A stretch of 64,000 nucleotides of DNA from Malacoraja senta (taxonomy: Eukaryota). The position numbers and the translations under genes are program-made. This document shows, piece by piece, positions 1 through 64,000 of the stretch. Positions within the stretch are counted from its first letter, which is position 1. Every line of letters starts with the position of its first letter. The stretch spans positions 6,760,001-6,824,000 of the forward strand of contig CM075993.1 of assembly GCA_038087875.1 (NCBI GenBank), given 5' to 3'. The notes beneath the pieces were generated by a model. The model saw only the letters and a list, made by a program, of their open reading frames with translations. It was not told where the DNA came from and searched no databases.

Positions 1-400
1 GGGGCAAGGCCAGCTTTGATGGTATTAAACAGGAACTTGCCCAAGTAGATTGGGGCAGGTTGCAAGCATTGACTGACATCTTGCATCTGTTATACGATGT
101 CCGAACACGCCGAATATTTCACTCGTATTATAAAACAGAGAAACTGTGATATTCCTGTATTTATCAACAAATTCATTTTTCCCTACAAAGTGTGATATGT
201 TTCACTATCAATATAAGTGATAAAATCTCAAATAAAGGACATTGAGATTCTAAAAAGAAGCAGAGTTCAGATTGGTAAGATTGGTACGAAGTGAAAGGAA
301 ACACACAAGGCTGTATGTTATGGTTATATCTGGACCGTACAAAACAGCTCAGCACAACTCACGTTTTGCCAAGAGCAAAAGTAGATGGGATATTGTACAG

Positions 401-616
401 GAAGGAACTGCAAATGCTGGTTTAAACCGAAGATGGACACAAGAAGCTGGAGAAACTCAGCGGGTCAGGTAGCATCTCCGGAGAAAAGGAATAGGTGACG
501 TTTCAGGTCTTCAGACAGTCTGAAGAAGGGTCTCGACCTGAAACGTCACCTATGCCTTTTTGCCAGAGATGCTGCCTGACCCGCTGAGTTACTCCAGCTT
601 CTTGTGTTTATCTTCG
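401..616. mobile_element. Penelope pLTR inverted (hairpin) element
   Basis: Left arm gaaggaactgca...gacgtttc is the reverse complement of right arm ctgaagaagggtctcgacctgaaacgtc...atcttcg. Confidence 0.8.
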
Positions 617-1159
617 ATGTAAATTCTCCCTTGTGTGTAAGATAGTGTAAGTGTGTGGGGATCGCTGTTGGCAGGGACTCGGTGGGCTGAATGGCCTGTT
701 TCCATGCTGTATCTCTAAACTGTACGTCTGACCTGCTGAATCACTCCAGCTTTTTGTGTCTCTCTATGGATGGGATATTGCCTGTAGATTCTCATCGCTC
801 ACAGGTCAGATATTAATATCGCAGCATTTACACATTGGTCTTGCCCTTTCATCTTCACCAGGTCAACAGGATCAGTCTGGTATCAGCCACCAAAATGGAT
901 GGTCGTTGGATGCCAGACAAATGCACGAACGTCACGCGCTTGAAGGCGGTAATTTGGCCTTTGAGTGAAGGAAGGTGGGCTTTGAATGTCCGATGTTTGG
1001 ACAATCGACCTCCACGTTAAAAATAGGTAACTGCTCAGGTTCCACCACCCTTAGGGGAAGAGAATACCCAAGAATCGCCATGTTCCTGAGGGGAAAGGTT
1101 TCACCCATCTGTCTCTAATGTGGGACCCCTATTTTGTAAGCAGTTGTAGATCGTAACCT

Positions 1160-1777
1160 GTGGAAAACGCCACAAGATTTGCCTATCTTGGCAGCATGTT
1201 CACAACAGATGGAGATGCAGAGGTCGACACAAACTCCCAAATTGGTAAAGTTGCATCAGTCTTCAGAAGAATGCAGCCAATATGGCGGGATATCCAAGAT
1301 GCTAAAAGTCAAACTCTTCCAATCCGTAGTCCTCCCAACAGCCCTCTACGCCAGTGAGACATGGAAAATCAATGTGAAGATGAAAAATAAATTGGATGCG
1401 TTCCAACAACGCTGTTTGAGGAAGATCCTGAAGACTAGCTACAGGGACCACATCACAAACGAGGAGATCTACGGGGAAACTGCAACAAGGCCTCTCAGCC
1501 AGGACATAGAGGGACACAGGATGAAATTTGCAGGGCATGTACTCAGAATGTCACCAGAACGTGCATCTAAGATAGCAAAGACATGGCAACCTGACGGAAG
1601 AAGGATAAGAGGCCGACCAAAACACACATGGAGGCGAACATTCCAGAAGGATTTGGAAGCCCGGGACACAAGCCTATCGAGGGTGGAAGACGTCACACAT
1701 GACCGAACAGAATGGCGAAAGCTTGCTGCCCAATGCACTCAACAGTGTGGGAGGAACTAAGTCTAAGTCTAAGTAAG
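1160..1777 (+). mobile_element. RTE-clade LINE, 5'-truncated, C-terminal ORF and tail
   Basis: FAYLGS...KLFQSVVLPTALYASETW...KFAGHVLRM...RGRPKHTWRR, with one frameshift near 1285; ends in (TAAGTC)n. Confidence 0.85.
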
Positions 1778-1906
1778 ATTCACCCACCAGAAAAAACATC
1801 TGCTCCAGACCCTCAAGACCTTCAATCAAGTCACCTCTCGCCCTTCTGAATTCCACCAGATGCAAGTCTACCTTTTATCACAAGTCAACCCTCCCATTCA
1901 ATACAT

Positions 1907-2110
1907 TGAAGATAGACACAAAATGCTGGAGTAACTCAGTGGGACAGACAGCATCTCTGGAGAGAAGGAACGGGTGATGTTTTGGGTCGAGACCCTTCTT
2001 CAGACCCGAAACGTCACCCATTACTCCTCTCCAGAGATGCTGCCTGTCCCGCTGAGTTACTCCAGCTTTTTGTGTCTATCTTCGGTCCATCTGCAGTTCC
2101 TTCCTACACA
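1907..2110. mobile_element. Penelope pLTR hairpin element
   Basis: gaagatagacacaaaatgctggag... inverted against ...ctccagctttttgtgtctatcttc. Confidence 0.8.
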
Positions 2111-2254
2111 TTCTAGCGAACCTTCTCTAATAAACAAAGTGCTGGAGGAAGTCAGTGGGTCAGGGTGGACAACATCTATGGTGGGAATGGACGGGTAATG
2201 TTTCAGGTTAGGACGCTTCTTCAGATCAGAAAGGTTCATTGCCTTCACAGATTT

Positions 2255-2660
2255 AGTTTAGTTTATTGTCACGTGTACTGAGGTACAGTGAAAAGCTTAT
2301 GTTGCGTGCTATCCAGTCAGTGGAAAGACTATACATGATTCCAATCGAGCCATTTACAGTGTACAGATACATGATAAACTAATGTTTAGTGCAAGATAAA
2401 ATCCAGTAATATCCGATTAAAGATAGTTTGAGGGTCTCCAATGAGGTAGATGGTAGCTCAGGACTGCTGTCAAGTTGCTGATAGGATGAAGAAGGGTTTC
2501 GGCCCGAAACGTTGCCTATTTCCTTCGCTCCATAGATGCTGCTGCATCCGCTGAGTTTCTCCAGCACTTTTGTCTACCTGCTGATAGGATGGTTCAGTTG
2601 CCTGATAACAGCCGGGAAGAAACTGTCCCTGAACCTGGAGGTCTGCGTTCCCACACTTCT
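2255..2660 (-). mobile_element. 3' end of a Rex1-like LINE derivative, interrupted by a Penelope pLTR (about 2486-2578)
   Basis: Family tail (gtttattgtcacgtgtac...cagtgaaaagc) recurs at about 6525, 7590, 14655, 26735, 54080 and 62932. tgctgataggatg is duplicated around the insertion. Confidence 0.6.
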
Positions 2661-3277
2661 GCCTGACCCTCTGAGTTCCTCCAGCACTTTGTTTTTGCTC
2701 AAGATTCCAACATCTGTAGTCCTTTGTGATCCCAAAGCTTCTGTAAACAAGCGTTGCGTATGTAGTCCAGATGTTGTCTCACCCATGCCCCCTTGAAGCT
2801 GATGCTCAATATCTCTCCTTTTAGACTCAACTCCACTACTAAAACGCATCTTTTTTTCCCAAATTGCTTGCTGTGCCTGTCTCTTGCCGATCACACACTG
2901 GGGCACTAGGAACACCCTGTACCCCAGAACGCAAAGGTTTCACCAGCCTGACAATGTCATAGGATCATAGAGCGAGAAAGCATGGAAATAGACTCTTCGG
3001 CCCAACACATCCATGCTAACCAAGTTGCATAACAGACTTGCCTAAGTCTGGCCCTTATTCCTCCAAACCTTTCCTATCCATGTATCTATCTAATTGTCTT
3101 TTAAATGTCATAATTGTACCCATCTCCACCACTTGTTCTGGCAGGGCGTTCCATATTCACACTATCCTCCTTTTCTGATCATCATTAGTTTGCATCTGTA
3201 ACAAAGTTTGACCCCTTAAAAGCTACCTTGACCACAGAACTCTACAGAACGCCTCTTGTACTACCATCGACTTTGTC

Positions 3278-3590
3278 TAGTTTTAGTTTAGAGATACAGC
3301 GTGGAAACAGGACCTTCGGCCCACCGAGCTCGCGCCGACAAGCGATCCCCGCACATTAACACTATCCTACACACACTGGGGATAAGTTACACTTAAACCA
3401 AGCCAATTAACCTACAAACCTGCACGTCTTTGGAGTGTGGGAGGAAACCGAAGGTCTCGGAGAAAACCCACGCAGGTCACGGGGAGAACGTACAAACTCC
3501 ATACAGACAGCACCCGTAGTGGGGATCGAACCTGGGACCCGGGTCTCTGACACTGTGAGGCAGCAACTCTGCTGCTGTGCCACCGTGCTG
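3278..3590 (-). mobile_element. HE1-type V-SINE, full length
   Basis: tRNA-like A/B-box head, V-domain (ggtttcctcccacactccaaagac), CR1-like tail, (aaact)n end. Confidence 0.85.
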
Positions 3591-4486
3591 TCCTGGTTCG
3601 GGTTTTATTTCTAAATGTGATTTGCACCAATGTCTTATTTTCCTTTACGGCCTTCGTTTAACCGTCTTATAGAATTCATGAACGTTTTACGATATGATGG
3701 AACTTTATTTATCCCAGCAGAGAAATTGATCTGCCAACAGTCATAAAACACTATGAGTATAAGTATAAGTTTAATTTATGTTGAAGGTAGACACAAAATG
3801 CTGGAGTAACTCAGCCAGACAGGCAGCATCTCTGGAGAGAAGGAATGGGTGACTTTTGCGGTCAAGACCCTTCTTCAGTCTGATTTATGTTTCTGTGTGT
3901 TATCTGAGTCTAGGGGCCTGTGATGCTGTTGCAAGCAAGATTTCCATTGTACCGGTTCCTCACCGCACATACTGTGTACATCCGCACATATATATACACC
4001 GCACTTGTGCTTGAATGATAAACTCGACTTGACTATTGGCCAACCATGGGCAACTGGGAATAACTTAGTCTAGTTTAGTTTAGTTTAGAGATACAGCGCG
4101 GAAACAGGCCCTTCGGCCCACCGAGTCTGCGCCAACCAGCGATCCCCGCACATTAACACTATCCTACGAACACTAGGGACAATTTACACTTATACCAAGC
4201 CAATTAACTGCCAAACCTGTACATCTTACATACTACATTAGTATACTATGCTTCTGTGCCTTATCCATGCCCCTCATCATTTTACATACTACATGAGTAT
4301 ACCTCATTAGAGCATTGTGACATGGTAGTGGGATCATTTTATAGGCTACATTAGAAACTACATGAAGATAGACACAAAGAGCTGGCGTAACTCAGCGGGA
4401 CAGGCAGCATCTTAGGGGAGAAGGAATGGGAGACTTTTCGGGTCGAGACCCTTCTTCAGACACTACATTACAGAAACTACATTACA

Positions 4487-4850
4487 AGATTGATAAGGGT
4501 TTGGACACGCTAGAGGCAGGAAACATGTTCCCGATGTTGTGGGAGTCCAGAACCAGGGGCCACAGTTTAAGAATAAGGAGTAAGCCATTTAGAACGGAGA
4601 CAAGGAAACACTTTTTCTCACAGAGAGTGGTGAGTGTGGAATTCTCTGCCTCAGAGGGCGGTGGAGGCAGGTTCTCTGGATGCTTTCAAGAGAGAGCTAG
4701 ATAGGGCTCTTACAAATAGCGGAGTCAGGGGATATGGGGAGAAGGCAGGAACGGGGTACTGATTGGGGATGATCAGCCATGATCACATTGAATGGCGGTG
4801 CTGGCTCGATGGGCTGAATGGCCTATTCCTGCACCTATTGTCTATTGTCT
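4487..4850 (+). mobile_element. CR1/HER1 LINE 3' fragment
   Basis: KGLDTLEAGNMFPM...RTRGHSLRIR; 3'UTR ending (ctattgt)n. Confidence 0.85.
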
Positions 4851-4976
4851 ATTACACCTGTATTAACCAGCAAAGCACATGCCAATGGTTTGCTAGTGTG
4901 GAATGTAGACCAGCCTCAAGGGGCCGAAAGGCCTCCACCTGTTCCCAGATCCCTGAAGCCACTGCCCACATCTCAC

Positions 4977-5113
4977 CTGTTCTCAGGCCGCACGTTGAGG
5001 AAATAGCTCCGGCTGGATTCTCCCCGGACAGGCGGCTCATTGTCCCCGTTGGTGTCGAGGGATGGGTAGCGGCCGTTGGCTGAATAAGACCGGATAATCC
5101 GCTTGGAACTCAT
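4977..5113 (-). CDS. alpk3: First coding exon of alpha-protein kinase 3 (MSSKRIIRSYSANGRYPSLDTNGDNEPPVRGESSRSYFLNVRPEN+AG); rest of gene lies left of the window
   Basis: ATG at 5113, 137 nt (45 codons + 2), canonical donor AG|GTGAGA at 4977/4976. Peptide resembles recalled vertebrate ALPK3 N-termini (RSYSANGR; SRSYLLSVRPE / SRNYLSNVRPENR). Confidence 0.85.
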
Positions 5114-5965
5114 TCTCCTTGCTTGCCTCTGTGCAAACCCCCCCCTCGAATCCTCGACCGCCACAGATCCCTCAATCCAGACTCCCGAGGAAATTAAAAT
5201 CCCAAAGAAACGCCCGGACAAAACCAGCCACAAATCCTCTCGGTTTGATGTGAAGATCACCAGCTATTGGGAGAAATTTAAACAGGAGTTTAACATTAAT
5301 ACAAATCACCAAAGAACCATTTCCAAGAAATGTCTGTCCACTTAACATTGGCATTTTAAAACTTTTCCTTTACATTTCCTCAAATTAAATTGCTAACTAT
5401 TGCAATCACCAGAAAGTTTTTTTAAATTTTTTTTATAAAGTATTGGAAGCATAAAACCTACCGAGAGATCGAAAGTTATAATGGGGCTGGTGTTCAGAGT
5501 TTAAAAATAGATCCAGACAGTTTCATGGGCGTACAGAGAAAAGTGTACGTCCCATGGACAACTTTACAGGCAGCAGAACTGTGCTTGACAAAGGTTCTCT
5601 AACGTGAGAAATAATAACTGCAATACAATAGAAACGACTTTTGTACTCACTATTCCGCCTGCTCGGAGATTTGTCTTAGTGTCAATACCCCAGTGACTGC
5701 ACCTGTCAGCCAGCTCCCTCCCCTCTCCCTATTTAAGATACTATTTAAAGAACCGTGCAGTCTGAAAATACGAACGGCACTTTCCAGAAGTCTGTTTCTT
5801 CCTGAAGCCTTTGTGAGAACAAATAACATCGGGGCTGTGGGAATAATATTTGGAGGTGGGGAGTTGCTGGAGAGGTTGTTTTTTTAGGTGGGGGGGGGGG
5901 GGTTGTTGCTGGTCGGGATTTGCTGACCGACTAGCGTGCCCCTTGTCGACTGAGACGCGGTGCCA

Positions 5966-5999
<34 letters not shown>

Positions 6000-6130
6000 G
6001 CCAAGAGTTCGGGACTCGATCAACTCAGCCAGAGCCATCAATCAGCAGACCTGCAGCAGCTGCCCCTCGAGAAACAATGCGATTTACAGTAAACATGCCA
6101 TTTCACCGCAGGGCTCAATAGAGGGGGGAG
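5114..6130 (-). promoter_or_regulatory. Putative alpk3 5'UTR and promoter
   Basis: About 1 kb free of interspersed repeats directly upstream of the ATG. MEF2-type TTAAAAATAG at 5501-5510, two TATA/MEF2-like CTATTTAA elements at about 5729-5750, and a (CA)n tract at about 5967-5997. Confidence 0.5.
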
Positions 6131-6600
6131 AGGAATGTGTGCAACTTACAGCGTGGAAACAGGCCCTTCGGCCCGCCGAGTCCATGCCAACCAGCGACCC
6201 CCGCACGTTAACACTATCCTACACACACACCAGGAGGGACAATTTAAACTTACACCAAGCTAATAAACCTACAAACCTGTACGTCTTTGGACTTGATAGG
6301 GTAATGAGAGCACACCACTGGATCGTCCAGATGTTGATCTAATCTTCATGTGGGGTTATGGGGAGAAGGCAGGAGAATGGGGTTAGGAGGGAGAGATTGG
6401 ATGGTGGCGTAGACTTGAAGGACCGAATGGCCTAATTCTGCTCCTATCACTTATGAACACAAGACCCATAAGGTTCAAGAACAGGACACAAGGCTGTTTA
6501 AACTTGCCACGCCATTCATTGGTTCAGTTTAATTTACTGTCACGTGTACCGCGGTACAGTGAAAAGCGTTTGTTGCGTGCTAACCAGTCAGCGGAAAGAA

Positions 6601-6912
6601 AGGGCAGCACGGTGGCGCAGCGGTAGAGTTGCTGCCTTACAGCGCCGGTGATCCGGGTTCAATCCTGACTACGGGCGCCGTCTGTACGGAGTTTGTACGT
6701 TCTCCCCGTGACCCACGTTGGTTTTCTCCGAGATTTTCAGTTTCCTCCCACACTCCAAAGACGTGCAGGGTTGTAGGTTAATTGGCTTGGTATAAATGTA
6801 AAATTGTCCCTAGTGTGTGTAGGATGGTGTTAATGTGCAGGGATCGCTGGGTGGCGCGCGGACTCGGTGGGCCGAAGGGCCTGCTCCCACGCTGTATCTC
6901 TAAACTAAAAAA
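6601..6912 (+). mobile_element. HE1-type V-SINE, full length (representative of about 30 copies or fragments)
   Basis: ggcagcacggtggcgcagcggtag (A box)...gggttcaatcc (B box)...V-domain...gggccgaagggcctg...ctaaact. Other copies near 13151, 15808, 17042, 19120, 20715, 22302, 22755, 25077, 26168, 31603, 34005, 34928, 36700, 38583, 39527, 41642, 43800, 55100, 57330, 62370 and 63275. Confidence 0.9.
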
Positions 6913-8414
6913 CAATGCATGATCACCATCGAACCATTCACATTCATTAAGATCATGGCTGATGCTCGACCTCAGAACCATGATCCGGTGCCATTTCTAT
7001 AGTCCTGATTCCTCCAACATACACAATGATGGCCTGGGTGTAAATGTAGATGGATTGGTATATGGTTGCTGACAACACTATAATTGCAGACAGTGAGGAA
7101 GGCGGAAGATACAGATACAAAGGGGCAGAGGAATGGCAGATGGAGTTTAACTCGAGCAAGTGTGAGGATTTGGTAGGTTGAATGTAAGGGGAAAGTATAC
7201 ATAGAAACAGGTGCAGGAGTAGGCCATTCGGCCCTTCGAGCCAGCACCACCAATCAATACGATCATGGCTGATCATCCAGAATCAGTACCCCATTCCTGC
7301 TTTCTCGAGGGTTCTGAATGCCCAACTTCACCACTAGGTGCCGCTACAGCATCAGGTTCAGCATAAACATTGTGGGCCGAAGGGCCTGTTCCTGTGCTGT
7401 ACTGTTCTACGTTCCAATGACTATTCATACTCTGGCTTAGAGTCACTATCCCCCATGTGAAAAAGTACACCTTGGTCCCAAATGGCCCTCACCCCACTCT
7501 GTATCTATCTCAGACTGTAACCCTGGTACCAAAGTCCTCTGTATTTTCAATTTAGTCACAGATGCCAATTGTAATCACCAGAATAGTTCAGGATTAGGTT
7601 TATTATTGACACGTGTACCGAGCTGCAGTGAAAAGCTTTGTTTTGCATGCTGTCCAAACAAATCAATACCATACATAAATACAATCGAGTCAAACTCAAG
7701 AACAGTAGATAGAGCAAACCAGAAGTGAGATAGTGTAGAATATAGTTCTCAGCATTGTAGCGCATCAGTTCCATAGACAAAGTCCAATGTCCGCAATGGG
7801 GTAGAGGTGAATCGGACAGTACCCTAGCTTATGGAAGGACCGTTCAGAAGCCTAATAACAGAGGGGAGGAAGCTACTTAATTTTGTTTCGAGATACAGCG
7901 TGCAAGCAGGCCTTTCAGCATACCAAGTCCATGCCGACCGGCAATCTCCCGTACACTAATTCTATCCTGCACTTGGGACAATTTACAGAAGCCAATTGAC
8001 CTACAAACGCGCACGTCTTTGGAATGTGGAATTTTGGAAATTGAATATAGCTGTAGACATAAAAAGCTGGGGTAACTCAGCGGGTCAGGCAGCATCTCTG
8101 GAGACAAAGAATAGGTGACCTTTCGGATCGAGACCCTTCTTCAGACTGAGACTCAGGGGAGAGGGGGAAACGGGAGATATGGAAGGGGACACAGAACAAA
8201 GGAATAAACGACATGCAAAAGGACAAATCGAAGCCAGCAACGATGATCAAAGAAAAGTGGAGCCCACAATGGGCCATTGTTGGCTGTGGAGAAGTTGATA
8301 ATGAGTAAATGCATAGTGAGAGGACAGTGAAACTAGGGTAACCAGGGTGGGGGAGGGACAGAGGGAGAGAGGGGATGCAAGGGTTACTTGAAGTTAGAGA
8401 AATTAATATTCATA

Positions 8415-9035
8415 CTAGAAACATAGAAAATAAGTGCAGGAGTAGGCCATTCGTCACCAAGCCAGCACCGCCATTCAATTTGATCATGGCCGATCATCCA
8501 GAATCTGTATCCCGTTTCTGCTTTCTCCCCATATCCCCTGATTCCATCAGCCTTAAGAGCTCTATCCAACTCTCTCTTGAATACATCCAGTGAATTGGCC
8601 TCCACTACCTTCCACAATGAGAGAATTCCACAGATTCACAACTCTCTGGGTGAAAAAGTTTTTCCTCATCTCAGTCCTAACTGGCCCTTATTCTTAAACT
8701 GTGACCCCTGGTTCTGGACTCCCCCAACACCGGGAACATTTTTCTTGATTCTAGTTTGTCCAATCCCTTAATAATTTTATATATTTCTATAAGAACCCCT
8801 CTCATCCTTCTAAATTCCAGTGAATGTAAGCCCAGTTGACCCATTCTTTCATCATATGTCAGTCCCGCCCTGCTGGGAATTAACCTGGTGAACCTACGCT
8901 GCACTCCCTCAATAGCAAGAATGTCCTTCCTCAAATTAGGAGACCAAAACTGCACACAACACTCCAGGTGTGGTCTCACCAGGGCCCTGTACAACTGCAG
9001 TCGGACCTCCTTGCTCCTATGCTCAACTCCTCTTG
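8415..9035 (-). mobile_element. CR1/HER1 LINE 3' fragment
   Basis: LYRALVRPHLECCVQFWSP...VQRRFTRLIP...RTRGHSLRIR. Confidence 0.9.
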
Positions 9036-9439
9036 CTACTAGTGAGTTGTAAGCTAGCCAAGCGAAATATGAGGTGCTGTTCCACCAACTTGCGCTGGGC
9101 CCCACTGACAGTGGATGAGGCCCAGGACAGAAAGGTCAGTGTGGGAATGGGAGGGGGAGTTAAAGTGTTTGGCAACTGGGAGATTGCATAGCTACAGAAT
9201 ATAGTTAATCCTGCGTTTGGCCTCTATCCTTCCAAACCTTTCCCATCCAAGTACCTGCCTACATTTATTTTAAATGTTTCATACACGCACCATCCTCTGC
9301 ATGAAGAAATCGCCCCTCGGGTCTCTTTTAAATCTTTTCTCCTCTCCCCTGAAACCTATCCACTCTCATCTGGACTTCTCTGTCTTGGGAAAATGGCCAC
9401 AACCAATAACCTTTTTGATGTCTCTTTTCAACACTGGTT

Positions 9440-9862
9440 CGCAATAACCAACTCCCGGTAGCCAAGCACTTCAACTCCCCCTCCCATTCCGAATCCGACC
9501 TTTCTATCCTGGGCCTCCTCTATGGCCAGAGTGAGTCCCACCACAAATTGGAGGAGCAGCTCCTCATATTTCGCTTGGGTAGTTTACACCCTAGCGGTAT
9601 GAACATTGACCTCCAATTTCAGGTAGTCCTTGCTTTCTCCCTCCTTCCCCTCCCCTTCCCAGCTCTCCCACAGCCCACTGTCTCCATCTCTTCCTTTCTT
9701 CTTCCCGCCCCCCTCCCCCCTCATCTCCACATCAGTCTGAAGAAGGGTCTGGACCTGAAACGTCACCTATTCCTTTGCTCCATAGATGCTGCCTCACCCG
9801 CTGAGTTTCTCCAGCATTTTTGTCTACCTTCGATTTTTCCAGCATCTACAGTTCTTTCTTAA
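9440..9862 (+). mobile_element. Penelope-like element 3' fragment (GIY-YIG C-terminus plus pLTR)
   Basis: PVAKHFNSPSH...KLEEQLLIFRLGSLHPSGMNID followed by ctgaagaagggtctggacctgaaacgtc. Confidence 0.85.
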
Positions 9863-9904
9863 ACTTTTCTATGCCTCTCGTGATGTTGTATCCCTCTATA
9901 AATC

Positions 9905-10310
9905 CATCCCCAAGCTGGCTTGGACATGTACGCAGGATGGAAAATGGACACATGCCCAACGAGTTGCTACATGGGGGAGGTCGCCAATACACGAAGGCCC
10001 AGAGGAAGAACAAAGCTTCGCTACAAGGAGAAGATTAAAAAAGATACCACAAACTTTAATATCGCTGCTCACAACTGGGATGCGGCTGGTGGGGACCGGA
10101 GGAGGTGGAGAAGGGACCTCCAGGCGGGTATGAAGCACCGTGACAGCATGTTGGTTCAAGACCCGGGAGGCCAAGCGCCAACGCCACAAAATGGTCGACC
10201 GCAACATCGATCCCACGGCCAGCGATAACTTCACCTGTGGGAGCTGTGGAAGGGTCTACCTCTCCAGGACAGGCCTAGTCAGCACAGGAGATGCAGCCAC
10301 AGATGAACCA
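9905..10310 (+). mobile_element. RTE-clade LINE 3' fragment, degraded
   Basis: WLGHVRRMENGHMPNELL / RRPRGRTKLRYKE, then a terminal CGSCGRVY Zn-finger-like segment. Confidence 0.7.
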
Positions 10311-11080
10311 TGACCCTTGCCAGCTTTCCCCTTCCACATGCCAGCTCTTGCCCATCCCATACCCTCATGAGTCTCTCTCTCTCTCCATCTCTCCCTCCTC
10401 CCTCTCCCTCCCTCTCCCCACCTTCTCTCTCCCTCTCCCTCTCCCCCTCTTTCTCTCCCTCTCCCTCTCTCTCCCTCTCTCTCCCTTGCCCTCCCTCTCC
10501 ATCTCCATCCCCCTTCTCTCGCTCTTTCCCAGCTTTCTCCCCTCTACTCCATCGGTCTGAAGATGGGGTCTTGACCTGAAGCCTTGTCTGTCCATTCCCT
10601 CCACAGAAGCTGTCTGACCCGCTGAGTTCCTCCAGTGTCTTGCTTTTTGTCCAAGATCATGTGGGGCTGGAGGTGGGAGGGATCCTGCCAATCCTAGCCA
10701 GGGTCTCAGTCCCATTGGAGTCTCCTACCTCTAGATTCCCTCTCCCCTGACTCTCGGCCCGAAGAAGGGTCTCGACCCGAAACATCACCCATTCCTTCTC
10801 TCCAGCCTGTCCTGCTGAGTTACTCCAGCATTTTGTATCTATCTTTGGTCTTTAGTTGAGGTTCATCCTAAGCAGCCTGCTTAGTGGAGTTAAAATAGTT
10901 AGCAACTGGGAATTCCAGCAGATCGTAGAGTGTTTGGTGTAATGGTCACGTAGTCTACGCTTGGTCTTGCCGATGTACTGGAGGCTACAATATAAAGTTG
11001 CCCATTGTACAACACTACACCAGATTTTGTGAATGGAATATAACTTGGAGAAATACTCACCTTCTCTGGTGGAGCAGGGA

Positions 11081-11100
11081 CTGCCACTAGGGGGCGGCTC
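11081..11100 (+). promoter_or_regulatory. CTCF-like motif
   Basis: ctgCCACTAGGGGGCGgctc matches the CTCF core CCASYAGRKGGCR. Confidence 0.5.
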
Positions 11101-11703
11101 CGTGGCACAGCTAGTAGAGGCGCTCCCTCACAGTTGCCTGTTGACCCAGGTTCGATCCTGACCTCGGACGCTGTCCATGTGGAGTTAGCACATCCTCCCT
11201 GTGGCCGTGAAGGTTTCCCCTGGGTGCTCCGGTTCCTCCCATCCCCCCCCCCTCGCTGCTCACCAAAAAACTTGCGGGATGGTAAATTAATTAGGGAATT
11301 CATGGCGTGCACGTGAGTGGTAGAATCTGACGAAAGTTGATGGGAATGTGGGGAGAATAAAATTGGGTTAGTATAAATGGATGGGATGAAGGGCCTGTTT
11401 CCTTGCTGCTGCCTTTATGACTTAGTGATCACTCTAGTTTTAGAATCCTCTGCGCAGGAGATAAGCCTGCGTTTGTTCGTTCGTCCGTTCCGGTTAAAGC
11501 GCTGTGCACACGGCAGCCAGCTAACAGTCGCTTGACATTTTTTTTTTTTCACTTTTAATTTCATTTTTATTTCAATTTTTCGTGTACCTTGTTGTGTGTT
11601 GTGACTGTCGGCAGCCCAATTTCCCGCCAGGGATGAATAAAGTTCTATCGTATGGTTTCGTATATAAATACAACATCATGAGCCACTGTTCCGAGAATCG
11701 TTA

Positions 11704-12719
11704 TGGGCCTGTCCCACTTAGGCAACTTTTTAGGCGACTGCAGGAGACTATGCAGTCGCCACATGGTCGCCACATGTTCGCGGGTGGTTGCCGAGGAGTT
11801 GCCTTCATGGTCGTGAGGAGTTCCCGCATTCTGGGAACTGGTCGCGGCCTCATTATGGTCCCCGTGAATTTTTCAACATGTTGAAAAATTAGCGGCGACT
11901 GGAATGAAGCCGCCATGGAGAGTAGCGAGAATTCTCGAGCCGTGGGCGGGTCGCAAGGAGGTCCTAGTGGGTCGCCAGGAGGTCGAAGGTTCTCTTAGGT
12001 TCTTGTAGATTGTAGCCGGTGCTGACCGGTGAATTTCATTGGCTCATTGGGGAAAAAAAAAACGTAAGCAGTAGTTTTCAGAACCAAGGATAACCGACCG
12101 GTAATGTTAAATGTCCGCCGAGCTTCACAGCCGTGTATCTCTGGCTTCTTAAAAGTTGGCTCCACTCCTTCTCCCTCGTTCTCCCCTCCCCCTCTTCCCC
12201 CCCTTCTTCCCCCCCCTTCTCCATCCCTCCCCTTCTCCCCCCCTCTTCCCCCCTTCTCCATCCCCTCCCTCTCCCCCCCTCCCCCACCCTCTCCCCCCCT
12301 CCCCCCTCTATTACCCCCCTCTTCCCCCCTCTTCCCCCCCTCTCCCCCCCTCTATTACCCCCCCTCTCACCCCCTTCTCTCCCCCCTTCTCTCCCCCCTT
12401 CTCCCCCCTTCTCCCCCCCTCTTTTAAAGGACACCGTACACTGTGCTAGCCGTCTTAATTACAGCGCCAACCTTCCTGTTCATCACAGTGTGTGTCTGTA
12501 CCACCTTGGCTTTGCACCGTGTGAATTTCACTCAGACCGCGCTCCCCCGCTTGCCCTGTCCCCCGCCTGCATAACGGGCTGGTGAAGGAAGCGATGTGTG
12601 TGTGTGTGTGTGTTCCACTCTGACAGTCGCCGTTCCAGTTGCCAGTTTTTCAGGCGACGGCCGGATACTTGACAGTCGCCGGCAGTCCGCTGAAAAATCG
12701 CCTAAGTGGGACAGGCCCA
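11704..12719. mobile_element. Non-autonomous DNA transposon (PIF/Harbinger-like), TIR TGGGCCTGTCCCACTTAGGC, TSD TTA
   Basis: 20-bp perfect TIR, TTA on both flanks, internal C-rich tract at about 12165-12425, palindrome at 11867-11890. Confidence 0.8.
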
Positions 12720-15700
12720 TTAAGATGGAAGGACAGACTGGAGTTAGGACTGGATGCGTATTATATGGAGGAGAAATTGAGTTCATATTATATCCTATAA
12801 TATCAAGCTTATTTTTATAATAGAGGGGGGGGGAAACATTGCAATAAAGATCTCTGTCTACCTCAAAATCTGATATATATTCAAGCCTGCTCTCTTCTGC
12901 CTTCATAGTCACCTGAGAGAGGGATGTCAACATCTCGTGACTGTTGATGTCCATGTAATTCTGGCAGATCCTTTCACAGATCGACATTGCTATGGCCTTG
13001 GACGTATAGTACTGTATATCTATGTTGCTAAGAAACATAGTGCTATTTATAACGGCAGAGCCCACACTAATTAGGAGATCTATCGTTGGTATATCTCTGC
13101 ATAAACAAATGGAAATAAATCGCGATTAAAATGTGGAAGATTGGATACTTGGGTGACGCAGCGGTAGAGTTGCTGCCTTACAGCGCTTGCAGCACCGAAG
13201 ACCCGGGTTCAATCCCAACTTTGGGTACTGTCTGTACGGAGTTTGTACGTTCTCCCCGTGACCACGTAGGTTTTTTCCAAGATCTTCGGTTTCCTCCCAC
13301 ACTCCAAAGACGTGCAGGTTTGTAGGTTGTTTGGCTTGGGTTTGTATACTTGATATAAGTGTAAATTGTCCCTAGTGTGTGTAAGCTTGTGTTAATGTGC
13401 GGGGATCGCTGGTCAGTGCGGACTCGGTGGGCCGAAGGGCCTGTTTCGGCACTGCTTCTCTAAACTAAACTTGGGTTAGAGCATTGGAGAGGCCACCTTT
13501 AAGTAGCAAGGTGGGCCTCACAGGTAATGCGGCCTGCTGCATCTATACTAGCTCAGAACTGGTATCCATGTGGTACTGTAGACCATCACCATCTACAACC
13601 CGCGAGCCACCACATCATTCACCGCACTATTGCAATCACGGACAGGGATCACTCTTGTTTAAAGTGGAGGTTGACGTGATGGAAGTCGGCCCAGTCGACG
13701 GATTTTTTTTGGTAGAGTTAGATAGATTCTTGGTTAGTTCGGGTGTAAGGGGTTATGGGGAGAAGGCAGGAGAATGGGGTTAGGAGGGAGAGATAGATCA
13801 GCCATGATCGAATGGCGGAGTAGCCTTGATGGGCCGAATGGCCTAATTCTGCTCCTATCCCTTATAAGTTGAGGGCAAGCGGCACTGTACATGTGGAACA
13901 GGAGGAATTGAGACAGGAAGAACTGCAGATGCTGGTTTACAAAAACAAAAGGCACAAAGTGCTGGAGTAACTCAGCAGGTCAGGCAACATCCCTGGGGAA
14001 CATGGATAGGTGACGTTTTGAGTCGAGACCCTTCTTCAGATAACACAGAACTTTCCGAAGAAGGGTCCTGACCCGAAACATCACCTATCCAAGTCCTCCA
14101 GAGATGCTGCCTGATCCGCTGAGTTACTCCAGCACTTTGTGCATTTCCTGAGTGTTCAAATGCTTAATGTTCATGTCAATATAATGGCGATATTGAACAG
14201 CAGTGGACAACTGAAACCGAACACTCTCATTGTTATGCATTTCTGGCTGGGGACCTGGCTCATCAAATGGAATAGAAGGAGACCATTCAGCCCATTGAGT
14301 ATGCCAGCCCCTGTGAAATCCCATCAACCTCATTCTCCCACATACTTTGCATGTAGCCTATTCTCTCTCACCTTTCTCTACACGCCACCCTAATTATCTA
14401 CCAGAAACCTAAACCTGCGGTAATTTACAGTGGCCAATTAATTTACCAAACAGCACATTTTAAGACGTGGGAGGAAATCAGAGTACCAGGGGAATCCCCA
14501 TGCAGTCCCATGTAGATTATGCAAATTCCTTGCACAACAGTGGTTAGGATTGAACTCTGGCCCTCCGAGCCTTCAGGCAGAAGAATATCTTCCGTATTGG
14601 AATACCTGCCCTGATTTTCCTCATATCAACATGTTGAATCACCCGTGATGGTTTATTTTAGTTTAGTTCATTATTGCATGTGTATGGAGGTACAGCAGAA
14701 AGCTCTTTCGTTGCTTGCTATCCAGTTAGTGGAAAGTCAACACATGATTACAATCATGACCACTGCCCACACTGTACAGATACAGGATAAAGGGACTAAC
14801 GTTTAGTGCAAGAATAAAGTCCAGTTAAAGATAGTACTGGGTTCTCCAATGAGGTAGATGGGAGGTCAGGACCACACTCTAGTTGGTGGTGGGATTGGGA
14901 TGGTTCAATTGCCTGATAACAGCCGGGAAGAAACTGTCTCTGAATCTGGGGGTGTGTGTTTTCATACTTCTGTACCTCTTGCCTGATGGGAGAGGGGAGA
15001 AGAGGGAGTGACCGGGGTGAGACTGGTCCTTGATGATGCTGCTGGCCTTGCCGAGGCAGCGTGAGGTGTGGATGGAGTCACTGGAACGGAGGCTGCTTTG
15101 TGTGATGGGGTGCCTTGATGCAGAGAACGGAAACCGCTGTCAAAACATGGAGGGGACCGGGGACAGGGGGGACACAATTTCTTGGCGGCCGCGCGCATGC
15201 GCACACTCACACGCGAGGTGTCGGAAGCTTCAGCCGTGCGCCCTGTGAACGGTATTAGCTCGGGATTCTTCCAGTTCCCAGCCCCGTGACGTGGATGCTT
15301 CTACTATGGGGCCGTTACCGTTACAATGAGTCAATTACTGCAGATCTGTACCACAGATTTAAAGCTTGTAACGTGAGGGGGACTGTCCCCCACCTCTGAA
15401 AACATGGAGGGGGACACGTCCCCCCTGCCCCCCCCCACCCCCCCAGAGTTTTCCGCCAATGCCTTGATGTAAAGTTTCCCATTTAATTACTTTTGTCGGC
15501 CAAAACTTCCCGGCCAACAATCACTTCACACAGACTTCACTCTGTAAATAGGTGAGGAGATTTTTGTCGAGGTTTGCTCGTTCGGCCTCCTCCCAGGCCC
15601 AGTTGAACGGCTTGTGATGAGCTGTGGTTTGACGGGAGCGCGCCTGCATCTGTTCAGCAGGATGTGGTTGGTTCTCATTCCTACCCAGATAGTTGAGCAG

Positions 15701-16009
15701 AGTTTAACCCGCCTGTCCAGTGTCAGAGCTGCTCTGTGGCGTCAGATGATAACTGAAAGCCTTGTCCCACTTGGACAGTTTTACAGATAGGTAGCAACGA
15801 CACATCGCATGGCACGGCGGTAGAGTTGCTGCCTTACAGCACCAGAGACCCGGGTTCGATCCTGACTCTGCGTGCTGTCTGTATGGAGTTTGCACGTTCT
15901 CCCCGTGACCGTGTGCGTTTCCTCCAGGTGTTTCCAGTTTCCTCCCACACTCAAAATTCGTACAGGTTTGTAGGCTAATTGGCTTTGGTAAAATTGTAAA
16001 AGGTCCCTG

Positions 16010-16340
16010 GTGTGTACCATAGTGTTTGTGTACCATAGTGTTTGTGTACCATAGTGTTTGTGTACCATAGTGTTTGTGTACCATAGTGTTTGTGTACCAT
16101 AGTGTTGTGTACCATAGTGTTTGTGTACCATAGTGTTTGTGTACCATAGTGTTTGTGTACCATAGTGTTTGTGTACCATAGTGTTTGTGTACCATAGTGT
16201 TTGTGTACCATAGTGTTTGTGTACCATAGTGTTTGTGTACCATAGTGTTTGTGTACCATCGTGTTTGTGTACCATAGTGTTTGTGTACCATGTGTTTGTG
16301 TACCATAGTGTTTGTGTACCATAGTGTTTGTGTACCATAG
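16010..16340 (+). repeat. 16-bp minisatellite (tgtgtaccatagtgtt), about 20 copies, inside an HE1 SINE (15808-16430)
   Basis: Direct reading; SINE sequence resumes on both sides. Confidence 0.95.
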
Positions 16341-18036
16341 TTTTTGTGTATGATGGCTGGTCAGCGCGGACTCACTGGGCCAAAGGGCCTGTTTCCGCGC
16401 CGTATTTCGAAACTAAACTAAACTAAACTAATCATGCAGGTTTGTAGATCAATTGACTTTGCTAAAATTATAAATTGTCCCTAGTGTGTAGGTTAGTGCT
16501 GGTGTGTAGGGTGATCGCTGGTCACCACAGACTCAGCGGGCCGAAGGGCCTGTTTCCACGCTAAAGTCTAAAGTAAAGATATCGTTGGTGTGAAAGCCAT
16601 CAGATCTTCCCTCCGCAGTCTCTAACCTGGATACGTACCAACGCTGCACTGCAAGACAGGAAGGCACACCAGCGCCTTGACTTCCCGACAAGCCTGAGGA
16701 AATTGGCCATGTCTTCACTGACTCTTAAATGCTTCGACAATAATAATAATACAATAATACTTTATTAGCCAAATATGTTTTTCAACATACGAGGACTTTT
16801 ATTTGCCAAGTCCATCATACAAATCAAAAGCAACAAGACATAAGCTAGGGTCCTGTTTGATTCACCTCTACCCCATTGACATTGGACTTTGTCTATGGAA
16901 CTGAAGCGCTCAATGCTGAGAACTATATTCTGTATTCTGTATCTTCCCCTTTACTCTCACTTGTGCAACACGGTTTCCCTCTCCGCTGACTCTCTGTCTG
17001 AAGTAGGGTTTCAACCTGAAACATCACCTATTCCTTTTTTTAGTTTAGTTTAGTTTAGTTTAAAGTTACAGCGCGGAAACGGGCACTTCGGGCCATCGAG
17101 TCCGCGCCAACCAGCGATCCCCTCACAATGACACTATCCCACACACACTAGGGACAATTTACAATGTTCCCAATCCAATTAGGATACAAAGCTGTGCGTC
17201 TTTGGAGTGTGGGAGGAAACCGGAGCTCCTGTAGAAAACCCACGCAGGTCCCGGGGAGAACGTACAAACTACGTACAAACAGCACCCGTGATCAGGATCG
17301 AACCCGGAACCCCGGGCCCGGTAAGGCAGCAACTCTACCGCTGCGCCACCGTGCTGCCGTGCCACTCCGGAGATGCTGCCTGACCCGTTGAGTACTCCAG
17401 CGTTTTGTGTCTATCTTCAGGGGAAGAATCTTTGTGTGGCTGAGAAGCAAGAGGCTAAAACTGGGAACGCATGGCTCCAAGAAACGACAGGAAGAACGAC
17501 ACATAAAATTAACCGCTTGTTTGTATATTAGTGTTTCTCTCCTTTCTTTCAAACAATCTATTTGCCAATCATTTCTCCTCAATATGCCTTCTACCTGCTT
17601 CATTGTACATGGGAAAGATTTGTTTTAATTTTCCCATCATGAATTAACTTAACTAAATGTGTAGGAGGAAACTGCAGATGCTGGTTTATACCGAAAATCG
17701 GCACTAAGTGCTGGAGCAACTCAGTGGGACAGGCAGCATCTCTGAAGAAAAGGAACAGGGGATGTTTTGGGTCGGAACCCCTGTTTCTCTCTGAAGAAGG
17801 GTTCCAATCCGAAACGCCACCTATTCCCTTTCTGCAGAGATGCTGCCTGTCCCGCTGAGTTACTCCAGCACTTTGTGTCAGTGATTCCAAAAAGTCACCT
17901 GTCTGTTCCCTCCACACAGATGCTGCCTGAACCCCCTGAGTTACTCCAGCACTTTGTGTTTTGCTCAAGGTTCCAGCATCTGCAGTTCCTTGTGTCTCCA
18001 TGCCACTTCAAAGCGTATTTTAAACAGTTAACCTTA

Positions 18037-18343
18037 TGGGCCTGTCCCACTTAGGCGATTTTTTAGACGACTAGGCTGTCATCACATGGTCGCCTGTATG
18101 GTCGTGAGTCGTCTCCTCAGTCACCCAAAGAGTCGTAAAGTCTTTCTGGTCGCCGCTGGATATTCAACATGTTGAAAAAAAAATTGCGACAGTGGGTTTG
18201 ACGCCAATGAGCGTACCTTGACGTAGGTGCTGTCGTAGGTTGTCGCCAGGTGACATAGCTTGTCGCCAGTGCTGACTTCGGTGAATTCCATTGTCGTATT
18301 CGCCGACAGTCGCCTAAAACATCGCATAAGTGGGACAGGCTAC
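18037..18343. mobile_element. MITE of the same TIR group
   Basis: tta-TGGGCCTGTCCCACTTAGGCGAT ... ATCGCATAAGTGGGACAGGC; internal ttcaacatgttgaa. Confidence 0.75.
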
Positions 18344-18544
18344 TATGTTACATATTACTAACCAGACTACCAAAATATTTCCAATTAGAAAGTTAATTGC
18401 CAATAAGATTGTGTCAGAGTACAAATATCTGCTGACGTATAATAATATCTGATATGAAATGTTACCTGCGTAAAACTAGCTCCAAATAATCTATCGAAAG
18501 AATGTTGATCCACAAATTGGCCGGCGTCCAAGGGGTGTGCTTAC

Positions 18545-18778
18545 CTAGCAAAATAAGTGTCAGGTTTACACTCCTTGCCGCTCAAAGACCCATTGTTCGG
18601 TGAATAAACAGTAGCTTCGTAATTGTTTCCAATCTGATGCACTAACTGGGCTTTGTCCCCGCAGTCACGGATACCCTGAGCAAATGCAACACCTCGCACA
18701 GGTACATCCTTGACCAGCCCTCCATATTGGCACGGAACCACAAAATATCTCCGGTCGCGTGTGAACCCACCACTGGTC
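18545..18778 (-). CDS. Candidate orphan internal exon (TSGGFTRDRRYFVVPCQYGG...KECKPDTYFA), possibly an upstream alternative alpk3 exon
   Basis: Acceptor tctttgtttcag|G, donor AG|GTAAGC, 234 nt. Only one frame is open, phase 2-2, matching the phase-2 end of alpk3 exon 1. No family recognised. Confidence 0.35.
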
Positions 18779-19744
18779 CTGAAACAAAGAGCTGGAGTAA
18801 CTGGAAATGTCCAGGAAGGAACTGCAGATGCTGGTTAAAACCGAAGACAGACACAAAATGCTGGAGTATCTCAGCGGGACAGGCAGCATCTCTGGTGAGA
18901 AGGAATGGGTGACGTTTCGGGTCGAGACCCTTCTTCAGCTTTCGGGTAGGGACTCAGTCTGAAGAAGGGTCTTGACCCAAAACGTCACCCATTCCTTCTC
19001 TCCAGATTATGTGTCTATCTGCTGGAGTAACTCAGCGGGTCAGGCAGCATCTCTGGAGAACAAGGATAGGTGACGTTTCAGCTCGGGACGTTTCTTCAAT
19101 TTGATCTTTTGACTTTCACTTCAGAGATATAGCGTGGAAACAGGCCCTTCAGCCCATCGAGAGGCACCGACCAGCGATCAGCAATATACTACATAGCTCT
19201 ATCATACTCACTAGGGACAATTTACAATTATTTTACAGAAGCCATTTAACCTACCAACCTGCACATCTTTGGGATGCGGTAGGAAACCGGCGCACCCGGA
19301 GGAAACCCACGCGGTGACAGGGAGAACGTGCGAACTCCGTACAGACAGCACCCGTAGTCAGGATCAAACCCGGGTCTCTGGCGCTGTGGGGCAGCAACTC
19401 TACCACCGTGCCACCCTGTCTGACTGTCTGTTTTCTGTAAAGCGGGTGAGGTTAAGACTTCCTTTGGATGATGTCCCAACAGGATCCGTTCAAAGTCTCT
19501 GGGAAATTAAAACTTCCATGGAAGAACTCCAAGAACACATTGTCTCCAGAAAGCTGCTACAGCCGGCCTTGAGAAATGAAATTACGGCATGACATACGAG
19601 TACCAGTGGCACACGGTGATGCCTCACAGCGCCAGAGACCCGCATACAATCCTGACTACGGGCGCTGTCTGTACGGAGTTTCTCCCCGTGACCGCCTGGG
19701 TTTTCTCCGGGTGCTCTGGATTCTTCACGCACTCCAAAAGGCAT

Positions 19745-20240
19745 GCTGACCAGTTGCATCGTGGCTTGGTTCGGCAACTTGAATGCCCAGGAGCGGAAAA
19801 GACTGCAAAAAGTTGTAAACACTGCCCAGTCCATCATCGGCTCTGACCTCCCTACCATCGAGGGGGTCTATCGCAGTCGCTGCCTCAAAAAGGCTGGCAG
19901 CATCATCAAGGATCCACACCACTCATCCTGGCCACACACTCATCTCCCGCTGCCTTCAGGTAGAAGGGACAGGAGCCTGAAATCTGCAACAACCAGGTTC
20001 AGGAATAGCTGCTTCCCCACAGCCATCAGGCTATTAAACTCAACTCAAACAAAACTCTGATCATTAATAGCCCATTGCACTTTATCTGTTTATTTATATA
20101 TTCATAGGTATATGGTCACACTGATCTGTTCTGTTCTGTATTTATTCATGCCTACTATGTTCTGTTGTGCTGAAGCAAAGGAAGAATGTCATTGTCCTAT
20201 CTGGGACACATGACAATAAACCTCTTGAATCTTGAACCTT
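19745..20240 (+). mobile_element. Rex1/Babar-type LINE 3' fragment inserted in an HE1 SINE; sister copy at about 25520-25975
   Basis: CIVAWFGNLNAQERKRLQKVVNTAQSIIG...IIKDPHH...LPSGRR...RFRNSCFPTAIRLLN; tail aataaa...(cttgaat)n. Confidence 0.8.
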
Positions 20241-21596
20241 GAAAAGGCGTACAGGTTTGTAGGTTAATTGTCTTTGTTAAAAAAAAAATTGTAAATTGTC
20301 CCTAGTGTATAAGAGAGTGCTAGTGCCCAGGGTGATCGATGGGCAGGGTGGACTTTGTGGACCATAGTCCTGTTTCTGCGCTGTATCTTTAAAGTCTGAA
20401 ATGGTCTGCTGAACAATAACAGCACAGAAGCAACCCATTTAGCCCGATAGGTCCAGGGGAATGTCGATAACCTTCACAAGTCCATTATTATTTTTTATTT
20501 CCTTTGCATTTGACTATAATTGTTAAAATGAAATTGGGGATGAAGGGTAAAAAAAGTTATTTGACTGGAGAAGCATTCACTTGGGTGTGGAAGAGTGTGT
20601 TCGCAACTGATGGTGAGAAATCATGGGACTGTAGGGATGGGCACAGGAATTGGACATCAGTGGGAAAGTAGGGGCATAGGTGAGAAGAGGTGATGGGTGA
20701 GGTGGTGGCAACAGGGCTGCGCAGTGGCACAACTGGTAACCCTGCTGCCTCACAGCGCCAGAGTCCCAGGTTCGATTCCCACCTCGGTCGCTGTCTGTGT
20801 GGAGTTTGTGCGTTCTCCTGGTGACCGTGTGGGTTTCCTCAGGGTGCTCTGGTTTCCTCCCACATTCCAAAGAGGTGCAAATCTGTAGGTTAGTTGGCCC
20901 TCTGTAAATTGCCCCTCTTGTGTGTAGGGAGTGGATGCGTTACTGGGATAATGTAGAACTTGTGATCGATGGTCAGTGTGGATTTGGTGGGCCGGAAGGC
21001 CTGTTTCCATGCTGTATCTCTAAACTAAACTAAAGATAGACAAAAGAAAAGCTGGAGTAACTCAGCAGGACAGGCAGCATCTCTGGAGAGAAGGAAAATG
21101 ATGCCTGTCCCGCTGAGTTACTCCAGCTTTTTGTGTCTATCTTCGGTTTAAACCATCATCAGCAGTTCCTTCCGAAACTAAACTAAAACTAAATATCTCA
21201 AAAGGTTATAGTGGAACAAGGGATTGGGATTAAAATGTTGGTGTTAATAGTCAAGGGGGGCAATATTCCAGAGGGAACGCAGTTTGAAGAGTTAGAAAAA
21301 AAAAAAACAGAAGATGCTGGAAAGGCTCAGCAAGTCGGGCAGCATCTGTGGAAAGTGAAACGGAGTTAAGGTTTCACTTTGAAGAAGTTCTCAATATTCT
21401 CAGCCTGGACTACGCACTCATAGCTCCAGCTCGGGAACCGCGCCCCACAACCTTGTGAGTATCCAAAGATTGTTCTTATTGTTCTCACAGATGACACAAA
21501 CGACATTCACCGTTGAGAATGCAATATGATGCTCGCTGGTCGGGGACGCAGAAATCAAACTGTTATTACATAAGATCAGTAATGAAACATGAGAAG

Positions 21597-21607
21597 GGGA
21601 ATTTCCC
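21597..21607. promoter_or_regulatory. Near-palindromic NF-kB site in a unique-sequence island (about 21380-21780)
   Basis: GGGAATTTCCC, matching GGGRNWYYCC on both strands. Confidence 0.4.
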
Positions 21608-23039
21608 AACGAGGCACTGATATGACACACACACATCGGCCAAAAGTTAATTACAAAGATTTAAATAATCAGCGGCCACAATAATGGGGCAGAACTGAAT
21701 CCTACTTTAGCGTGCCAACATTCCTGAAGGCTGTTTTACACTGCCTCAGTCTTCACCTGTCCAAGCAAATCTTCCCTCATAAGGTCATAAATGATAGGAG
21801 CAGAATTAGGCCATTTGGCCCATCTAGTCCACCATTCAATCATGGCTGATCTATCCCCCCCTCCTAACCCCATTCTCCTGCCTTCTCCCCATAACCACTG
21901 ATACTCGAACTTATCAAAAATCTATCTATCTCTGCCTTAAAAATATCCATTGCCTTGGCCTCCACAGCCGTCTGTGGCAATGAATTCCGCAGATTCAACA
22001 TCCTCTGACTAAAGATATTCGTGCCCATCTCCTTCCTCTCATCACCGATACTTTTCTCCAAACTGTAGACCTAGAACAAACAGGGCTAAAAATGGCACCA
22101 GATCTCGTACGCTGTCTCAGTATGCTAGTACTATATACTTGTACTGTATCTAAGCTGCTTATCTAAGATGGATCGAAGTTCTTCGATTCAGTGATGATTG
22201 TACTGGACTGTGTGCTGAAGTGAATTTCACTGAACCTTGGTACTTGTGATAATACAGTACAATTGCACCGTTGAAAAATTAGTGTCAAACCAAAACATAA
22301 CAGGGCAGGGTGGCGCAGCGGTAGAGTTGCTGCTTTAGTGCCAGAGACCTGGGTTCAATCCTGACCATAGGCGCTTCCCGTACGGAGTTTATACCTTCTC
22401 CCTGTGACCTGCGTGGGTTTTCCACGGAATCTCCAGCTCGGTGGTGTGAATGTGAATTGTCCCTCGTGTGTGTAGGATAGTGTTAATGTGCGGGGATCGC
22501 TGGTCGGCGCGGACTCCGTGGGCCGGAGGGCCTGTTTTCATTCAGATAATCACAGCTGCAAGGTATTAGGAAGATCAAAACTAGCCAGCAGTTGGCAAAC
22601 ATCAACGAATCATCAGATAACAACACTCTCATTCGTATCCACGACTCACTCAACCCTCCCCCCGCGGCGACCAGCGTTCCCAGAAGGCCTCCAGAGTCGC
22701 CATAGACACGCGGGCACGGTCGGAGGCCCAGACGAGGGGCAGGCAGTCGAGTGTGGGCGGCACTGATAGTGTTGCTGCCTTACAGCACCAGAGACCCGGG
22801 TTCAAGCCTGACCACGGGTGCTGTCTGTAGAGAGTTTGCACGTTCTCCCCGTGACCCGCGTGAGTTTTCTCCGGGTGCTCCGGTTTCCTCCCACACTCCA
22901 AAGACGTACAGGTTTGTAGGTTAATTGGCTTCTGTAAATTGTAAATTGTAATAGTGTTAGTGTACAGGGTGATCGCCGGTCAGCATGGACTTGATGGGCC
23001 AAAGGGCCTGTTTCCATGCTGTATGTCTAAAGTCTAGAG

Positions 23040-23231
23040 CAGTGGTTCTTAACCTTTTTGGCACCAGTACACGCATACGAGAACAAAATACTGTATGTGG
23101 TATGTACCTTTGTTAGGTTCCTAAACATGGGCTCAACAAATTGATATGTTATTTGTTTCCCCTTCATGACCCCCGGCAAAGTCCCAAATGACCCCCTTAG
23201 GGGGTCACGAACCCCAGGTTAAGAACCACTG
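23040..23231. mobile_element. hAT (Charlie-type) MITE
   Basis: TIR CAGTGGTTCTTAACCT / AGGTTAAGAACCACTG; perfect 8-bp TSD GTCTAGAG (23032-23039, 23232-23239). Confidence 0.92.
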
Positions 23232-23756
23232 GTCTAGAGTCTCATACCTATCCCGCTGCCAGGACCCTTGAATGGCCGTCTTGGCCAGGCCCAGCAAACC
23301 GAGTGGGGTACATACATTACCCCTTGGGTGTTGGTGATAGGATCTGGAGGGAGTTGATGGGAATGTAGAGCAGAATGACATTAGCGTAGGGTTAGTGCAA
23401 ATGGGTGCCTTGGTCAGTGTGGACTCGATGGGCTGAAGGGCCTGCCTCCGTGCCGTGTGACTGCAGACCGAAAATACCAAGAGACCGACTGTAAATGCTG
23501 ACACAGTTGGACTGCTGTTGAATGATTCTGGAGAGCAACAGGAAGATGGGGAGGGGGAGGGGGAGGGGGAGGGGGAGGAGGGGAAGGGGGAAGGGGGGGG
23601 AAGGGAGGAAAGGGCGAGGGGGAGGCGGGGGAAGGGGGAGGGGAGGGGGGAAAGTGCGAGAGAGAGGAGGGGGAAGGAGTGAGGGAAGGAGGGTGATAAC
23701 TGTCTTGTAAAGGACACTTGGCAAGGATCAAAGATAGACACAAAATGCTGGAGTTA

Positions 23757-24074
23757 AGGGCCTGTCCCACTGTACGAGCTAATTCAAGAGTTCTCCCGAG
23801 TTTCCCCTGATTCGAACTCGGAGAATTACGGTAATAGCCGCTCGTAGGTACTCGGGGCTCTCGTGGACATTTTTCAACATGTTGAAAAATCTTCACGAGT
23901 CTTCACGAGCTTACCGCGTTTCTCGAGTACCTGCCATTAGCGTTACAAGCCGCTAAGAGACGTCACCGAGCTCCGACGTACCCGCTACGTACATTCTACG
24001 TGCTTACCACAAGTTTGATTTTTTTTTAAACTCGGGAGAGCTCTTGAATGACCTCGTACAGTGGGACAGGCCCT
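23757..24074. mobile_element. MITE (Harbinger-like TIR group, subfamily C) inserted in a Penelope pLTR
   Basis: About 45-bp imperfect TIR AGGGCCTGTCCCACTGTACGAG...; host sequence tgctggag|taactcagcggg is split by the insertion. Confidence 0.85.
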
Positions 24075-27000
24075 TAACTCAGCGGGACAGGCAGCATCTC
24101 TGGAGAGCAGGAAAGGGTGACGTTTCGGGTCGAGATCCTTCTTGCAAGGATCAGTCAGAATAAAGGTTGGTGCTAAACATTGACAAAAGATAAAGATGAT
24201 TGCACAGAGATAGGCGAGTTGAAAACATTATCAATTCATAATTAAAACCGGTGTACGCAGAATAATTGCGTATTATTCTGGCAGAATAATTCATACAAAA
24301 GGCAGAGCAGGAGAGGTTGATGAGACCAGAACAATGATTCATGGGAGTTTCAGCATGAACTTTTCACCTTGGGGAACTAAGATTGACTGCGACCTAATTC
24401 TGCAGTCAACTGCTCTACGCTTTGTGAAGTCGCTCAGAATCTGCATTGTAAAATGACGACATGCAGGTTTATAGGTTATTTGGCTTCTGTAAACTGCCCC
24501 TGGTGTGTGTAATGTGTAGGAAGGAACTGCAGGTGCTGGTTTAAACCAAAGATAGACACAAAATGCTGGTGTAACTCAGCGGGACAGGCAGCATCTCTGG
24601 AGAGAAGGAATGGGTGACGTGTCAGAAGGGTCTCGACGCGAAACGTCACCTATTCCTTCTCTCCAGAGATGCTGCCTGTCACGCTGAGTTACTCCAGCTT
24701 TTTGTATCTGGCCTCACGTGTATGGAGTGGATGCGAAAGTGGGATGACATCCAGGGTCAGTGTGGTCGCAGTGGGCCGAATGGCCTGTTTCCATACTGTA
24801 TCTCTCCATCAATCAATACCTATTAGTATTATAAACTTAATGGTACAATCGACACTTCACGCTGCCTTGGAAAAGCAGCCAACATAATCAAAGACTTGTC
24901 CCACATGGGCCATTCCTTCTTCTACCTGTTCCTGACGGGCAGAAGGCACAGAAGCTTGAAAGCGCGCACCACCAGACTCAGGAACAGCTTCTTCCCCGCT
25001 GTTATCAGGCTTCTGAACGGTCCTTCCATAAGCTAGGGTACTGCCCAATACACTTTTGCCCCATTGTGGACATTGAGGGCAGCACAGCAGTTACGTTGCT
25101 GCCTTACAGCGCCAGAGACACGGGTTCGATCCAGACCAGGGGCGCTGTCTGTACGGAGTTTGTACGTTCTCACCGTGACCGCGTGGGTTTTCTCTGAGAT
25201 TTTCAGTTTCCTCCCACACAGTCCAAAGACTTACAGGTTTGTAGGTTAATTGGCTTGGTATAAAATGAAATTTGGGCCTAGTGTGCGTAGGTTAGTGTTA
25301 ATGTGCGGGGATCGTTGGTCGGTGGCCGAATGGCCTGTTTCTGTGCTGTATCTCCAAACTAAACTAAACTGTTGCGCTACAATGATGAGAACTGCATCCT
25401 GCTCTCTGTCTCTTTCCCATTGCCCGACTTCTTATACTTGAATTTGGCCTCATTAGATTTATGTATAGTATTATCTGATCTGATTGGAAAGGATACAAAA
25501 CAAAGCTTTTCCCTGTACCTCAGTGCCCAGGAGCGGAAAAGACTACAAAAAGTAGTAACCACTGCCCAGTCCATCGTCGGCTCTGACCTCCATACCATCG
25601 AGGGGATCTATCGCAGTCGCTGCCTCAAAAAGGATGGCAGCATCATTAAGGACCCACACCATCCTGGCCACACACTCAGGTAGAAGGTACAGGAGCCTGA
25701 AGACGGCAACGACCAGGTTCAGAAACAGCTACTTTCCCACAGCCATCAGGCTATTGAACTCAAGTCAAACAAAACTCTGAACATTAATAGCCCATTATCT
25801 GTTTATTTGCACTTTATCTGTTTTATTTATTCATGTGTGTCTATATTTATACAATGGTATATGGACACACTGATCTGTTTTGTATTCATGCCTACTATGT
25901 TCTGTTGTGCTGAAGCAAAGCAAGAATTTCATTGTCCTATCTGGGACACATGACAATAAACTCTCTTGAATCTTGACAATAATAAACCTAAACGTGGTAT
26001 TATAAGGCTAATTATTTTTTAACAATAAGGGCATGGGTACTTGATCAAAAAAAGTTAGACCTCTTTCAAATTCTGCATTACAATGATTTCACAATGCTTA
26101 ACAAAGAGACCCTGAGAACACTTACTGTATGTGTAAAGGGTTTATAATTACCATAAAGCAAAGGCATAGGGCTACACAATGGAGCAGCGGTAGAGTTATT
26201 GCCCTACAGCGCTTACAGCGCCTGAGAACCAGGTTTGATCCCGACTACGGGTGCTGTCTGTACGGAGTTTGTGCGCTCACCCCGTGACCTGCGTGGGGTT
26301 TCTCCGAGATCTTCGGTTTCCTCCCACACTCCAAAGACGTGCAGGTTCGTAGGTGGATTGGTTTCGGTATCAATGTAATATTTGTTCCTAGTGTGTTAGC
26401 GTGCGGGGATCGCTGGCGGGCACGGACTCGGTGGGCTGCAGGGCCCTTTTCCGCGCTGTGTCTAAACTTAACTTAACTAAAACTAAAACAGGTAGTGGCA
26501 GGAAACTCTGCGTACAATTCTCCAGCACAGTCATTCATGAGCTGCAGTCTCCAGGGTATAGTCTTGCCTCGTTTAACCCCAATTGCAGGAGACAAACAAC
26601 GAACATTATCTGTCAACAATCACCACTGACATGGCCCTGCCAACTGCAAGAGTACCAGCCACAGAGCTCTTTGTCTCTGCTGCTGAAAACTAACTTGGTT
26701 TTGTGGCCTGGACCTGAAGTATTTCTACTAGAAACTAGAGAGCGGTCCTGAACTACTATCTATCTTATTGGTGACTATCTTTGATCTTGGCTTTATCTTG
26801 CACTAAATGTTATCCCCTTACCATGTATCTGTACACTGTAAATGGCTCGACTGTAATCATATATTGTCTTACCGCTGACTGGATAGCACACAACAAAAGC
26901 TTTCACTGTACCTCGGTACACGTGACAATAAGCTATTCAGAACTGATATTTACTGATTCTCCCTGCACAGATGCTGCCTGGCCCGCTGAGTGTTTCCAGC

Positions 27001-27098
27001 ATCTTCTCTTTTTATTTTTAAAAAAAGGGGAAAGCTGGAAAAAGGCTTAAGGTGGGGGAACAGTTGTGGGGTGAAAAACAGAGCCTGGGTCTCACGCT

Positions 27099-27313
27099 AT
27101 AAACAAAAAGCTGGAGTAACTCAGCGGGACAGGCAGCATCTCTGGACAGAAGGAATGGGTGACGTTTCGGGTCGAGACCCTTCTTCAGACTTCAGTCCTG
27201 AAACATCACCCAATCCTTCGCTCCAGAGATGCTCCCTGTCCCGCTGAGTTACTCCAGCATTTTGTGTCTATCTTCATTTAAACAGAGCATCTGCAGTTCC
27301 TTGCTACATATAA
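27099..27313. mobile_element. Penelope pLTR hairpin element with 11-bp TSD
   Basis: GGTCTCACGCT at 27088-27098 and 27314-27324; intact hammerhead-like core on the minus strand at 27161-27190. Confidence 0.85.
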
Positions 27314-27627
27314 GGTCTCACGCTGACGAACCGGCACAAGTTAGAGGTGGAGTGAGATTTACAACGATCACACAAAGGGCAGGAAAGATGAGATGACACA
27401 AGTCGTGAGGGAACTGTGTGAGAGTGGGTGGCAGAAAGTTTCAGGTGAATAACGAAAGGCAAATCTTGTGGGAGAAGATGAATAATTGTGTGAAATAAAG
27501 AGACCAGAGAGTTTAACTGTCATATGTACTGACGATAGAATGATATTCTAATTTGCAGCAGCATAACAGGCCTGTAAACACAATATGCACAGACAATAGA
27601 TAATTAGGGGAATCAAGGACCAGACAT

Positions 27628-28335
27628 ATGAGAATGGAGCGGCTGGGCTTGTATATTATGGAATTTAGGATGAGAGGGGATCTTATTGAAACATATAAGA
27701 TTATTAAGGGATTGGACATGCTAGAGGCAGGAAACATCGTCCCGATGTTGGGGGAGTCCAGAACCAGGGGCCTCAGATTAAGAATAAGGGGTAGGCCATT
27801 TAGAACGGAGAGAAAAGTTTTTTGTCTAAACTTTTTCACCCAGAGAGTTGTGAATCTGTGGAATTCTCCGCCTCAGAAGGCAGTGGAGGCCAATTCTCTG
27901 AATGTTTTCAAGAGTTAGATAGAGCTCTAAAAGATAGCGGAGTCAGGGGAGAAAAAGGTTCTGACTGTCTCCCCTGTCTATGGTGAGAAGTCAGGAACTG
28001 AATATGGATGATCAGCCATGATCACAGTGAATGGCGGTGCTGGCTCGACGGCCGAATGGCCTACTCCTGCACCTATTATCTATAGGTTCAAGGTGAAGGG
28101 GAAAAGATTTAAGAGGAATCTGAGGGGTAACTTTTTCACACAAATAGTGACGGGTGTATGGAACAAGCTGCCAGAGGAGGTAGTTGAGGCTGGGACTATC
28201 CCAACATTTAAGAAAGTTAGACAGGTACATGGATAGGACAGGTTTGGGGGGATATGGACCAAGCGCGGGCAGGTGGGACCAGTGTAGCTGGTGTGGGCAA
28301 GTTGGGCCAAAGGGCCTGTTTCCACGCTGTATCAC
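27628..28335 (+). mobile_element. Two tandem CR1 3' fragments
   Basis: GDLIETYKIIKGLD...FFTQRVVNLWNS; second fragment RNLRGNFFTQIVTGVWNKLPEEVVEAG. Confidence 0.85.
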
Positions 28336-28859
28336 TCTCTGACTCCATCTATAATGAACAAATGTGGGACCTTGTCAAAGGCTTTTTGAAAGTCCTGATA
28401 CACCACATCCACTGGCACTCCCTTCTCCATTCCACTTGTTACATCCTCAACAAAAAAATCCAACAGATTAGTCAATTCTGTGACCACACGTAAAGTCTGC
28501 AGAAGGGTCCCGATCTCAAAACACCGCCTGTCCATTCCCTCCACAGATGCTGTGAGATCCTCCAGCACTTTGTGTTTTACTCCAGCACCTGCAGTTCCTT
28601 GTGTCTCCATGGCCATGGTCGCTTAAATGAAAGGTGCAGGAAGGGACTGCAGGTGCAGGTTTAAACCGTGGACACAAAAGGCTGGTAAATGAAACTCCAG
28701 CTAAATGTAACGTTATTGCCCTGTTTGTTGCTTGTTTGTTTGTTTTGACGAGTTTCACTGAAGCAATTTCCACCGACGAGCGACACAAACTGCTGGAGAA
28801 CCCCTGCGGGACATGGCAGCATATCTGGAGCCAGGGTTGGTTACTGGGGGCCGAGTTCA

Positions 28860-29095
28860 ATTGTAATTGCCATTTGCATGAATCACAGGCAGCACAAGAG
28901 CTGGGTCTGGGTGATAGTTGTAGTTGGTGAGCTGGGCTGGGCTGGGCGAGGCGGCTGTGGGAAATGCTGCGCAACTTTCCATGCAAGGTTTTCTTTCCCC
29001 CCTCCGTTGAGTTGCTGTGAACTTCCGGGGATTTTCCTCCGGCCCGGGTTGTTGGTTTGAGAGGTTGGTGGTGTTGCCGAGAGGGCGAGGAGGGC

Positions 29096-29141
<46 letters not shown>

Positions 29142-29176
29142 ACCACCGGGTGTCCCGTCCTCTCTCCTCTCTCCCC
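28860..29176 (+). promoter_or_regulatory. GC-rich promoter/5'UTR of the paracaspase gene with immune-type motifs
   Basis: Octamer ATTTGCAT 28872-28879, RBPJ-like TGTGGGAA 28956-28963, ETS ACTTCCGG 29021-29028 overlapping NF-kB GGGATTTTCC 29028-29037; followed by an ATG and a strong donor. Confidence 0.55.
29098..29139 (+). repeat. (CTG)14 trinucleotide repeat in putative 5'UTR
   Basis: Read directly from the sequence. Confidence 0.95.
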
Positions 29177-29219
29177 ATGCCGTCTGGACACGGGCTCACA
29201 CACAGCCCCCGCTCCCCAG
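29177..29219 (+). CDS. Candidate first coding exon 1a of paracaspase (MPSGHGLTHSPRSP+G)
   Basis: ATG at 29177, 43 nt, donor CAG|GTAAGA, phase 1, in frame with the Ig exon at 58823. Confidence 0.5.
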
Positions 29220-29404
29220 GTAAGAGCCAGCCCAGCCCGGCCCTGCACCACAGTGGTATCAACATTGTCTTCGCTAACTTCAAGTAACCCTTGCTTTCCC
29301 TCTCTCGCTCCATCGCTCCCCCTTCCCAGTTCTCCGACCTGTCTCACCCCTTGATTACATTTTAATCTTTGTTTCCTTCGTTGTCAACTTCTCCTCTCCT
29401 CCAT

Positions 29405-30120
29405 GTCCAGCCTCATGCTCTCTCATGTCTGTTTTTCACCCCTTGCCCTTCCTTATCTCTGTGACTCCCTCTCCCTCATCCCCTCTGATGTCTGTTTTTC
29501 ACTCCTTGCCCTTCCTTATCTCTGTGATTCCCTCTCCCTCATCCCCTCTGGTGTCTGTTTTTCACCCCTTGCCCTATCCTTATCTCTTTCTCCCTCTTTC
29601 TCATCCCCTCTGTTTTTCACCCCCTTGTGCTTCCTTATCTCTGTGTCTCCCACTCCCTCATCCCCTTTGATGTCTGTTTTTCACCCCTTGCCCTCCTTAT
29701 CTCTGTCCCTCATCCCTCTCATGTCTGTTTTTCACCCCTTGCCCTTCCTTATCTCTGAGTCTCCCTCTCCCTCATCCCCTTTGATGTCTGTTTTTCACCC
29801 CTTGCCCTTCCTTATCTCTGTCCCTCATCCCTCTCATGTCTGTTTTTCACCCCTTGTGCTTCCTTATCTCTGTGTCTCCCTCTCCCTCATCCCCTCTGAT
29901 GTCTTTTTCACCCTTGCCCTTCCTTATCTCTGTCCCTCTCCCTCATCCCCTTTGATGTCTGTTTTTCACCCCTTGCCCTTCCTTATCTCTGTGTCCCTCA
30001 TCTCATGTCTGTTTTTCACCCCTTGTGCTTCCTTATCTCTGTGTCTCCCTCTCCCTCATCCCCTCTGATGTCTGTTTTTCACCCCTTGCCCTTCCTTATC
30101 TCTGTGTCTCCCTCTCCCCT
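29405..30120 (+). repeat. Pyrimidine-rich minisatellite, about 50-60 bp unit, roughly 13 copies, within a Penelope 3' region (about 29245-30260)
   Basis: Unit atgtctgtttttcaccccttgcccttccttatctctgtgtctccctctccctcatcccctctg; preceded by Penelope SGINIVFANFK* and followed by a pLTR. Confidence 0.85.
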
Positions 30121-32918
30121 GACTCTCAGTCTGAAGAAGGGTCTCGACGCAAAACGTCACCCATTCCTTCTCTCCAGAGATGCTGCCTGACCCGCTGAGT
30201 TACTCCAGCATTTTGTGTCTATCTTCGGTGTAAACCAGCATCTGCAGTTCCTTCCTATACACTAGGACTTTATTCCTTGGAGCTCAGGAGGATGAGGGGT
30301 GATCTTATAGAGGCATGAGGGGGAATAGATAGAATATTTTATAGACACAAAGCTGGTGTAACTCAGCGGGACAGGCAGCATCTCTGGAGAGGAATGGGTG
30401 ACGCTTCGGGTCAAGACCCTTCTTCAGATTTTAAATTATCGTGCCAGTCAACTTGTATGTTTTTTTCCACATCAAAAGAGATTGTTTATGTGCTGAAGTT
30501 CACACATGCATGAACTGTGACCCTCTGTGCTACCAGGGGAAATTCAGTAAAGGTTATACTTGAGCAAGTTCCCCTGAATTGTTAGTGTGGGAAGTTGTTG
30601 GTCGGTGTGGGCAAATTGGGCCAAAGGGCCTGTTTCCATGTTGTATGACTCTGTGACTCTCACATTAGAGCAATGCCCCTCCACTCCTTGGTATTTGCAC
30701 CCTGGGAGAAAAAGGTTCTGACTGTCTGCCCTGTCTATGCCTCTCATATTTCTAACAGGTCTCCCCTCGGCCTCCAGCATTGCCTAGGGAGTTATATATT
30801 CCACACACAGAGAGTTGTGAGTCTGTGGAATTCTCTGCCTCCGAGGTGGTGGAGGCCGGTTCTCTGGATGCTTTCAAGAGAGTGCTAGATAGGGTTCTTA
30901 GGGATAGTGGAGTTACGGGATATGGGGAGAAGGCAGGAACGGGTTACTGATTGTGGATGATCGATCAGCCATGATCACATTGAATGGCGGTGCTGGCTCG
31001 AAGGGCCGAAGGGCCGAATGGCCTACTCCTGCACCTATTGTATATTGTATTGGATCTAAGTGGACAACATTAAGAAACATAGAAAATAGGTGCAGGAGGA
31101 GGCCATTCAGCCCTTCGAGCCAGCACCGCCATTCATTGTGATCATGGCTGATCGTCCCCTATCAATAACCCGTGCCTGCCTTCTCCCCATATCCCTTGAC
31201 TCCACTAATAGAAACATAGAAAATAATTAATATCAACTAAATAGATGATGCCGTTGTTAATTAATCTAAATGACACAGGATTAAAAATCTGATATCAAAC
31301 ACATAGTGCTGGAGTAACTCAGCAGGTCAGGCAGCATCTATGGGGCGAATGGATGGGCAATGTATGGGACCCTTCTAGTTGTAAAACTGAAAGGTGACAA
31401 AATAGGAGAATTTGATGGGCATGTGAGAGGGAATAGGGTACAAGGAAATACAGGGGGGGAATTTGATTGTTCCTCGAGCTGGCGTAAATTAGATGGACTG
31501 AACGGCCTCTTATCTAATAGCAAAGCATGAGAGATCAGTTTCTTCCCAGCTGTTATCCAGCCTATCATCAACTAGAGAGTCGCCCTGACCTACCACCGAC
31601 CTCGGCACGGTGGCACAGCAGTACAGTTGCTGCCTCACAGCGCCAGGGACCCGGGTTCGATCCCGACTACGGGTGCTGTCTGTACGGAGTTTGTACATTC
31701 TCCCCGTGACCTGCGTGGGTTTTCTCCGAGATCTTCGGTTTACTCCAAAGACATACAGGTTTGTAGGTTATTTGGCTTGGTATAATTTAATAAATGTAAA
31801 ATTGTCCCTAGTGTGTGTAGGGATAGTGTCAATGTGCGGGGATCGCTGGTCGGCGCGGACCCGGTGGGCCGAAGGGCCTGTTTCCGCGCTGTATCTCTAA
31901 AACTAAAAACTAGAAAAAAGTTTTTAAAATAAAAAAATGTGTACAGCTGAGAATCAAATATAATCTGTTTGGAGACTTAACTGTTCAATAACTTAATGGA
32001 TTTTGAGAGAATAAATAAGGAGAAACCTTTACCGATGCCAGAAGCTCTGGTGACCAGTTAACATAGAATATAGAACAGTACAGGAACAGGCCCTTCGGCC
32101 CATAATGTTTGTGCTGAACTGATCTCGTCTGCCTGTACATCATCTACATTCCTCTATTCCCTGCATTACTGTGCCTATCTTAAACACCACTATCATATCT
32201 GCCTCCACCACCATCCCTGGCCATGCATTCCACTCCCCCACCACCCTCTATGTGTTCAATAAAGAAATTGCCTCGCACATCTCCATTAAGCTTCTCCTCT
32301 CTCACCTGGGGAAAAGGTTCTGACTGTCTACCCTCTCTGTGCCTCTCGTAATTTTACCGACTTCTATCAAGTTTCAAGTTTCCCCTCTACCTCCATTGCT
32401 CCAGGGAAACAATCCAAGCCTATTGGATCTTTGGGAGGTGGGAGGAAAACGGAGCACCACACGGTCACAGAGAGAACGTGCAAACTCCACTCGGAGAGCA
32501 TCTGTGTCGGGGTCGAACCTGGGTCCCTGGCAACTCTGAGGCAGCGGCTCTACCAGTTGCGCCACTGTGCCACCCTCCCGGGCCTCCCGATCTCACCAGC
32601 AACCTGACCAATATTCGCACCTTAAGTAGCATTGAGACTGATTATTATCTTTGCTTTGCTTAAATTATCGGCTGTTTCTTAAATCTCAATAGTGCCTGCA
32701 CCTCAACATTACACGGGCTGTAAAATGTTTTCAGACTTTGAACGTAGTGAAAGTGTCAAATAATTATTTTTTGTTTTATGTGTTTTTCTTGAACTTTTTT
32801 GCCTTTTCACGTTGATAAAGACTTGTCACGATAAAGGGTTGATAGAGACAAAATGCTGGGGTAACTCAGCGGGTCAGGCAGAATCTCTGGATAGAAGGAA
32901 TGGCTGACGTTTCGGGTT

Positions 32919-33046
32919 CTTTCTTCTTTCGTGTGGCGTGCACAGCCTCAAGTTGTTGGACAACTTGTTCTATTTGATCTTCCGTTTGTGCACGTCGAGT
33001 TGATTGCATTAGTCGAAACAGGGTCAAGGTTGCAATCTTCCACCCC
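32919..33046 (-). mobile_element. Short Ingi/Vingi-like non-autonomous retroelement, copy 1
   Basis: 12-bp TSD acgtttcgggtt/acatttcgggtt; AAG-rich tail; 5' end GGGGTGGAAGATTGCAACC; homologous to 47867-47991. Confidence 0.7.
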
Positions 33047-34346
33047 ACATTTCGGGTTGAGACCCTTCTTCAGACTGAGAGTCAGGGGAGAGGAGACACG
33101 GAGATATGGAAGGGTAAGGTGTGAAGATGAGACATCAAAGGGGGACGAAGGACAAGGAAAATGTAGAATAGATCATTGTGAGCTAGGGGAAGGTGACAAC
33201 GAAGGCATACAAAGAAAAAAAAAATTTTCAGGAGAATTAAATTGAACGAGTCTGAAGAAGGGTGCCGACCTGAAACATCACCTATCCATGTTCTCCAGAG
33301 ATGCTGCCTGACCTGCCGAGTTACCCAGGCACAGTGGGTTTAAAAAAAATCTTGCTGAGTCATTTGTACATAGTCTAAGGTGGGACATGCACATCTTTGA
33401 ATCGGAAGCTGTGTTTTGCTGGTGCATGGTTTTCCTTCATGGTGGGTTGGGACCCCCCTGTTGGCTGGGGATGGGTTAATGGTTGAGAGAGTGTTGCAGA
33501 GTGTTGTATTTTGACGGGCATTTGTGCGCTGTACACCTGGGGTGGGTGACGTTGCACTCTTGCCTTCTGCAGTTGTACAGGGCCCTAGTGAAACCACACC
33601 TGGAGTAATTGTGTTTAAGAATGAACTGCAGATGCTGGAAAATCGAAGGTTAAACAAAAATGCTGGGAGAAACTCAGCGGGTGCAGCAGCATCTATGGAG
33701 CGAAGGAAATAGGCAACGTTTGGGCCGAAAACCTGAAGGAAATAGGCAACGTTTCGGGACGAAACCCGGAAGGGTTTCGGGCCGAAATGTTGCCTATTTC
33801 CTTCGCTCCATAGAAATGCTGCTGCACCCGCTGAGTTTCTCCAGCACTTTTGCCTACCTTTGATTTCCAGCATCTGCAGTTCCTTCTAAAACCCATTAAA
33901 TTCCTGTCCCCTCTGCTAGTAGAAATTGTTAATCCCTCTCTGCAAAAACGCTTTTATCATGGATTGTTTCTGTTATATTACCATTAACTTTCTTTGTTCT
34001 GAGGCTAAAGTGACGCAGCGGTGGAGTTGCTGCCTCACAGCGCCAGAGACCCGGTTCATTCCTGACTACGGTGCTGTCTGTACGGAGTTCGTATGTTTAC
34101 CCCCCGGAACTGCGTGGGTTTTCTCCGGGTGCTCCGGTTTCCTCCCGCACTCCAAGACGCGCAGGTTTGTAGGTTAATTGGCCTCTGTAAATTCCTCCCT
34201 AGAGTGTGGGATGGAACTGGTATATGGGGGTGATCGCTGGTCAGCGCAGACTCGGTGGGCCGAAGGGCCTGTTTCCCCACCGTATCTGTGAAGGAAAGTC
34301 AAAAGTAAACAAAACAATCCTAGCTCCTCCAGCATGTCCATCATTA

Positions 34347-34669
34347 AGGGCTGTCCCACTGTACGAGCTGATTCAAGAGTTCTCCCGAGTTTCCCCTGAT
34401 TCGAACTCGGGAGAATTACGGTAATGGAATGGCCGCTCGTAGGTACTCGGGGCTCTCGTGGACATTTTTCAACATGTTGAAAAATCTTCACGAATCTTCA
34501 CCAGCTTACCGCGTTTCCCGAGTACCTGCCGTTAGCGTTACGAGCCGCTAAGAGACGTCCCCGAGCTCCGACGTACCTGCTACGTACATTCTACGTGCTT
34601 ACCACGAGTTTGATTTTTTTTTAAACTCGGGAGAGCTCTTGAATTAGCTTGTACAGTGGGACCGGCCCT
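34347..34669. mobile_element. MITE subfamily C
   Basis: Near-identical to 23757-24074. Confidence 0.85.
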
Positions 34670-35131
34670 TAACTGTCGGGATTCTCGCCCAGGATCTCTT
34701 CAGTATTGGCTCAATCTCAACTGGACTATTGTGATTGTGGTTTTATCGCGATTCCTTATTTTTGAGCTCTTAAGCCGGTTACAAAGCACAGGATCGACTT
34801 TTCTTTCATTGACTGGTTTTATTGACAACTAAATATGTTTGTTTAGGTTTATTATTGTCATGTGTACAATGAAAGGCTTGGTATTGCGCGCTATCCAAAC
34901 AGATGAGATAATGCTATTGATCAATATGGTGGTGAAGCGGTAGACTAGCTGCCTTACAGAGCCAGAGACACAGGTTCGATCCTGACTATGGGTGATGTCT
35001 GTACGGAGTTTGTATGTTCTCCCTGTAACCTGCGTGGGTTTTATCTGATATCTCCGGTTTCCTCCCACACTCCAAAGACGTACAGGTTTGTAGGCTAATT
35101 GGCTTGGTATAAATGTAAAATGTCCCTGGTG

Positions 35132-35442
35132 CAAGGGTTCCCAACCTGGGTACATGTCGCCTACCCAGGGGGGAAATTTGTTGATTCTGGATTTGTACAT
35201 ATTTTTTCTCATTGACTGACTGTGTTTGCTTCTGGTATACCAGTATCTGAAGAAGGGTTTCGACCCGAAACGTTGCCTATTTTCCTTCGCTCCATAGATG
35301 CTGCCTCACCCGCTGAGTTTCTCCAGAATTTTTGTCTACCTTCTGTTCATCATTAGTTGTTCATAAATAAGTGAAATAACATTGTTATGTGCTATTTAAA
35401 GTTGCCAGGGGACAACGGGATGAAAAAGGTTGGAACCCCTTG
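35132..35442. mobile_element. hAT MITE inside an HE1 SINE, itself interrupted by a Penelope pLTR (about 35245-35343)
   Basis: TIR CAAGGGTTCCCAACCT / AGGTTGGAACCCCTTG; 8-bp TSD ccctggtg/ccctagtg. Confidence 0.85.
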
Positions 35443-36002
35443 CCCTAGTGTGTGTAGGGCTAGTGTTAACGTGCGGGGATCGCTGGTCGGTGTGGACTTG
35501 GTGGGCCGAAGGGCTTCTTTCCGCGCTGTATCTAAAAAATCCAATTGTGTCAAACTCGAGTGTGATTCGTGGAGCAAAGGGGAAGATGCAAAATGCAGAA
35601 TATTGTTCTCAGCATTGTAATACTGCAGTTCCATATAAAGAAGTCCAATGTCCGCAATCGGGTAGTGGTGAATTGCGGCCATTGGACTTTGTTGATGGAA
35701 TTGGTGTACTTCAGCGTGGACTCCTTCCCCGAGTCTTTACCAATATTTATATTCTTACAACTTTGGTTTTCATGGACTGGATGTGTGAATTTTCGATGCA
35801 TGAGATGTGTGAATTGGAGGATCGGGTGCATATGATTTATAGGAATGACATTTTATTGTCACATGTGACAAGTGACGGTGATAATCTTTGTTTGGCACAG
35901 CCACGGTATGCAAAGAGTAGCCACATAAAGGGCGCTGACAGAGTTACAAAAATATGTCAAGTATAGTATGTATGTATGTAGACTTGATGTGAACAGTGCT
36001 TA

Positions 36003-36220
36003 AGGGCCTGTCCCACTTTCACGACCTAATTCACCACCTTTTTACTCGTGGACATTTTTCATCATGCTAGAAAAAACGCCCCGACCTACTTGATACCTAA
36101 GACTAGCATCACGGCCTGCTTCGACCTACCTACGACCTCGTGACGACCATGCTGCGAGTATGAGTCAAGGGCAAACTCGGCAGAGCTCGTGAATTTGGTG
36201 GTGAAAGTGGGACAGGCCCT
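36003..36220. mobile_element. MITE of the same TIR group (subfamily D), TSD TTA
   Basis: tta-AGGGCCTGTCCCACTTTCAC ... GTGAAAGTGGGACAGGCCCT-tta. Confidence 0.85.
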
Positions 36221-37489
36221 TTATAGACAGGATTCGTGAGGTTCGTTTAGTGATACAGCATGGAAACAGGCCCTTCGGCACACCGAGTCCATGCAGACTA
36301 TTGATCACCCGTTCACACTGTCGTCTGCTAGTTTCACTGTTCTTATCCCATCGTTATCACCTCGTCTTTAGCCAGCAATGCATCATTGTGGGCTCCACCT
36401 TGCCTTGGCCAACGGCGCTGACTCTGATTTGTTCTTTTCACACTTTTAACTCATTTGTTCTTTTTACCTCTTCATACCTCTCCCTCTGACTCTCAGCCTG
36501 AAGAAGGGTCTCGACCCGAAACGTCACCCGTTCCTTTTCACCAGATATGTTGCCTGACCCGCTGAGTTACTCCAGCACTTTGTGTCCGTCAGTGTTTGAG
36601 AAGCAGAATAATAAAACAAATAAACATGGGTGTGTGCATCGGTTCTTCTTTTTAATGGGCTGATTCATCAAAAATGAATGCATTGTCACAGTGTTTTCTT
36701 TAGTTTAGTTTAGATATTCAGCGCGGAAACAGGCCCTTCGGCCCACCAAGTCCGCACCAACCAACGATCCCCGCACACGAACACTATTCTACACACGGGG
36801 GACCATTTACAATTTTACCGAAGTCAATTAACCTACAAACCTGCACGTCTTTAGAGTGTGGGAGGAAACCAGAGCTCCTGGAGAAAACCAACGCAGGTCA
36901 CGGGGAGAACGCACAAACTCCATACAGGCAGCACCTGTAGGCAGAATAAAACCCGGGTCTCTAGCACTGTGAGGCAGCAATTCAACCGCTGCGCCACCGT
37001 GCCACTCATTTGTTGCTACAAAATTCTCTTGCTGCAATTTTCTACCTTGAGGTATACGCTTCCCAGCTTACAGAGAGATTTTGTTTGAAATGACTAATGT
37101 TTGGGTTAAAGTGAGTTAAGACTTACTGTAAAGAAGCCAAGGATCTTTGGTCGACATAAACCACTAGGCCAAATAGAAGATGCATTGTTTCTCTTGAAAA
37201 AAAGCACCTTCCCACCATTTTTGTTTTGTGGCATACAATGCGGTCTATTTTCAGATGGTGGTGGGCATGTGTTTTCTTGGATTTAATATAATTTCTGTGC
37301 GAAAGGGAAGCATATTATTTACCCTGTAGAGTATTTCCAGTCATTTATTTTTTGGGGTCGATTTTAGCATTCTGAATATATTTAGAACATAGAACAGTAC
37401 AGCACAAGAACAGGCCCTTCGGCCCACAATGTCTGTGCAAAGCATGATGCCCAGACCTACTCTCCTTATCCCTCCATTCCTTACATATT

Positions 37490-37885
37490 GGTGGTAGCCA
37501 GTGCCATCTTGTTCTCTGCATATGTGCTGGGGCAGCAGGGCGAAGGCCGCGGATGGCAATAGGATCAACAACCTCATCAGGAAGGCTGGCTCCGTCCTGG
37601 GGGTGGGGCTGGATCCACGGGAGGTGGTCTTGGAGGGGAGGATGCTGCTCAAACTGGGGAGATCCTTCTTCCCTGTGGCTATCAAACTGTACAACTCCTC
37701 CCCCTTCTGTCGTGGGGTAGACTGAGACTGACTGACTCCCCCCCCCCCCCCCCCCCCAATCTTTGCACGTCCCCAATCCTTTCCACTCGTCACTTTAATT
37801 TCATGTTTCATGTATTTTTGGGTTTTATGGCTGTTGGCAGATCAATTTCCCTCCTGGGATAAATAAAGTTCTATCGTATCGTATA
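37490..37885 (+). mobile_element. Rex1-type LINE 3' fragment, internally deleted
   Basis: CWGSRAKAADGNRINNLIRKAGSVLG...SFFPVAIKLYNSS; tail aataaagttctatcgtatcgtat. Confidence 0.8.
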
Positions 37886-38906
37886 TCACTGTGCCCTTCT
37901 TAAAGTCTCTTAAATGCCCCTATCATATCTGCCTCAACCACCACCTCCAGCAGCACGTCCCAGGCACCCACCACCCTCTGGGTAAATAAAAACGTACTCC
38001 ACACATTGCCTTTAAACTTTGTGCGTCTCAGTCAAAGCTATGTGGGAGGAAACCGGAGCACCTGGAGAACATGTCATAGTCACAGGGAGAACATGCAAAC
38101 TCCGTACAGACAGCACCCATAGACGGGATCGAACCCGGGTCTCTGGCGCTGTGAGGCAGCAACTCTACCGCAGCGCCACCCATGCCAATCGTTGAGAAAG
38201 CTTGTAGAAATGAAAACCTGGGGAGAAAAAATGAACGGGCATCTATCTGGGCGCGTTTGAGTTAACAAAAGAGAGGCAGTGTAAACTTAGTTAATTGGAA
38301 CTAATATGAATGGATTTGTTTTTTCTTTTGAGATAATGAACGATTGCCAGTGGCAATACCATAGATGTTTCTGCAAATGTTCAGAAGGAAGTTGTGGATA
38401 ACAACCCACATAAACGGTTCTAAAACTCAGGATTAAAGGGATCAGTGACAGTTTGGACAAAGACATTGGCTTTAGGACATGGTAAACTTATTTCTTCAGA
38501 CTAACATAGGGCAAGGGTCGTATTTTTTATTTGTTAATTAACTCGGGGATGGGTGAAAGTAAAAATTTCCGAACATTGTGGAAGGCAGCGGTAGAGTTGC
38601 TGCCTTACAGCGCCAAAGACCCGGGTTTGATCCTGACTACAGATGCCGTCTGTACGGAGTTTGTACCTTCTCCCCGTGACCTGTGTGGGTTTGCCCCGGT
38701 TGCTCCGGTTTTCTCCCACACTCCAAAGACGTGCGGGTTTGTAGGTTAATTGGGTTGGCAAAATTGTAATTTGTTCCTAGTGAGTGTTGGATAGTGTTAA
38801 AGTGCGGGGATCGCTGGTCGGCGCGGGAGCTGGAACGAAGGGCCTGTTTCCGCGCTGTATCTCGAAACTAAACGAAACAAAACCAAATTTACCAACATAA
38901 CCCTAA

Positions 38907-39226
38907 AAGCCCTGTCCCATGGTACGAGTTCATTCAAAGAGTTCTCCCGAGTTTGCCCTGATTTGAACTCGGAGATTTACGGTAATGGCCACTCGTCGGT
39001 ACTCGGGGCTCTCGTGGACATTTTTCAACATGTTGAAAAATCTTCACGAGTCTTCCCGTGCTTACCTGCCGTTAGCGAGTCTTCCCGAGTACCTGCCGTT
39101 AGCGCTAAGAGACGTCCCCGAGCTCTGACGTACCCGCTACGTTCATTCTCTGTGCTTACCGCGTGTTTGATTTTTTAAAAACTCGGGAGAGCTCTTGGAA
39201 TGAACTCGTACCGTGGGACAGGGCTT
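38907..39226. mobile_element. MITE subfamily C variant, TSD TAA
   Basis: taa-AAGCCCTGTCCCATGGTACGAGTTCATTC ... GAATGAACTCGTACCGTGGGACAGGGCTT-taa. Confidence 0.85.
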
Positions 39227-39854
39227 TAACCCTTCTTCACACTCGGAGATGCTGCCTGTCCCGCTGAGTTACTCCAGCATTTTGTGTCTATCTTTGGCGT
39301 AAAACCAGCATCCTTCCCACACACTGGATTTAACTAGTGTCGTTGATCGGAGTGGACTCAGAGGGGCAAAGGGCCTGTTTCCACACTGTAACTCTAAGAT
39401 GAAAAAGTTAAACAAATTTCTACTCAAAGTGTGCTGTGTGACAATCAATTTTCAATCCTTATCTGTGTATCACTCCTAACTGTAGCTGTTCATATTTACA
39501 CACTTTGTTTGTATTATTTAATCGAAGGCGGCACAGCGGTAGAGTTGCTGCCTTACAGCGAATACAGCGCCGGAGACCCGGGTTCGATCCCGACTACGGG
39601 TGCTGTCTGTACGGAGTTTGTACGTTCTCCCCGCGACCTGCGTGGGTTTTCTCCGAGATCTTCGGTTTCCGCCCATACTCCAAAGACGTACAGGCTTGTA
39701 GGCTAATTGGCTTGGTAAATGTAAAAATTGTCCCTAATGGGTGTAGGATAGTGTTAATGTGCAGGGATCGCTGGTCGGCGCAGACCCAGTGGGCCGAAGG
39801 GCCTGTTTCCGCGCTGTATCTGGGGTAAACATCACACCTTTCATAAATCAGACA

Positions 39855-40662
39855 ACAGAAGTGGCGGCGCTGTGGCAGCTGCGGCTCGCCTGCAGTCCGT
39901 TTGTCTTTTTTTTCCCTTTTGTCCTGTTTTAGTTTATTCAGTTTATTTTGGTTGCGTATGTGTGGGGGGTGTGGGTGAAACTTGTTTTAGTCTCTTCCTT
40001 CGGGGGGGGGATGCGACCTTTTCTTGTCATATCTCCGTCTCCGTCTGCGCTAAGGCCTATCGCGGAGCTGGCGGCCTCCAACTGGGGCCGACCTCGAGGC
40101 TCCGGAGGCAGAGCCAGGACTTACCAACGCGGGGCTGGCCGACTTCGGGGCTGCGGTGGCGTTGCGGCTGCAGCGACCCGACTTCGGGGCTGTGGCGGCG
40201 TTGCGGCGGCAGCCCAACTTCGGAGCCTCGGAGGCTTCGGCCGCGGGCCCAGTGGATGACAACATCGGGAGCTCGCAGGTCCCAGGTTGGTGACCGGTTG
40301 TCCGGAGCTCCCGCAACAACAGCTTCGTCCGCTGGACTGGAGGGTGGCAGCTTCGTCCGCCCCGGGCCGCGGAGCTCAGATTCGGCCGCGGGACTTACCA
40401 TCACCCAGCGGGGGAGCCCAACATCAGAAGCCTGGATCGCCTCAACGCAGAGGGAGAACAAGGAGGGAAGAGACAAGGACTTTAAGACTTTTGCCTTCCA
40501 CACACAGTGAGGAGGTGCCTGGTAGACTCACTGTGGTGGATGTTAAACTGTTAAGTGTGTGTTTTGTTATTTTATTCTATGTTATGACTGCAAGGTTTCG
40601 CAATTCCGTTGGGACTGAAAGGTCTGAATGGCAATAAAGGATAATTTGACTATGACTTTGAA
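39855..40662 (+). mobile_element. CpG-rich non-coding retroelement-like insertion with internal ~40-bp subrepeats
   Basis: Starts aagtggcggcgctg; repeated ccgacttcggggctg(c/t)gg(t/c)ggcgttgcggc; ends aataaa then (tttgac/tatgac)n. Confidence 0.5.
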
Positions 40663-41020
40663 ATCCCTTTGATAAATCCATGATAACTTTGTGTAATTCC
40701 ATTAATGATTTCATAATGCATTCCTAGCATGTTCCCATCACTGGTTTACTGTTTTTACCTACTTGTTTTGAAGATTGTGTGATTCATTTACCATCCCCCA
40801 ATCTGCCCCAAAGTGATTGAATTATTCTGAAGAAAGGTCTCGACCGGAAACCATTCCTTCTCTCCAGAGGTGCTGCCTCGACCCACTGAGTTCCTCCAGC
40901 ATTTGTGTCTATCTTCAAATTATTCGATACTCCGTACAGAATATTATTAAATGCTGACCAAAGCATCCGCGGTTTCCATGGCGACCGTGTTCAGTGCTTG
41001 GAATGCAGCTTGTCGGGTCC

Positions 41021-41220
41021 NNNNNNNNNNNNNNNNNNNNNNNNNNNNNNNNNNNNNNNNNNNNNNNNNNNNNNNNNNNNNNNNNNNNNNNNNNNNNNNN
41101 NNNNNNNNNNNNNNNNNNNNNNNNNNNNNNNNNNNNNNNNNNNNNNNNNNNNNNNNNNNNNNNNNNNNNNNNNNNNNNNNNNNNNNNNNNNNNNNNNNNN
41201 NNNNNNNNNNNNNNNNNNNN
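41021..41220. other. Assembly gap (200 N)
   Basis: Run of N. Confidence 1.
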
Positions 41221-41641
41221 GACAGCACCCTTAGTCGGGATCGAACACGGGTCTCTGGCGCTGTAAGGCAACAACTCTACCGCTGCGCTATCGTGCCGCC
41301 CTCAAGAAAACCCTAAGAACAGCGACAGGTTAAAGTTAATGGGAACTGAGAGGCCTAGCTCACCACTGCTGGTATGCGAGGTAGATGGAGCCCAGTAGTC
41401 TGTGGGCGTGGAGTCCCAGTCCCAGCTGCCCTCCCCTACCTCAGCAATGACAAGGTCAGAAGCAAGGCTGGTCACTGCTAATCTGTGTGACTGTTGGTCA
41501 ACTCTTATTTGCAATTCCTTAGATAACAAAGGAATGCTTGCGGGTCTGTGATTATGGGGCGAGATCTAGACAACACTCCCGTTTGGGATCTTGGGTACAA
41601 AGTAATACTTGCGCCACTTGAAAACCATTCCCCAACTAAAA

Positions 41642-42560
41642 GGCGCGGCACGGTGGCGCAGCGGTAGGTCTGCTGCCTCACAGCGCCACAGACACGGGTT
41701 CGATCCTGACTACGGGTGCTGTCTGTACAGTGTAAGAAGGAACTGCAGATGTTGGTTTAAACCGAAGATAGACACAAAAAGCTGGAGTAACTCAGCGGGA
41801 CAGGCAGCATCTCTGGAGAGAAGGAATGGGTGACGTTTCGGGTCGAGTTTGGTGTTATTGACCCGAATCGTCACCCACCTTCTCTCCAGAGATGCTGCCT
41901 GTCCTGCTGAGTTACTCCAGCTTTTTGTGGCTGTCTGTACGGAGTTTGTACGTTCTCCCCGTGACCTGCGTGGGTTTTCTCTGGGATCTCTGGTTTCCTC
42001 CCACACTCCAAACGCGACCAGGATTGTAGGTTAATTGACAATAGACAATGGGTGCAGGAGCAGGCCATTCGGCCCTTTGAGCCAGCACCGCCATTCAATG
42101 TGATCATGGCTGATCATCCCCAATCAGTACCCTGTTCCTGCCTTCTCCCCATATCCCCTGACTCCGCTAGCTTCAAGAGCCCTATCTAGCTCTCTCTTGA
42201 AAGTTTCCAGAGAACCTGCCTCCACCGCCCTCTGAGGCAGAGAATTCCACTGTCTCACCACTCTCTGTGAGAAAAAGTGTTTCCTCGTCTCCGTTCTAAA
42301 TGGCTTACTCCTTATTCTTAAACTGTGCCCCTGGTTCTGGACTCCCCCAACATCGGGAACATGTTTCCTGCCTCTAGTGTGTCCAAGCCCTTAACAATCT
42401 TATATGTTTCAAATATAATCTCTGGATTGTAGGTTAATTGGCTTGGTATAAGTGTAAATTGTCCCGAGTGTGTGTAGGATAGTGTTAGTGTGCGGGGATC
42501 GCTGGTCGGTGCGGACGCAGTTTCCCAAGGGCCTGTTACCGTGCTGTATCACTAAACTAA
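41642..42560 (+). mobile_element. HE1 SINE interrupted by a Penelope hairpin (41729-41929) and an antisense CR1 fragment (about 42038-42423)
   Basis: TSDs GCTGTCTGTAC (41718-41728, 41930-41940) and GGATTGTAGGTTAATTG (about 42021-42037, 42424-42440). Confidence 0.85.
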
Positions 42561-43224
42561 ACAGGAATCTAATTGCCCTCCCTTGATGTTGAGTAGAATT
42601 GCCACCACTACAGTGGCTCACTATGTGAATGATTGCAATTGTGTTTCTCTGTGATGGTGAAAATTAATCTGTCGACAGATACGGAACGACTGTGGTTGGT
42701 GGATGAATGCAGGCATTGTAACACGCATAAAGTATCAGGTAGCACAAATTGAATCTGGAGACCACCACCTCAATGTATGTAGAAACAAGGAACCAAAGAT
42801 CCAACACAAAAAGCTGGAGTAACTCAGTGGGTCAGTCAGCATCTCTGGAGAAAAGGGATTGGTGATGTTTCGGATCGAGACCCTTCTTCAGTGAGACGGG
42901 GGAAAGCGAAACGAGAGATATAGACGATGATGTAGAGATATACAGAACAAATGAATGAAAGATATGCAAAAAAACAATAACAATGATGAAGGAGACAGGC
43001 CATTTTTAGCTGTGGGCCGGGTGAAAATGAGTTACAGACAATGAGACTCAACAAGAAGACTTTGAAACTAGTACTTGGAGAAACTTGGTGGGGGACTGCA
43101 GATGCTGGTTTGCAAAAAAAAAGACACAAATGCTGGAGTGACTCAGTGTGTCGGGACCGTTCTTCAGTCTTCTTCTCTGGTCTGTAATGCCCTGAAATGT
43201 CGCCTTTCCATGTTCTCCAGAGAT

Positions 43225-43470
43225 TTTCCTACCTCCAGTCCCCCCCCCCCCAACCCCCCCCCCCCCCCCCACCTTTTACATAAACACGACGAAATTTAAT
43301 CAGGAGTGGCTACTCGTAAAGAAAAGTGAAATCTCTACCGAAATAGAAAAAATCTCGGCGTTTCTGCGTGCGGTGTTGGCGTAGCGCGGTATCAAAGGCT
43401 GGCGCTGGCACAAGTCAAGCAGACACACACACACACACACACACACAGTTTTAATCTATATATACTATTA
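43225..43470 (+). mobile_element. Possible Helentron/HINE-type 3' fragment
   Basis: CpG-rich segment followed by an (AC)n microsatellite and ttttaatctatatatac terminus; weak resemblance only. Confidence 0.3.
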
Positions 43471-44316
43471 TAGATGTCTGTGAAATATATCCTCATTTGA
43501 ATGAGTGTGCCTTAAGAAGGTACGTTAGTAATGATAATTTAAAGTCCAACATTAAACAAAAAAATGGGTATTGCAGACTAAATAGTGTGCAATGTCATAC
43601 AAACTCTATGACCAAGCAAGACAAATTTAATAACAACTTTACAAAACGATGGTTTGGCCACACCTTAAATTGGGTGAATGCTTCTGGTCACCACATTATA
43701 TGAAGGACAAGGATTTTCATCACCAAGGCATGGAAAGCTATGAACCTAATCTGGTTATGGAGTATGTATAGATAGCTTCTTGATGGTCAGCACGGTGGGG
43801 GTGGCACAGTGGCGCAGCGGTAGAGTTGCTGCCTTACAGTGCTTGTAGTGCCAGAGACCCAGGTTCGATCCCGACTACGTTCTCCCCGCGGGAAGCGGTA
43901 CGTTCTCCCCGTGACCGCTTGGGTTTTTCCCAAGATCTTTGGTTTCCTCCCACACTCCAAAGACATGCAGGGTTGTAGGTTAATTGGCTTGTTATAAGTG
44001 TAAAAAAATTGCCCCTGGTGTGTGTAGGATGGTGTTAATCTGCGGGGATTGCTGGTCGGTACGGACTCGGTGGGCCGAAGAGACTGTTTCCGTGCTTTAT
44101 CTCTAAAAAAAACACTAAAACACCATGGGCCAAGGGGCCTGTGGCTGTACTGATTGTCTATGGATCTATATGCAGTCATGACCCATTTTACTGCAGGTTT
44201 TATTAGTTTGGAGATACAGCATGGAAACAGGCCCTTCGGCCCACCGAGTCAACACCAACTATCGATCACCTGTTCACTCTAGTTCTACGTTATCCCGTAT
44301 TCTCATCCATTCCTTA

Positions 44317-44720
44317 AGGGCCTGTCCCACGGGCATGCGACTCCATGCGGCAAGAGCGACCTAACCGGAAGTGGGGGGCGCGCGGAGGTCGCGGGGCCGG
44401 TCCCACTTCGATCACCGGAGCCGTATGGAGTTGTGCGGAGCTGGTCCCGACATCGCGCGGGGCTCCGAAAAACTGACACTATTCAAATATTCCGCGCGGC
44501 AGCGGCCTGCCGCCCCGCAGCCGCATCGAGGCCATGCGCACCGCCTCGACGTCACTCGACCTCTGCGCGGCCCCCGCTTCCGGTTTGGTAGCGCTTGCCG
44601 CATGCAGCCGCATGCTGGTGGGACCGGCCCTGTACGGGGATCACTCGACCTCCGCGCGGCCCCCGCTTCCAGTTAGGTTGCGCTTGCCGCATGGAGTCGC
44701 ATGCCCATGGGACAGGCCCT
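44317..44720. mobile_element. GC-rich MITE of the same TIR group (subfamily E), TSD TTA
   Basis: Long inverted arms AGGGCCTGTCCCACGGGCATGCGACTCCATGCGGCAAG...; tta on both flanks; splits a SINE tail. Confidence 0.88.
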
Positions 44721-46339
44721 TTACACATTTGGAATTGGGTACCAGAGGACATAGGTTTAAGGTGAAGTGGAAAGATTTAATAGGAATCTGAGGGGTAATG
44801 TTTTTACACTAAGGGTGGTGGGTGTCTGGAACAAGCTGCCAGAGGAGGTATTTGAGGCGGGTACCATCGCAACGTTTAGGAGGTACATGGATGGAATAAG
44901 TTTGGAAGGATATGGACCAAACACAGGCAGGTGGGACTAGTGTAGATGGGACATGTGGGTAAGTTGGGCCAATTGACCTGTTTCCACTCTGTTTGAGTCT
45001 AGAGTCAATTTTACAGAAGCCCATTAACCTACCAACCTGCACATCTTTAGGATGTGGGGGGAAACTGGAGCACGTGGAGGATACCTACGTGGTCACAGGG
45101 AGAAGGTGCAAATTTCACACAGACAGCACTCTGAGGTTGGGATCGAACCCAGGTCTCTGGCGTTGTGAGGCCAGCGGTTCTGTGCTACACGGACAACGGA
45201 CGTAGTTGGAACCTGGTCCCTGATGCTGTGAGGCAGCAACTCTACCGCTGCACCATCGTGCCGGCCCTAAAACAGTGCCGTTCTTCACAATGCATCCTGA
45301 ATGCTGAGCAACAAGCACACGTCTGGGCATATTTGACTACATCGAAAGTCCCTTGTATCACTTTTGGTCAAATTTGCATAGGATGAACCAATACAAATAT
45401 ACACACATTTTTTAAGCCAGCTGCAAATCACACAATTGTCGCTTTCAATTGTCACAAACCACAGCATCTGCTATTAATTTGGTATTTTTGATATATTTCA
45501 AACCAGCTGCAAATCGCTGGTGTGTAGGAAGGAACTGCAGATACTGGATTATACCGGAGATAGACACAAAATGCTGGAGTAACTCAGCGGGTCAGGCAGC
45601 ATCTCTGGAGAAAAGGAATAGGTGATGTTTTAGGTCCAGTCACTTAATCAGACTCACTATCACTAATGAATCAATATTGTTGCTTCCTCTTGTCATAGCA
45701 ACGGCAACGTGTCCATTCGGTACTTTTAATATAATCTCTCAGGGTGGTGCTGAAAGGAAGAAGTGTTCATTAATATGGTGTGTTTCATAATGTCAGACTA
45801 TCCCTATACTGTATTCGAAATGTGTCAGAAGGAACTGCAGATGCTGGTTTTAAACCGATGATAGATGCAAAATGCTGGAGTAACTCAGCGGAACAGGCAG
45901 CATCTGTGGAGAGAAGGAATGGGTGACCCTTGACTGATCAGTCTGAAGAAGGGTCTCGACCCGAAACGCCGCCCGTTCCTTCTCTCCAGAGATGCTGCCT
46001 GTCCCGCTGAGTTACTCCAGCATTTTGTGTCTATCCTGTGTAGTGACTGTTGGGGAAGGTGGTGGAACGCTGGGGACTTTTCCACGTTGGGGCCTGGCCC
46101 TATGTGCGTGTCTCTACAAACTAATACGTGTGGTTAAGTTGGTTGCTTTTACTTCTCCTATCCTGCTGGATCATTCTGGAGGCTGGTGTGTGAGAGTTCG
46201 GCGATGTCAGGGGTGCTTCTGTCCATGACACAGCGGTGACTCCCTGTTCACGGACTGAGCTCGGCAAGATGTGCCGGCATCCAGCTGCCTTCAGAAGGTG
46301 CGGCAGAGGGAAACTGAGGAGTTTGTAGCCAAGAGGACA

Positions 46340-46397
46340 ATGAACTGGGAGGAACAGTTTGCAAGAAGCTTAGCCCTGCAACCCAGGGAAAAGTCAG
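46340..46397 (+). CDS. Candidate alternative first coding exon 1b of paracaspase (MNWEEQFARSLALQPREKS+G)
   Basis: ACAATG context, upstream in-frame TGA, 58 nt, donor CAG|GTAAGG, phase 1, within a unique-sequence island at about 46040-46550. Confidence 0.5.
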
Positions 46398-46564
46398 GTA
46401 AGGCGCGTTCATTTGGCGAAGCATCATCGAGTCTTAAATAAAGAGAAATGCATTTATTTCCACAGCACCTTCCTTGATCTCAGTATGCCATGAAGGGACT
46501 TTGAAATACAGTCACTTTTTGTCATGCCCCAGCCAAGGTCAATCCAAAAGTTACATCAAAGTTA

Positions 46565-46780
46565 TTCACAAAAAGCTGGAGTAACTCAGCGGGACAGGCA
46601 GCATCTCTGGAGAGGAGGAATGGGAGATGTTTCAGGTCGAGAAACGACCCTCCTGAGGATGGGTCTCGACCCAAAATGTCACCCATTCCTTCTCTCCAGA
46701 GATGCTGCCTGTCCCACTGAGTTACTCCAGCTTTTTGTGTCTATCTTTGGTTTAAACCAGCATCTGCAGTTCCTTCCTAC
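46565..46780. mobile_element. Penelope pLTR hairpin element with 12-bp TSD
   Basis: ACATCAAAGTTA at 46553-46564 and 46781-46792. Confidence 0.8.
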
Positions 46781-47866
46781 ACATCAAAGTTACTGCTATA
46801 TAGAATATACTAACTAGAAACATAGAAAATAGGTGCAGGAGTAGGCCATTCGGCCCTTCGAGCCTGCACCGCCATTCAATATGATCATGGCTGATCATCC
46901 AACTCAGTACCTGCCTTCTCTCCATACCCCCTGTACCCTTTAGCCACAAGGGCCACATCTAACTCCCTCTTAAATATAGCCAATGAACTGGCCTCAACTA
47001 CCTTCTGTGGCAGAGAATTCCAGAGATTCACCACTCTCTGTGTGAACTAGCCTTGTATCTGTGTAGAAAGGAACTGCAGATGCTTGTTTACGTCACATAT
47101 AGACACCAAATGCTGGAGTAACTCAGCGGGTCAGGCTGCATCTCTGGAGAGAAGGAATGGGCGACGTTTCGGGTCGAGACCCTTCCACCGTTTAAAGCAG
47201 CATCTGCAGTTCCTTCGTACACATTATTGTTATGTGGAGTTGGCCTTGGTTTCATGCTCAGCATAGACATTGTGGGCCGAAGGGCCTGTTCCTGTGTTGT
47301 ACTGTCCTAAATGTGTTCTAAATGTAATTTAAATGAGTTGTGGGTGTAAGACACGACCCGAAACTTTACGGAATCATTATCTCAAACAGCGGCTAAAATA
47401 GGACGGATGTTTAGACTGACACTTGCTATAATTCCTTCGTCAGAACAGACAGCAGTCATCCTGTTTATTCATTTGTGGCTAATGTGTCGTGTCTGTCCAC
47501 TCAGGTTAATAAAAACTACCAGCTGTGAAAATTCAACAGTCTCATTACAGAAACTTTCAATTGATTTCCAGCCTCCAGGTTTAGAACATGGAGCAGTACA
47601 GCACAAGAACTGGCTCTTCGGCCCATCATGTCTCTGCCAAGCACGGTGCCAAGACCATCACGTATCTACCTGTACGTAACCCATATCCCTTCATTCACTG
47701 CGGCGTATCTATACGCCAATCCATTAGTCTTTTAAATGCCCCTGGTGTGTCCTCCTCAACGCCACTCCTGGCAGTGTATTCCAGGCACTCGCCCATCCTC
47801 GGTGTCCCTGCATACCACCTTTCAACTTTGCCCCTGTTCCAGATTCCCACCATCTTTGAATGAAGT

Positions 47867-47991
47867 CTTCTTCTTGCGTATGGCGTGCACAGCCTAAAGT
47901 TGGAGGACAACTTGTTCTATTTGATCAATTAATTGTGCACGTGGGGTTGATTGGATTAGTGGACCACGAGAAGGTTGCAATCTCCCACCCC
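47867..47991 (-). mobile_element. Short Ingi/Vingi-like non-autonomous retroelement, copy 2
   Basis: 12-bp TSD tttgaatgaagt/tttggttgaagt; 3' end gccatacgcaagaagaaga; 5' end GGGGTGGGAGATTGCAACCTTCTCGTGGTCCAC. Confidence 0.7.
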
Positions 47992-48702
47992 TTTGGTTGA
48001 AGTGCTCACCCTCAGCAACCCAACTCATATTATACTAACAAGATGTGACATAAATGAACTGTAGATGCTGGTTTATACCAAAGATGGACACCCAATTCTG
48101 AAGTAACTCCTGTGGGTCGGGCAGCATCTCTGAAGAGAATGGGATAGATGACGTCTCAGGGAGGGACCCTTCTTCAGACTTTGAAGAAAGGTCCTGACCT
48201 GAAACGTCACGTATCCATGTTCCCCGGCGCCTGGACACCTCCCTGGACTCTCACCCCTGGACCATAACCCCATAGACGACCACCAGGCCACCATTTTGCA
48301 GAAAGACCACCAGCTTGTCTGGAGATGCTGCCTGACCCGCTGAGTTACTCCAGCACTCTGGGCCTACCAATGTTACCGACTCTTTGATCTGCATATTTTC
48401 CACCAGAGGAAGTAATTACTCCACCGATACTTTATTAATAGTTTTTTTTTTGTCATCTAAAATGGTTGAGGGAATCTATTAAACCTGTCGCTGTAATATA
48501 AACCACCTTTCTCAGCCCACATAATGCAACCAGGCAAGGGTCGCTGTAATAGTCAGGCAGTGTTGACAAAACTAGCATAGCGTGTTCTACTTGAGTGGTA
48601 TTACTGCAGCCGGATTCATTGTCCACACCCTATCAACATGGGCTCACTACCTGCATTATGCGAGGCCTCTATGATGTTCCTCAACCTGCCCGACTTCAAT
48701 AT

Positions 48703-49148
48703 TACCAAGCGTAGGCTTGGCGATCGTTTCGCCGAACACCTCCGCTCGGTCCACATTTACCAACCTGACCTCCCGGTGGCTCAGCACTTCAACTCCCCCT
48801 CCCATTCCGTATCCGACCTCTCTGTCCTGGGCCTCCTCCATGGCCAGAGTGAGCACCACCGGAAATTGGAGGAGCAGCACCTCATATTCCGCTTGGGCAG
48901 TCTGCACCCTTGTGGCATAAACATTGAATTCTCCAATTTCCGGTAGCCCTTGCTGTCTCCTCCCCTTCTCAGCTCTCCCTCAGCCCTCGGGCTCCTCCTC
49001 TTCCTTTTTCCTTTCTTCTCCCCCCCCCCCCCCCCCCCACCCTCCATCAGTCTGAAGAAGGGTTTCGGCCCGAAACATTGCCTATTTCCTTCGCTCCATA
49101 GATGCTGCTGAACCCGCTGAGTTTCTCCAGCACTTTTGTCTACCTTCA
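48703..49148 (+). mobile_element. Penelope-like element 3' fragment
   Basis: TKRRLGDRFAEHLRSVH...PVAQHFNSPSH...RKLEEQHLIFRLGSLHPCGINIEFSNFR* followed by a pLTR. Confidence 0.9.
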
Positions 49149-49227
49149 ATATTACCTCCTCGATCCAGGAGTTGACCAGCTAAGCCAGTAAAGAATCGGT
49201 AGTAATTGGCCACAGGCGGTGAGCAAC

Positions 49228-50172
49228 TTTGGCCACATGGTGGTGAGCAACACAGGGACCCCCACGGGGGGACGATCCTCTCTCCCTTCCTGTTCACCAT
49301 CCACGCCGCGGACCTCAGTTATAACTCGGACTCCTGCCACCTGCAGATGTTTTCAGATGACTCTGCAATTGTGGGCTGCATCAGTGAGGTTGATACAGAG
49401 GTGTGTGTAGTCAACGGCTTTGTTGAGTGGTGTGGGCTGAATCACCTGCAGCTCAACACCGGCAAGACTAAAGAGATAGTGATGGACTTTGGGAGGAGAG
49501 GAACACCCCTGTCTCCATCAATGGTGTGGATGTGCAGTTTACCAGGGAGTACAAATACCGTAAATACCAGTAAACTAGACTGGTCCAGGAACACTGAGGC
49601 CCTGCACAAGAAGGGACAGAGCCGGCTGTACTTTTTGAGAAGGCTCCACTCCTTCAACGTCTGCTGTAAGATGCTGCAGATGTTCTACCTGTCGGTGGTA
49701 GCCAGTGCCTCCTTCTTCGCTGCTGTGTGCCGGGACAGCAGGGCAAAGGCCGCGGACGCCAATAAGATCAACAAACTCATCAGGAAGGCTGGCTCCGTCC
49801 TGGGGGTGGAGTTGGAGTTGGATTCACGGGAGGTTGGTCTTGGAGTGGAGGATGCTCCTCAAACTGCGGAGCATCCTGGACAATACAGCTCACCCCCTCC
49901 ATGACACACTGGTCAACCTGAGGAGCACCTTCAGCAACAGACTGGTTCCACCAAGATGCAGCACAGAACGCCACAGGAGATCCTTCTTCCCTGTGGCTAT
50001 CAAACAGGACAACTCCTCCCCCATCTGTCGTGGGGTAGACTGAGACCCCCCCCCAATCTTTGCACATCCGTATCCTTTCCACTCGTCACTTTAATTTCAT
50101 GTTTCATGTATTTCGTGTTTTATGACAGTTGGCAGATCAATTTCCCTCCTGGAATAAATAGTTATCATATCG
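49228..50172 (+). mobile_element. Rex1-clade LINE RT and 3' region, frameshifted
   Basis: VVSNTGTP/GTILSPFLFTI...HLQMFSDDSAIVGCI...HLQLNTGKTKEIVMDF...KKGQSRLYFLRRLHSFNV. Confidence 0.88.
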
Positions 50173-50785
50173 TAAGGAAAGCAAACTCAATGCTAGCATT
50201 TATTTCAAGAGGAGTTGTGCACAAAAACAGGGATGTAATGCTGAGGCTCTATAAGGCGCTGGTAAGGCTGCATTTGGAATATTGTGAGCAATTTTGGGCA
50301 CTGTATCTGAGGAAGGATGTTATGGCTCCGGAGAAGGTCCAGAGGAGGTTAACCTATGTTGAGAGTTTGTCGGCACTGGGCCTGTACTTGCTGGAGTTCA
50401 GAAGAATGAGGGGGGACCTCATTGAAACATACAGAATAGTGAAAGGCTTGGATAGAGTGGATGTGGAGAGGATGTTTCCACTAGTGGGAGAGTCTAGGAC
50501 TAGAGGTCATAGCCTCAGAATTAAAGGACGTTCTTGTCGGAAGGAGATGAGGAGAAATGTCTTGTGGAATTAATTGCCACAGAAGGCTGTGGAGGCCAAG
50601 TCAGTGGATATTTTGAAGGCAGAAATAGATAGATTTTTGATTAGTGCGGGTGTCAGGGGTTATGGGGAGAAGGCAGGAGAATGGGGTTTCGAGGGAGAGG
50701 TAGATCAGCCAGGATTGAATGGCGGAGTAGGCTTGATGGGCCCACTGGCCTAATTCTACTCCTGTCACTTATGACCTTATGAAGA
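50172..50785 (+). mobile_element. CR1 LINE 3' fragment
   Basis: RKANSMLAFISRG...LYKALVRLHLEYCEQFW...GDLIETYRIVKGLDRVD. Confidence 0.9.
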
Positions 50786-51307
50786 CCTTAGCTTGGAGAT
50801 GCAGCGTGGAAACAGGCCCTTCGGCCCACCGAGTCCATGCTGACCATCGATCACCCGTACACAGTAGTTCTATATCTTACACACGGGGTTGCAATTTACA
50901 GAAGGCAATTAACCTACAAATATAGTTGTAGGAAGGAAGTGCAGATGCTGGTTTACACCGAACATGGACACAAAAAGCGGAACAGGCAGCATCTCTGGAT
51001 TAACCAACAACCAAAATTAAGGGGACCCTTCTTCGGACGTCATAGGCATTCTGACAAAGAATCTCCGACCTGTCTAAGAAGTCACCAAATGTCACCTATT
51101 CATATTCTCCAGCGATGCTGCCTGACCCGCTGAGTTACTCCAGCACTTTATGTCTATTTTCTCTGACCTGAAACATTGACTTTGTTTCTCTTCCCACTGA
51201 TGCAGCCTGACCTGCCGAGCAGTTCCAGCATTTTTAATATTTGTTTTGGATTTCCAGCATTTGAAGTTTGGATATTTTTCTCACAAATCGGGAAGTTTTA
51301 TTTTGTT

Positions 51308-52025
51308 TAGGAAGGAACTGCGGACGGTGGTTTAAACCGGAGGGAGGCACAAAATGCTGGAGTAATTCAGCGGGACAGGCAGCATCTCTGGAGAGAAGGA
51401 ATGGGTGACGTTTCGGGTCGACCTGAAAGTCATAGGAAAGGGAAACGAGAGATATAGACGATGATGTTGATAGAAACGAACAGATGAATGAAAGATATGC
51501 AAAAAAGTAACAATGAGAAAGGAAACAGGCCATTGTTAGCTGTTTTCTAGGTAAGAACAAAAAGCTGGTGTGACTTGGGGTGGGGAAGGGATGGAGAGAG
51601 AGGGAATGCAGGGGTTACTTGAAGTTAGAGAAATCAAGAGTCAAACCACTGGGTTGTAAGCTGCCCAAGCGAAATATGAGGTGCTGATCCTCCAGTTTGC
51701 GTTTGGCCTCACTCTGACAATGGAGGAGGCCAAGGACAGAAAGATCGGTGTGGGAATGGGAAGGAGAATTAAAGTGTTTAGCAACCGGGAGATCAGGTAG
51801 GTCCAGGCGGACTGAGCGAAGGTTTTCAGTGAAACGATCGCCTGGTCTACGTTTGGTCTTGCCGATGTATAAGAGTCCACATCTTGAACAAAGGATACAG
51901 TAGATGAGGTTGGAGGAGGTGCAAGCGAGCCTCTGCCTAACCTAAAAGGACTGTCGGGGTCCCTGGTCGGAGTCGAGGGGGGAGGTATAGGGACAGTTGT
52001 TGCATCTCCTGCGGTTGCAGGGGAA
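51308..52025 (-). mobile_element. Penelope-like element with GIY-YIG endonuclease fragment and pLTR
   Basis: Minus-strand translation NLIYCILCSRCGLLYIGKTKRRPGDRF...PVAKHFNSPSH...HLIFRLGSLQPSG. Confidence 0.9.
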
Positions 52026-52551
52026 GGATTTTTATTTGCCCAGTCATGGTCTGTGGGCAGAGGCAGAACCGATCAGTAACGCATGGGTTTTAAACACAGC
52101 TGTTATTGGTAGGAAGGAACTGCAGATGCTGGTTTACAACGAAGATAGACACTGGTGTAGCCCAGCGGGACAGGCAGCATCTCTGGAGAGAAGGAATGGG
52201 TGACGTTTCAGGTCGAGACCCTTCCTCAGTCAGTCGGCAGCTGTTATTGCCGTTGCTTCTACGGAGAATATTTAATGCTCCCACACGGCGGGGGAGGGGG
52301 TAACGCTGCACCTCACGGACGATCTCAACACAGCGAGAGAGACAAGAATCCCAATGATGAGAGTTAAGAGTCACACTTTCCACAACAGGAAGTTGCCATT
52401 GCTTAGCGTCAGCTGTGTCTTTGAGTCAGAAGGTCTTGGGAGCTGGACATGAAACTGCACACCAACGCTCCACAAACATGTGACTGCTGACCTCCAGAGG
52501 ACCCCCATGCTTGCAATTGTATTCATCCACATCATCTCAAAATGAAAATAG

Positions 52552-53215
52552 TCTATGTATATGTGTATATATATGTGTGTGTATATGTGTGTATCTATAT
52601 ATGTGTGTACATGTATGTATATGTGTGTGTATGTGTAATGTGCACATTATATATATGTGTATATATATATATGTGTGTGGATATGTGTGTGTGTGTGTAT
52701 ATATATATATATGTGTGTGTATGTGTATCTATATATGTGTGTACATAAACTTGTTTGTGGAGCATTGGTGTGCAGTTTTTGTGTATGTAAATGTGTGTGT
52801 ATGTGTAATGGGCACATTATATACGTGTATATGTATATATAATAATAATAATAATACATTTTATTTATATAGCGCTTTTCAGGACTCAAAGTCGCTTTGA
52901 GTCCTGAAATATATGTGTATGTGTATATATGTATGTATATATATGTGTGTGTAATGTGCACATTATATACATGTATGTATATATGTATGTATATATGTAT
53001 GTATATATGTACTTATATATGTGTGTATATATATATATATGCATGATATATATATATATGTGTGTGTGTGTGACTGAAGAAGGGTCTCGACCCGAAACGT
53101 CACCCATTCCTTCTCTCCAGAGATGCTGCCTGTCCCGCTGAGTTACTCCAGCATTTTGTGCGTATGAGTATATACATACGCACATACATACACACACACA
53201 CACATACATGTGTGT
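52552..53215. repeat. Compound (TA)/(TG) microsatellite with an embedded L2-type tail and a pLTR
   Basis: Direct reading. Confidence 0.9.
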
Positions 53216-53544
53216 AACACTAATGTACAGTCAAATTAAAAAAAATCATGCCTAACCTAATAAACAATCAATAAAGAGAGTGAGCCTAACCTAAACCATC
53301 CTTTTATTGACCTGACTGGGACCTGTAGATTGCAATGAGTGTTGTGGACATAATGCAGAGGGGCCAGATAGGAAGTGCATCCAGCCCCATAGCTCAGCAA
53401 CTGTTACAGGGTGGTGCTCGGCTCCATGGTCAGGGGTGGGGAGAGTGGTGAGAAGCTCAGTGTGGACGTCCGATACCCATGGATGGATGCACTTGGCAGT
53501 CTCTGGGTATTGTCCAGCCAACTGAATAGCCTGGCCCTTGGTGT

Positions 53545-53826
53545 CATCTGTCTGTCTCTCTGTCTGTCTGTGTGTCTGCCTGTGTGTCTGTCTGTCTCTG
53601 TGTATGTGTCTGTCTCTGTGTGTCTGTCTGACTGTCTGTTTTTGTGTGTTTGTCTGTATGTGTGTCTGTCCCTGTGTGTGTGTTTGGCTGTATGTGTGTA
53701 TATGTCTGTCTCATTGTGTCTGACTGTCTGTCTCTGTGTGTTTGTCTGTATGTGTCTGTCTGACTGTCTGTTTGTGTGTGTGTGTGTGTGTCTGTCTGTC
53801 CCTGTCCCTGTGTCTGTCTGTCTGTC

Positions 53827-53862
<36 letters not shown>

Positions 53863-54015
53863 TGTTCCTATGTGTCTAACTGACCCTGTGTATGTCTGGC
53901 TGTCTCTGTGTGTGTCTGTCTCCCCTCTGTGTCTGCCTCCCCCTCTGTCTCTCTCTCTCTCCCCCCCCTCCCCCCCCCTCTGTGTCTGTTTGTCCCCCTG
54001 CTGTGTCTGTCTCCA
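53545..54015. repeat. Low-complexity (TG)/(TCTG) tract
   Basis: Direct reading. Confidence 0.9.
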
Positions 54016-56878
54016 CTCTGAGCGTGTGGGGAGCCCATCCTGTCCATGGCACTCCACTGAACCCCCTCTTCTCCCCTCTCCCATCAGGCAAAAGGTATAG
54101 AAGTGTGAAAACGCACACCTCCCGATTCAGGGACAGTTTCTTCCCAGCTGTTATCATCCTACCATAACCAGAGAGCAGTGCTGAACCTCATCAGTGACCC
54201 TCGGACTATCTTTGATCAGACTGTACTGGCTTTGCCTTGCACTAAACAATCTTCCCTTATCATGCACATTGCGTATGGCTCGATTGTAATCATGTATTGT
54301 CTTCCCACTGGCTGGTTAGCATGCACCAAAAGCTTTTCACTGTACCTCGGTACACGTGACAATAAACTAAACTGAACTAAGCAGTTGCTAACAAAGTGAA
54401 TTCTTTGAGCTGGAAATTCCCACCTTGATGTGTTTATGTGTCAAACTCCATCTATGACATTTGATTCCATTGACTTCAAGTTCAAAAAATAATAAATTGA
54501 ACACCCCTTGACCACTGGTCACAAACTTTCCAACAGAAAGACGCACTGGTCAACCTGAGGAGCACCTTCAGCAACAGACTGGTTCCACCAAGATGCAGCA
54601 CAGAACGCCACAGGAGATCCTTCTTCCCTGTGGCTGTCAAACTGTACAACTCCTCCCCCTTCTGTTGTGGGGTAGACTGACTCCCCACCCCCCTCCCCAC
54701 CCACATCCCCAATCCTTTCCACTCGTCACTTTAATATCAGGTTCCATGTAGTTTGTGTTTTCTCACAGTTGTCAGATCAATTTCCCTCCTGGGATAAATA
54801 AAGTTTTATTGCATCATGTCGACTAATATAATCCAGTGATCAAAGCTGCGGAATACAGTTTCTTGCATCCCCTGTGAAACTTGCTTTTCCTGTTTTAATT
54901 CAAAGGGGCTGGTGTTGGAAATGTGGTTTCCAACGAATCATTTAAAATTAATCTGATGAAGAACTGGAATTTCTCTTTCCAACAGAAAGATTGGCCTTTT
55001 GTTTCAATTCCTGATTCTAACGGCTCCTATTTGATCTTACGGTAGATCTCAGAACCACAGGTGGAAGCCGGTGTGGTTTTGACTGGTTTCCTTTTTTTTA
55101 GTTTGGTTTAGAGATACAGCGCGGAAACAGGCCCTTCAGCCCACCAGGTCCGTGCCGACCAGCGACCGCCGCGCACTAACACTGTCCGACACACGCTAGG
55201 GACAATTTTACATTTACACCAAGCCAATTAACCTACAAACCTGTACGTCTTTGGAGTGTGGGAGGAAACCGAAGATCTCGGAGATAAACCAATGCAGGTC
55301 ACGTGGAGAACGTACAAACTCCGTACAGACAGCACCCGTAGTCAGGATTGAACCCGGGTCTCCAGCGCTGTGAGGCAGCAACTCTACCACTGCGCCACCG
55401 TGCCGCCCTTGTTTTCTTTATATTTATTTATCTATCTCTTCATCTATTTATTGAGTAACTCAGCAAGTCAGGCAGTATCTCTGGAGAACATGGATTGGTG
55501 ATGTTTCGGGTCAAGACCCTTCGTCAGACTGGGAGAGGCAGGATGAAGAGTGACAGGTAATAGGTAGACGCAGGCAAGGAGGGCAGATTGGAGTTGGTGG
55601 TTCTACCCCCACTTACCCCCCCCCCCCCCCCGGCCTCTGAAGGCTCTCGACCCAAAGCATGTTCTCCATAGATGCTGCCTGACCTGCTGAGTGACTCCAG
55701 CACTTTGTGTCCTTTTGTTCATTAGCCAGCATCTGCAGTTCCTTGTTTCTACAAGGAGAAGAACATTGTATTTCTATGAGTAGCCTGGGACATTCCACTA
55801 GTGACCTCTTCAAATGTCATTGTATTTGCAATAGCAATGTAAGGACTGGGGTTTACGACTCTTGTATTATGGAACAAGGAGGTGCAGAGAAATGAAACTT
55901 TCTCATGGATATGCAAGGCGTAATGCGTTGGAGTAACTCTGTGGGTCAGGCGGCATCTGTGGAGGGAATGGACGGAAAACGTTAGAGGTTGAGCCCCTTC
56001 TTCAGGCTGACAGGCGATGTTTCGGATCGGGACACCTTTTTCAGAATCCAACCTGAAGAAGGTTCCCAACCCAAACGTCACCTGTCCATTGCCTCCACAG
56101 ATGAGTTTCTCCAGACCTTTGTGTTTTGCTTTAGATTCCAGCATCCGCAGTTCCTTGTCTCTTGTGCATATAAACAAGTTCCCTTCATATTTATCAGCTG
56201 TTACTCTGCTCTCAGAGGGCAGTGGAGGCGGGTTCTCTGGATGCTTTCAAGAGAGAGCTAGATAGGGCTCTTAAAAATAGCGGTGTCAGGGGATATGGGG
56301 AGAAGGCAGGAAAGGGGTACTGGTTGGGGATGATCAGCCATGATCACATTGAATGGCGGTCCTAGCTCGAAGGGCCGAATGGCATACTCCTGCACCTATT
56401 GTCTATTGTCTATTACCTTCCCTCCATTGAAATACATTTAAGGTGCACCCTTTGCTGTAATGTACCCTAATTTGAACACATAAAGCACGCACCTGAGATC
56501 AGGCATCAAAAAAAAGTAAAAACAACATATTTTTAGTAAGTGTAAAACCACACACACACCAAAATCCTAGACTTCCAGCGGCGGAAGTCCGCAGGAACTG
56601 GAGGACAGACATGTGTGGTGCGTCCGTCACCGTTCCTGTTGGAAACCAGCACCACTGCGTCGCTAATGTTTTCAACGCTGATGGATGAATGAATGAATGA
56701 AACAAGTCTATGATCTTCAACCTCTTTAATGAGATAAAGGGAATTGGACACAAATGAGGTTCTGAACATTCTAGGAGTAAACCAAAGACTGGTAGAGTTT
56801 ATACATTTGGCAAAGTTAGTATATCAGGGTCTTTTACCTTTTAGTCATTTGTTAAGATTTGAATGCTTGCAGTTAAAC

Positions 56879-57043
56879 TTTGAACATTTCAAAATCCAGC
56901 GGCGACAAAAAAATGTTGCGACACTTGAGGAGACACGTCAATACCTCGTCACGCCTCATCACGCCGCGATTTTTTCGGTGACCTGATACGTCAGTCAATG
57001 ATGCCGACAGTCGCCAAAAAAATAGCAAAGTGGGACAGGTCCT
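56879..57043. mobile_element. Right half of a MITE of the GGGCCTGTCCCAC TIR group
   Basis: AAAGTGGGACAGGTCCT-taa terminus; begins at degenerate palindrome tttgaacatttcaaa. Confidence 0.6.
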
Positions 57044-57650
57044 TAAGGGAACAATTCTACCGCTGCACCACTGTGGCATCTGCTGATAGTTCTATTTGCT
57101 GCTCTTGATTAGTGTAGCCACCAGCTACAACCGCACAACGTGGACTCCCCATTTATACCTCCTCTGTTTTCTGTCTTTTAGCCAGTTCCCGGTCAGTACG
57201 TAACTCCAAATCCCACGTTCTTGATTTTGCTCAATAGCCTCTTGTGCAGCACCTTATTGAGGATCTGCAAATCCTCAACGATGAAAATGTCTTGCCTTTT
57301 GTTCCTTCCTACGCTTGATTCACCATGTTTAAGTTTAGTTTAGTTTAGAGGTATAGCGCAGAAACAGGCCCTTTGGCCCTCCGCGTCCGTGCCGACCAGA
57401 GATCTTTGCGTACATACACTAACCTACACAAACTGGGGCCAATTTACAATGATACCAAGCCAATTAGCCTACAAACCTTTGGAGTGTGTTACGAGTCTTT
57501 GGAGTGTGGGCGGAAACCGGAGCATCCGGAGAAAAGCCAAGGCAGGTCACGGGGAGAACGTGCAAACTCTGTACAGACAGCACCAGAGGTCTTGATGGAA
57601 CCCAGGTCTCTGGTTAAGGGGCAGACTTTTGGCCAACTGATAGATCCTTG

Positions 57651-58690
57651 CAACTTTATTTATTTATATAGCACATTTCATACACGAGGCAGACTCACAA
57701 AGTGCTTCACATAAAAACATGTCATACAATAAAATGAAATCATAAAATGAAATAAAATAGAAGAATTAAAAGAAAAGAAAAGCAAAGTTAAAAATGTATT
57801 ATAGAAAAGTGCAAAAGTTAAAAGTGCAATGTAGTTAAGATTTAGCTGAAAGCTAAAGTAAACACAAGTTTTCAGTCTTGTTTTAAAAGTGGTGAATGTA
57901 GGGGCAAGTCTTAAATCTCCAGGAAGTTTATTCCAGCTATTTGTTGCATAGTAACTAAATCCTGCTTTCCCATGTTTTGTATTTACTCTGGGAATCACCA
58001 ACAGATTGGTCTCAGAAGATCTTAGCGGTCTAGAAGGCTTATATAGTGGAAGCATGTCAGTGATAGACTTTGGCCCTAAACCATGTAGTGATTTATAGGT
58101 GAGCAGCAGGATTTTGAAATCAATTCTCTGACATACAGGGAGCCAATGTAAGGATTTAAGAATTGGTGTAATGTGTTCAAATTTTTTGGTCTTTGTTAGA
58201 ACTCTAGCAACAGCGTTCTGAACAAGCTGTAGCTGTCTGACAGTTTTTTTCAGAAGACCTGCAAGGAGACCGTTACAATAATCTAGCCTACTAGTAATAA
58301 AGGCATGTACACGTTTTTCTAAGTCTTGAGCTGACATGAGTCCTCTTAATCTTGCTATGTTTTTGAGGTGATAGTAGGCCGATTTAGTTACTGATTTGAT
58401 GTGACTGTCGAAATGTAAATCTGAATCCATAATAACCCCGAGATTTCTGGCTTTGTTTGAAGTTTTCAGGGACAGAGAGTGAAGGTGTTGGGTTAGCTTA
58501 AGCCTTTCTTTTTTAGCACCAAAAACAATTATCTCCGTTTTGTCCTTATTTAGTTGGAGGAAATTTTAGGCACATCCAGCCTTTGACTTGCTCAATGCTC
58601 TGGCACAGCAGATCTATGGGGCGATAGTCATTTGGTGATAGCGCTACATAGATTTGAGTGCCATCGGCATAGCTTGATGGAACAACACGA
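57651..58690 (-). mobile_element. L2-clade LINE, 5'-truncated, teleost-like
   Basis: SYADGTQIY (YADD motif mutated)...FLQLNKDKTEII...KSAYYHLKNIARLR...VHAFITSRLDYCNGLL...HITPILKSLHWLPVCQRIDFKILLL; 3' end aaatgtgctatataaataaataaagttg. Confidence 0.92.
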
Positions 58691-58822
58691 TGGAAATGTT
58701 GGAATTGGCTGACTCATATTGACCATTGGGAACCAAGAGTAGAAGTCCCAGTGGTTGGAAGCTCGTTCGTTCGGCGTTGTTGCAATCCGACTGATTTATG
58801 GGAGAAAAATGTCTCTCCGCAG

Positions 58823-58944
58823 GTATTGTCATCACTAAAGAACCCGAGTGTGCCTCTGTCCCGGCTGGCTGTCCTGTCACTCTTCAATGCTCTGCCATAG
58901 GGCCCACTGCACTACAGTACCAATGGTTTGAAGGCAAGGAGGAG
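58823..58944 (+). CDS. MALT1-family paracaspase exon encoding the N-terminal half of Ig domain 1 (GIVITKEPECASVPAGCPVTLQCSAIGPTALQYQWFEGKEE); probably the PCASP2/malt2-type paralog
   Basis: Acceptor tctctccgcag|G, donor GAG|GTAAGC, 122 nt, phase 1-0. Aligns without gaps to recalled human MALT1 GIKITVNPESKAVLAGQFVKLCCRATGHPFVQYQWFKMNKE. Head-to-head with an ALPK gene. Not in the supplied ORF track. Confidence 0.85.
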
Positions 58945-58956
58945 GTAAGCAATGTT

Positions 58957-59294
58957 ATTTTTGGTCTCCTAATTTGAGGAAGGACATCCTTGTGATTGAG
59001 GCAGTGCAGCGTAGGTTCACGAGATTGATCCCTGGGATGGCGGGACTGTCATATGAGGAAAGATTGAAAAGACTAGGCTTGTATTCACTGGAGTTTAGAA
59101 GGATGAGGGGGGGTCTTATAGAAACATATAAAATTATAAAAGGACGGGACAAGCTAGATGCAGGAAAAATGTTCCCAATGTTGGGCGAGTCCAGAACCAG
59201 GGGCCACAGTCTTAGAATAAAGTGGAGGTCATTTAAGACTGAGGTGAGAAAAAACTTTTTCACCCAGAAGTTGTGAATTTATGGAATTCCCTGC
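58957..59294 (+). mobile_element. CR1 3' fragment, left part (continues at about 62071-62290)
   Basis: AVQRRFTRLIPGMAGLSYEERL...; breaks at ggaattccctgc and resumes agagggcagtggaggcc after the nested LINE. Confidence 0.85.
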
Positions 59295-62070
59295 TTCAGG
59301 GGTGATAGAATTGGAGGGGCAAGAGGTGGGGGTGTTGCATTGCTTGTCAAGGAAGATATTACAGCAGTGCTTTGGCAGGATAGATTAGAGGGCTCGTCTA
59401 GGGAGGCTATTTGGGTGGAACTGAGAAATGGGAAAGGTGTAGCAACACTTATAGGGGTGTATTATAGACCGCCAAATGGGGAGCGAGAATTGGAAGAGCA
59501 AATATGTAAGGAGATAGCAGATATTAGTAGTAAGCACAAGGTAGTGATTGTGGGAGATTTCAATTTTCCACACATAGACTGGGAAACACATTCTGTAAAA
59601 GGGCTGGATGGTTTGGAGTTTGTAAAATGTGTGCAAGATAGTTTTTTGCAGCAATACATAGAGGTACCTACTAGAGAAGGGGCAGTGCTGGACCTCCTGT
59701 TAGGAAATGAGACAGGGCAAGTGGCGGAGGTATGCGTCGGGGAGCACTTCGGGTCCAGTGATCACAATACCATTAGTTTCAATATAATTATGGAGAGGGT
59801 CAGAACTGGACCTAGGGTTGAGATTTTTGTTTGGAGAAAGGCTAACTTTGAGGAGATGCGAAAGGATTTAAAAGGAGTGAATTGGGACATGTTGTTTTAT
59901 GGGAAGGATGTAGAAGAAAAATGGAGGACATTTAAGGGTGAAATTTTAAGAGTACAGAATCTTTATGTCCCTGTTCGGTTGAAAGGAAATAGTAAAAAAT
60001 GGAAAGAGCCATGGTTTTCAAGGGAAATTGGACACGGTTCGGAAAAAGAGAGAGATCTACAATAATTATAGGCAGCATGGAGTAAATGAGGTGCTTGAGG
60101 AGTATAAAGAATGTAAAAAGAATATTAAGAAATAAATTAGAAAAGCTAAAAGAAGATATGAGGTTGCTTTGGCAAGTAAGGTGAAAGTAAATCCAAAGGG
60201 TTTCTACAGCTATATTAATAGCAAAAGGATAACAAGGAATAAAATCGGTCCATTAGTCAGAGTGGACAGCTATCTGCAGAGCCAAAAGAGATGGGGGAGA
60301 TATTGAACAATTTCTTTTCTTCGGTATTCACGAAGGAGAAGGATATGGAATTATGTGAGGTAAGGGAAACGAGCAGAGTAGCAATGGAAACTGTGAGATT
60401 CAAAGAAGAGGAGGTGCGGACACTTTTGAAAAATATGAAAACGGATAAGTCTCCAGGTCCTGACAGGATATTCCCTAGGACATTGAGGGAAGTTAGTGTA
60501 GAAATAGCAGGGGCTATGACAGAAATATTTCAAATGTCATTAGAAACGGGAATAGTGCCGGAGGATTGGCGTACTGCGCATGTTGTTCCGTTGTTTAAAA
60601 AGGGTTCGAAGAGTAAACCTAGCAATTATAGACCTGTTAGTTTGACGTCAGTGGTGGGCAAATTAATGGAAAGGATACTTAAAGATAATATATATAAGCA
60701 TCTGGATAAGCAGGGTCTGATTAGGAACAGTCAACATGGATTTGTACCTGGAAGGTCATGCTTGACTAATCTTCTTGAATTTTTCGAAGAGGTTACTAGG
60801 GAAATTGATGAGGGTAAAGCAGTGGATGTTGTCTATATGGACTTCAGTAAGGCCTTTGACAAGGTTCCTCATGGAAGGTTGGTTAAGAAGATTCAATTGT
60901 TGGGTATTAATGGTGGAGTAGCAAGATGGATTCAACAGTGGCTGAATGGGAGATGCCAGAGAGTAATGGTGGATGGCTGTTTGTCAGGTTGGAGGCCGGT
61001 GACTAGTGGGGTGCCTCAGGGGTCTGTGTTGGGTCCACTGTTGTTTGTCATGTACATCAATGATCTGGATGAAGGTGTGGAAAATTGGATTAGTAAGTAT
61101 GCAGATGATACTAAGATAGGTGGTGTTGTGGATAATGAAGTAGATTTTCAAAGTCTACAGAGAGATTTAGGCCATTTGGAAGAGTGGGCTGAAAGATGGC
61201 AGATGGAGTTTAATGCTGACAAATGTGAGGTGCTACATCTCGGCAGGACAAATCAAAATAGGACGTACACGGTAAATGGTAGCGTATTGAGGAATGCAGT
61301 TGAACAGAGGGATCTAGGAATAACTGTGCATAGTTCCCTGAAGGTGGAATCTCATGTAGATAGGGTGGTAAAGAAAGCTTTTGGTGTGCTGGCCTTTATA
61401 AATCAGAGCATTGAATATAGAAGTTGGGATGTAATGTTAAAATTGTACAAGGCATTGGTGAGGCCAATTCTGGAGTATGGAGTACAATTTTGGTCGCCTA
61501 ATTATAGGAAGGATGTCAACAAAATAGAGAGAGTACAGAGGAGATTTACTAGAATGTTGCCTGGGTTTCAGCAACTAAGTTACAGAGAAAGGTTGAACAA
61601 GTTAGGTCTTTATTCTTTGGAGCGCAGAAGGTTAAGAGGGGACTTGATAGAGGTCTTTAAAATTATGAGCGGGTTAGACAGAGTGGACGTGGATAAGCTT
61701 TTCCCATTGAGAGTAGGGAAGATTCAAACAAGGGGACATGACTTGAGAATTAAGGGACAGAAGTTTAGGGGGAACATTAGGGGGAACTTCTTTACTCAGA
61801 GAGGTAGCTGTGTGGAATGAGCTTCCAGTGGAAGTGGTGGAGGCAGGTTCGATGTTATCCTTTAAAAATAGATTGGATGGGTATATGGACGGGAAAGGAA
61901 TGGAGGGTTATGGTCTGAGTGCAGGTAGATGGGACTAGGGGGAAGTATTTTATTTTTAATTTAATTTAAAAAAATAAAATAAAAAATAAAAATTTAAATG
62001 TTCGGCACGGACTTGAAGGGCCCAGATGGCCTGTTTCCGTGCTGTTATGGTTATATGGTTATATGGTTAT
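59295..62070 (+). mobile_element. Young CR1/HER1-type LINE, 5'-truncated ORF2 (APE endonuclease plus RT) with about 3 frameshifts
   Basis: GVYYRPP, IVGDFNFPHIDW, SSDHN (EN); KSPGPD, NYRPVSLTS, QHGF, DFSKAFD, GVPQGSVLGP, YADD (RT, 509-aa ORF 60291-61820); tail (tatggtta)n. Confidence 0.97.
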
Positions 62071-63789
62071 AGAGGGCAGTGGAGGCCAAATCACTGGATG
62101 GATTTAAGAGAGAGTTAGATAGAGCTCTAGGGGCTAGTGGAATCAAGGGATATGGGGAGAAGGCAGGCACGGGTTATTGATAGGGGACGATCAGCCATGA
62201 TCACAATGATCACAATGAATGGCGGTGCTGGCTCGAAGGGCTGAATGGCCTCCTCCTGCACCTATTTTCTATGTTTCTATGTTTCTATTTGTTATTTGAC
62301 CCAGAGTGTCTCCAGATCCATTAGACTATGATCCATTTTGCTTCATCATCAACCATTCACTGCACACTTTGGAGATCCAGTGCGGATACAGGGTCTTCGG
62401 CCCGTCAAATCTGTTCCGACCAGCAATCCTCCCGTTCACTGGCACTACCCTATGCAGTAAGAACAATTTACAGTTTTACCGGAGCCAATTAACCTTCAGA
62501 CCTGCATGCCTTAGGAGTGTGGGGGGGAAACCGGGGCACCCGGAGATAACCCACGCAGTCACGGGGAGAACGTACAAACTCCGTACAGACAACAGCCGTG
62601 GTCAGGATCAAACCTGGGCCTCTGGCACTGCGAGTGGGCTACTCTACCGCTGCGCCACCGTGCCGCCTTCTTTTCGACTATGTTTCGGATTAAATAAACG
62701 CACCTCATCTCCCACTGCTTCTGCCCTGAATTAACTTCCCCAACAATGAACATTGCGATGCCTCACCAATCTTAACCCTGTGAAGGTTCTGATGAAGCTT
62801 ATTTAAACGACACTTTTGCTTTTCTATAGTGGCCATCACTTATAATCATAAACTTACATCTCATCCAACCCACATAATGCCATTAACATTCTCCAAATTG
62901 TCCAAAGAGTAATGAGATTAATTTGGCCCAGTTTAGTTTAGTTTATTGTCACGTGTACGGAGGTACAGTGAAAAGCTTTTTGTTGTCTGCTAACCAGTCA
63001 GTGAAAAGACTGTACATGACTGCAATCCAGTCGTCCACCGTGTACAGATACAGGATAAATGGTATTTAGTGCAAGATGAAGTCCAATTAAAGATAGTTTG
63101 AAGGTCTCCAATGAGGTAGATGAGGTACAATGAAGACTGCACTCTGAGAGAACGGTTCAGTTGCCTGATAATAACTTGGAAGAAACTATCCCTGAATCTG
63201 GAGGCGTGCGTTTTCACATTTCTGTGCCTTTAACATTAGTAAATTAAACAACATTCGATGATGTTCACAATTTGAGGGCAGCAGGCCCGGGTTCAATCCT
63301 GACCTCAGCTGCTGACTTTGTGGAGTCTGCATGTTCTCCTTGTGACTGTGTGGGTTTCCTCTGGGTTCTCTGGTCTCCTCCCACATCTCAAAGACAAGCG
63401 GGATTGTGGGTTTAATTGTCCCTCTGTACATTGCTCCTGGTGTGAAGGGAGTGGGTGGGGAAAGTGAGATGACGTAGAACTAGTGTGAACGGGTCATCCA
63501 CGCTCGGCATGGACTCTCTGGGCCAGTTTCCGTGCTGTATCTCTAAGCTAAGATTTCAACTTTCTTTCAATGACTGTTGACCCTATAGCTGTTCCAGTCC
63601 TTCTTAATCCACTAAGGCTGATTCTATACTCAGCCGAGCTTGTGGTAGATGGCTGTAAATGAATGAGTTCTTGCCTCCGAGGCTCATTTGTGCCCCTTGT
63701 CCTCTCCGAAGCTGCATAAATTAAGGAAAATCTTGGTAAGGTGCAGCTTTGCCTGGGTCTGCCCGGAACTCTAGTTACAGAGATGACAG

Positions 63790-64000
63790 AAAGCTACAAT
63801 TAACTCGTTATCACCTAGCCCACAGCCAACAATGGAGCATTGTGGGCTCCACATTTTCTTGATTTTCATTGCTTTCTGCAAATCGTCCATTCATTATCCT
63901 GCGTACTGACCATATCTCTCGTTCCCCTGACTCTGAGTCTGAAGAAGGGTCTCCACCCGAAATGTCACCTATTCCTTCTCTCCAGAGATACTGCCTGTCC
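63790..64000 (+). mobile_element. Penelope 3' region and pLTR, truncated by the window edge
   Basis: cccacagccaacaatgg...ctgaagaagggtctccacccgaaatgtcacc. Confidence 0.75.

Follow-up and report, generated by a model that had tools for sequence, protein, structure and literature searches.

Does the paracaspase gene beside ALPK3 in a skate correspond to a known vertebrate paralog, and what kind of protein does it encode? The window analysed here is a 64-kb stretch (64,000 bp) of the genome of Malacoraja senta. In this window, the first-pass annotation had described an ALPK3-like first exon on the minus strand and, oriented divergently from it, a MALT1-like Ig1 exon of 122 bp on the plus strand. 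It had interpreted them as a duplicated ALPK-paracaspase block, retained in a chondrichthyan and most likely containing PCASP2. Both exons, their orientation and the block as such proved to be real, and the gene is indeed a non-mammalian MALT1 paralog, but the paralog is PCASP3. As a whole, the locus is best explained, with good though not full confidence, as the divergent 5' ends of ALPK3 and of a skate PCASP3 gene whose product lacks a death domain and would work in a manner similar to the p76 fragment of MALT1.

Divergent 5' ends of ALPK3 and a paracaspase gene

The 45-aa peptide encoded by ALPK3 exon 1 matched 8 proteins among 11 candidates, all eight named alpha-protein kinase 3 (73-91% identity; the best was a skate protein with 91%, E 1.2e-16). 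A second ALPK3 exon was not found in the 64-kb window by tblastn. On the opposite strand, the 40-aa peptide of the Ig1 exon matched 14 proteins among 15 candidates (best 98%, E 4e-22). All 14 come from chondrichthyans and combine Ig, Peptidase_C14 and MALT1_Ig domains; 13 are named MALT1 and one is hypothetical.

Two upstream exons had been missed by the first-pass annotation (Table 1). Exon 1a agrees in 13 of the 15 residues aligned with the N-terminal end of RefSeq proteins from skates and with that of P0023, the product of a transcript-sized contig in which the exon 1a leader is followed directly by Ig1. The sequence upstream of exon 1a resembles extended 5' ends of models from Leucoraja and Rhinoraja, and 1 of the 24 listed sequencing runs contained half the sequence words of the region around exon 1a. 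Exon 1b, an alternative exon specific to chondrichthyans, shows 37-67% identity to isoform leaders of rays and sharks. Its in-frame ATG at 46340 opens 19 codons plus 1 nt and leads to phase 1; spliced behind exon 1a, it would run into a stop in this species. Three sequencing runs compared with 58300-58958 showed no splice joints but a single genomic contig spanning the Ig1 exon; they are uninformative on expression.

Table 1. Features of the window (positions in the 64,000-bp stretch).
Feature	Position	Strand	Details
ALPK3 exon 1, coding part	4977-5113	minus	ATG at 5113; 137 coding nt; ends in phase 2; donor gtgag
(CTG)15 repeat, putative 5' UTR of exon 1a	29097-29141	plus	repeat seen in the sequence
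PCASP3 first coding exon (exon 1a)	29177-29219	plus	14 codons + 1 nt; phase 1; donor gtaaga
Assembly gap	41021-41220		200 N; inside PCASP3 intron 1
Alternative chondrichthyan-specific exon (exon 1b)	46234-46397	plus	164 nt
PCASP3 Ig1 first-half exon	58823-58944	plus	exactly 122 nt; phase 1 to 0; boundaries cag/gtaag
LINE retroelement, endonuclease and reverse transcriptase frames	59277-61817	plus	Exo_endo_phos_2 E 9e-12; RVT_1 E 2e-36

With exon 1a as the first coding exon, the start codons of ALPK3 and PCASP3 are 24,064 bp apart, which makes a bidirectional promoter, strictly defined, unlikely. A spacing of about 54 kb, obtained with the Ig1 exon as the first exon, was dropped. No intervening gene was found between the two genes; short exons or the content of the 200-N gap could escape such a search. 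When open frames of at least 60 aa in mostly single-copy sequence were scanned, 3 of 140 reached the Pfam curated cut-off, all of them pieces of LINE-type retroelements, and the frame of the Ig1 exon matched Ig families below that cut-off. The LINE retroelement in Table 1 sits in the intron 3' of the Ig1 exon.

That the skate copy is a decaying pseudogene is most improbable: compared with rays and sharks, the exon 1b frame is broken ahead of its ATG, and the downstream exons lie outside the window, but the Ig1 peptide is identical in 40 of 40 residues to proteins of two other skate genera (Amblyraja and Leucoraja), its splice sites are intact, and so is exon 1a, which the skate RefSeq models use as well.

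Assignment of the skate gene to PCASP3

In a tree of the caspase-Ig3 region, the chondrichthyan orthologs formed one clade with proteins of coelacanth, lungfish, amphibians, bichir, gar and teleost malt3 (100/100). This clade fell outside PCASP1 and PCASP2 (100/98), and the same placement was obtained in two further trees. The caspase and Ig3 exons of the skate gene lie beyond base 64,000 of the window and were assessed through orthologs; the trees used skate orthologs identical to the window's Ig1 exon. The first tree was calculated without 2 of 39 rows that miss the anchor motif (included in the later trees) and without 3 partial or chimeric rows, and P0145, labelled lamprey, reads as a teleost protein and was excluded from the trees. 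The topology agrees with the published split between PCASP3 and PCASP(1/2) (PMC5978004). A single clade of the query group and PCASP2 was rejected (AU test, p = 6.6e-9).

Names and neighbours point in the same direction. Orthologs from gar, medaka, stickleback and Nothobranchius are labelled 'MALT paracaspase 3', and the clade includes a frog ortholog (Ascaphus truei); the published tree lists pcasp1 and pcasp3 for frogs and no pcasp2. In 7 of the 8 species with an ALPK3 match, the contig carrying ALPK3 and the one carrying the paracaspase are equally long; for the eighth, no length is recorded. The skate gene shares this linkage with chicken PCASP3, which a table in PMC13718421 lists together with ZNF592 and ALPK3 on chr10. 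On the basis of phylogeny, AU test, labels, frog ortholog and chicken locus, we have little doubt that the skate gene is the ortholog of PCASP3 (malt3), a MALT1 paralog that mammals lost. The name PCASP3 goes back to Hulpiau et al. 2016, as far as it is cited in PMC5978004, and we infer that the 'malt3' of ZFIN and UniRef is the 'PCASP3' of 2016.

PCASP2 was nevertheless a natural guess. It is the sister of MALT1, and human MALT1 lies beside ALPK2 in divergent orientation, so that another ALPK-linked gene might well be that sister. On the 40-aa Ig1 exon alone, one teleost malt2 (21/40) also scores as high as gar malt3 (22/40). The AU test, the existence of a frog ortholog and the identity of the chicken gene listed with ALPK3 nevertheless make PCASP2 highly improbable. 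Moreover, malt2-named proteins contain a death domain, and their separate clade includes another gene of the elephant shark; the window's Ig1 exon is identical in 28 of 40 residues to the PCASP3-clade protein of this animal and in 18 of 40 to its PCASP2-clade protein. The skate gene was placed neither next to MALT1 together with malt2-named proteins nor in the MALT1 (PCASP1) clade, and its neighbour is not ALPK2.

Absence of the death domain and conservation of the core

A death-domain exon was not detected in any of the six frames of the window (best profile score -3.0 bits), an absence on which the first-pass annotation was silent. In a control, all 10 left-out half-domains were scored by the profile at 13-51 bits. 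None of the 181 PCASP3-group proteins had a death domain (none above 0.8 bits), versus 17 of 21 PCASP1/2-type proteins (25-113 bits); the 181 include isoforms and close relatives and are not independent, and full-length PCASP3 of birds or reptiles is absent from the set. In the 154 of the 181 proteins with both Ig motifs, the leader before Ig1 has a median length of about 14 aa, the longest comprises 101 aa, and none resembles a death domain. We consider it very likely that PCASP3 lacks this domain.

An annotation artefact, with death-domain exons hidden by the N gap or diverged beyond recognition, is very improbable. A 200-N gap does lie within intron 1, and PCASP3 protein models are mostly automatic. 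Against this, the short leader is the same in animals as far apart as chimaera, frogs and teleosts; the complete protein, without a death domain, is encoded on contigs of transcript size (2.1-2.8 kb); and exon 1a and the Ig1 exon are in compatible phase. Exon 1b, similar in length and phase, was also considered as a decayed death-domain exon and rejected, as the profile-profile probability in the right frame was only 0.20-0.24. An earlier comparison with the window row misframed had given 0.16-0.22, and 37 of 100 and 18 of 100 column shuffles equalled the score.

All type 1 paracaspases are said to share their domain structure, and an N-terminal death domain is part of the definition (PMC5978004). 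PCASP3 descends from type 1 paracaspases and has Ig domains ahead of a caspase-like domain, yet it fails this stated definition. The same paper places a TRAF6 site in the Ig3 of all three paralogs; a PxExxG-type site was found in the Ig3 region of 1 of 172 PCASP3-group proteins, and this rarity conflicts with the published statement. The C-terminal TRAF6-type motif PxExx[DE] was present in all 172 PCASP3-group proteins of at least 560 aa. Catalytic His and Cys motifs were found in 9 of 9 aligned PCASP3 orthologs (the skate window ends before the caspase exons), and the best PDB matches were caspase-Ig3 structures of MALT1 (E 6e-111).

Like MALT1, PCASP3 has the Ig1-Ig2-caspase-Ig3 core with a His-Cys dyad in the aligned orthologs, a C-terminal PxE motif and an ALPK-family gene as divergent neighbour. 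Unlike MALT1, it has no death domain and no TPEETG site in Ig3, lies beside ALPK3 instead of ALPK2, and belongs to a separate clade. PCASP2 (malt2), also a non-mammalian paralog, shares the core as well, but differs by its death domain, its position as MALT1 sister and its presence as a different gene in the elephant shark. The skate gene agrees with PCASP3/malt3 of jawed vertebrates in clade, ALPK3 neighbour and Ig-Ig-caspase-Ig layout without a death domain, and the C-terminal PEENDE motif is common to these proteins and the chondrichthyan orthologs. Chondrichthyan PCASP3 differs from that of bony vertebrates in having two alternative short leaders (1a and 1b) and the catalytic-Cys motif DMCRKW, with Met kept, instead of DTCRKW. 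At the Ig1 position that corresponds to the MALT1 self-cleavage site, Arg is missing in all 19 chondrichthyan proteins.

A lamprey model (P0210) lacks a death domain too and has the same C-terminal tail motif as PCASP3. In free trees it stands beside PCASP1/2 (84-93 support), and its membership in PCASP3 gave a p-AU of 0.094; the death domain was possibly lost before the lamprey split.

A possible p76-like mode of action

The death domain of MALT1 binds BCL10, and with the exchange V81R this binding is lost, as are protease activation and NF-kB signalling (PMC6168461). According to PMC4126661, p76 lacks the death domain and has lost BCL10 binding, but retains the Ig domains, the caspase domain and the C-terminal TRAF6 motif; it oligomerises and activates NF-kB through TRAF6. 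When dimerised artificially, PCASP3 of zebrafish acts as protease and scaffold, with Arg-specific proteolysis and TRAF6-dependent NF-kB induction (PMC5978004).

We propose that in PCASP3 mRNA either exon 1a or exon 1b, both short, serves as the first exon and is joined directly to the Ig1 exon, which would result in the layout Ig1-Ig2-caspase-like-Ig3-tail. Such a protein may act, like MALT1, as an arginine-directed cysteine protease and TRAF6-recruiting scaffold, but would be unable to use the interface between the MALT1 death domain and the BCL10 CARD. It would most likely self-associate as p76 does, via Ig1-Ig2 and the caspase domain, or via another adaptor, and would be controlled mainly via expression and not via CARD-BCL10 filaments. 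With the death domain missing and the His-Cys dyad and C-terminal TRAF6-type motif kept, PCASP3 looks like a gene-encoded version of this BCL10-independent MALT1 fragment. The likeness has limits: p76 arises from cleavage within Ig1 once MALT1 has been activated and starts within this domain, whereas PCASP3 is encoded short and has a complete Ig1. On balance, we lean towards a BCL10-independent activation of PCASP3.

It is rather unlikely that PCASP3 is still activated by BCL10, through residual Ig1/Ig2 contacts or through mixed caspase-domain dimers with PCASP1 or PCASP2 on BCL10 filaments, in which it could serve as partner or brake. Reports mention a contribution of MALT1 Ig1/Ig2 to BCL10 binding in cells, and weak binding by PCASP3 is therefore possible. 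The paralogs share a conserved dimer-region motif and the Trp that precedes Ig3, and chicken PCASP3 is listed among upregulated NF-kB-pathway genes of virus-infected tissue in a table of PMC9145607.

A PCASP3 unable to dock on BCL10 would not be redundant with MALT1. In the open-access literature examined, the three vertebrate paracaspases are treated as redundant, with one common domain layout, and the published activity tests used forced dimers, so that the N-terminus was bypassed. A BCL10-independent PCASP3 would be a natural model of such paracaspase activity, with relevance to MALT1 p76 and API2-MALT1 lymphoma. It is doubtful whether all parts of a broader claim hold together, namely that PCASP3 left the CARD-BCL10 signalosome by the origin of jawed vertebrates, that it provides a BCL10-independent paracaspase/TRAF6 route, that mammals substituted p76 self-cleavage and that the loss is unreported. 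The gene and its synteny with ALPK3 are already known, and the naming paper of 2016 may already have reported the loss of the death domain. In practical terms, the analysis corrects a name: skate and shark orthologs of PCASP3 stand in RefSeq as MALT1 or MALT1-like, and the shark and ray genes called MALT1 there can be renamed.

Identity of the paracaspase gene

Both exons on which the first-pass annotation was built, an ALPK3-like first exon on the minus strand and a divergent 122-bp MALT1-like Ig1 exon on the plus strand, proved to be real. The ALPK3 exon peptide matched 8 of 11 candidates, every one named alpha-protein kinase 3 (top match 91%, a skate), and tblastn with these eight proteins detected no further ALPK3 exons in the window. 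Of 15 candidates for the Ig1-exon peptide, 14 matched, and each of these is a chondrichthyan protein carrying Ig, Peptidase_C14 and MALT1_Ig domains. The peptide was identical to the Amblyraja and Leucoraja proteins (40/40), which identifies the host as a skate. In a PDB search, MALT1 Ig1 was the top single-domain match, and the summed score was slightly higher for a four-repeat Ig protein than for MALT1 Ig1. The later exons of the gene lie past the window end, and caspase and tail features were read in orthologs.

When the skate caspase domain was used as query, 1407 matches were obtained, and the bony-fish proteins among the 120 listed bear the UniRef label 'MALT paracaspase 3'; representatives of the other paralogs (ten named) were taken from a separate search. 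In a maximum-likelihood tree of 34 of the 39 chosen rows, the chondrichthyan genes form one clade (100/100) with coelacanth, lungfish, salamander, frog, bichir, paddlefish, gar, bowfin and teleost malt3. The clade of MALT1 and malt2 (100/98) excludes them and contains a second elephant-shark gene. Two further trees agree on this placement, and a topology uniting the query group with PCASP2 was rejected by the AU test (p-AU 6.6e-9). By these comparisons the window gene is PCASP3: peptide search and phylogeny uphold a paracaspase paralog and not the name 'most likely PCASP2'. The bird model P0352, from the PCASP2 cluster, bears the name large ribosomal subunit protein mL54; PCASP2 may therefore adjoin MRPL54, in a paralogous region (19p13-like) distinct from those of ALPK2 and ALPK3.

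The topology has the shape PCASP3 versus PCASP(1/2) published in the available parts of PMC5978004, including its supplementary PDF, where frogs have pcasp1 and pcasp3. A chicken GWAS table places ZNF592, PCASP3 and ALPK3 together at one chr10 locus (PMC13718421, table). The proposed duplicated ALPK-paracaspase block fits the account that ALPK2 and ALPK3 arose through the vertebrate genome duplications (PMC13143021, silent on MALT1 in its accessible text). It was already known that PCASP3 exists, that mammals have lost it and where it sits in the chicken annotation; shark and ray orthologs are already in RefSeq, and elephant shark appears in the species key of a 2016 preprint. Chicken PCASP3 is listed as induced in infection (PMC9145607, accessible part), and the accessible text of PMC9342958 contains nothing on paracaspase paralogs. 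The window gene is thus a real ortholog of a known gene, correctly spotted and misnamed, with one testable feature.

Leader exons and the ALPK3-PCASP3 interval

Features of the window (window coordinates)
Feature	Position	Strand	Remarks
ALPK3 coding exon 1	5113-4977	minus	ATG at 5113, 137 coding nt, then gtgag donor
Minisatellite	16011-16350		16-bp unit, 21 copies, 97% identity; between ALPK3 and PCASP3
(CTG)15 repeat	29097-29141		just 5' of PCASP3 start codon
PCASP3 exon 1a, coding	29177-29219	plus	14 codons + 1 nt; phase-compatible with Ig1 exon
CpG-rich patches	39751-40500, 44001-44750		PCASP3 intron 1; mostly single-copy; no Pfam matches
PCASP3 exon 1b	46234-46397	plus	matches leaders of shark and ray isoforms
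LINE remnant	49206-49901
PCASP3 Ig1 exon	58823-58944	plus	122 nt, canonical boundaries
LINE remnant	59277-61817		long endonuclease and reverse-transcriptase frames

Two exons upstream of the Ig1 exon were located in the window by tblastn with ortholog proteins. A 2.8-kb contig codes for a 687-aa skate protein in which the exon 1a leader is followed directly by Ig1, and this points to exon 1a being spliced straight to the Ig1 exon in a related skate. Exon 1b is in frame in this skate only downstream of an ATG at 46340; since its 5' part is frame-broken, its inclusion behind exon 1a would cause a premature stop. Its start is of the M[SN]WEE type kept across sharks and rays. The (CTG)15 repeat is far shorter in the Rhinoraja and Leucoraja models.

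The start codons of ALPK3 and PCASP3 are separated by 24,064 bp. No gene was found between them among 140 open frames scanned at Pfam cut-offs, a scan that leaves aside short exons and a 200-N gap; three LINE-type pieces alone passed the cut-off. Approximately 55% of the window sequence is repeated inside itself. In 7 of the 8 species with an ALPK3 match, the contig carrying ALPK3 and the one carrying the paracaspase have the same length, indicating linkage, not adjacency.

Absence of the death domain

A death-domain profile was built from 16 paracaspase N-terminal domains; left-out half-domains scored 13-51 bits (10/10). With this profile no death domain was found in six frames of the window (top score -3.0 bits), and none of 181 PCASP3-group proteins, chosen by the motif D[TM]CRKW and including many isoforms, scored above 0.8 bits. 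PCASP1/2-type proteins scored 25-113 in 17 of 21 cases; the other four comprised a fragment, the lamprey model and a pair of aberrant models. Pfam, run without a positive control, reported no death domain in 12 PCASP3 orthologs. In the ESM Atlas, clusters of 650-680 aa are separate from an 806-aa 'MALT paracaspase 2' cluster. The open literature, as far as accessible, yielded no statement that PCASP3 lacks a death domain; the naming paper (Hulpiau 2016) may well contain one, since the same group cloned PCASP3.

Because the domain is absent in every jawed-vertebrate lineage sampled (a sample without full-length amniote copies), its loss, judged from sequence, predates their split. The lamprey model P0210 starts at Ig1, has a similar motif at its C-terminal end and may be truncated; it may belong to the PCASP3 clade, a placement that the AU test did not reject (p-AU 0.094). 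Another protein, which bears a death domain, clusters with hagfish next to PCASP1/2. Two paracaspases may exist in cyclostomes (models P0210, P0240 and P0317), one without a death domain and one with; a single lamprey gene has been reported (PMC5978004, available parts). P0145, a record labelled Lampetra planeri, resembles teleost malt3 and is possibly contaminated.

Catalytic and tail motifs and a model of activation

The His and Cys catalytic motifs are intact in all nine aligned PCASP3 orthologs. A C-terminal PxExx[DE], which we take to be the TRAF6 consensus, is present in 172 of 172 PCASP3-group proteins of at least 560 aa. Arg at the Ig1 position equivalent to the MALT1 self-cleavage site was found in none of 19 chondrichthyan PCASP3 orthologs, which fits a protein with nothing to cleave away; the Arg is retained in several bony-vertebrate orthologs. 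An Ig3-type TRAF6 site occurs in 1 of the 172 proteins, the reverse of the account in the available parts of PMC5978004, according to which all three paralogs have the Ig3 site and the C-terminal site is PCASP1-specific. As a C-terminal PxE motif is common to PCASP1, PCASP2 and PCASP3 and to 6 of 8 invertebrate-type paracaspases checked (sixth residue acidic or aromatic), it may be ancestral, not PCASP1-specific.

According to the accessible text of PMC6168461, the MALT1 death domain docks on BCL10 filaments, and a single substitution in it abolishes BCL10 binding, protease activation and NF-kB signalling. The self-cleavage fragment p76 has lost this domain, does not bind BCL10, self-associates and drives NF-kB via TRAF6 (PMC4126661, accessible part). 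PCASP3 has nearly the same layout as p76, but here it is set by gene structure. We therefore lean towards a model in which PCASP3 would act as protease and scaffold and would be activated independently of BCL10, through self-association or another adaptor. The main rival, activation via remaining Ig contacts or via mixed dimerization with PCASP1/2, seems to us rather unlikely. Zebrafish PCASP3 activity was published from forced dimers, as far as the available text goes, and is compatible with either route.

What the first reader, a model, noticed from the sequence alone, without database searches (positions are those of the whole stretch)
32907..47991. ~125-bp retroelement whose 5' end reconstructs an HDV-like self-cleaving ribozyme
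Seen: two homologous minus-strand copies (32919-33046, 47867-47991), each with a 12-bp TSD and an AAG-rich tail, both starting exactly at GGGGTGG. They carry different internal deletions. Merging them gives GGGGTGG-RA-GATTGCA-ACC-TTCTCGT-GGT-CCACCCT-GTTTCGA-CTAA-TGCAATC. This fits the HDV nested double pseudoknot: P1 GGGGTGG/CCACCCT (7 bp with a G1-U wobble at the element's first base), P2 GATTGCA/TGCAATC, P3 ACC/GGT, L3 UUCUCGU, a minimal P4, and J4/2 C-U-A-A holding the catalytic C. Established: HDV-like ribozymes define the 5' ends of R2, Ingi/L1Tc and related retroelements. Inference: this is a ribozyme-headed mini-retroelement with no tRNA head, mobilised by an Ingi/Vingi-type LINE. Neither copy here is individually intact.
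Basis: partly seen in the sequence, partly recalled or inferred. Interest (0 to 1): 0.85.

Follow-up and report, generated by a model that had tools for sequence, protein, structure and literature searches.

The report
Self-cutting RNA heads tiny retroelement
These are two damaged copies of a 135-base jumping element, present thousands of times in this genome, made of the two ends of a Vingi-type retrotransposon; its front folds on paper like the smallest hepatitis-delta-type ribozymes known from phages and likely cuts the element out of host transcripts.

Summary
An exact 20-mer of the element occurs 5,830 times in G000. Of 70 copies sampled without regard to the ribozyme, 47 keep every HDV-like element and 26 are perfect; the window's two copies are deleted exceptions. 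I found the parent LINE: decayed copies of a single-ORF endonuclease-RT element, no RNase H found (Vingi-type), that begin with the same 54-nt ribozyme and end in the same ~40 nt. So this is a bipartite internal-deletion derivative, like NARTc/RIME, R2 SIDEs and hedgehog Vingi derivatives. The ribozyme has almost no P4, and its core matches tRNA-adjacent phage (theta-like) ribozymes. In four RNA runs the largest loose-end class joins the template-switch oligo directly to G1, so RNAs starting there exist; cleavage versus initiation at +1 is not resolved. Three more ribozyme-headed families occur in this genome. In the papers I could search, I found no ribozyme reported for Vingi and no minimal HDV-like ribozyme in a vertebrate; two key papers were unavailable. 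Cleavage is untested. New variant of a known kind.

The parts
32919..33046 (-). Copy 1 of the bipartite element (128 nt; 9-nt deletion in the ribozyme core)
33002..33046 (-). Copy 1 ribozyme remnant: P1 5' strand, J1/2, P2, P3 5' strand, broken L3/P3'/P1', G, L4, J4/2 with the putative catalytic C, P2'; G1 = 33046
   Evidence: sequence against intact copies
32984..33046 (-). Part homologous to the 5' end of the parent LINE
   Evidence: aligns to L379
32964..32983 (-). Linker with no match in either LINE end; includes a local duplication of CAAATAGA (inferred)
32919..32963 (-). Part homologous to the LINE's 3' end: last codons, stop (mutated in this copy), short 3' UTR, (AAG)n tail
   Evidence: aligns to L369
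32987..32994 (-). 5' arm of the predicted terminal stem (from the LINE 5' UTR)
   Evidence: fold of intact copies; sequence
32937..32944 (-). 3' arm of the predicted terminal stem (from the LINE 3' UTR)
   Evidence: sequence
33047..33058 (-). Upstream TSD of copy 1
32907..32918 (-). Downstream TSD of copy 1 (11 of 12 identical)
   Evidence: single-copy form in repeat families D5/D10
47867..47991 (-). Copy 2 of the bipartite element (125 nt; 11-nt deletion and a P2' substitution)
47949..47991 (-). Copy 2 ribozyme remnant: P1 5' strand, P2, intact P3/L3 hairpin, P1'/L4 deleted, J4/2; G1 = 47991
47867..47910 (-). Part of copy 2 homologous to the LINE's 3' end and tail
47992..48003 (-). Upstream TSD of copy 2
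47855..47866 (-). Downstream TSD of copy 2 (10 of 12 identical)

Best explanation
The element is the first ~63-79 and last ~40 bases of a Vingi-type LINE joined by a short linker, and its first 54 bases are predicted to fold as a minimal HDV-like ribozyme that likely cuts the RNA just before G1. Shown: the anatomy, the shared ends, TSDs, copy number, and RNAs that begin at G1. Inferred: a host read-through transcript crosses a copy; the ribozyme folds and cleaves, leaving a uniform, compactly folded 5' end; the LINE protein, supplied in trans, recognises the shared 3' end and (AAG)n tail and inserts the RNA by target-primed reverse transcription with a TSD of about 12 bp. No tRNA head or promoter would be needed, and each intact new copy would carry its own processing signal. 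The window's two copies are predicted to be inactive; their deletions most likely arose during or after insertion.
For: Fold: nested P1(7)/P2(7)/P3(3)/P1.1, G1-U pair, C at the first J4/2 position in 64 of 67 copies; 47 of 70 copies intact, 26 perfect; 0 of 20,000 shuffles fit. Across four families in this genome, the LINE and three phage loci (9 sequences), P1 positions 4-7 each show 3-4 different pair types with no unpaired cell, and P3 position 1 is A-U or G-C. L3 is identical to the Rfam CPEB3 consensus L3. Phage loci with a tRNA ending immediately before G1 share P3, L3 and a 7-nt L4 followed by CUAA or CUGA (L281, L278); such theta ribozymes cleave in vitro and are killed by C-to-U (PMC10879173, passages). 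Parent: 9 of 10 fetched LINE 3' copies end in the element's last ~40 nt. 5 of 8 loci hit by the endonuclease N-terminus carry the same ribozyme, whole or 5'-truncated, about 105 nt before the ATG. The L379 copy has the C-terminus 2.6 kb downstream on the same strand. A 122-nt subfamily is exactly LINE 5' 90 nt plus 3' 31 nt. RNA: loose ends before place 1001 (= G1) number 1,579, 1,314, 532 and 675 reads in four runs from two studies, with the template-switch oligo as consensus (agreement 0.80, 0.77, 0.43, 0.45; oligo handle checked in PMC9546769). The oligo's three G are additional to the element's four, which plain strand invasion would not give.
Against: No cleavage assay. Rfam gives no hit for this family at E <= 5 (4 loci) and none at the window copies. 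Nested folding is not more stable than shuffles (z +0.45, -0.77, +0.10; pseudoknots are not modelled). The tool's own table of places where many molecules begin or end was empty. Oligo-joined reads do not separate cleavage from initiation at +1, and the related L1Tc 5' end is both promoter and ribozyme (PMC3185411, passages). Strand invasion at GGG is a known artefact (PMC9546769), 41 of 70 copies have T before G1 as the oligo does, and a few strongly expressed loci could dominate the reads. The 3' A-runs may be oligo-dT priming on the tail. The reads come from 'organism A', which may not be the window's species. Among the 30 best matches to deleted copy 1, all have core deletions yet start at G1, and one deletion recurs at 7 loci; this fits recurrent deletion but also spread from a ribozyme-dead source. 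All LINE copies seen are decayed (87-95% pairwise, open frames <= 254 aa among the 150 scored), while the 29 copies closest to copy 1 are 97.9% alike (biased sample), so the protein source for the youngest copies was not seen.
Confidence: 0.76

Rival explanations
1. Same anatomy, but the uniform 5' end comes from an internal promoter that starts at G1 (Pr77-like, or a degenerate Pol III promoter). The HDV-like fold is inherited from the LINE and acts mainly as a protective 5' knot, with weak or no cleavage.
For: L1Tc's first 77 nt work as a promoter initiating at +1 (PMC3185411). HDV folds improve R2 template use, and the authors posit this depends on structure but not necessarily activity (PMC11331408, passages). 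Core-deleted copies still start at G1, with one deletion at 7 loci. Oligo-joined reads fit either origin. A weak A-box/B-box likeness at positions 5-15 and 37-44 is visible by eye (consensus recalled, not tested).
Against: The putative catalytic C, P1.1 and L3 residues are kept in all four families and in the phage look-alikes, while P1/P2 sequences diverge with pairing kept. The B-box-like letters are the L4 loop, have a close counterpart in phage loci, and are absent from families B, C and D.
Confidence: 0.15
2. The parent is not Vingi but an RTE-clade or RNase-H-less Ingi element, or the youngest copies were mobilised by the young Nimb-like LINEs, which share the (AAG)n tail and similar TSD length.
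For: RTE also has one endonuclease-RT ORF of about 1,000 aa without RNase H (recalled) and known HDV-like ribozymes (PMC5786205). Nimb-like copies with 1,277-aa open frames, (AAG)n tails and 13-14 bp TSDs exist here, whereas the LINE that shares the ends looks decayed.
Against: The full-length relative P0003 aligns to Nimb over 798 aa (206 bits) against 129 bits for CR1 and 124 for an L2/Crack-like element, and ends in a CxC...H...C motif with no RNase H. The Nimb ends show no sequence homology to the element beyond the tail. No RTE or Ingi reference was available to test.
Confidence: 0.09

Closest known systems
NARTc and RIME of trypanosomes (L1Tc/ingi derivatives with the Pr77 HDV-like ribozyme; PMC3185411, passages)
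   Same: Non-coding element made of the two ends of an Ingi-related LINE, with an HDV-like ribozyme whose cut site is +1.
   Different: Here the ribozyme is 54 nt with almost no P4 (Pr77 is 77 nt), the tail is (AAG)n, no RNase H was found in the parent, and the host is a 1.9-Gb animal genome. Cleavage and promoter activity are untested here.
Non-autonomous Vingi derivatives (Vingi-1_EE internal deletions; Kojima 2011 not held, seen only as cited in PMC5786205 and PMC4494074)
   Same: Bipartite internal-deletion derivatives of a compact single-ORF APE-RT LINE lacking RNase H.
   Different: [quoted passage not shown]
R2 SIDEs of Drosophila (PMC3414825, passages)
   Same: 5' HDV-like ribozyme plus the 3' end of a LINE, mobilised in trans; cleavage was shown there in vitro.
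   Different: SIDEs are confined to rDNA sites; this family is dispersed in more than 5,800 copies.
Minimal HDV-like and theta ribozymes of phages (PMC10879173, passages)
   Same: No real P4; same P3/L3 and a 7-nt pyrimidine-rich L4 before CUAA as in phage locus L281.
   Different: Theta ribozymes follow tRNA genes in Caudoviricetes (nearly 99% of that paper's hits; its eukaryote set was human, mouse and protists). Here the motif heads a retroelement. Shared ancestry or convergence is unknown.
Mammalian CPEB3 ribozyme (Rfam RF00622)
   Same: Identical L3 and a single-pair P1.1. Family B of this genome shares the CPEB3 P2 and hits the model at E 4e-4.
   Different: CPEB3 is a single intronic copy with a P4 (recalled). 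The window family does not hit the model, and family B stays below the gathering score (29.5 of 35 bits).

Membership tests
HDV-like ribozyme | Nested double pseudoknot P1/P2/P3/P1.1 in the right order | tested here: met
   47 of 70 copies; 0 of 20,000 shuffles. Not met in the window's two copies.
HDV-like ribozyme | G1 wobble pair opening P1, at the element's first base | tested here: met
   G at position 1 in 58 of 69 and T at 36 in 67 of 68; TSD ends within 1 nt of G1 in 48 of 62
HDV-like ribozyme | C at the first position of J4/2 (CNRA) | tested here: met
   64 of 67 copies; descriptor hits with C 66, with A/G/T 2/1/4, the latter all in family members
HDV-like ribozyme | Compensatory changes in helices | tested here: met
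   Across families, LINE and phage loci. Within the window family only U-A/U-G at P1 position 5 varies.
HDV-like ribozyme | Match to a curated Rfam model at gathering score | tested here: not met
   No hit for the window family; families B, C and D hit HDV-type models below threshold
HDV-like ribozyme | Mg2+-dependent self-cleavage 5' of G1, lost with C-to-U | not testable with these tools
   Indirect only: oligo-joined reads at G1
Theta ribozyme | Minimal fold without P4 | tested here: met
   G37 plus 6 nt between P1' and J4/2; at most one U-A pair closing UUCG
Theta ribozyme | Adjacent tRNA gene in a phage genome | tested here: not met
   No tRNA in six loci; works like one, is not one
Bipartite non-autonomous LINE | 5' and 3' parts match the two ends of one autonomous LINE | tested here: met
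   L378, L375 and L363 are inverted insertions holding both ends
Bipartite non-autonomous LINE | TSDs and simple-repeat tail shared with the LINE | tested here: met
   TSD called in 62 of 70, mode 12 bp; (AAG)n tail on both
SINE (tRNA/5S/7SL head, Pol III) | Small-RNA-derived head | tested here: not met
   The head is the LINE's own 5' end; ARAGORN and Rfam find no small-RNA gene
Vingi clade (parent LINE) | Compact single ORF with APE and RT, no RNase H | tested here: met
   Relative P0003, 1,019 aa, Pfam APE + RT only; genome copies collinear with it at mostly 55-80% identity; none in the C-terminal frames of genome copies
Vingi clade (parent LINE) | RT phylogeny: sister to Ingi within the I group | tested here: inconclusive
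   Closer to Nimb than to CR1 or Crack by BLAST; no named Vingi, Ingi or RTE reference was at hand and no tree was built
Retrozyme (tandem, hammerhead, circular RNA) | Tandem repeats bounded by ribozymes | tested here: not met
   Copies are solitary with TSDs; no end-to-start joint listed in reads

The most novel reading that the evidence does not exclude
A vertebrate genome carries thousands of working minimal (P4-less) HDV-like ribozymes, a form so far tied to phages. They were spread by a Vingi LINE whose 5' end is itself such a ribozyme, and they cut host transcripts to release an abundant ~130-nt RNA. At least four independent ribozyme-headed mini-elements coexist here, one CPEB3-like, which makes such elements a plausible source of domesticated vertebrate ribozymes.
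Probability: 0.45. Interest if true: 0.78.

Novelty: new variant of a known kind. Interest (0 to 1): 0.6.

Why it matters
It would add Vingi to the clades whose 5' end is set by a self-cleaving ribozyme. That bears on Kojima's open question (PMC5786205) of why only RTE, Ingi, Vingi and R2 yield bipartite elements: all four would then carry a 5' ribozyme. It places a minimal HDV-like ribozyme in an animal genome, where the theta-ribozyme survey found almost none. Thousands of natural variants at known positions make the effect of ribozymes on host pre-mRNAs testable, for example by looking for depletion of intact sense copies in introns. Vingi UTRs are used in gene-writing platforms (PMC13708176), so a 135-nt natural template shows which parts suffice for mobilisation in trans.

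Tried and rejected
(1) Nimb-like LINEs as parent: found through PF14529 (70 of the 150 scored loci fetched); same tail type but no shared end sequence and no ribozyme. (2) Patterns that exclude the short element returned mostly mutated or truncated short copies. They missed the LINE as a family because it shares the excluded letters; two rare variants (L208, L363) gave the lead. (3) The family's core 22-mer in JGI metagenomes: 0 hits. (5) PDB holds only distant L1/R2/group II RTs; the ESM Atlas hits were unnamed. (6) 5'-3' pairing in the LINE: with 50-nt windows and a 45-nt tail the 5' UTR was not among the top 8 windows; with the 21-nt 3' UTR it ranked first in 2 of 3 copies and third in one. 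Suggestive only. (7) A deletion hot spot in the ribozyme core is not established: 3 of 70 unbiased copies (two of them a local duplicate) have an L3/P1' deletion; the 30 of 30 are selected by the query. (8) MAFFT misregisters P1 between families, so pairs were counted by parsing; that parser failed on P2 for two phage loci. (9) The promoter/terminator scan is bacterial and uninformative here. (10) Not-in-print searches. Ruminski 2011 and Kojima 2011 are not held, and Repbase/Dfam and supplements were not seen; any of these may already record a Vingi ribozyme or this family.
Full report
Observation. Both copies lie where stated, on the minus strand, each with a 12-bp target-site duplication and an (AAG)n tail. 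They are 82% alike and the window has no third. Copy 1 sits in an abundant repeat whose other members show the duplicated stretch once. The window is G000:C17:6760001-6824000 in a 1.94-Gb genome. Its repeats look like those of a cartilaginous fish; that is recalled and untested.

The family. BLAST-type searches with each copy gave 1,499 and 621 candidates, and an exact 20-mer from the 3' half occurs 5,830 times, against 0 for the control. For a sample blind to the ribozyme I took 70 of the first 71 listed 20-mer hits on contig C1; the one skipped was already held as L036, and at least four pairs are local duplicates. In it, 47 of 70 keep all parts of the fold with at most one mismatch in P1 or P2, and 26 are perfect. 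A TSD was called in 62 (mode 12 bp) and ends within one base of G1 in 48. The sequence is also held by 20 public runs from 12 studies and at least eight coded organisms (10 sampled words, a weak search).

The fold. P1 is 7 bp starting with G1-U, J1/2 is 2 nt, P2 is 7 bp, P3 is 3 bp, L3 is UUCACGU, C22 can pair with G37, six bases replace P4, and J4/2 is CNAA with C in 64 of 67 copies. No shuffle of 20,000 fits a family-agnostic descriptor. Rfam does not detect this family, and nested folding is no better than shuffles, though it keeps the 5' and 3' domains apart in two of three copies. A relaxed core pattern that excludes this family gave 51 genome hits against 4 for the control. They are mostly three more short, TSD-flanked families (B, C, D) that also start at the G1 of an HDV-like fold, with a long L4/P4. 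Across these families, the LINE and three phage loci, P1 positions 4-7 change letters while staying paired. A 16-mer of the core hit 17 viral contigs; three (L268, L278, L281) have a tRNA ending just before G1 and share P3, L3 and a short pyrimidine-rich L4. These fit theta ribozymes, which cleave in vitro and were nearly all found in phages (PMC10879173, passages).

The parent. Young Nimb-like LINEs share the tail type but no end sequence. Two rare variants (L208, L363) carried a coding stretch ending in the element's last bases. A protein search with it gave 1,227 candidates, 150 scored. Of 10 fetched, 9 end in the same ~40 nt and tail; they are 87-95% alike and broken. The nearest database protein led to full-length relatives of about 1,000 aa with endonuclease and RT and no RNase H. 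The N-terminus of one (P0003) found 5' copies in the genome: 5 of 8 fetched carry the same ribozyme, whole or truncated, about 105 nt before the ATG. The window family is LINE 5' 63-79 nt, a linker of 13-20 nt and LINE 3' 42-46 nt; a 122-nt subfamily is LINE 5' 90 nt joined straight to 3' 31 nt. P0003 is closer to Nimb (206 bits) than to CR1 (129) or Crack (124). With the missing RNase H this fits Vingi as described in PMC13708176 (passages), but no tree with named references was possible. Clade names for the in-genome references are my labels from recalled features.

RNA. I laid four raw RNA runs of organism A (two studies; 1-5% of each run) on intact copy L035 at 85% likeness; 3,961 to 4,661 reads were laid per run. 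The largest loose-end class in each lies before place 1001, which is G1: 1,579, 1,314, 532 and 675 reads, with the template-switch oligo as consensus (agreement 0.80, 0.77, 0.43, 0.45). The class one base earlier (225, 251, 509, 337 reads) has no such consensus. Because the oligo's GGG adds to the element's GGGG, these look like true template switches at an RNA 5' end and not like strand invasion, which is a known artefact at GGG (PMC9546769, PMC3877366, passages). A-runs begin at the first A of the tail in the single-cell runs, which may be internal priming. The table of shared start points was empty, and 593 further loose-end rows were not shown. The data show RNAs that begin at G1, not how that end was made.

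Mechanism. Shown: bipartite anatomy, shared ends, TSDs, copy number, G1-starting RNAs. Inferred: release from read-through transcripts by self-cleavage, and target-primed reverse transcription by the LINE protein in trans. A stem between the LINE-derived 5' and 3' parts forms in all three subfamilies folded and is longest in the commonest one (11 bp, z -3.4); it may present the 3' end, but the same pairing in the LINE is only suggestive. The main rival is initiation at +1, as for L1Tc (PMC3185411). It gains from core-deleted copies that still start at G1, one deletion recurring at 7 loci.

Known and new. Ribozyme-headed bipartite elements are known (NARTc/RIME, R2 SIDEs), and so are Vingi internal deletions (PMC3185411, PMC3414825, PMC5786205, PMC4494074; passages, plus section 23 of PMC5786205). 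Reviews note HDV-like ribozymes in LINEs and SINEs of many metazoans (PMC6765202, PMC7761336; passages). PMC5753468, PMC3391268 and PMC11331408 were seen as passages. Eight searches found no report of a Vingi ribozyme, of a minimal HDV-like ribozyme in a vertebrate retroelement, or of this family. Ruminski 2011, Kojima 2011, Repbase and supplements were not seen. Earlier scan notes describe similar elements in other genomes and nothing for this one. Verdict: real; new variant of a known kind; interest 0.6.

Noticed in passing
L224-L228, L232-L235, L239-L241, L243-L245, L248, L251 (about 1489-1670): Family B: ~170-nt TSD-flanked element starting with an HDV-like fold whose P2 equals that of CPEB3; hits the Rfam CPEB3 model at E 4e-4, below gathering. 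Parent LINE not sought.
   Followed up: partly
L229-L231, L236, L238, L242, L246, L247, L249, L250, L252: Family C: ~150-nt element with an HDV-like fold at its first base and a different, (CGAA)-like tail. Parent not sought.
   Followed up: partly
L237, L324-L338, L361, L362: Family D: ~200-nt element (803 candidates) with a canonical HDV-like fold including P4 and CGAA, a long terminal stem (z -2.3) and nearly the same last bases before the tail as the window family.
   Followed up: partly
L128, L134, L135, L137, L144: Young Nimb-like LINEs (~5.1 kb, 1,277-aa frame) have different extra sequences in front of a shared 5' start, inside their TSDs; possibly 5' transduction or splicing from host promoters.
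   Followed up: no
L363, L375, L378; also L169, L181: Insertions with an inverted 5' part, as in twin priming; in several the break falls in or next to the ribozyme's P2/P3.
   Followed up: partly
L001-L030: 15 different small deletions around L3/P1' among the 30 best matches to copy 1, several recurring at unrelated loci; query-biased, hot spot unproven.
   Followed up: partly
70-copy sample (L067-L096, L284-L323): The base before G1 is T in 41 of 70 copies; may reflect target preference or an untemplated A on the cDNA end.
   Followed up: no
G000 hits at 30-45% identity, e.g. C1:165943681, C4794:29568, C8:937245: Other endonuclease-bearing families with open frames of 900-1,014 aa; candidates for the parents of families B-D or for a young protein source. 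Not fetched.
   Followed up: no
L255, L256, L261, L266, L268, L273, L278, L281: Minimal or short HDV-like motifs in metagenome and viral contigs; five of seven scanned have a tRNA just upstream.
   Followed up: partly
window 60333-61496; repeats D2/D5 and D7/D12 across the window: A CR1-like RT remnant (27% to P0003; label is my guess), a very abundant palindromic ~100-190-bp repeat and a ~300-bp SINE-like repeat dominate the window.
   Followed up: no
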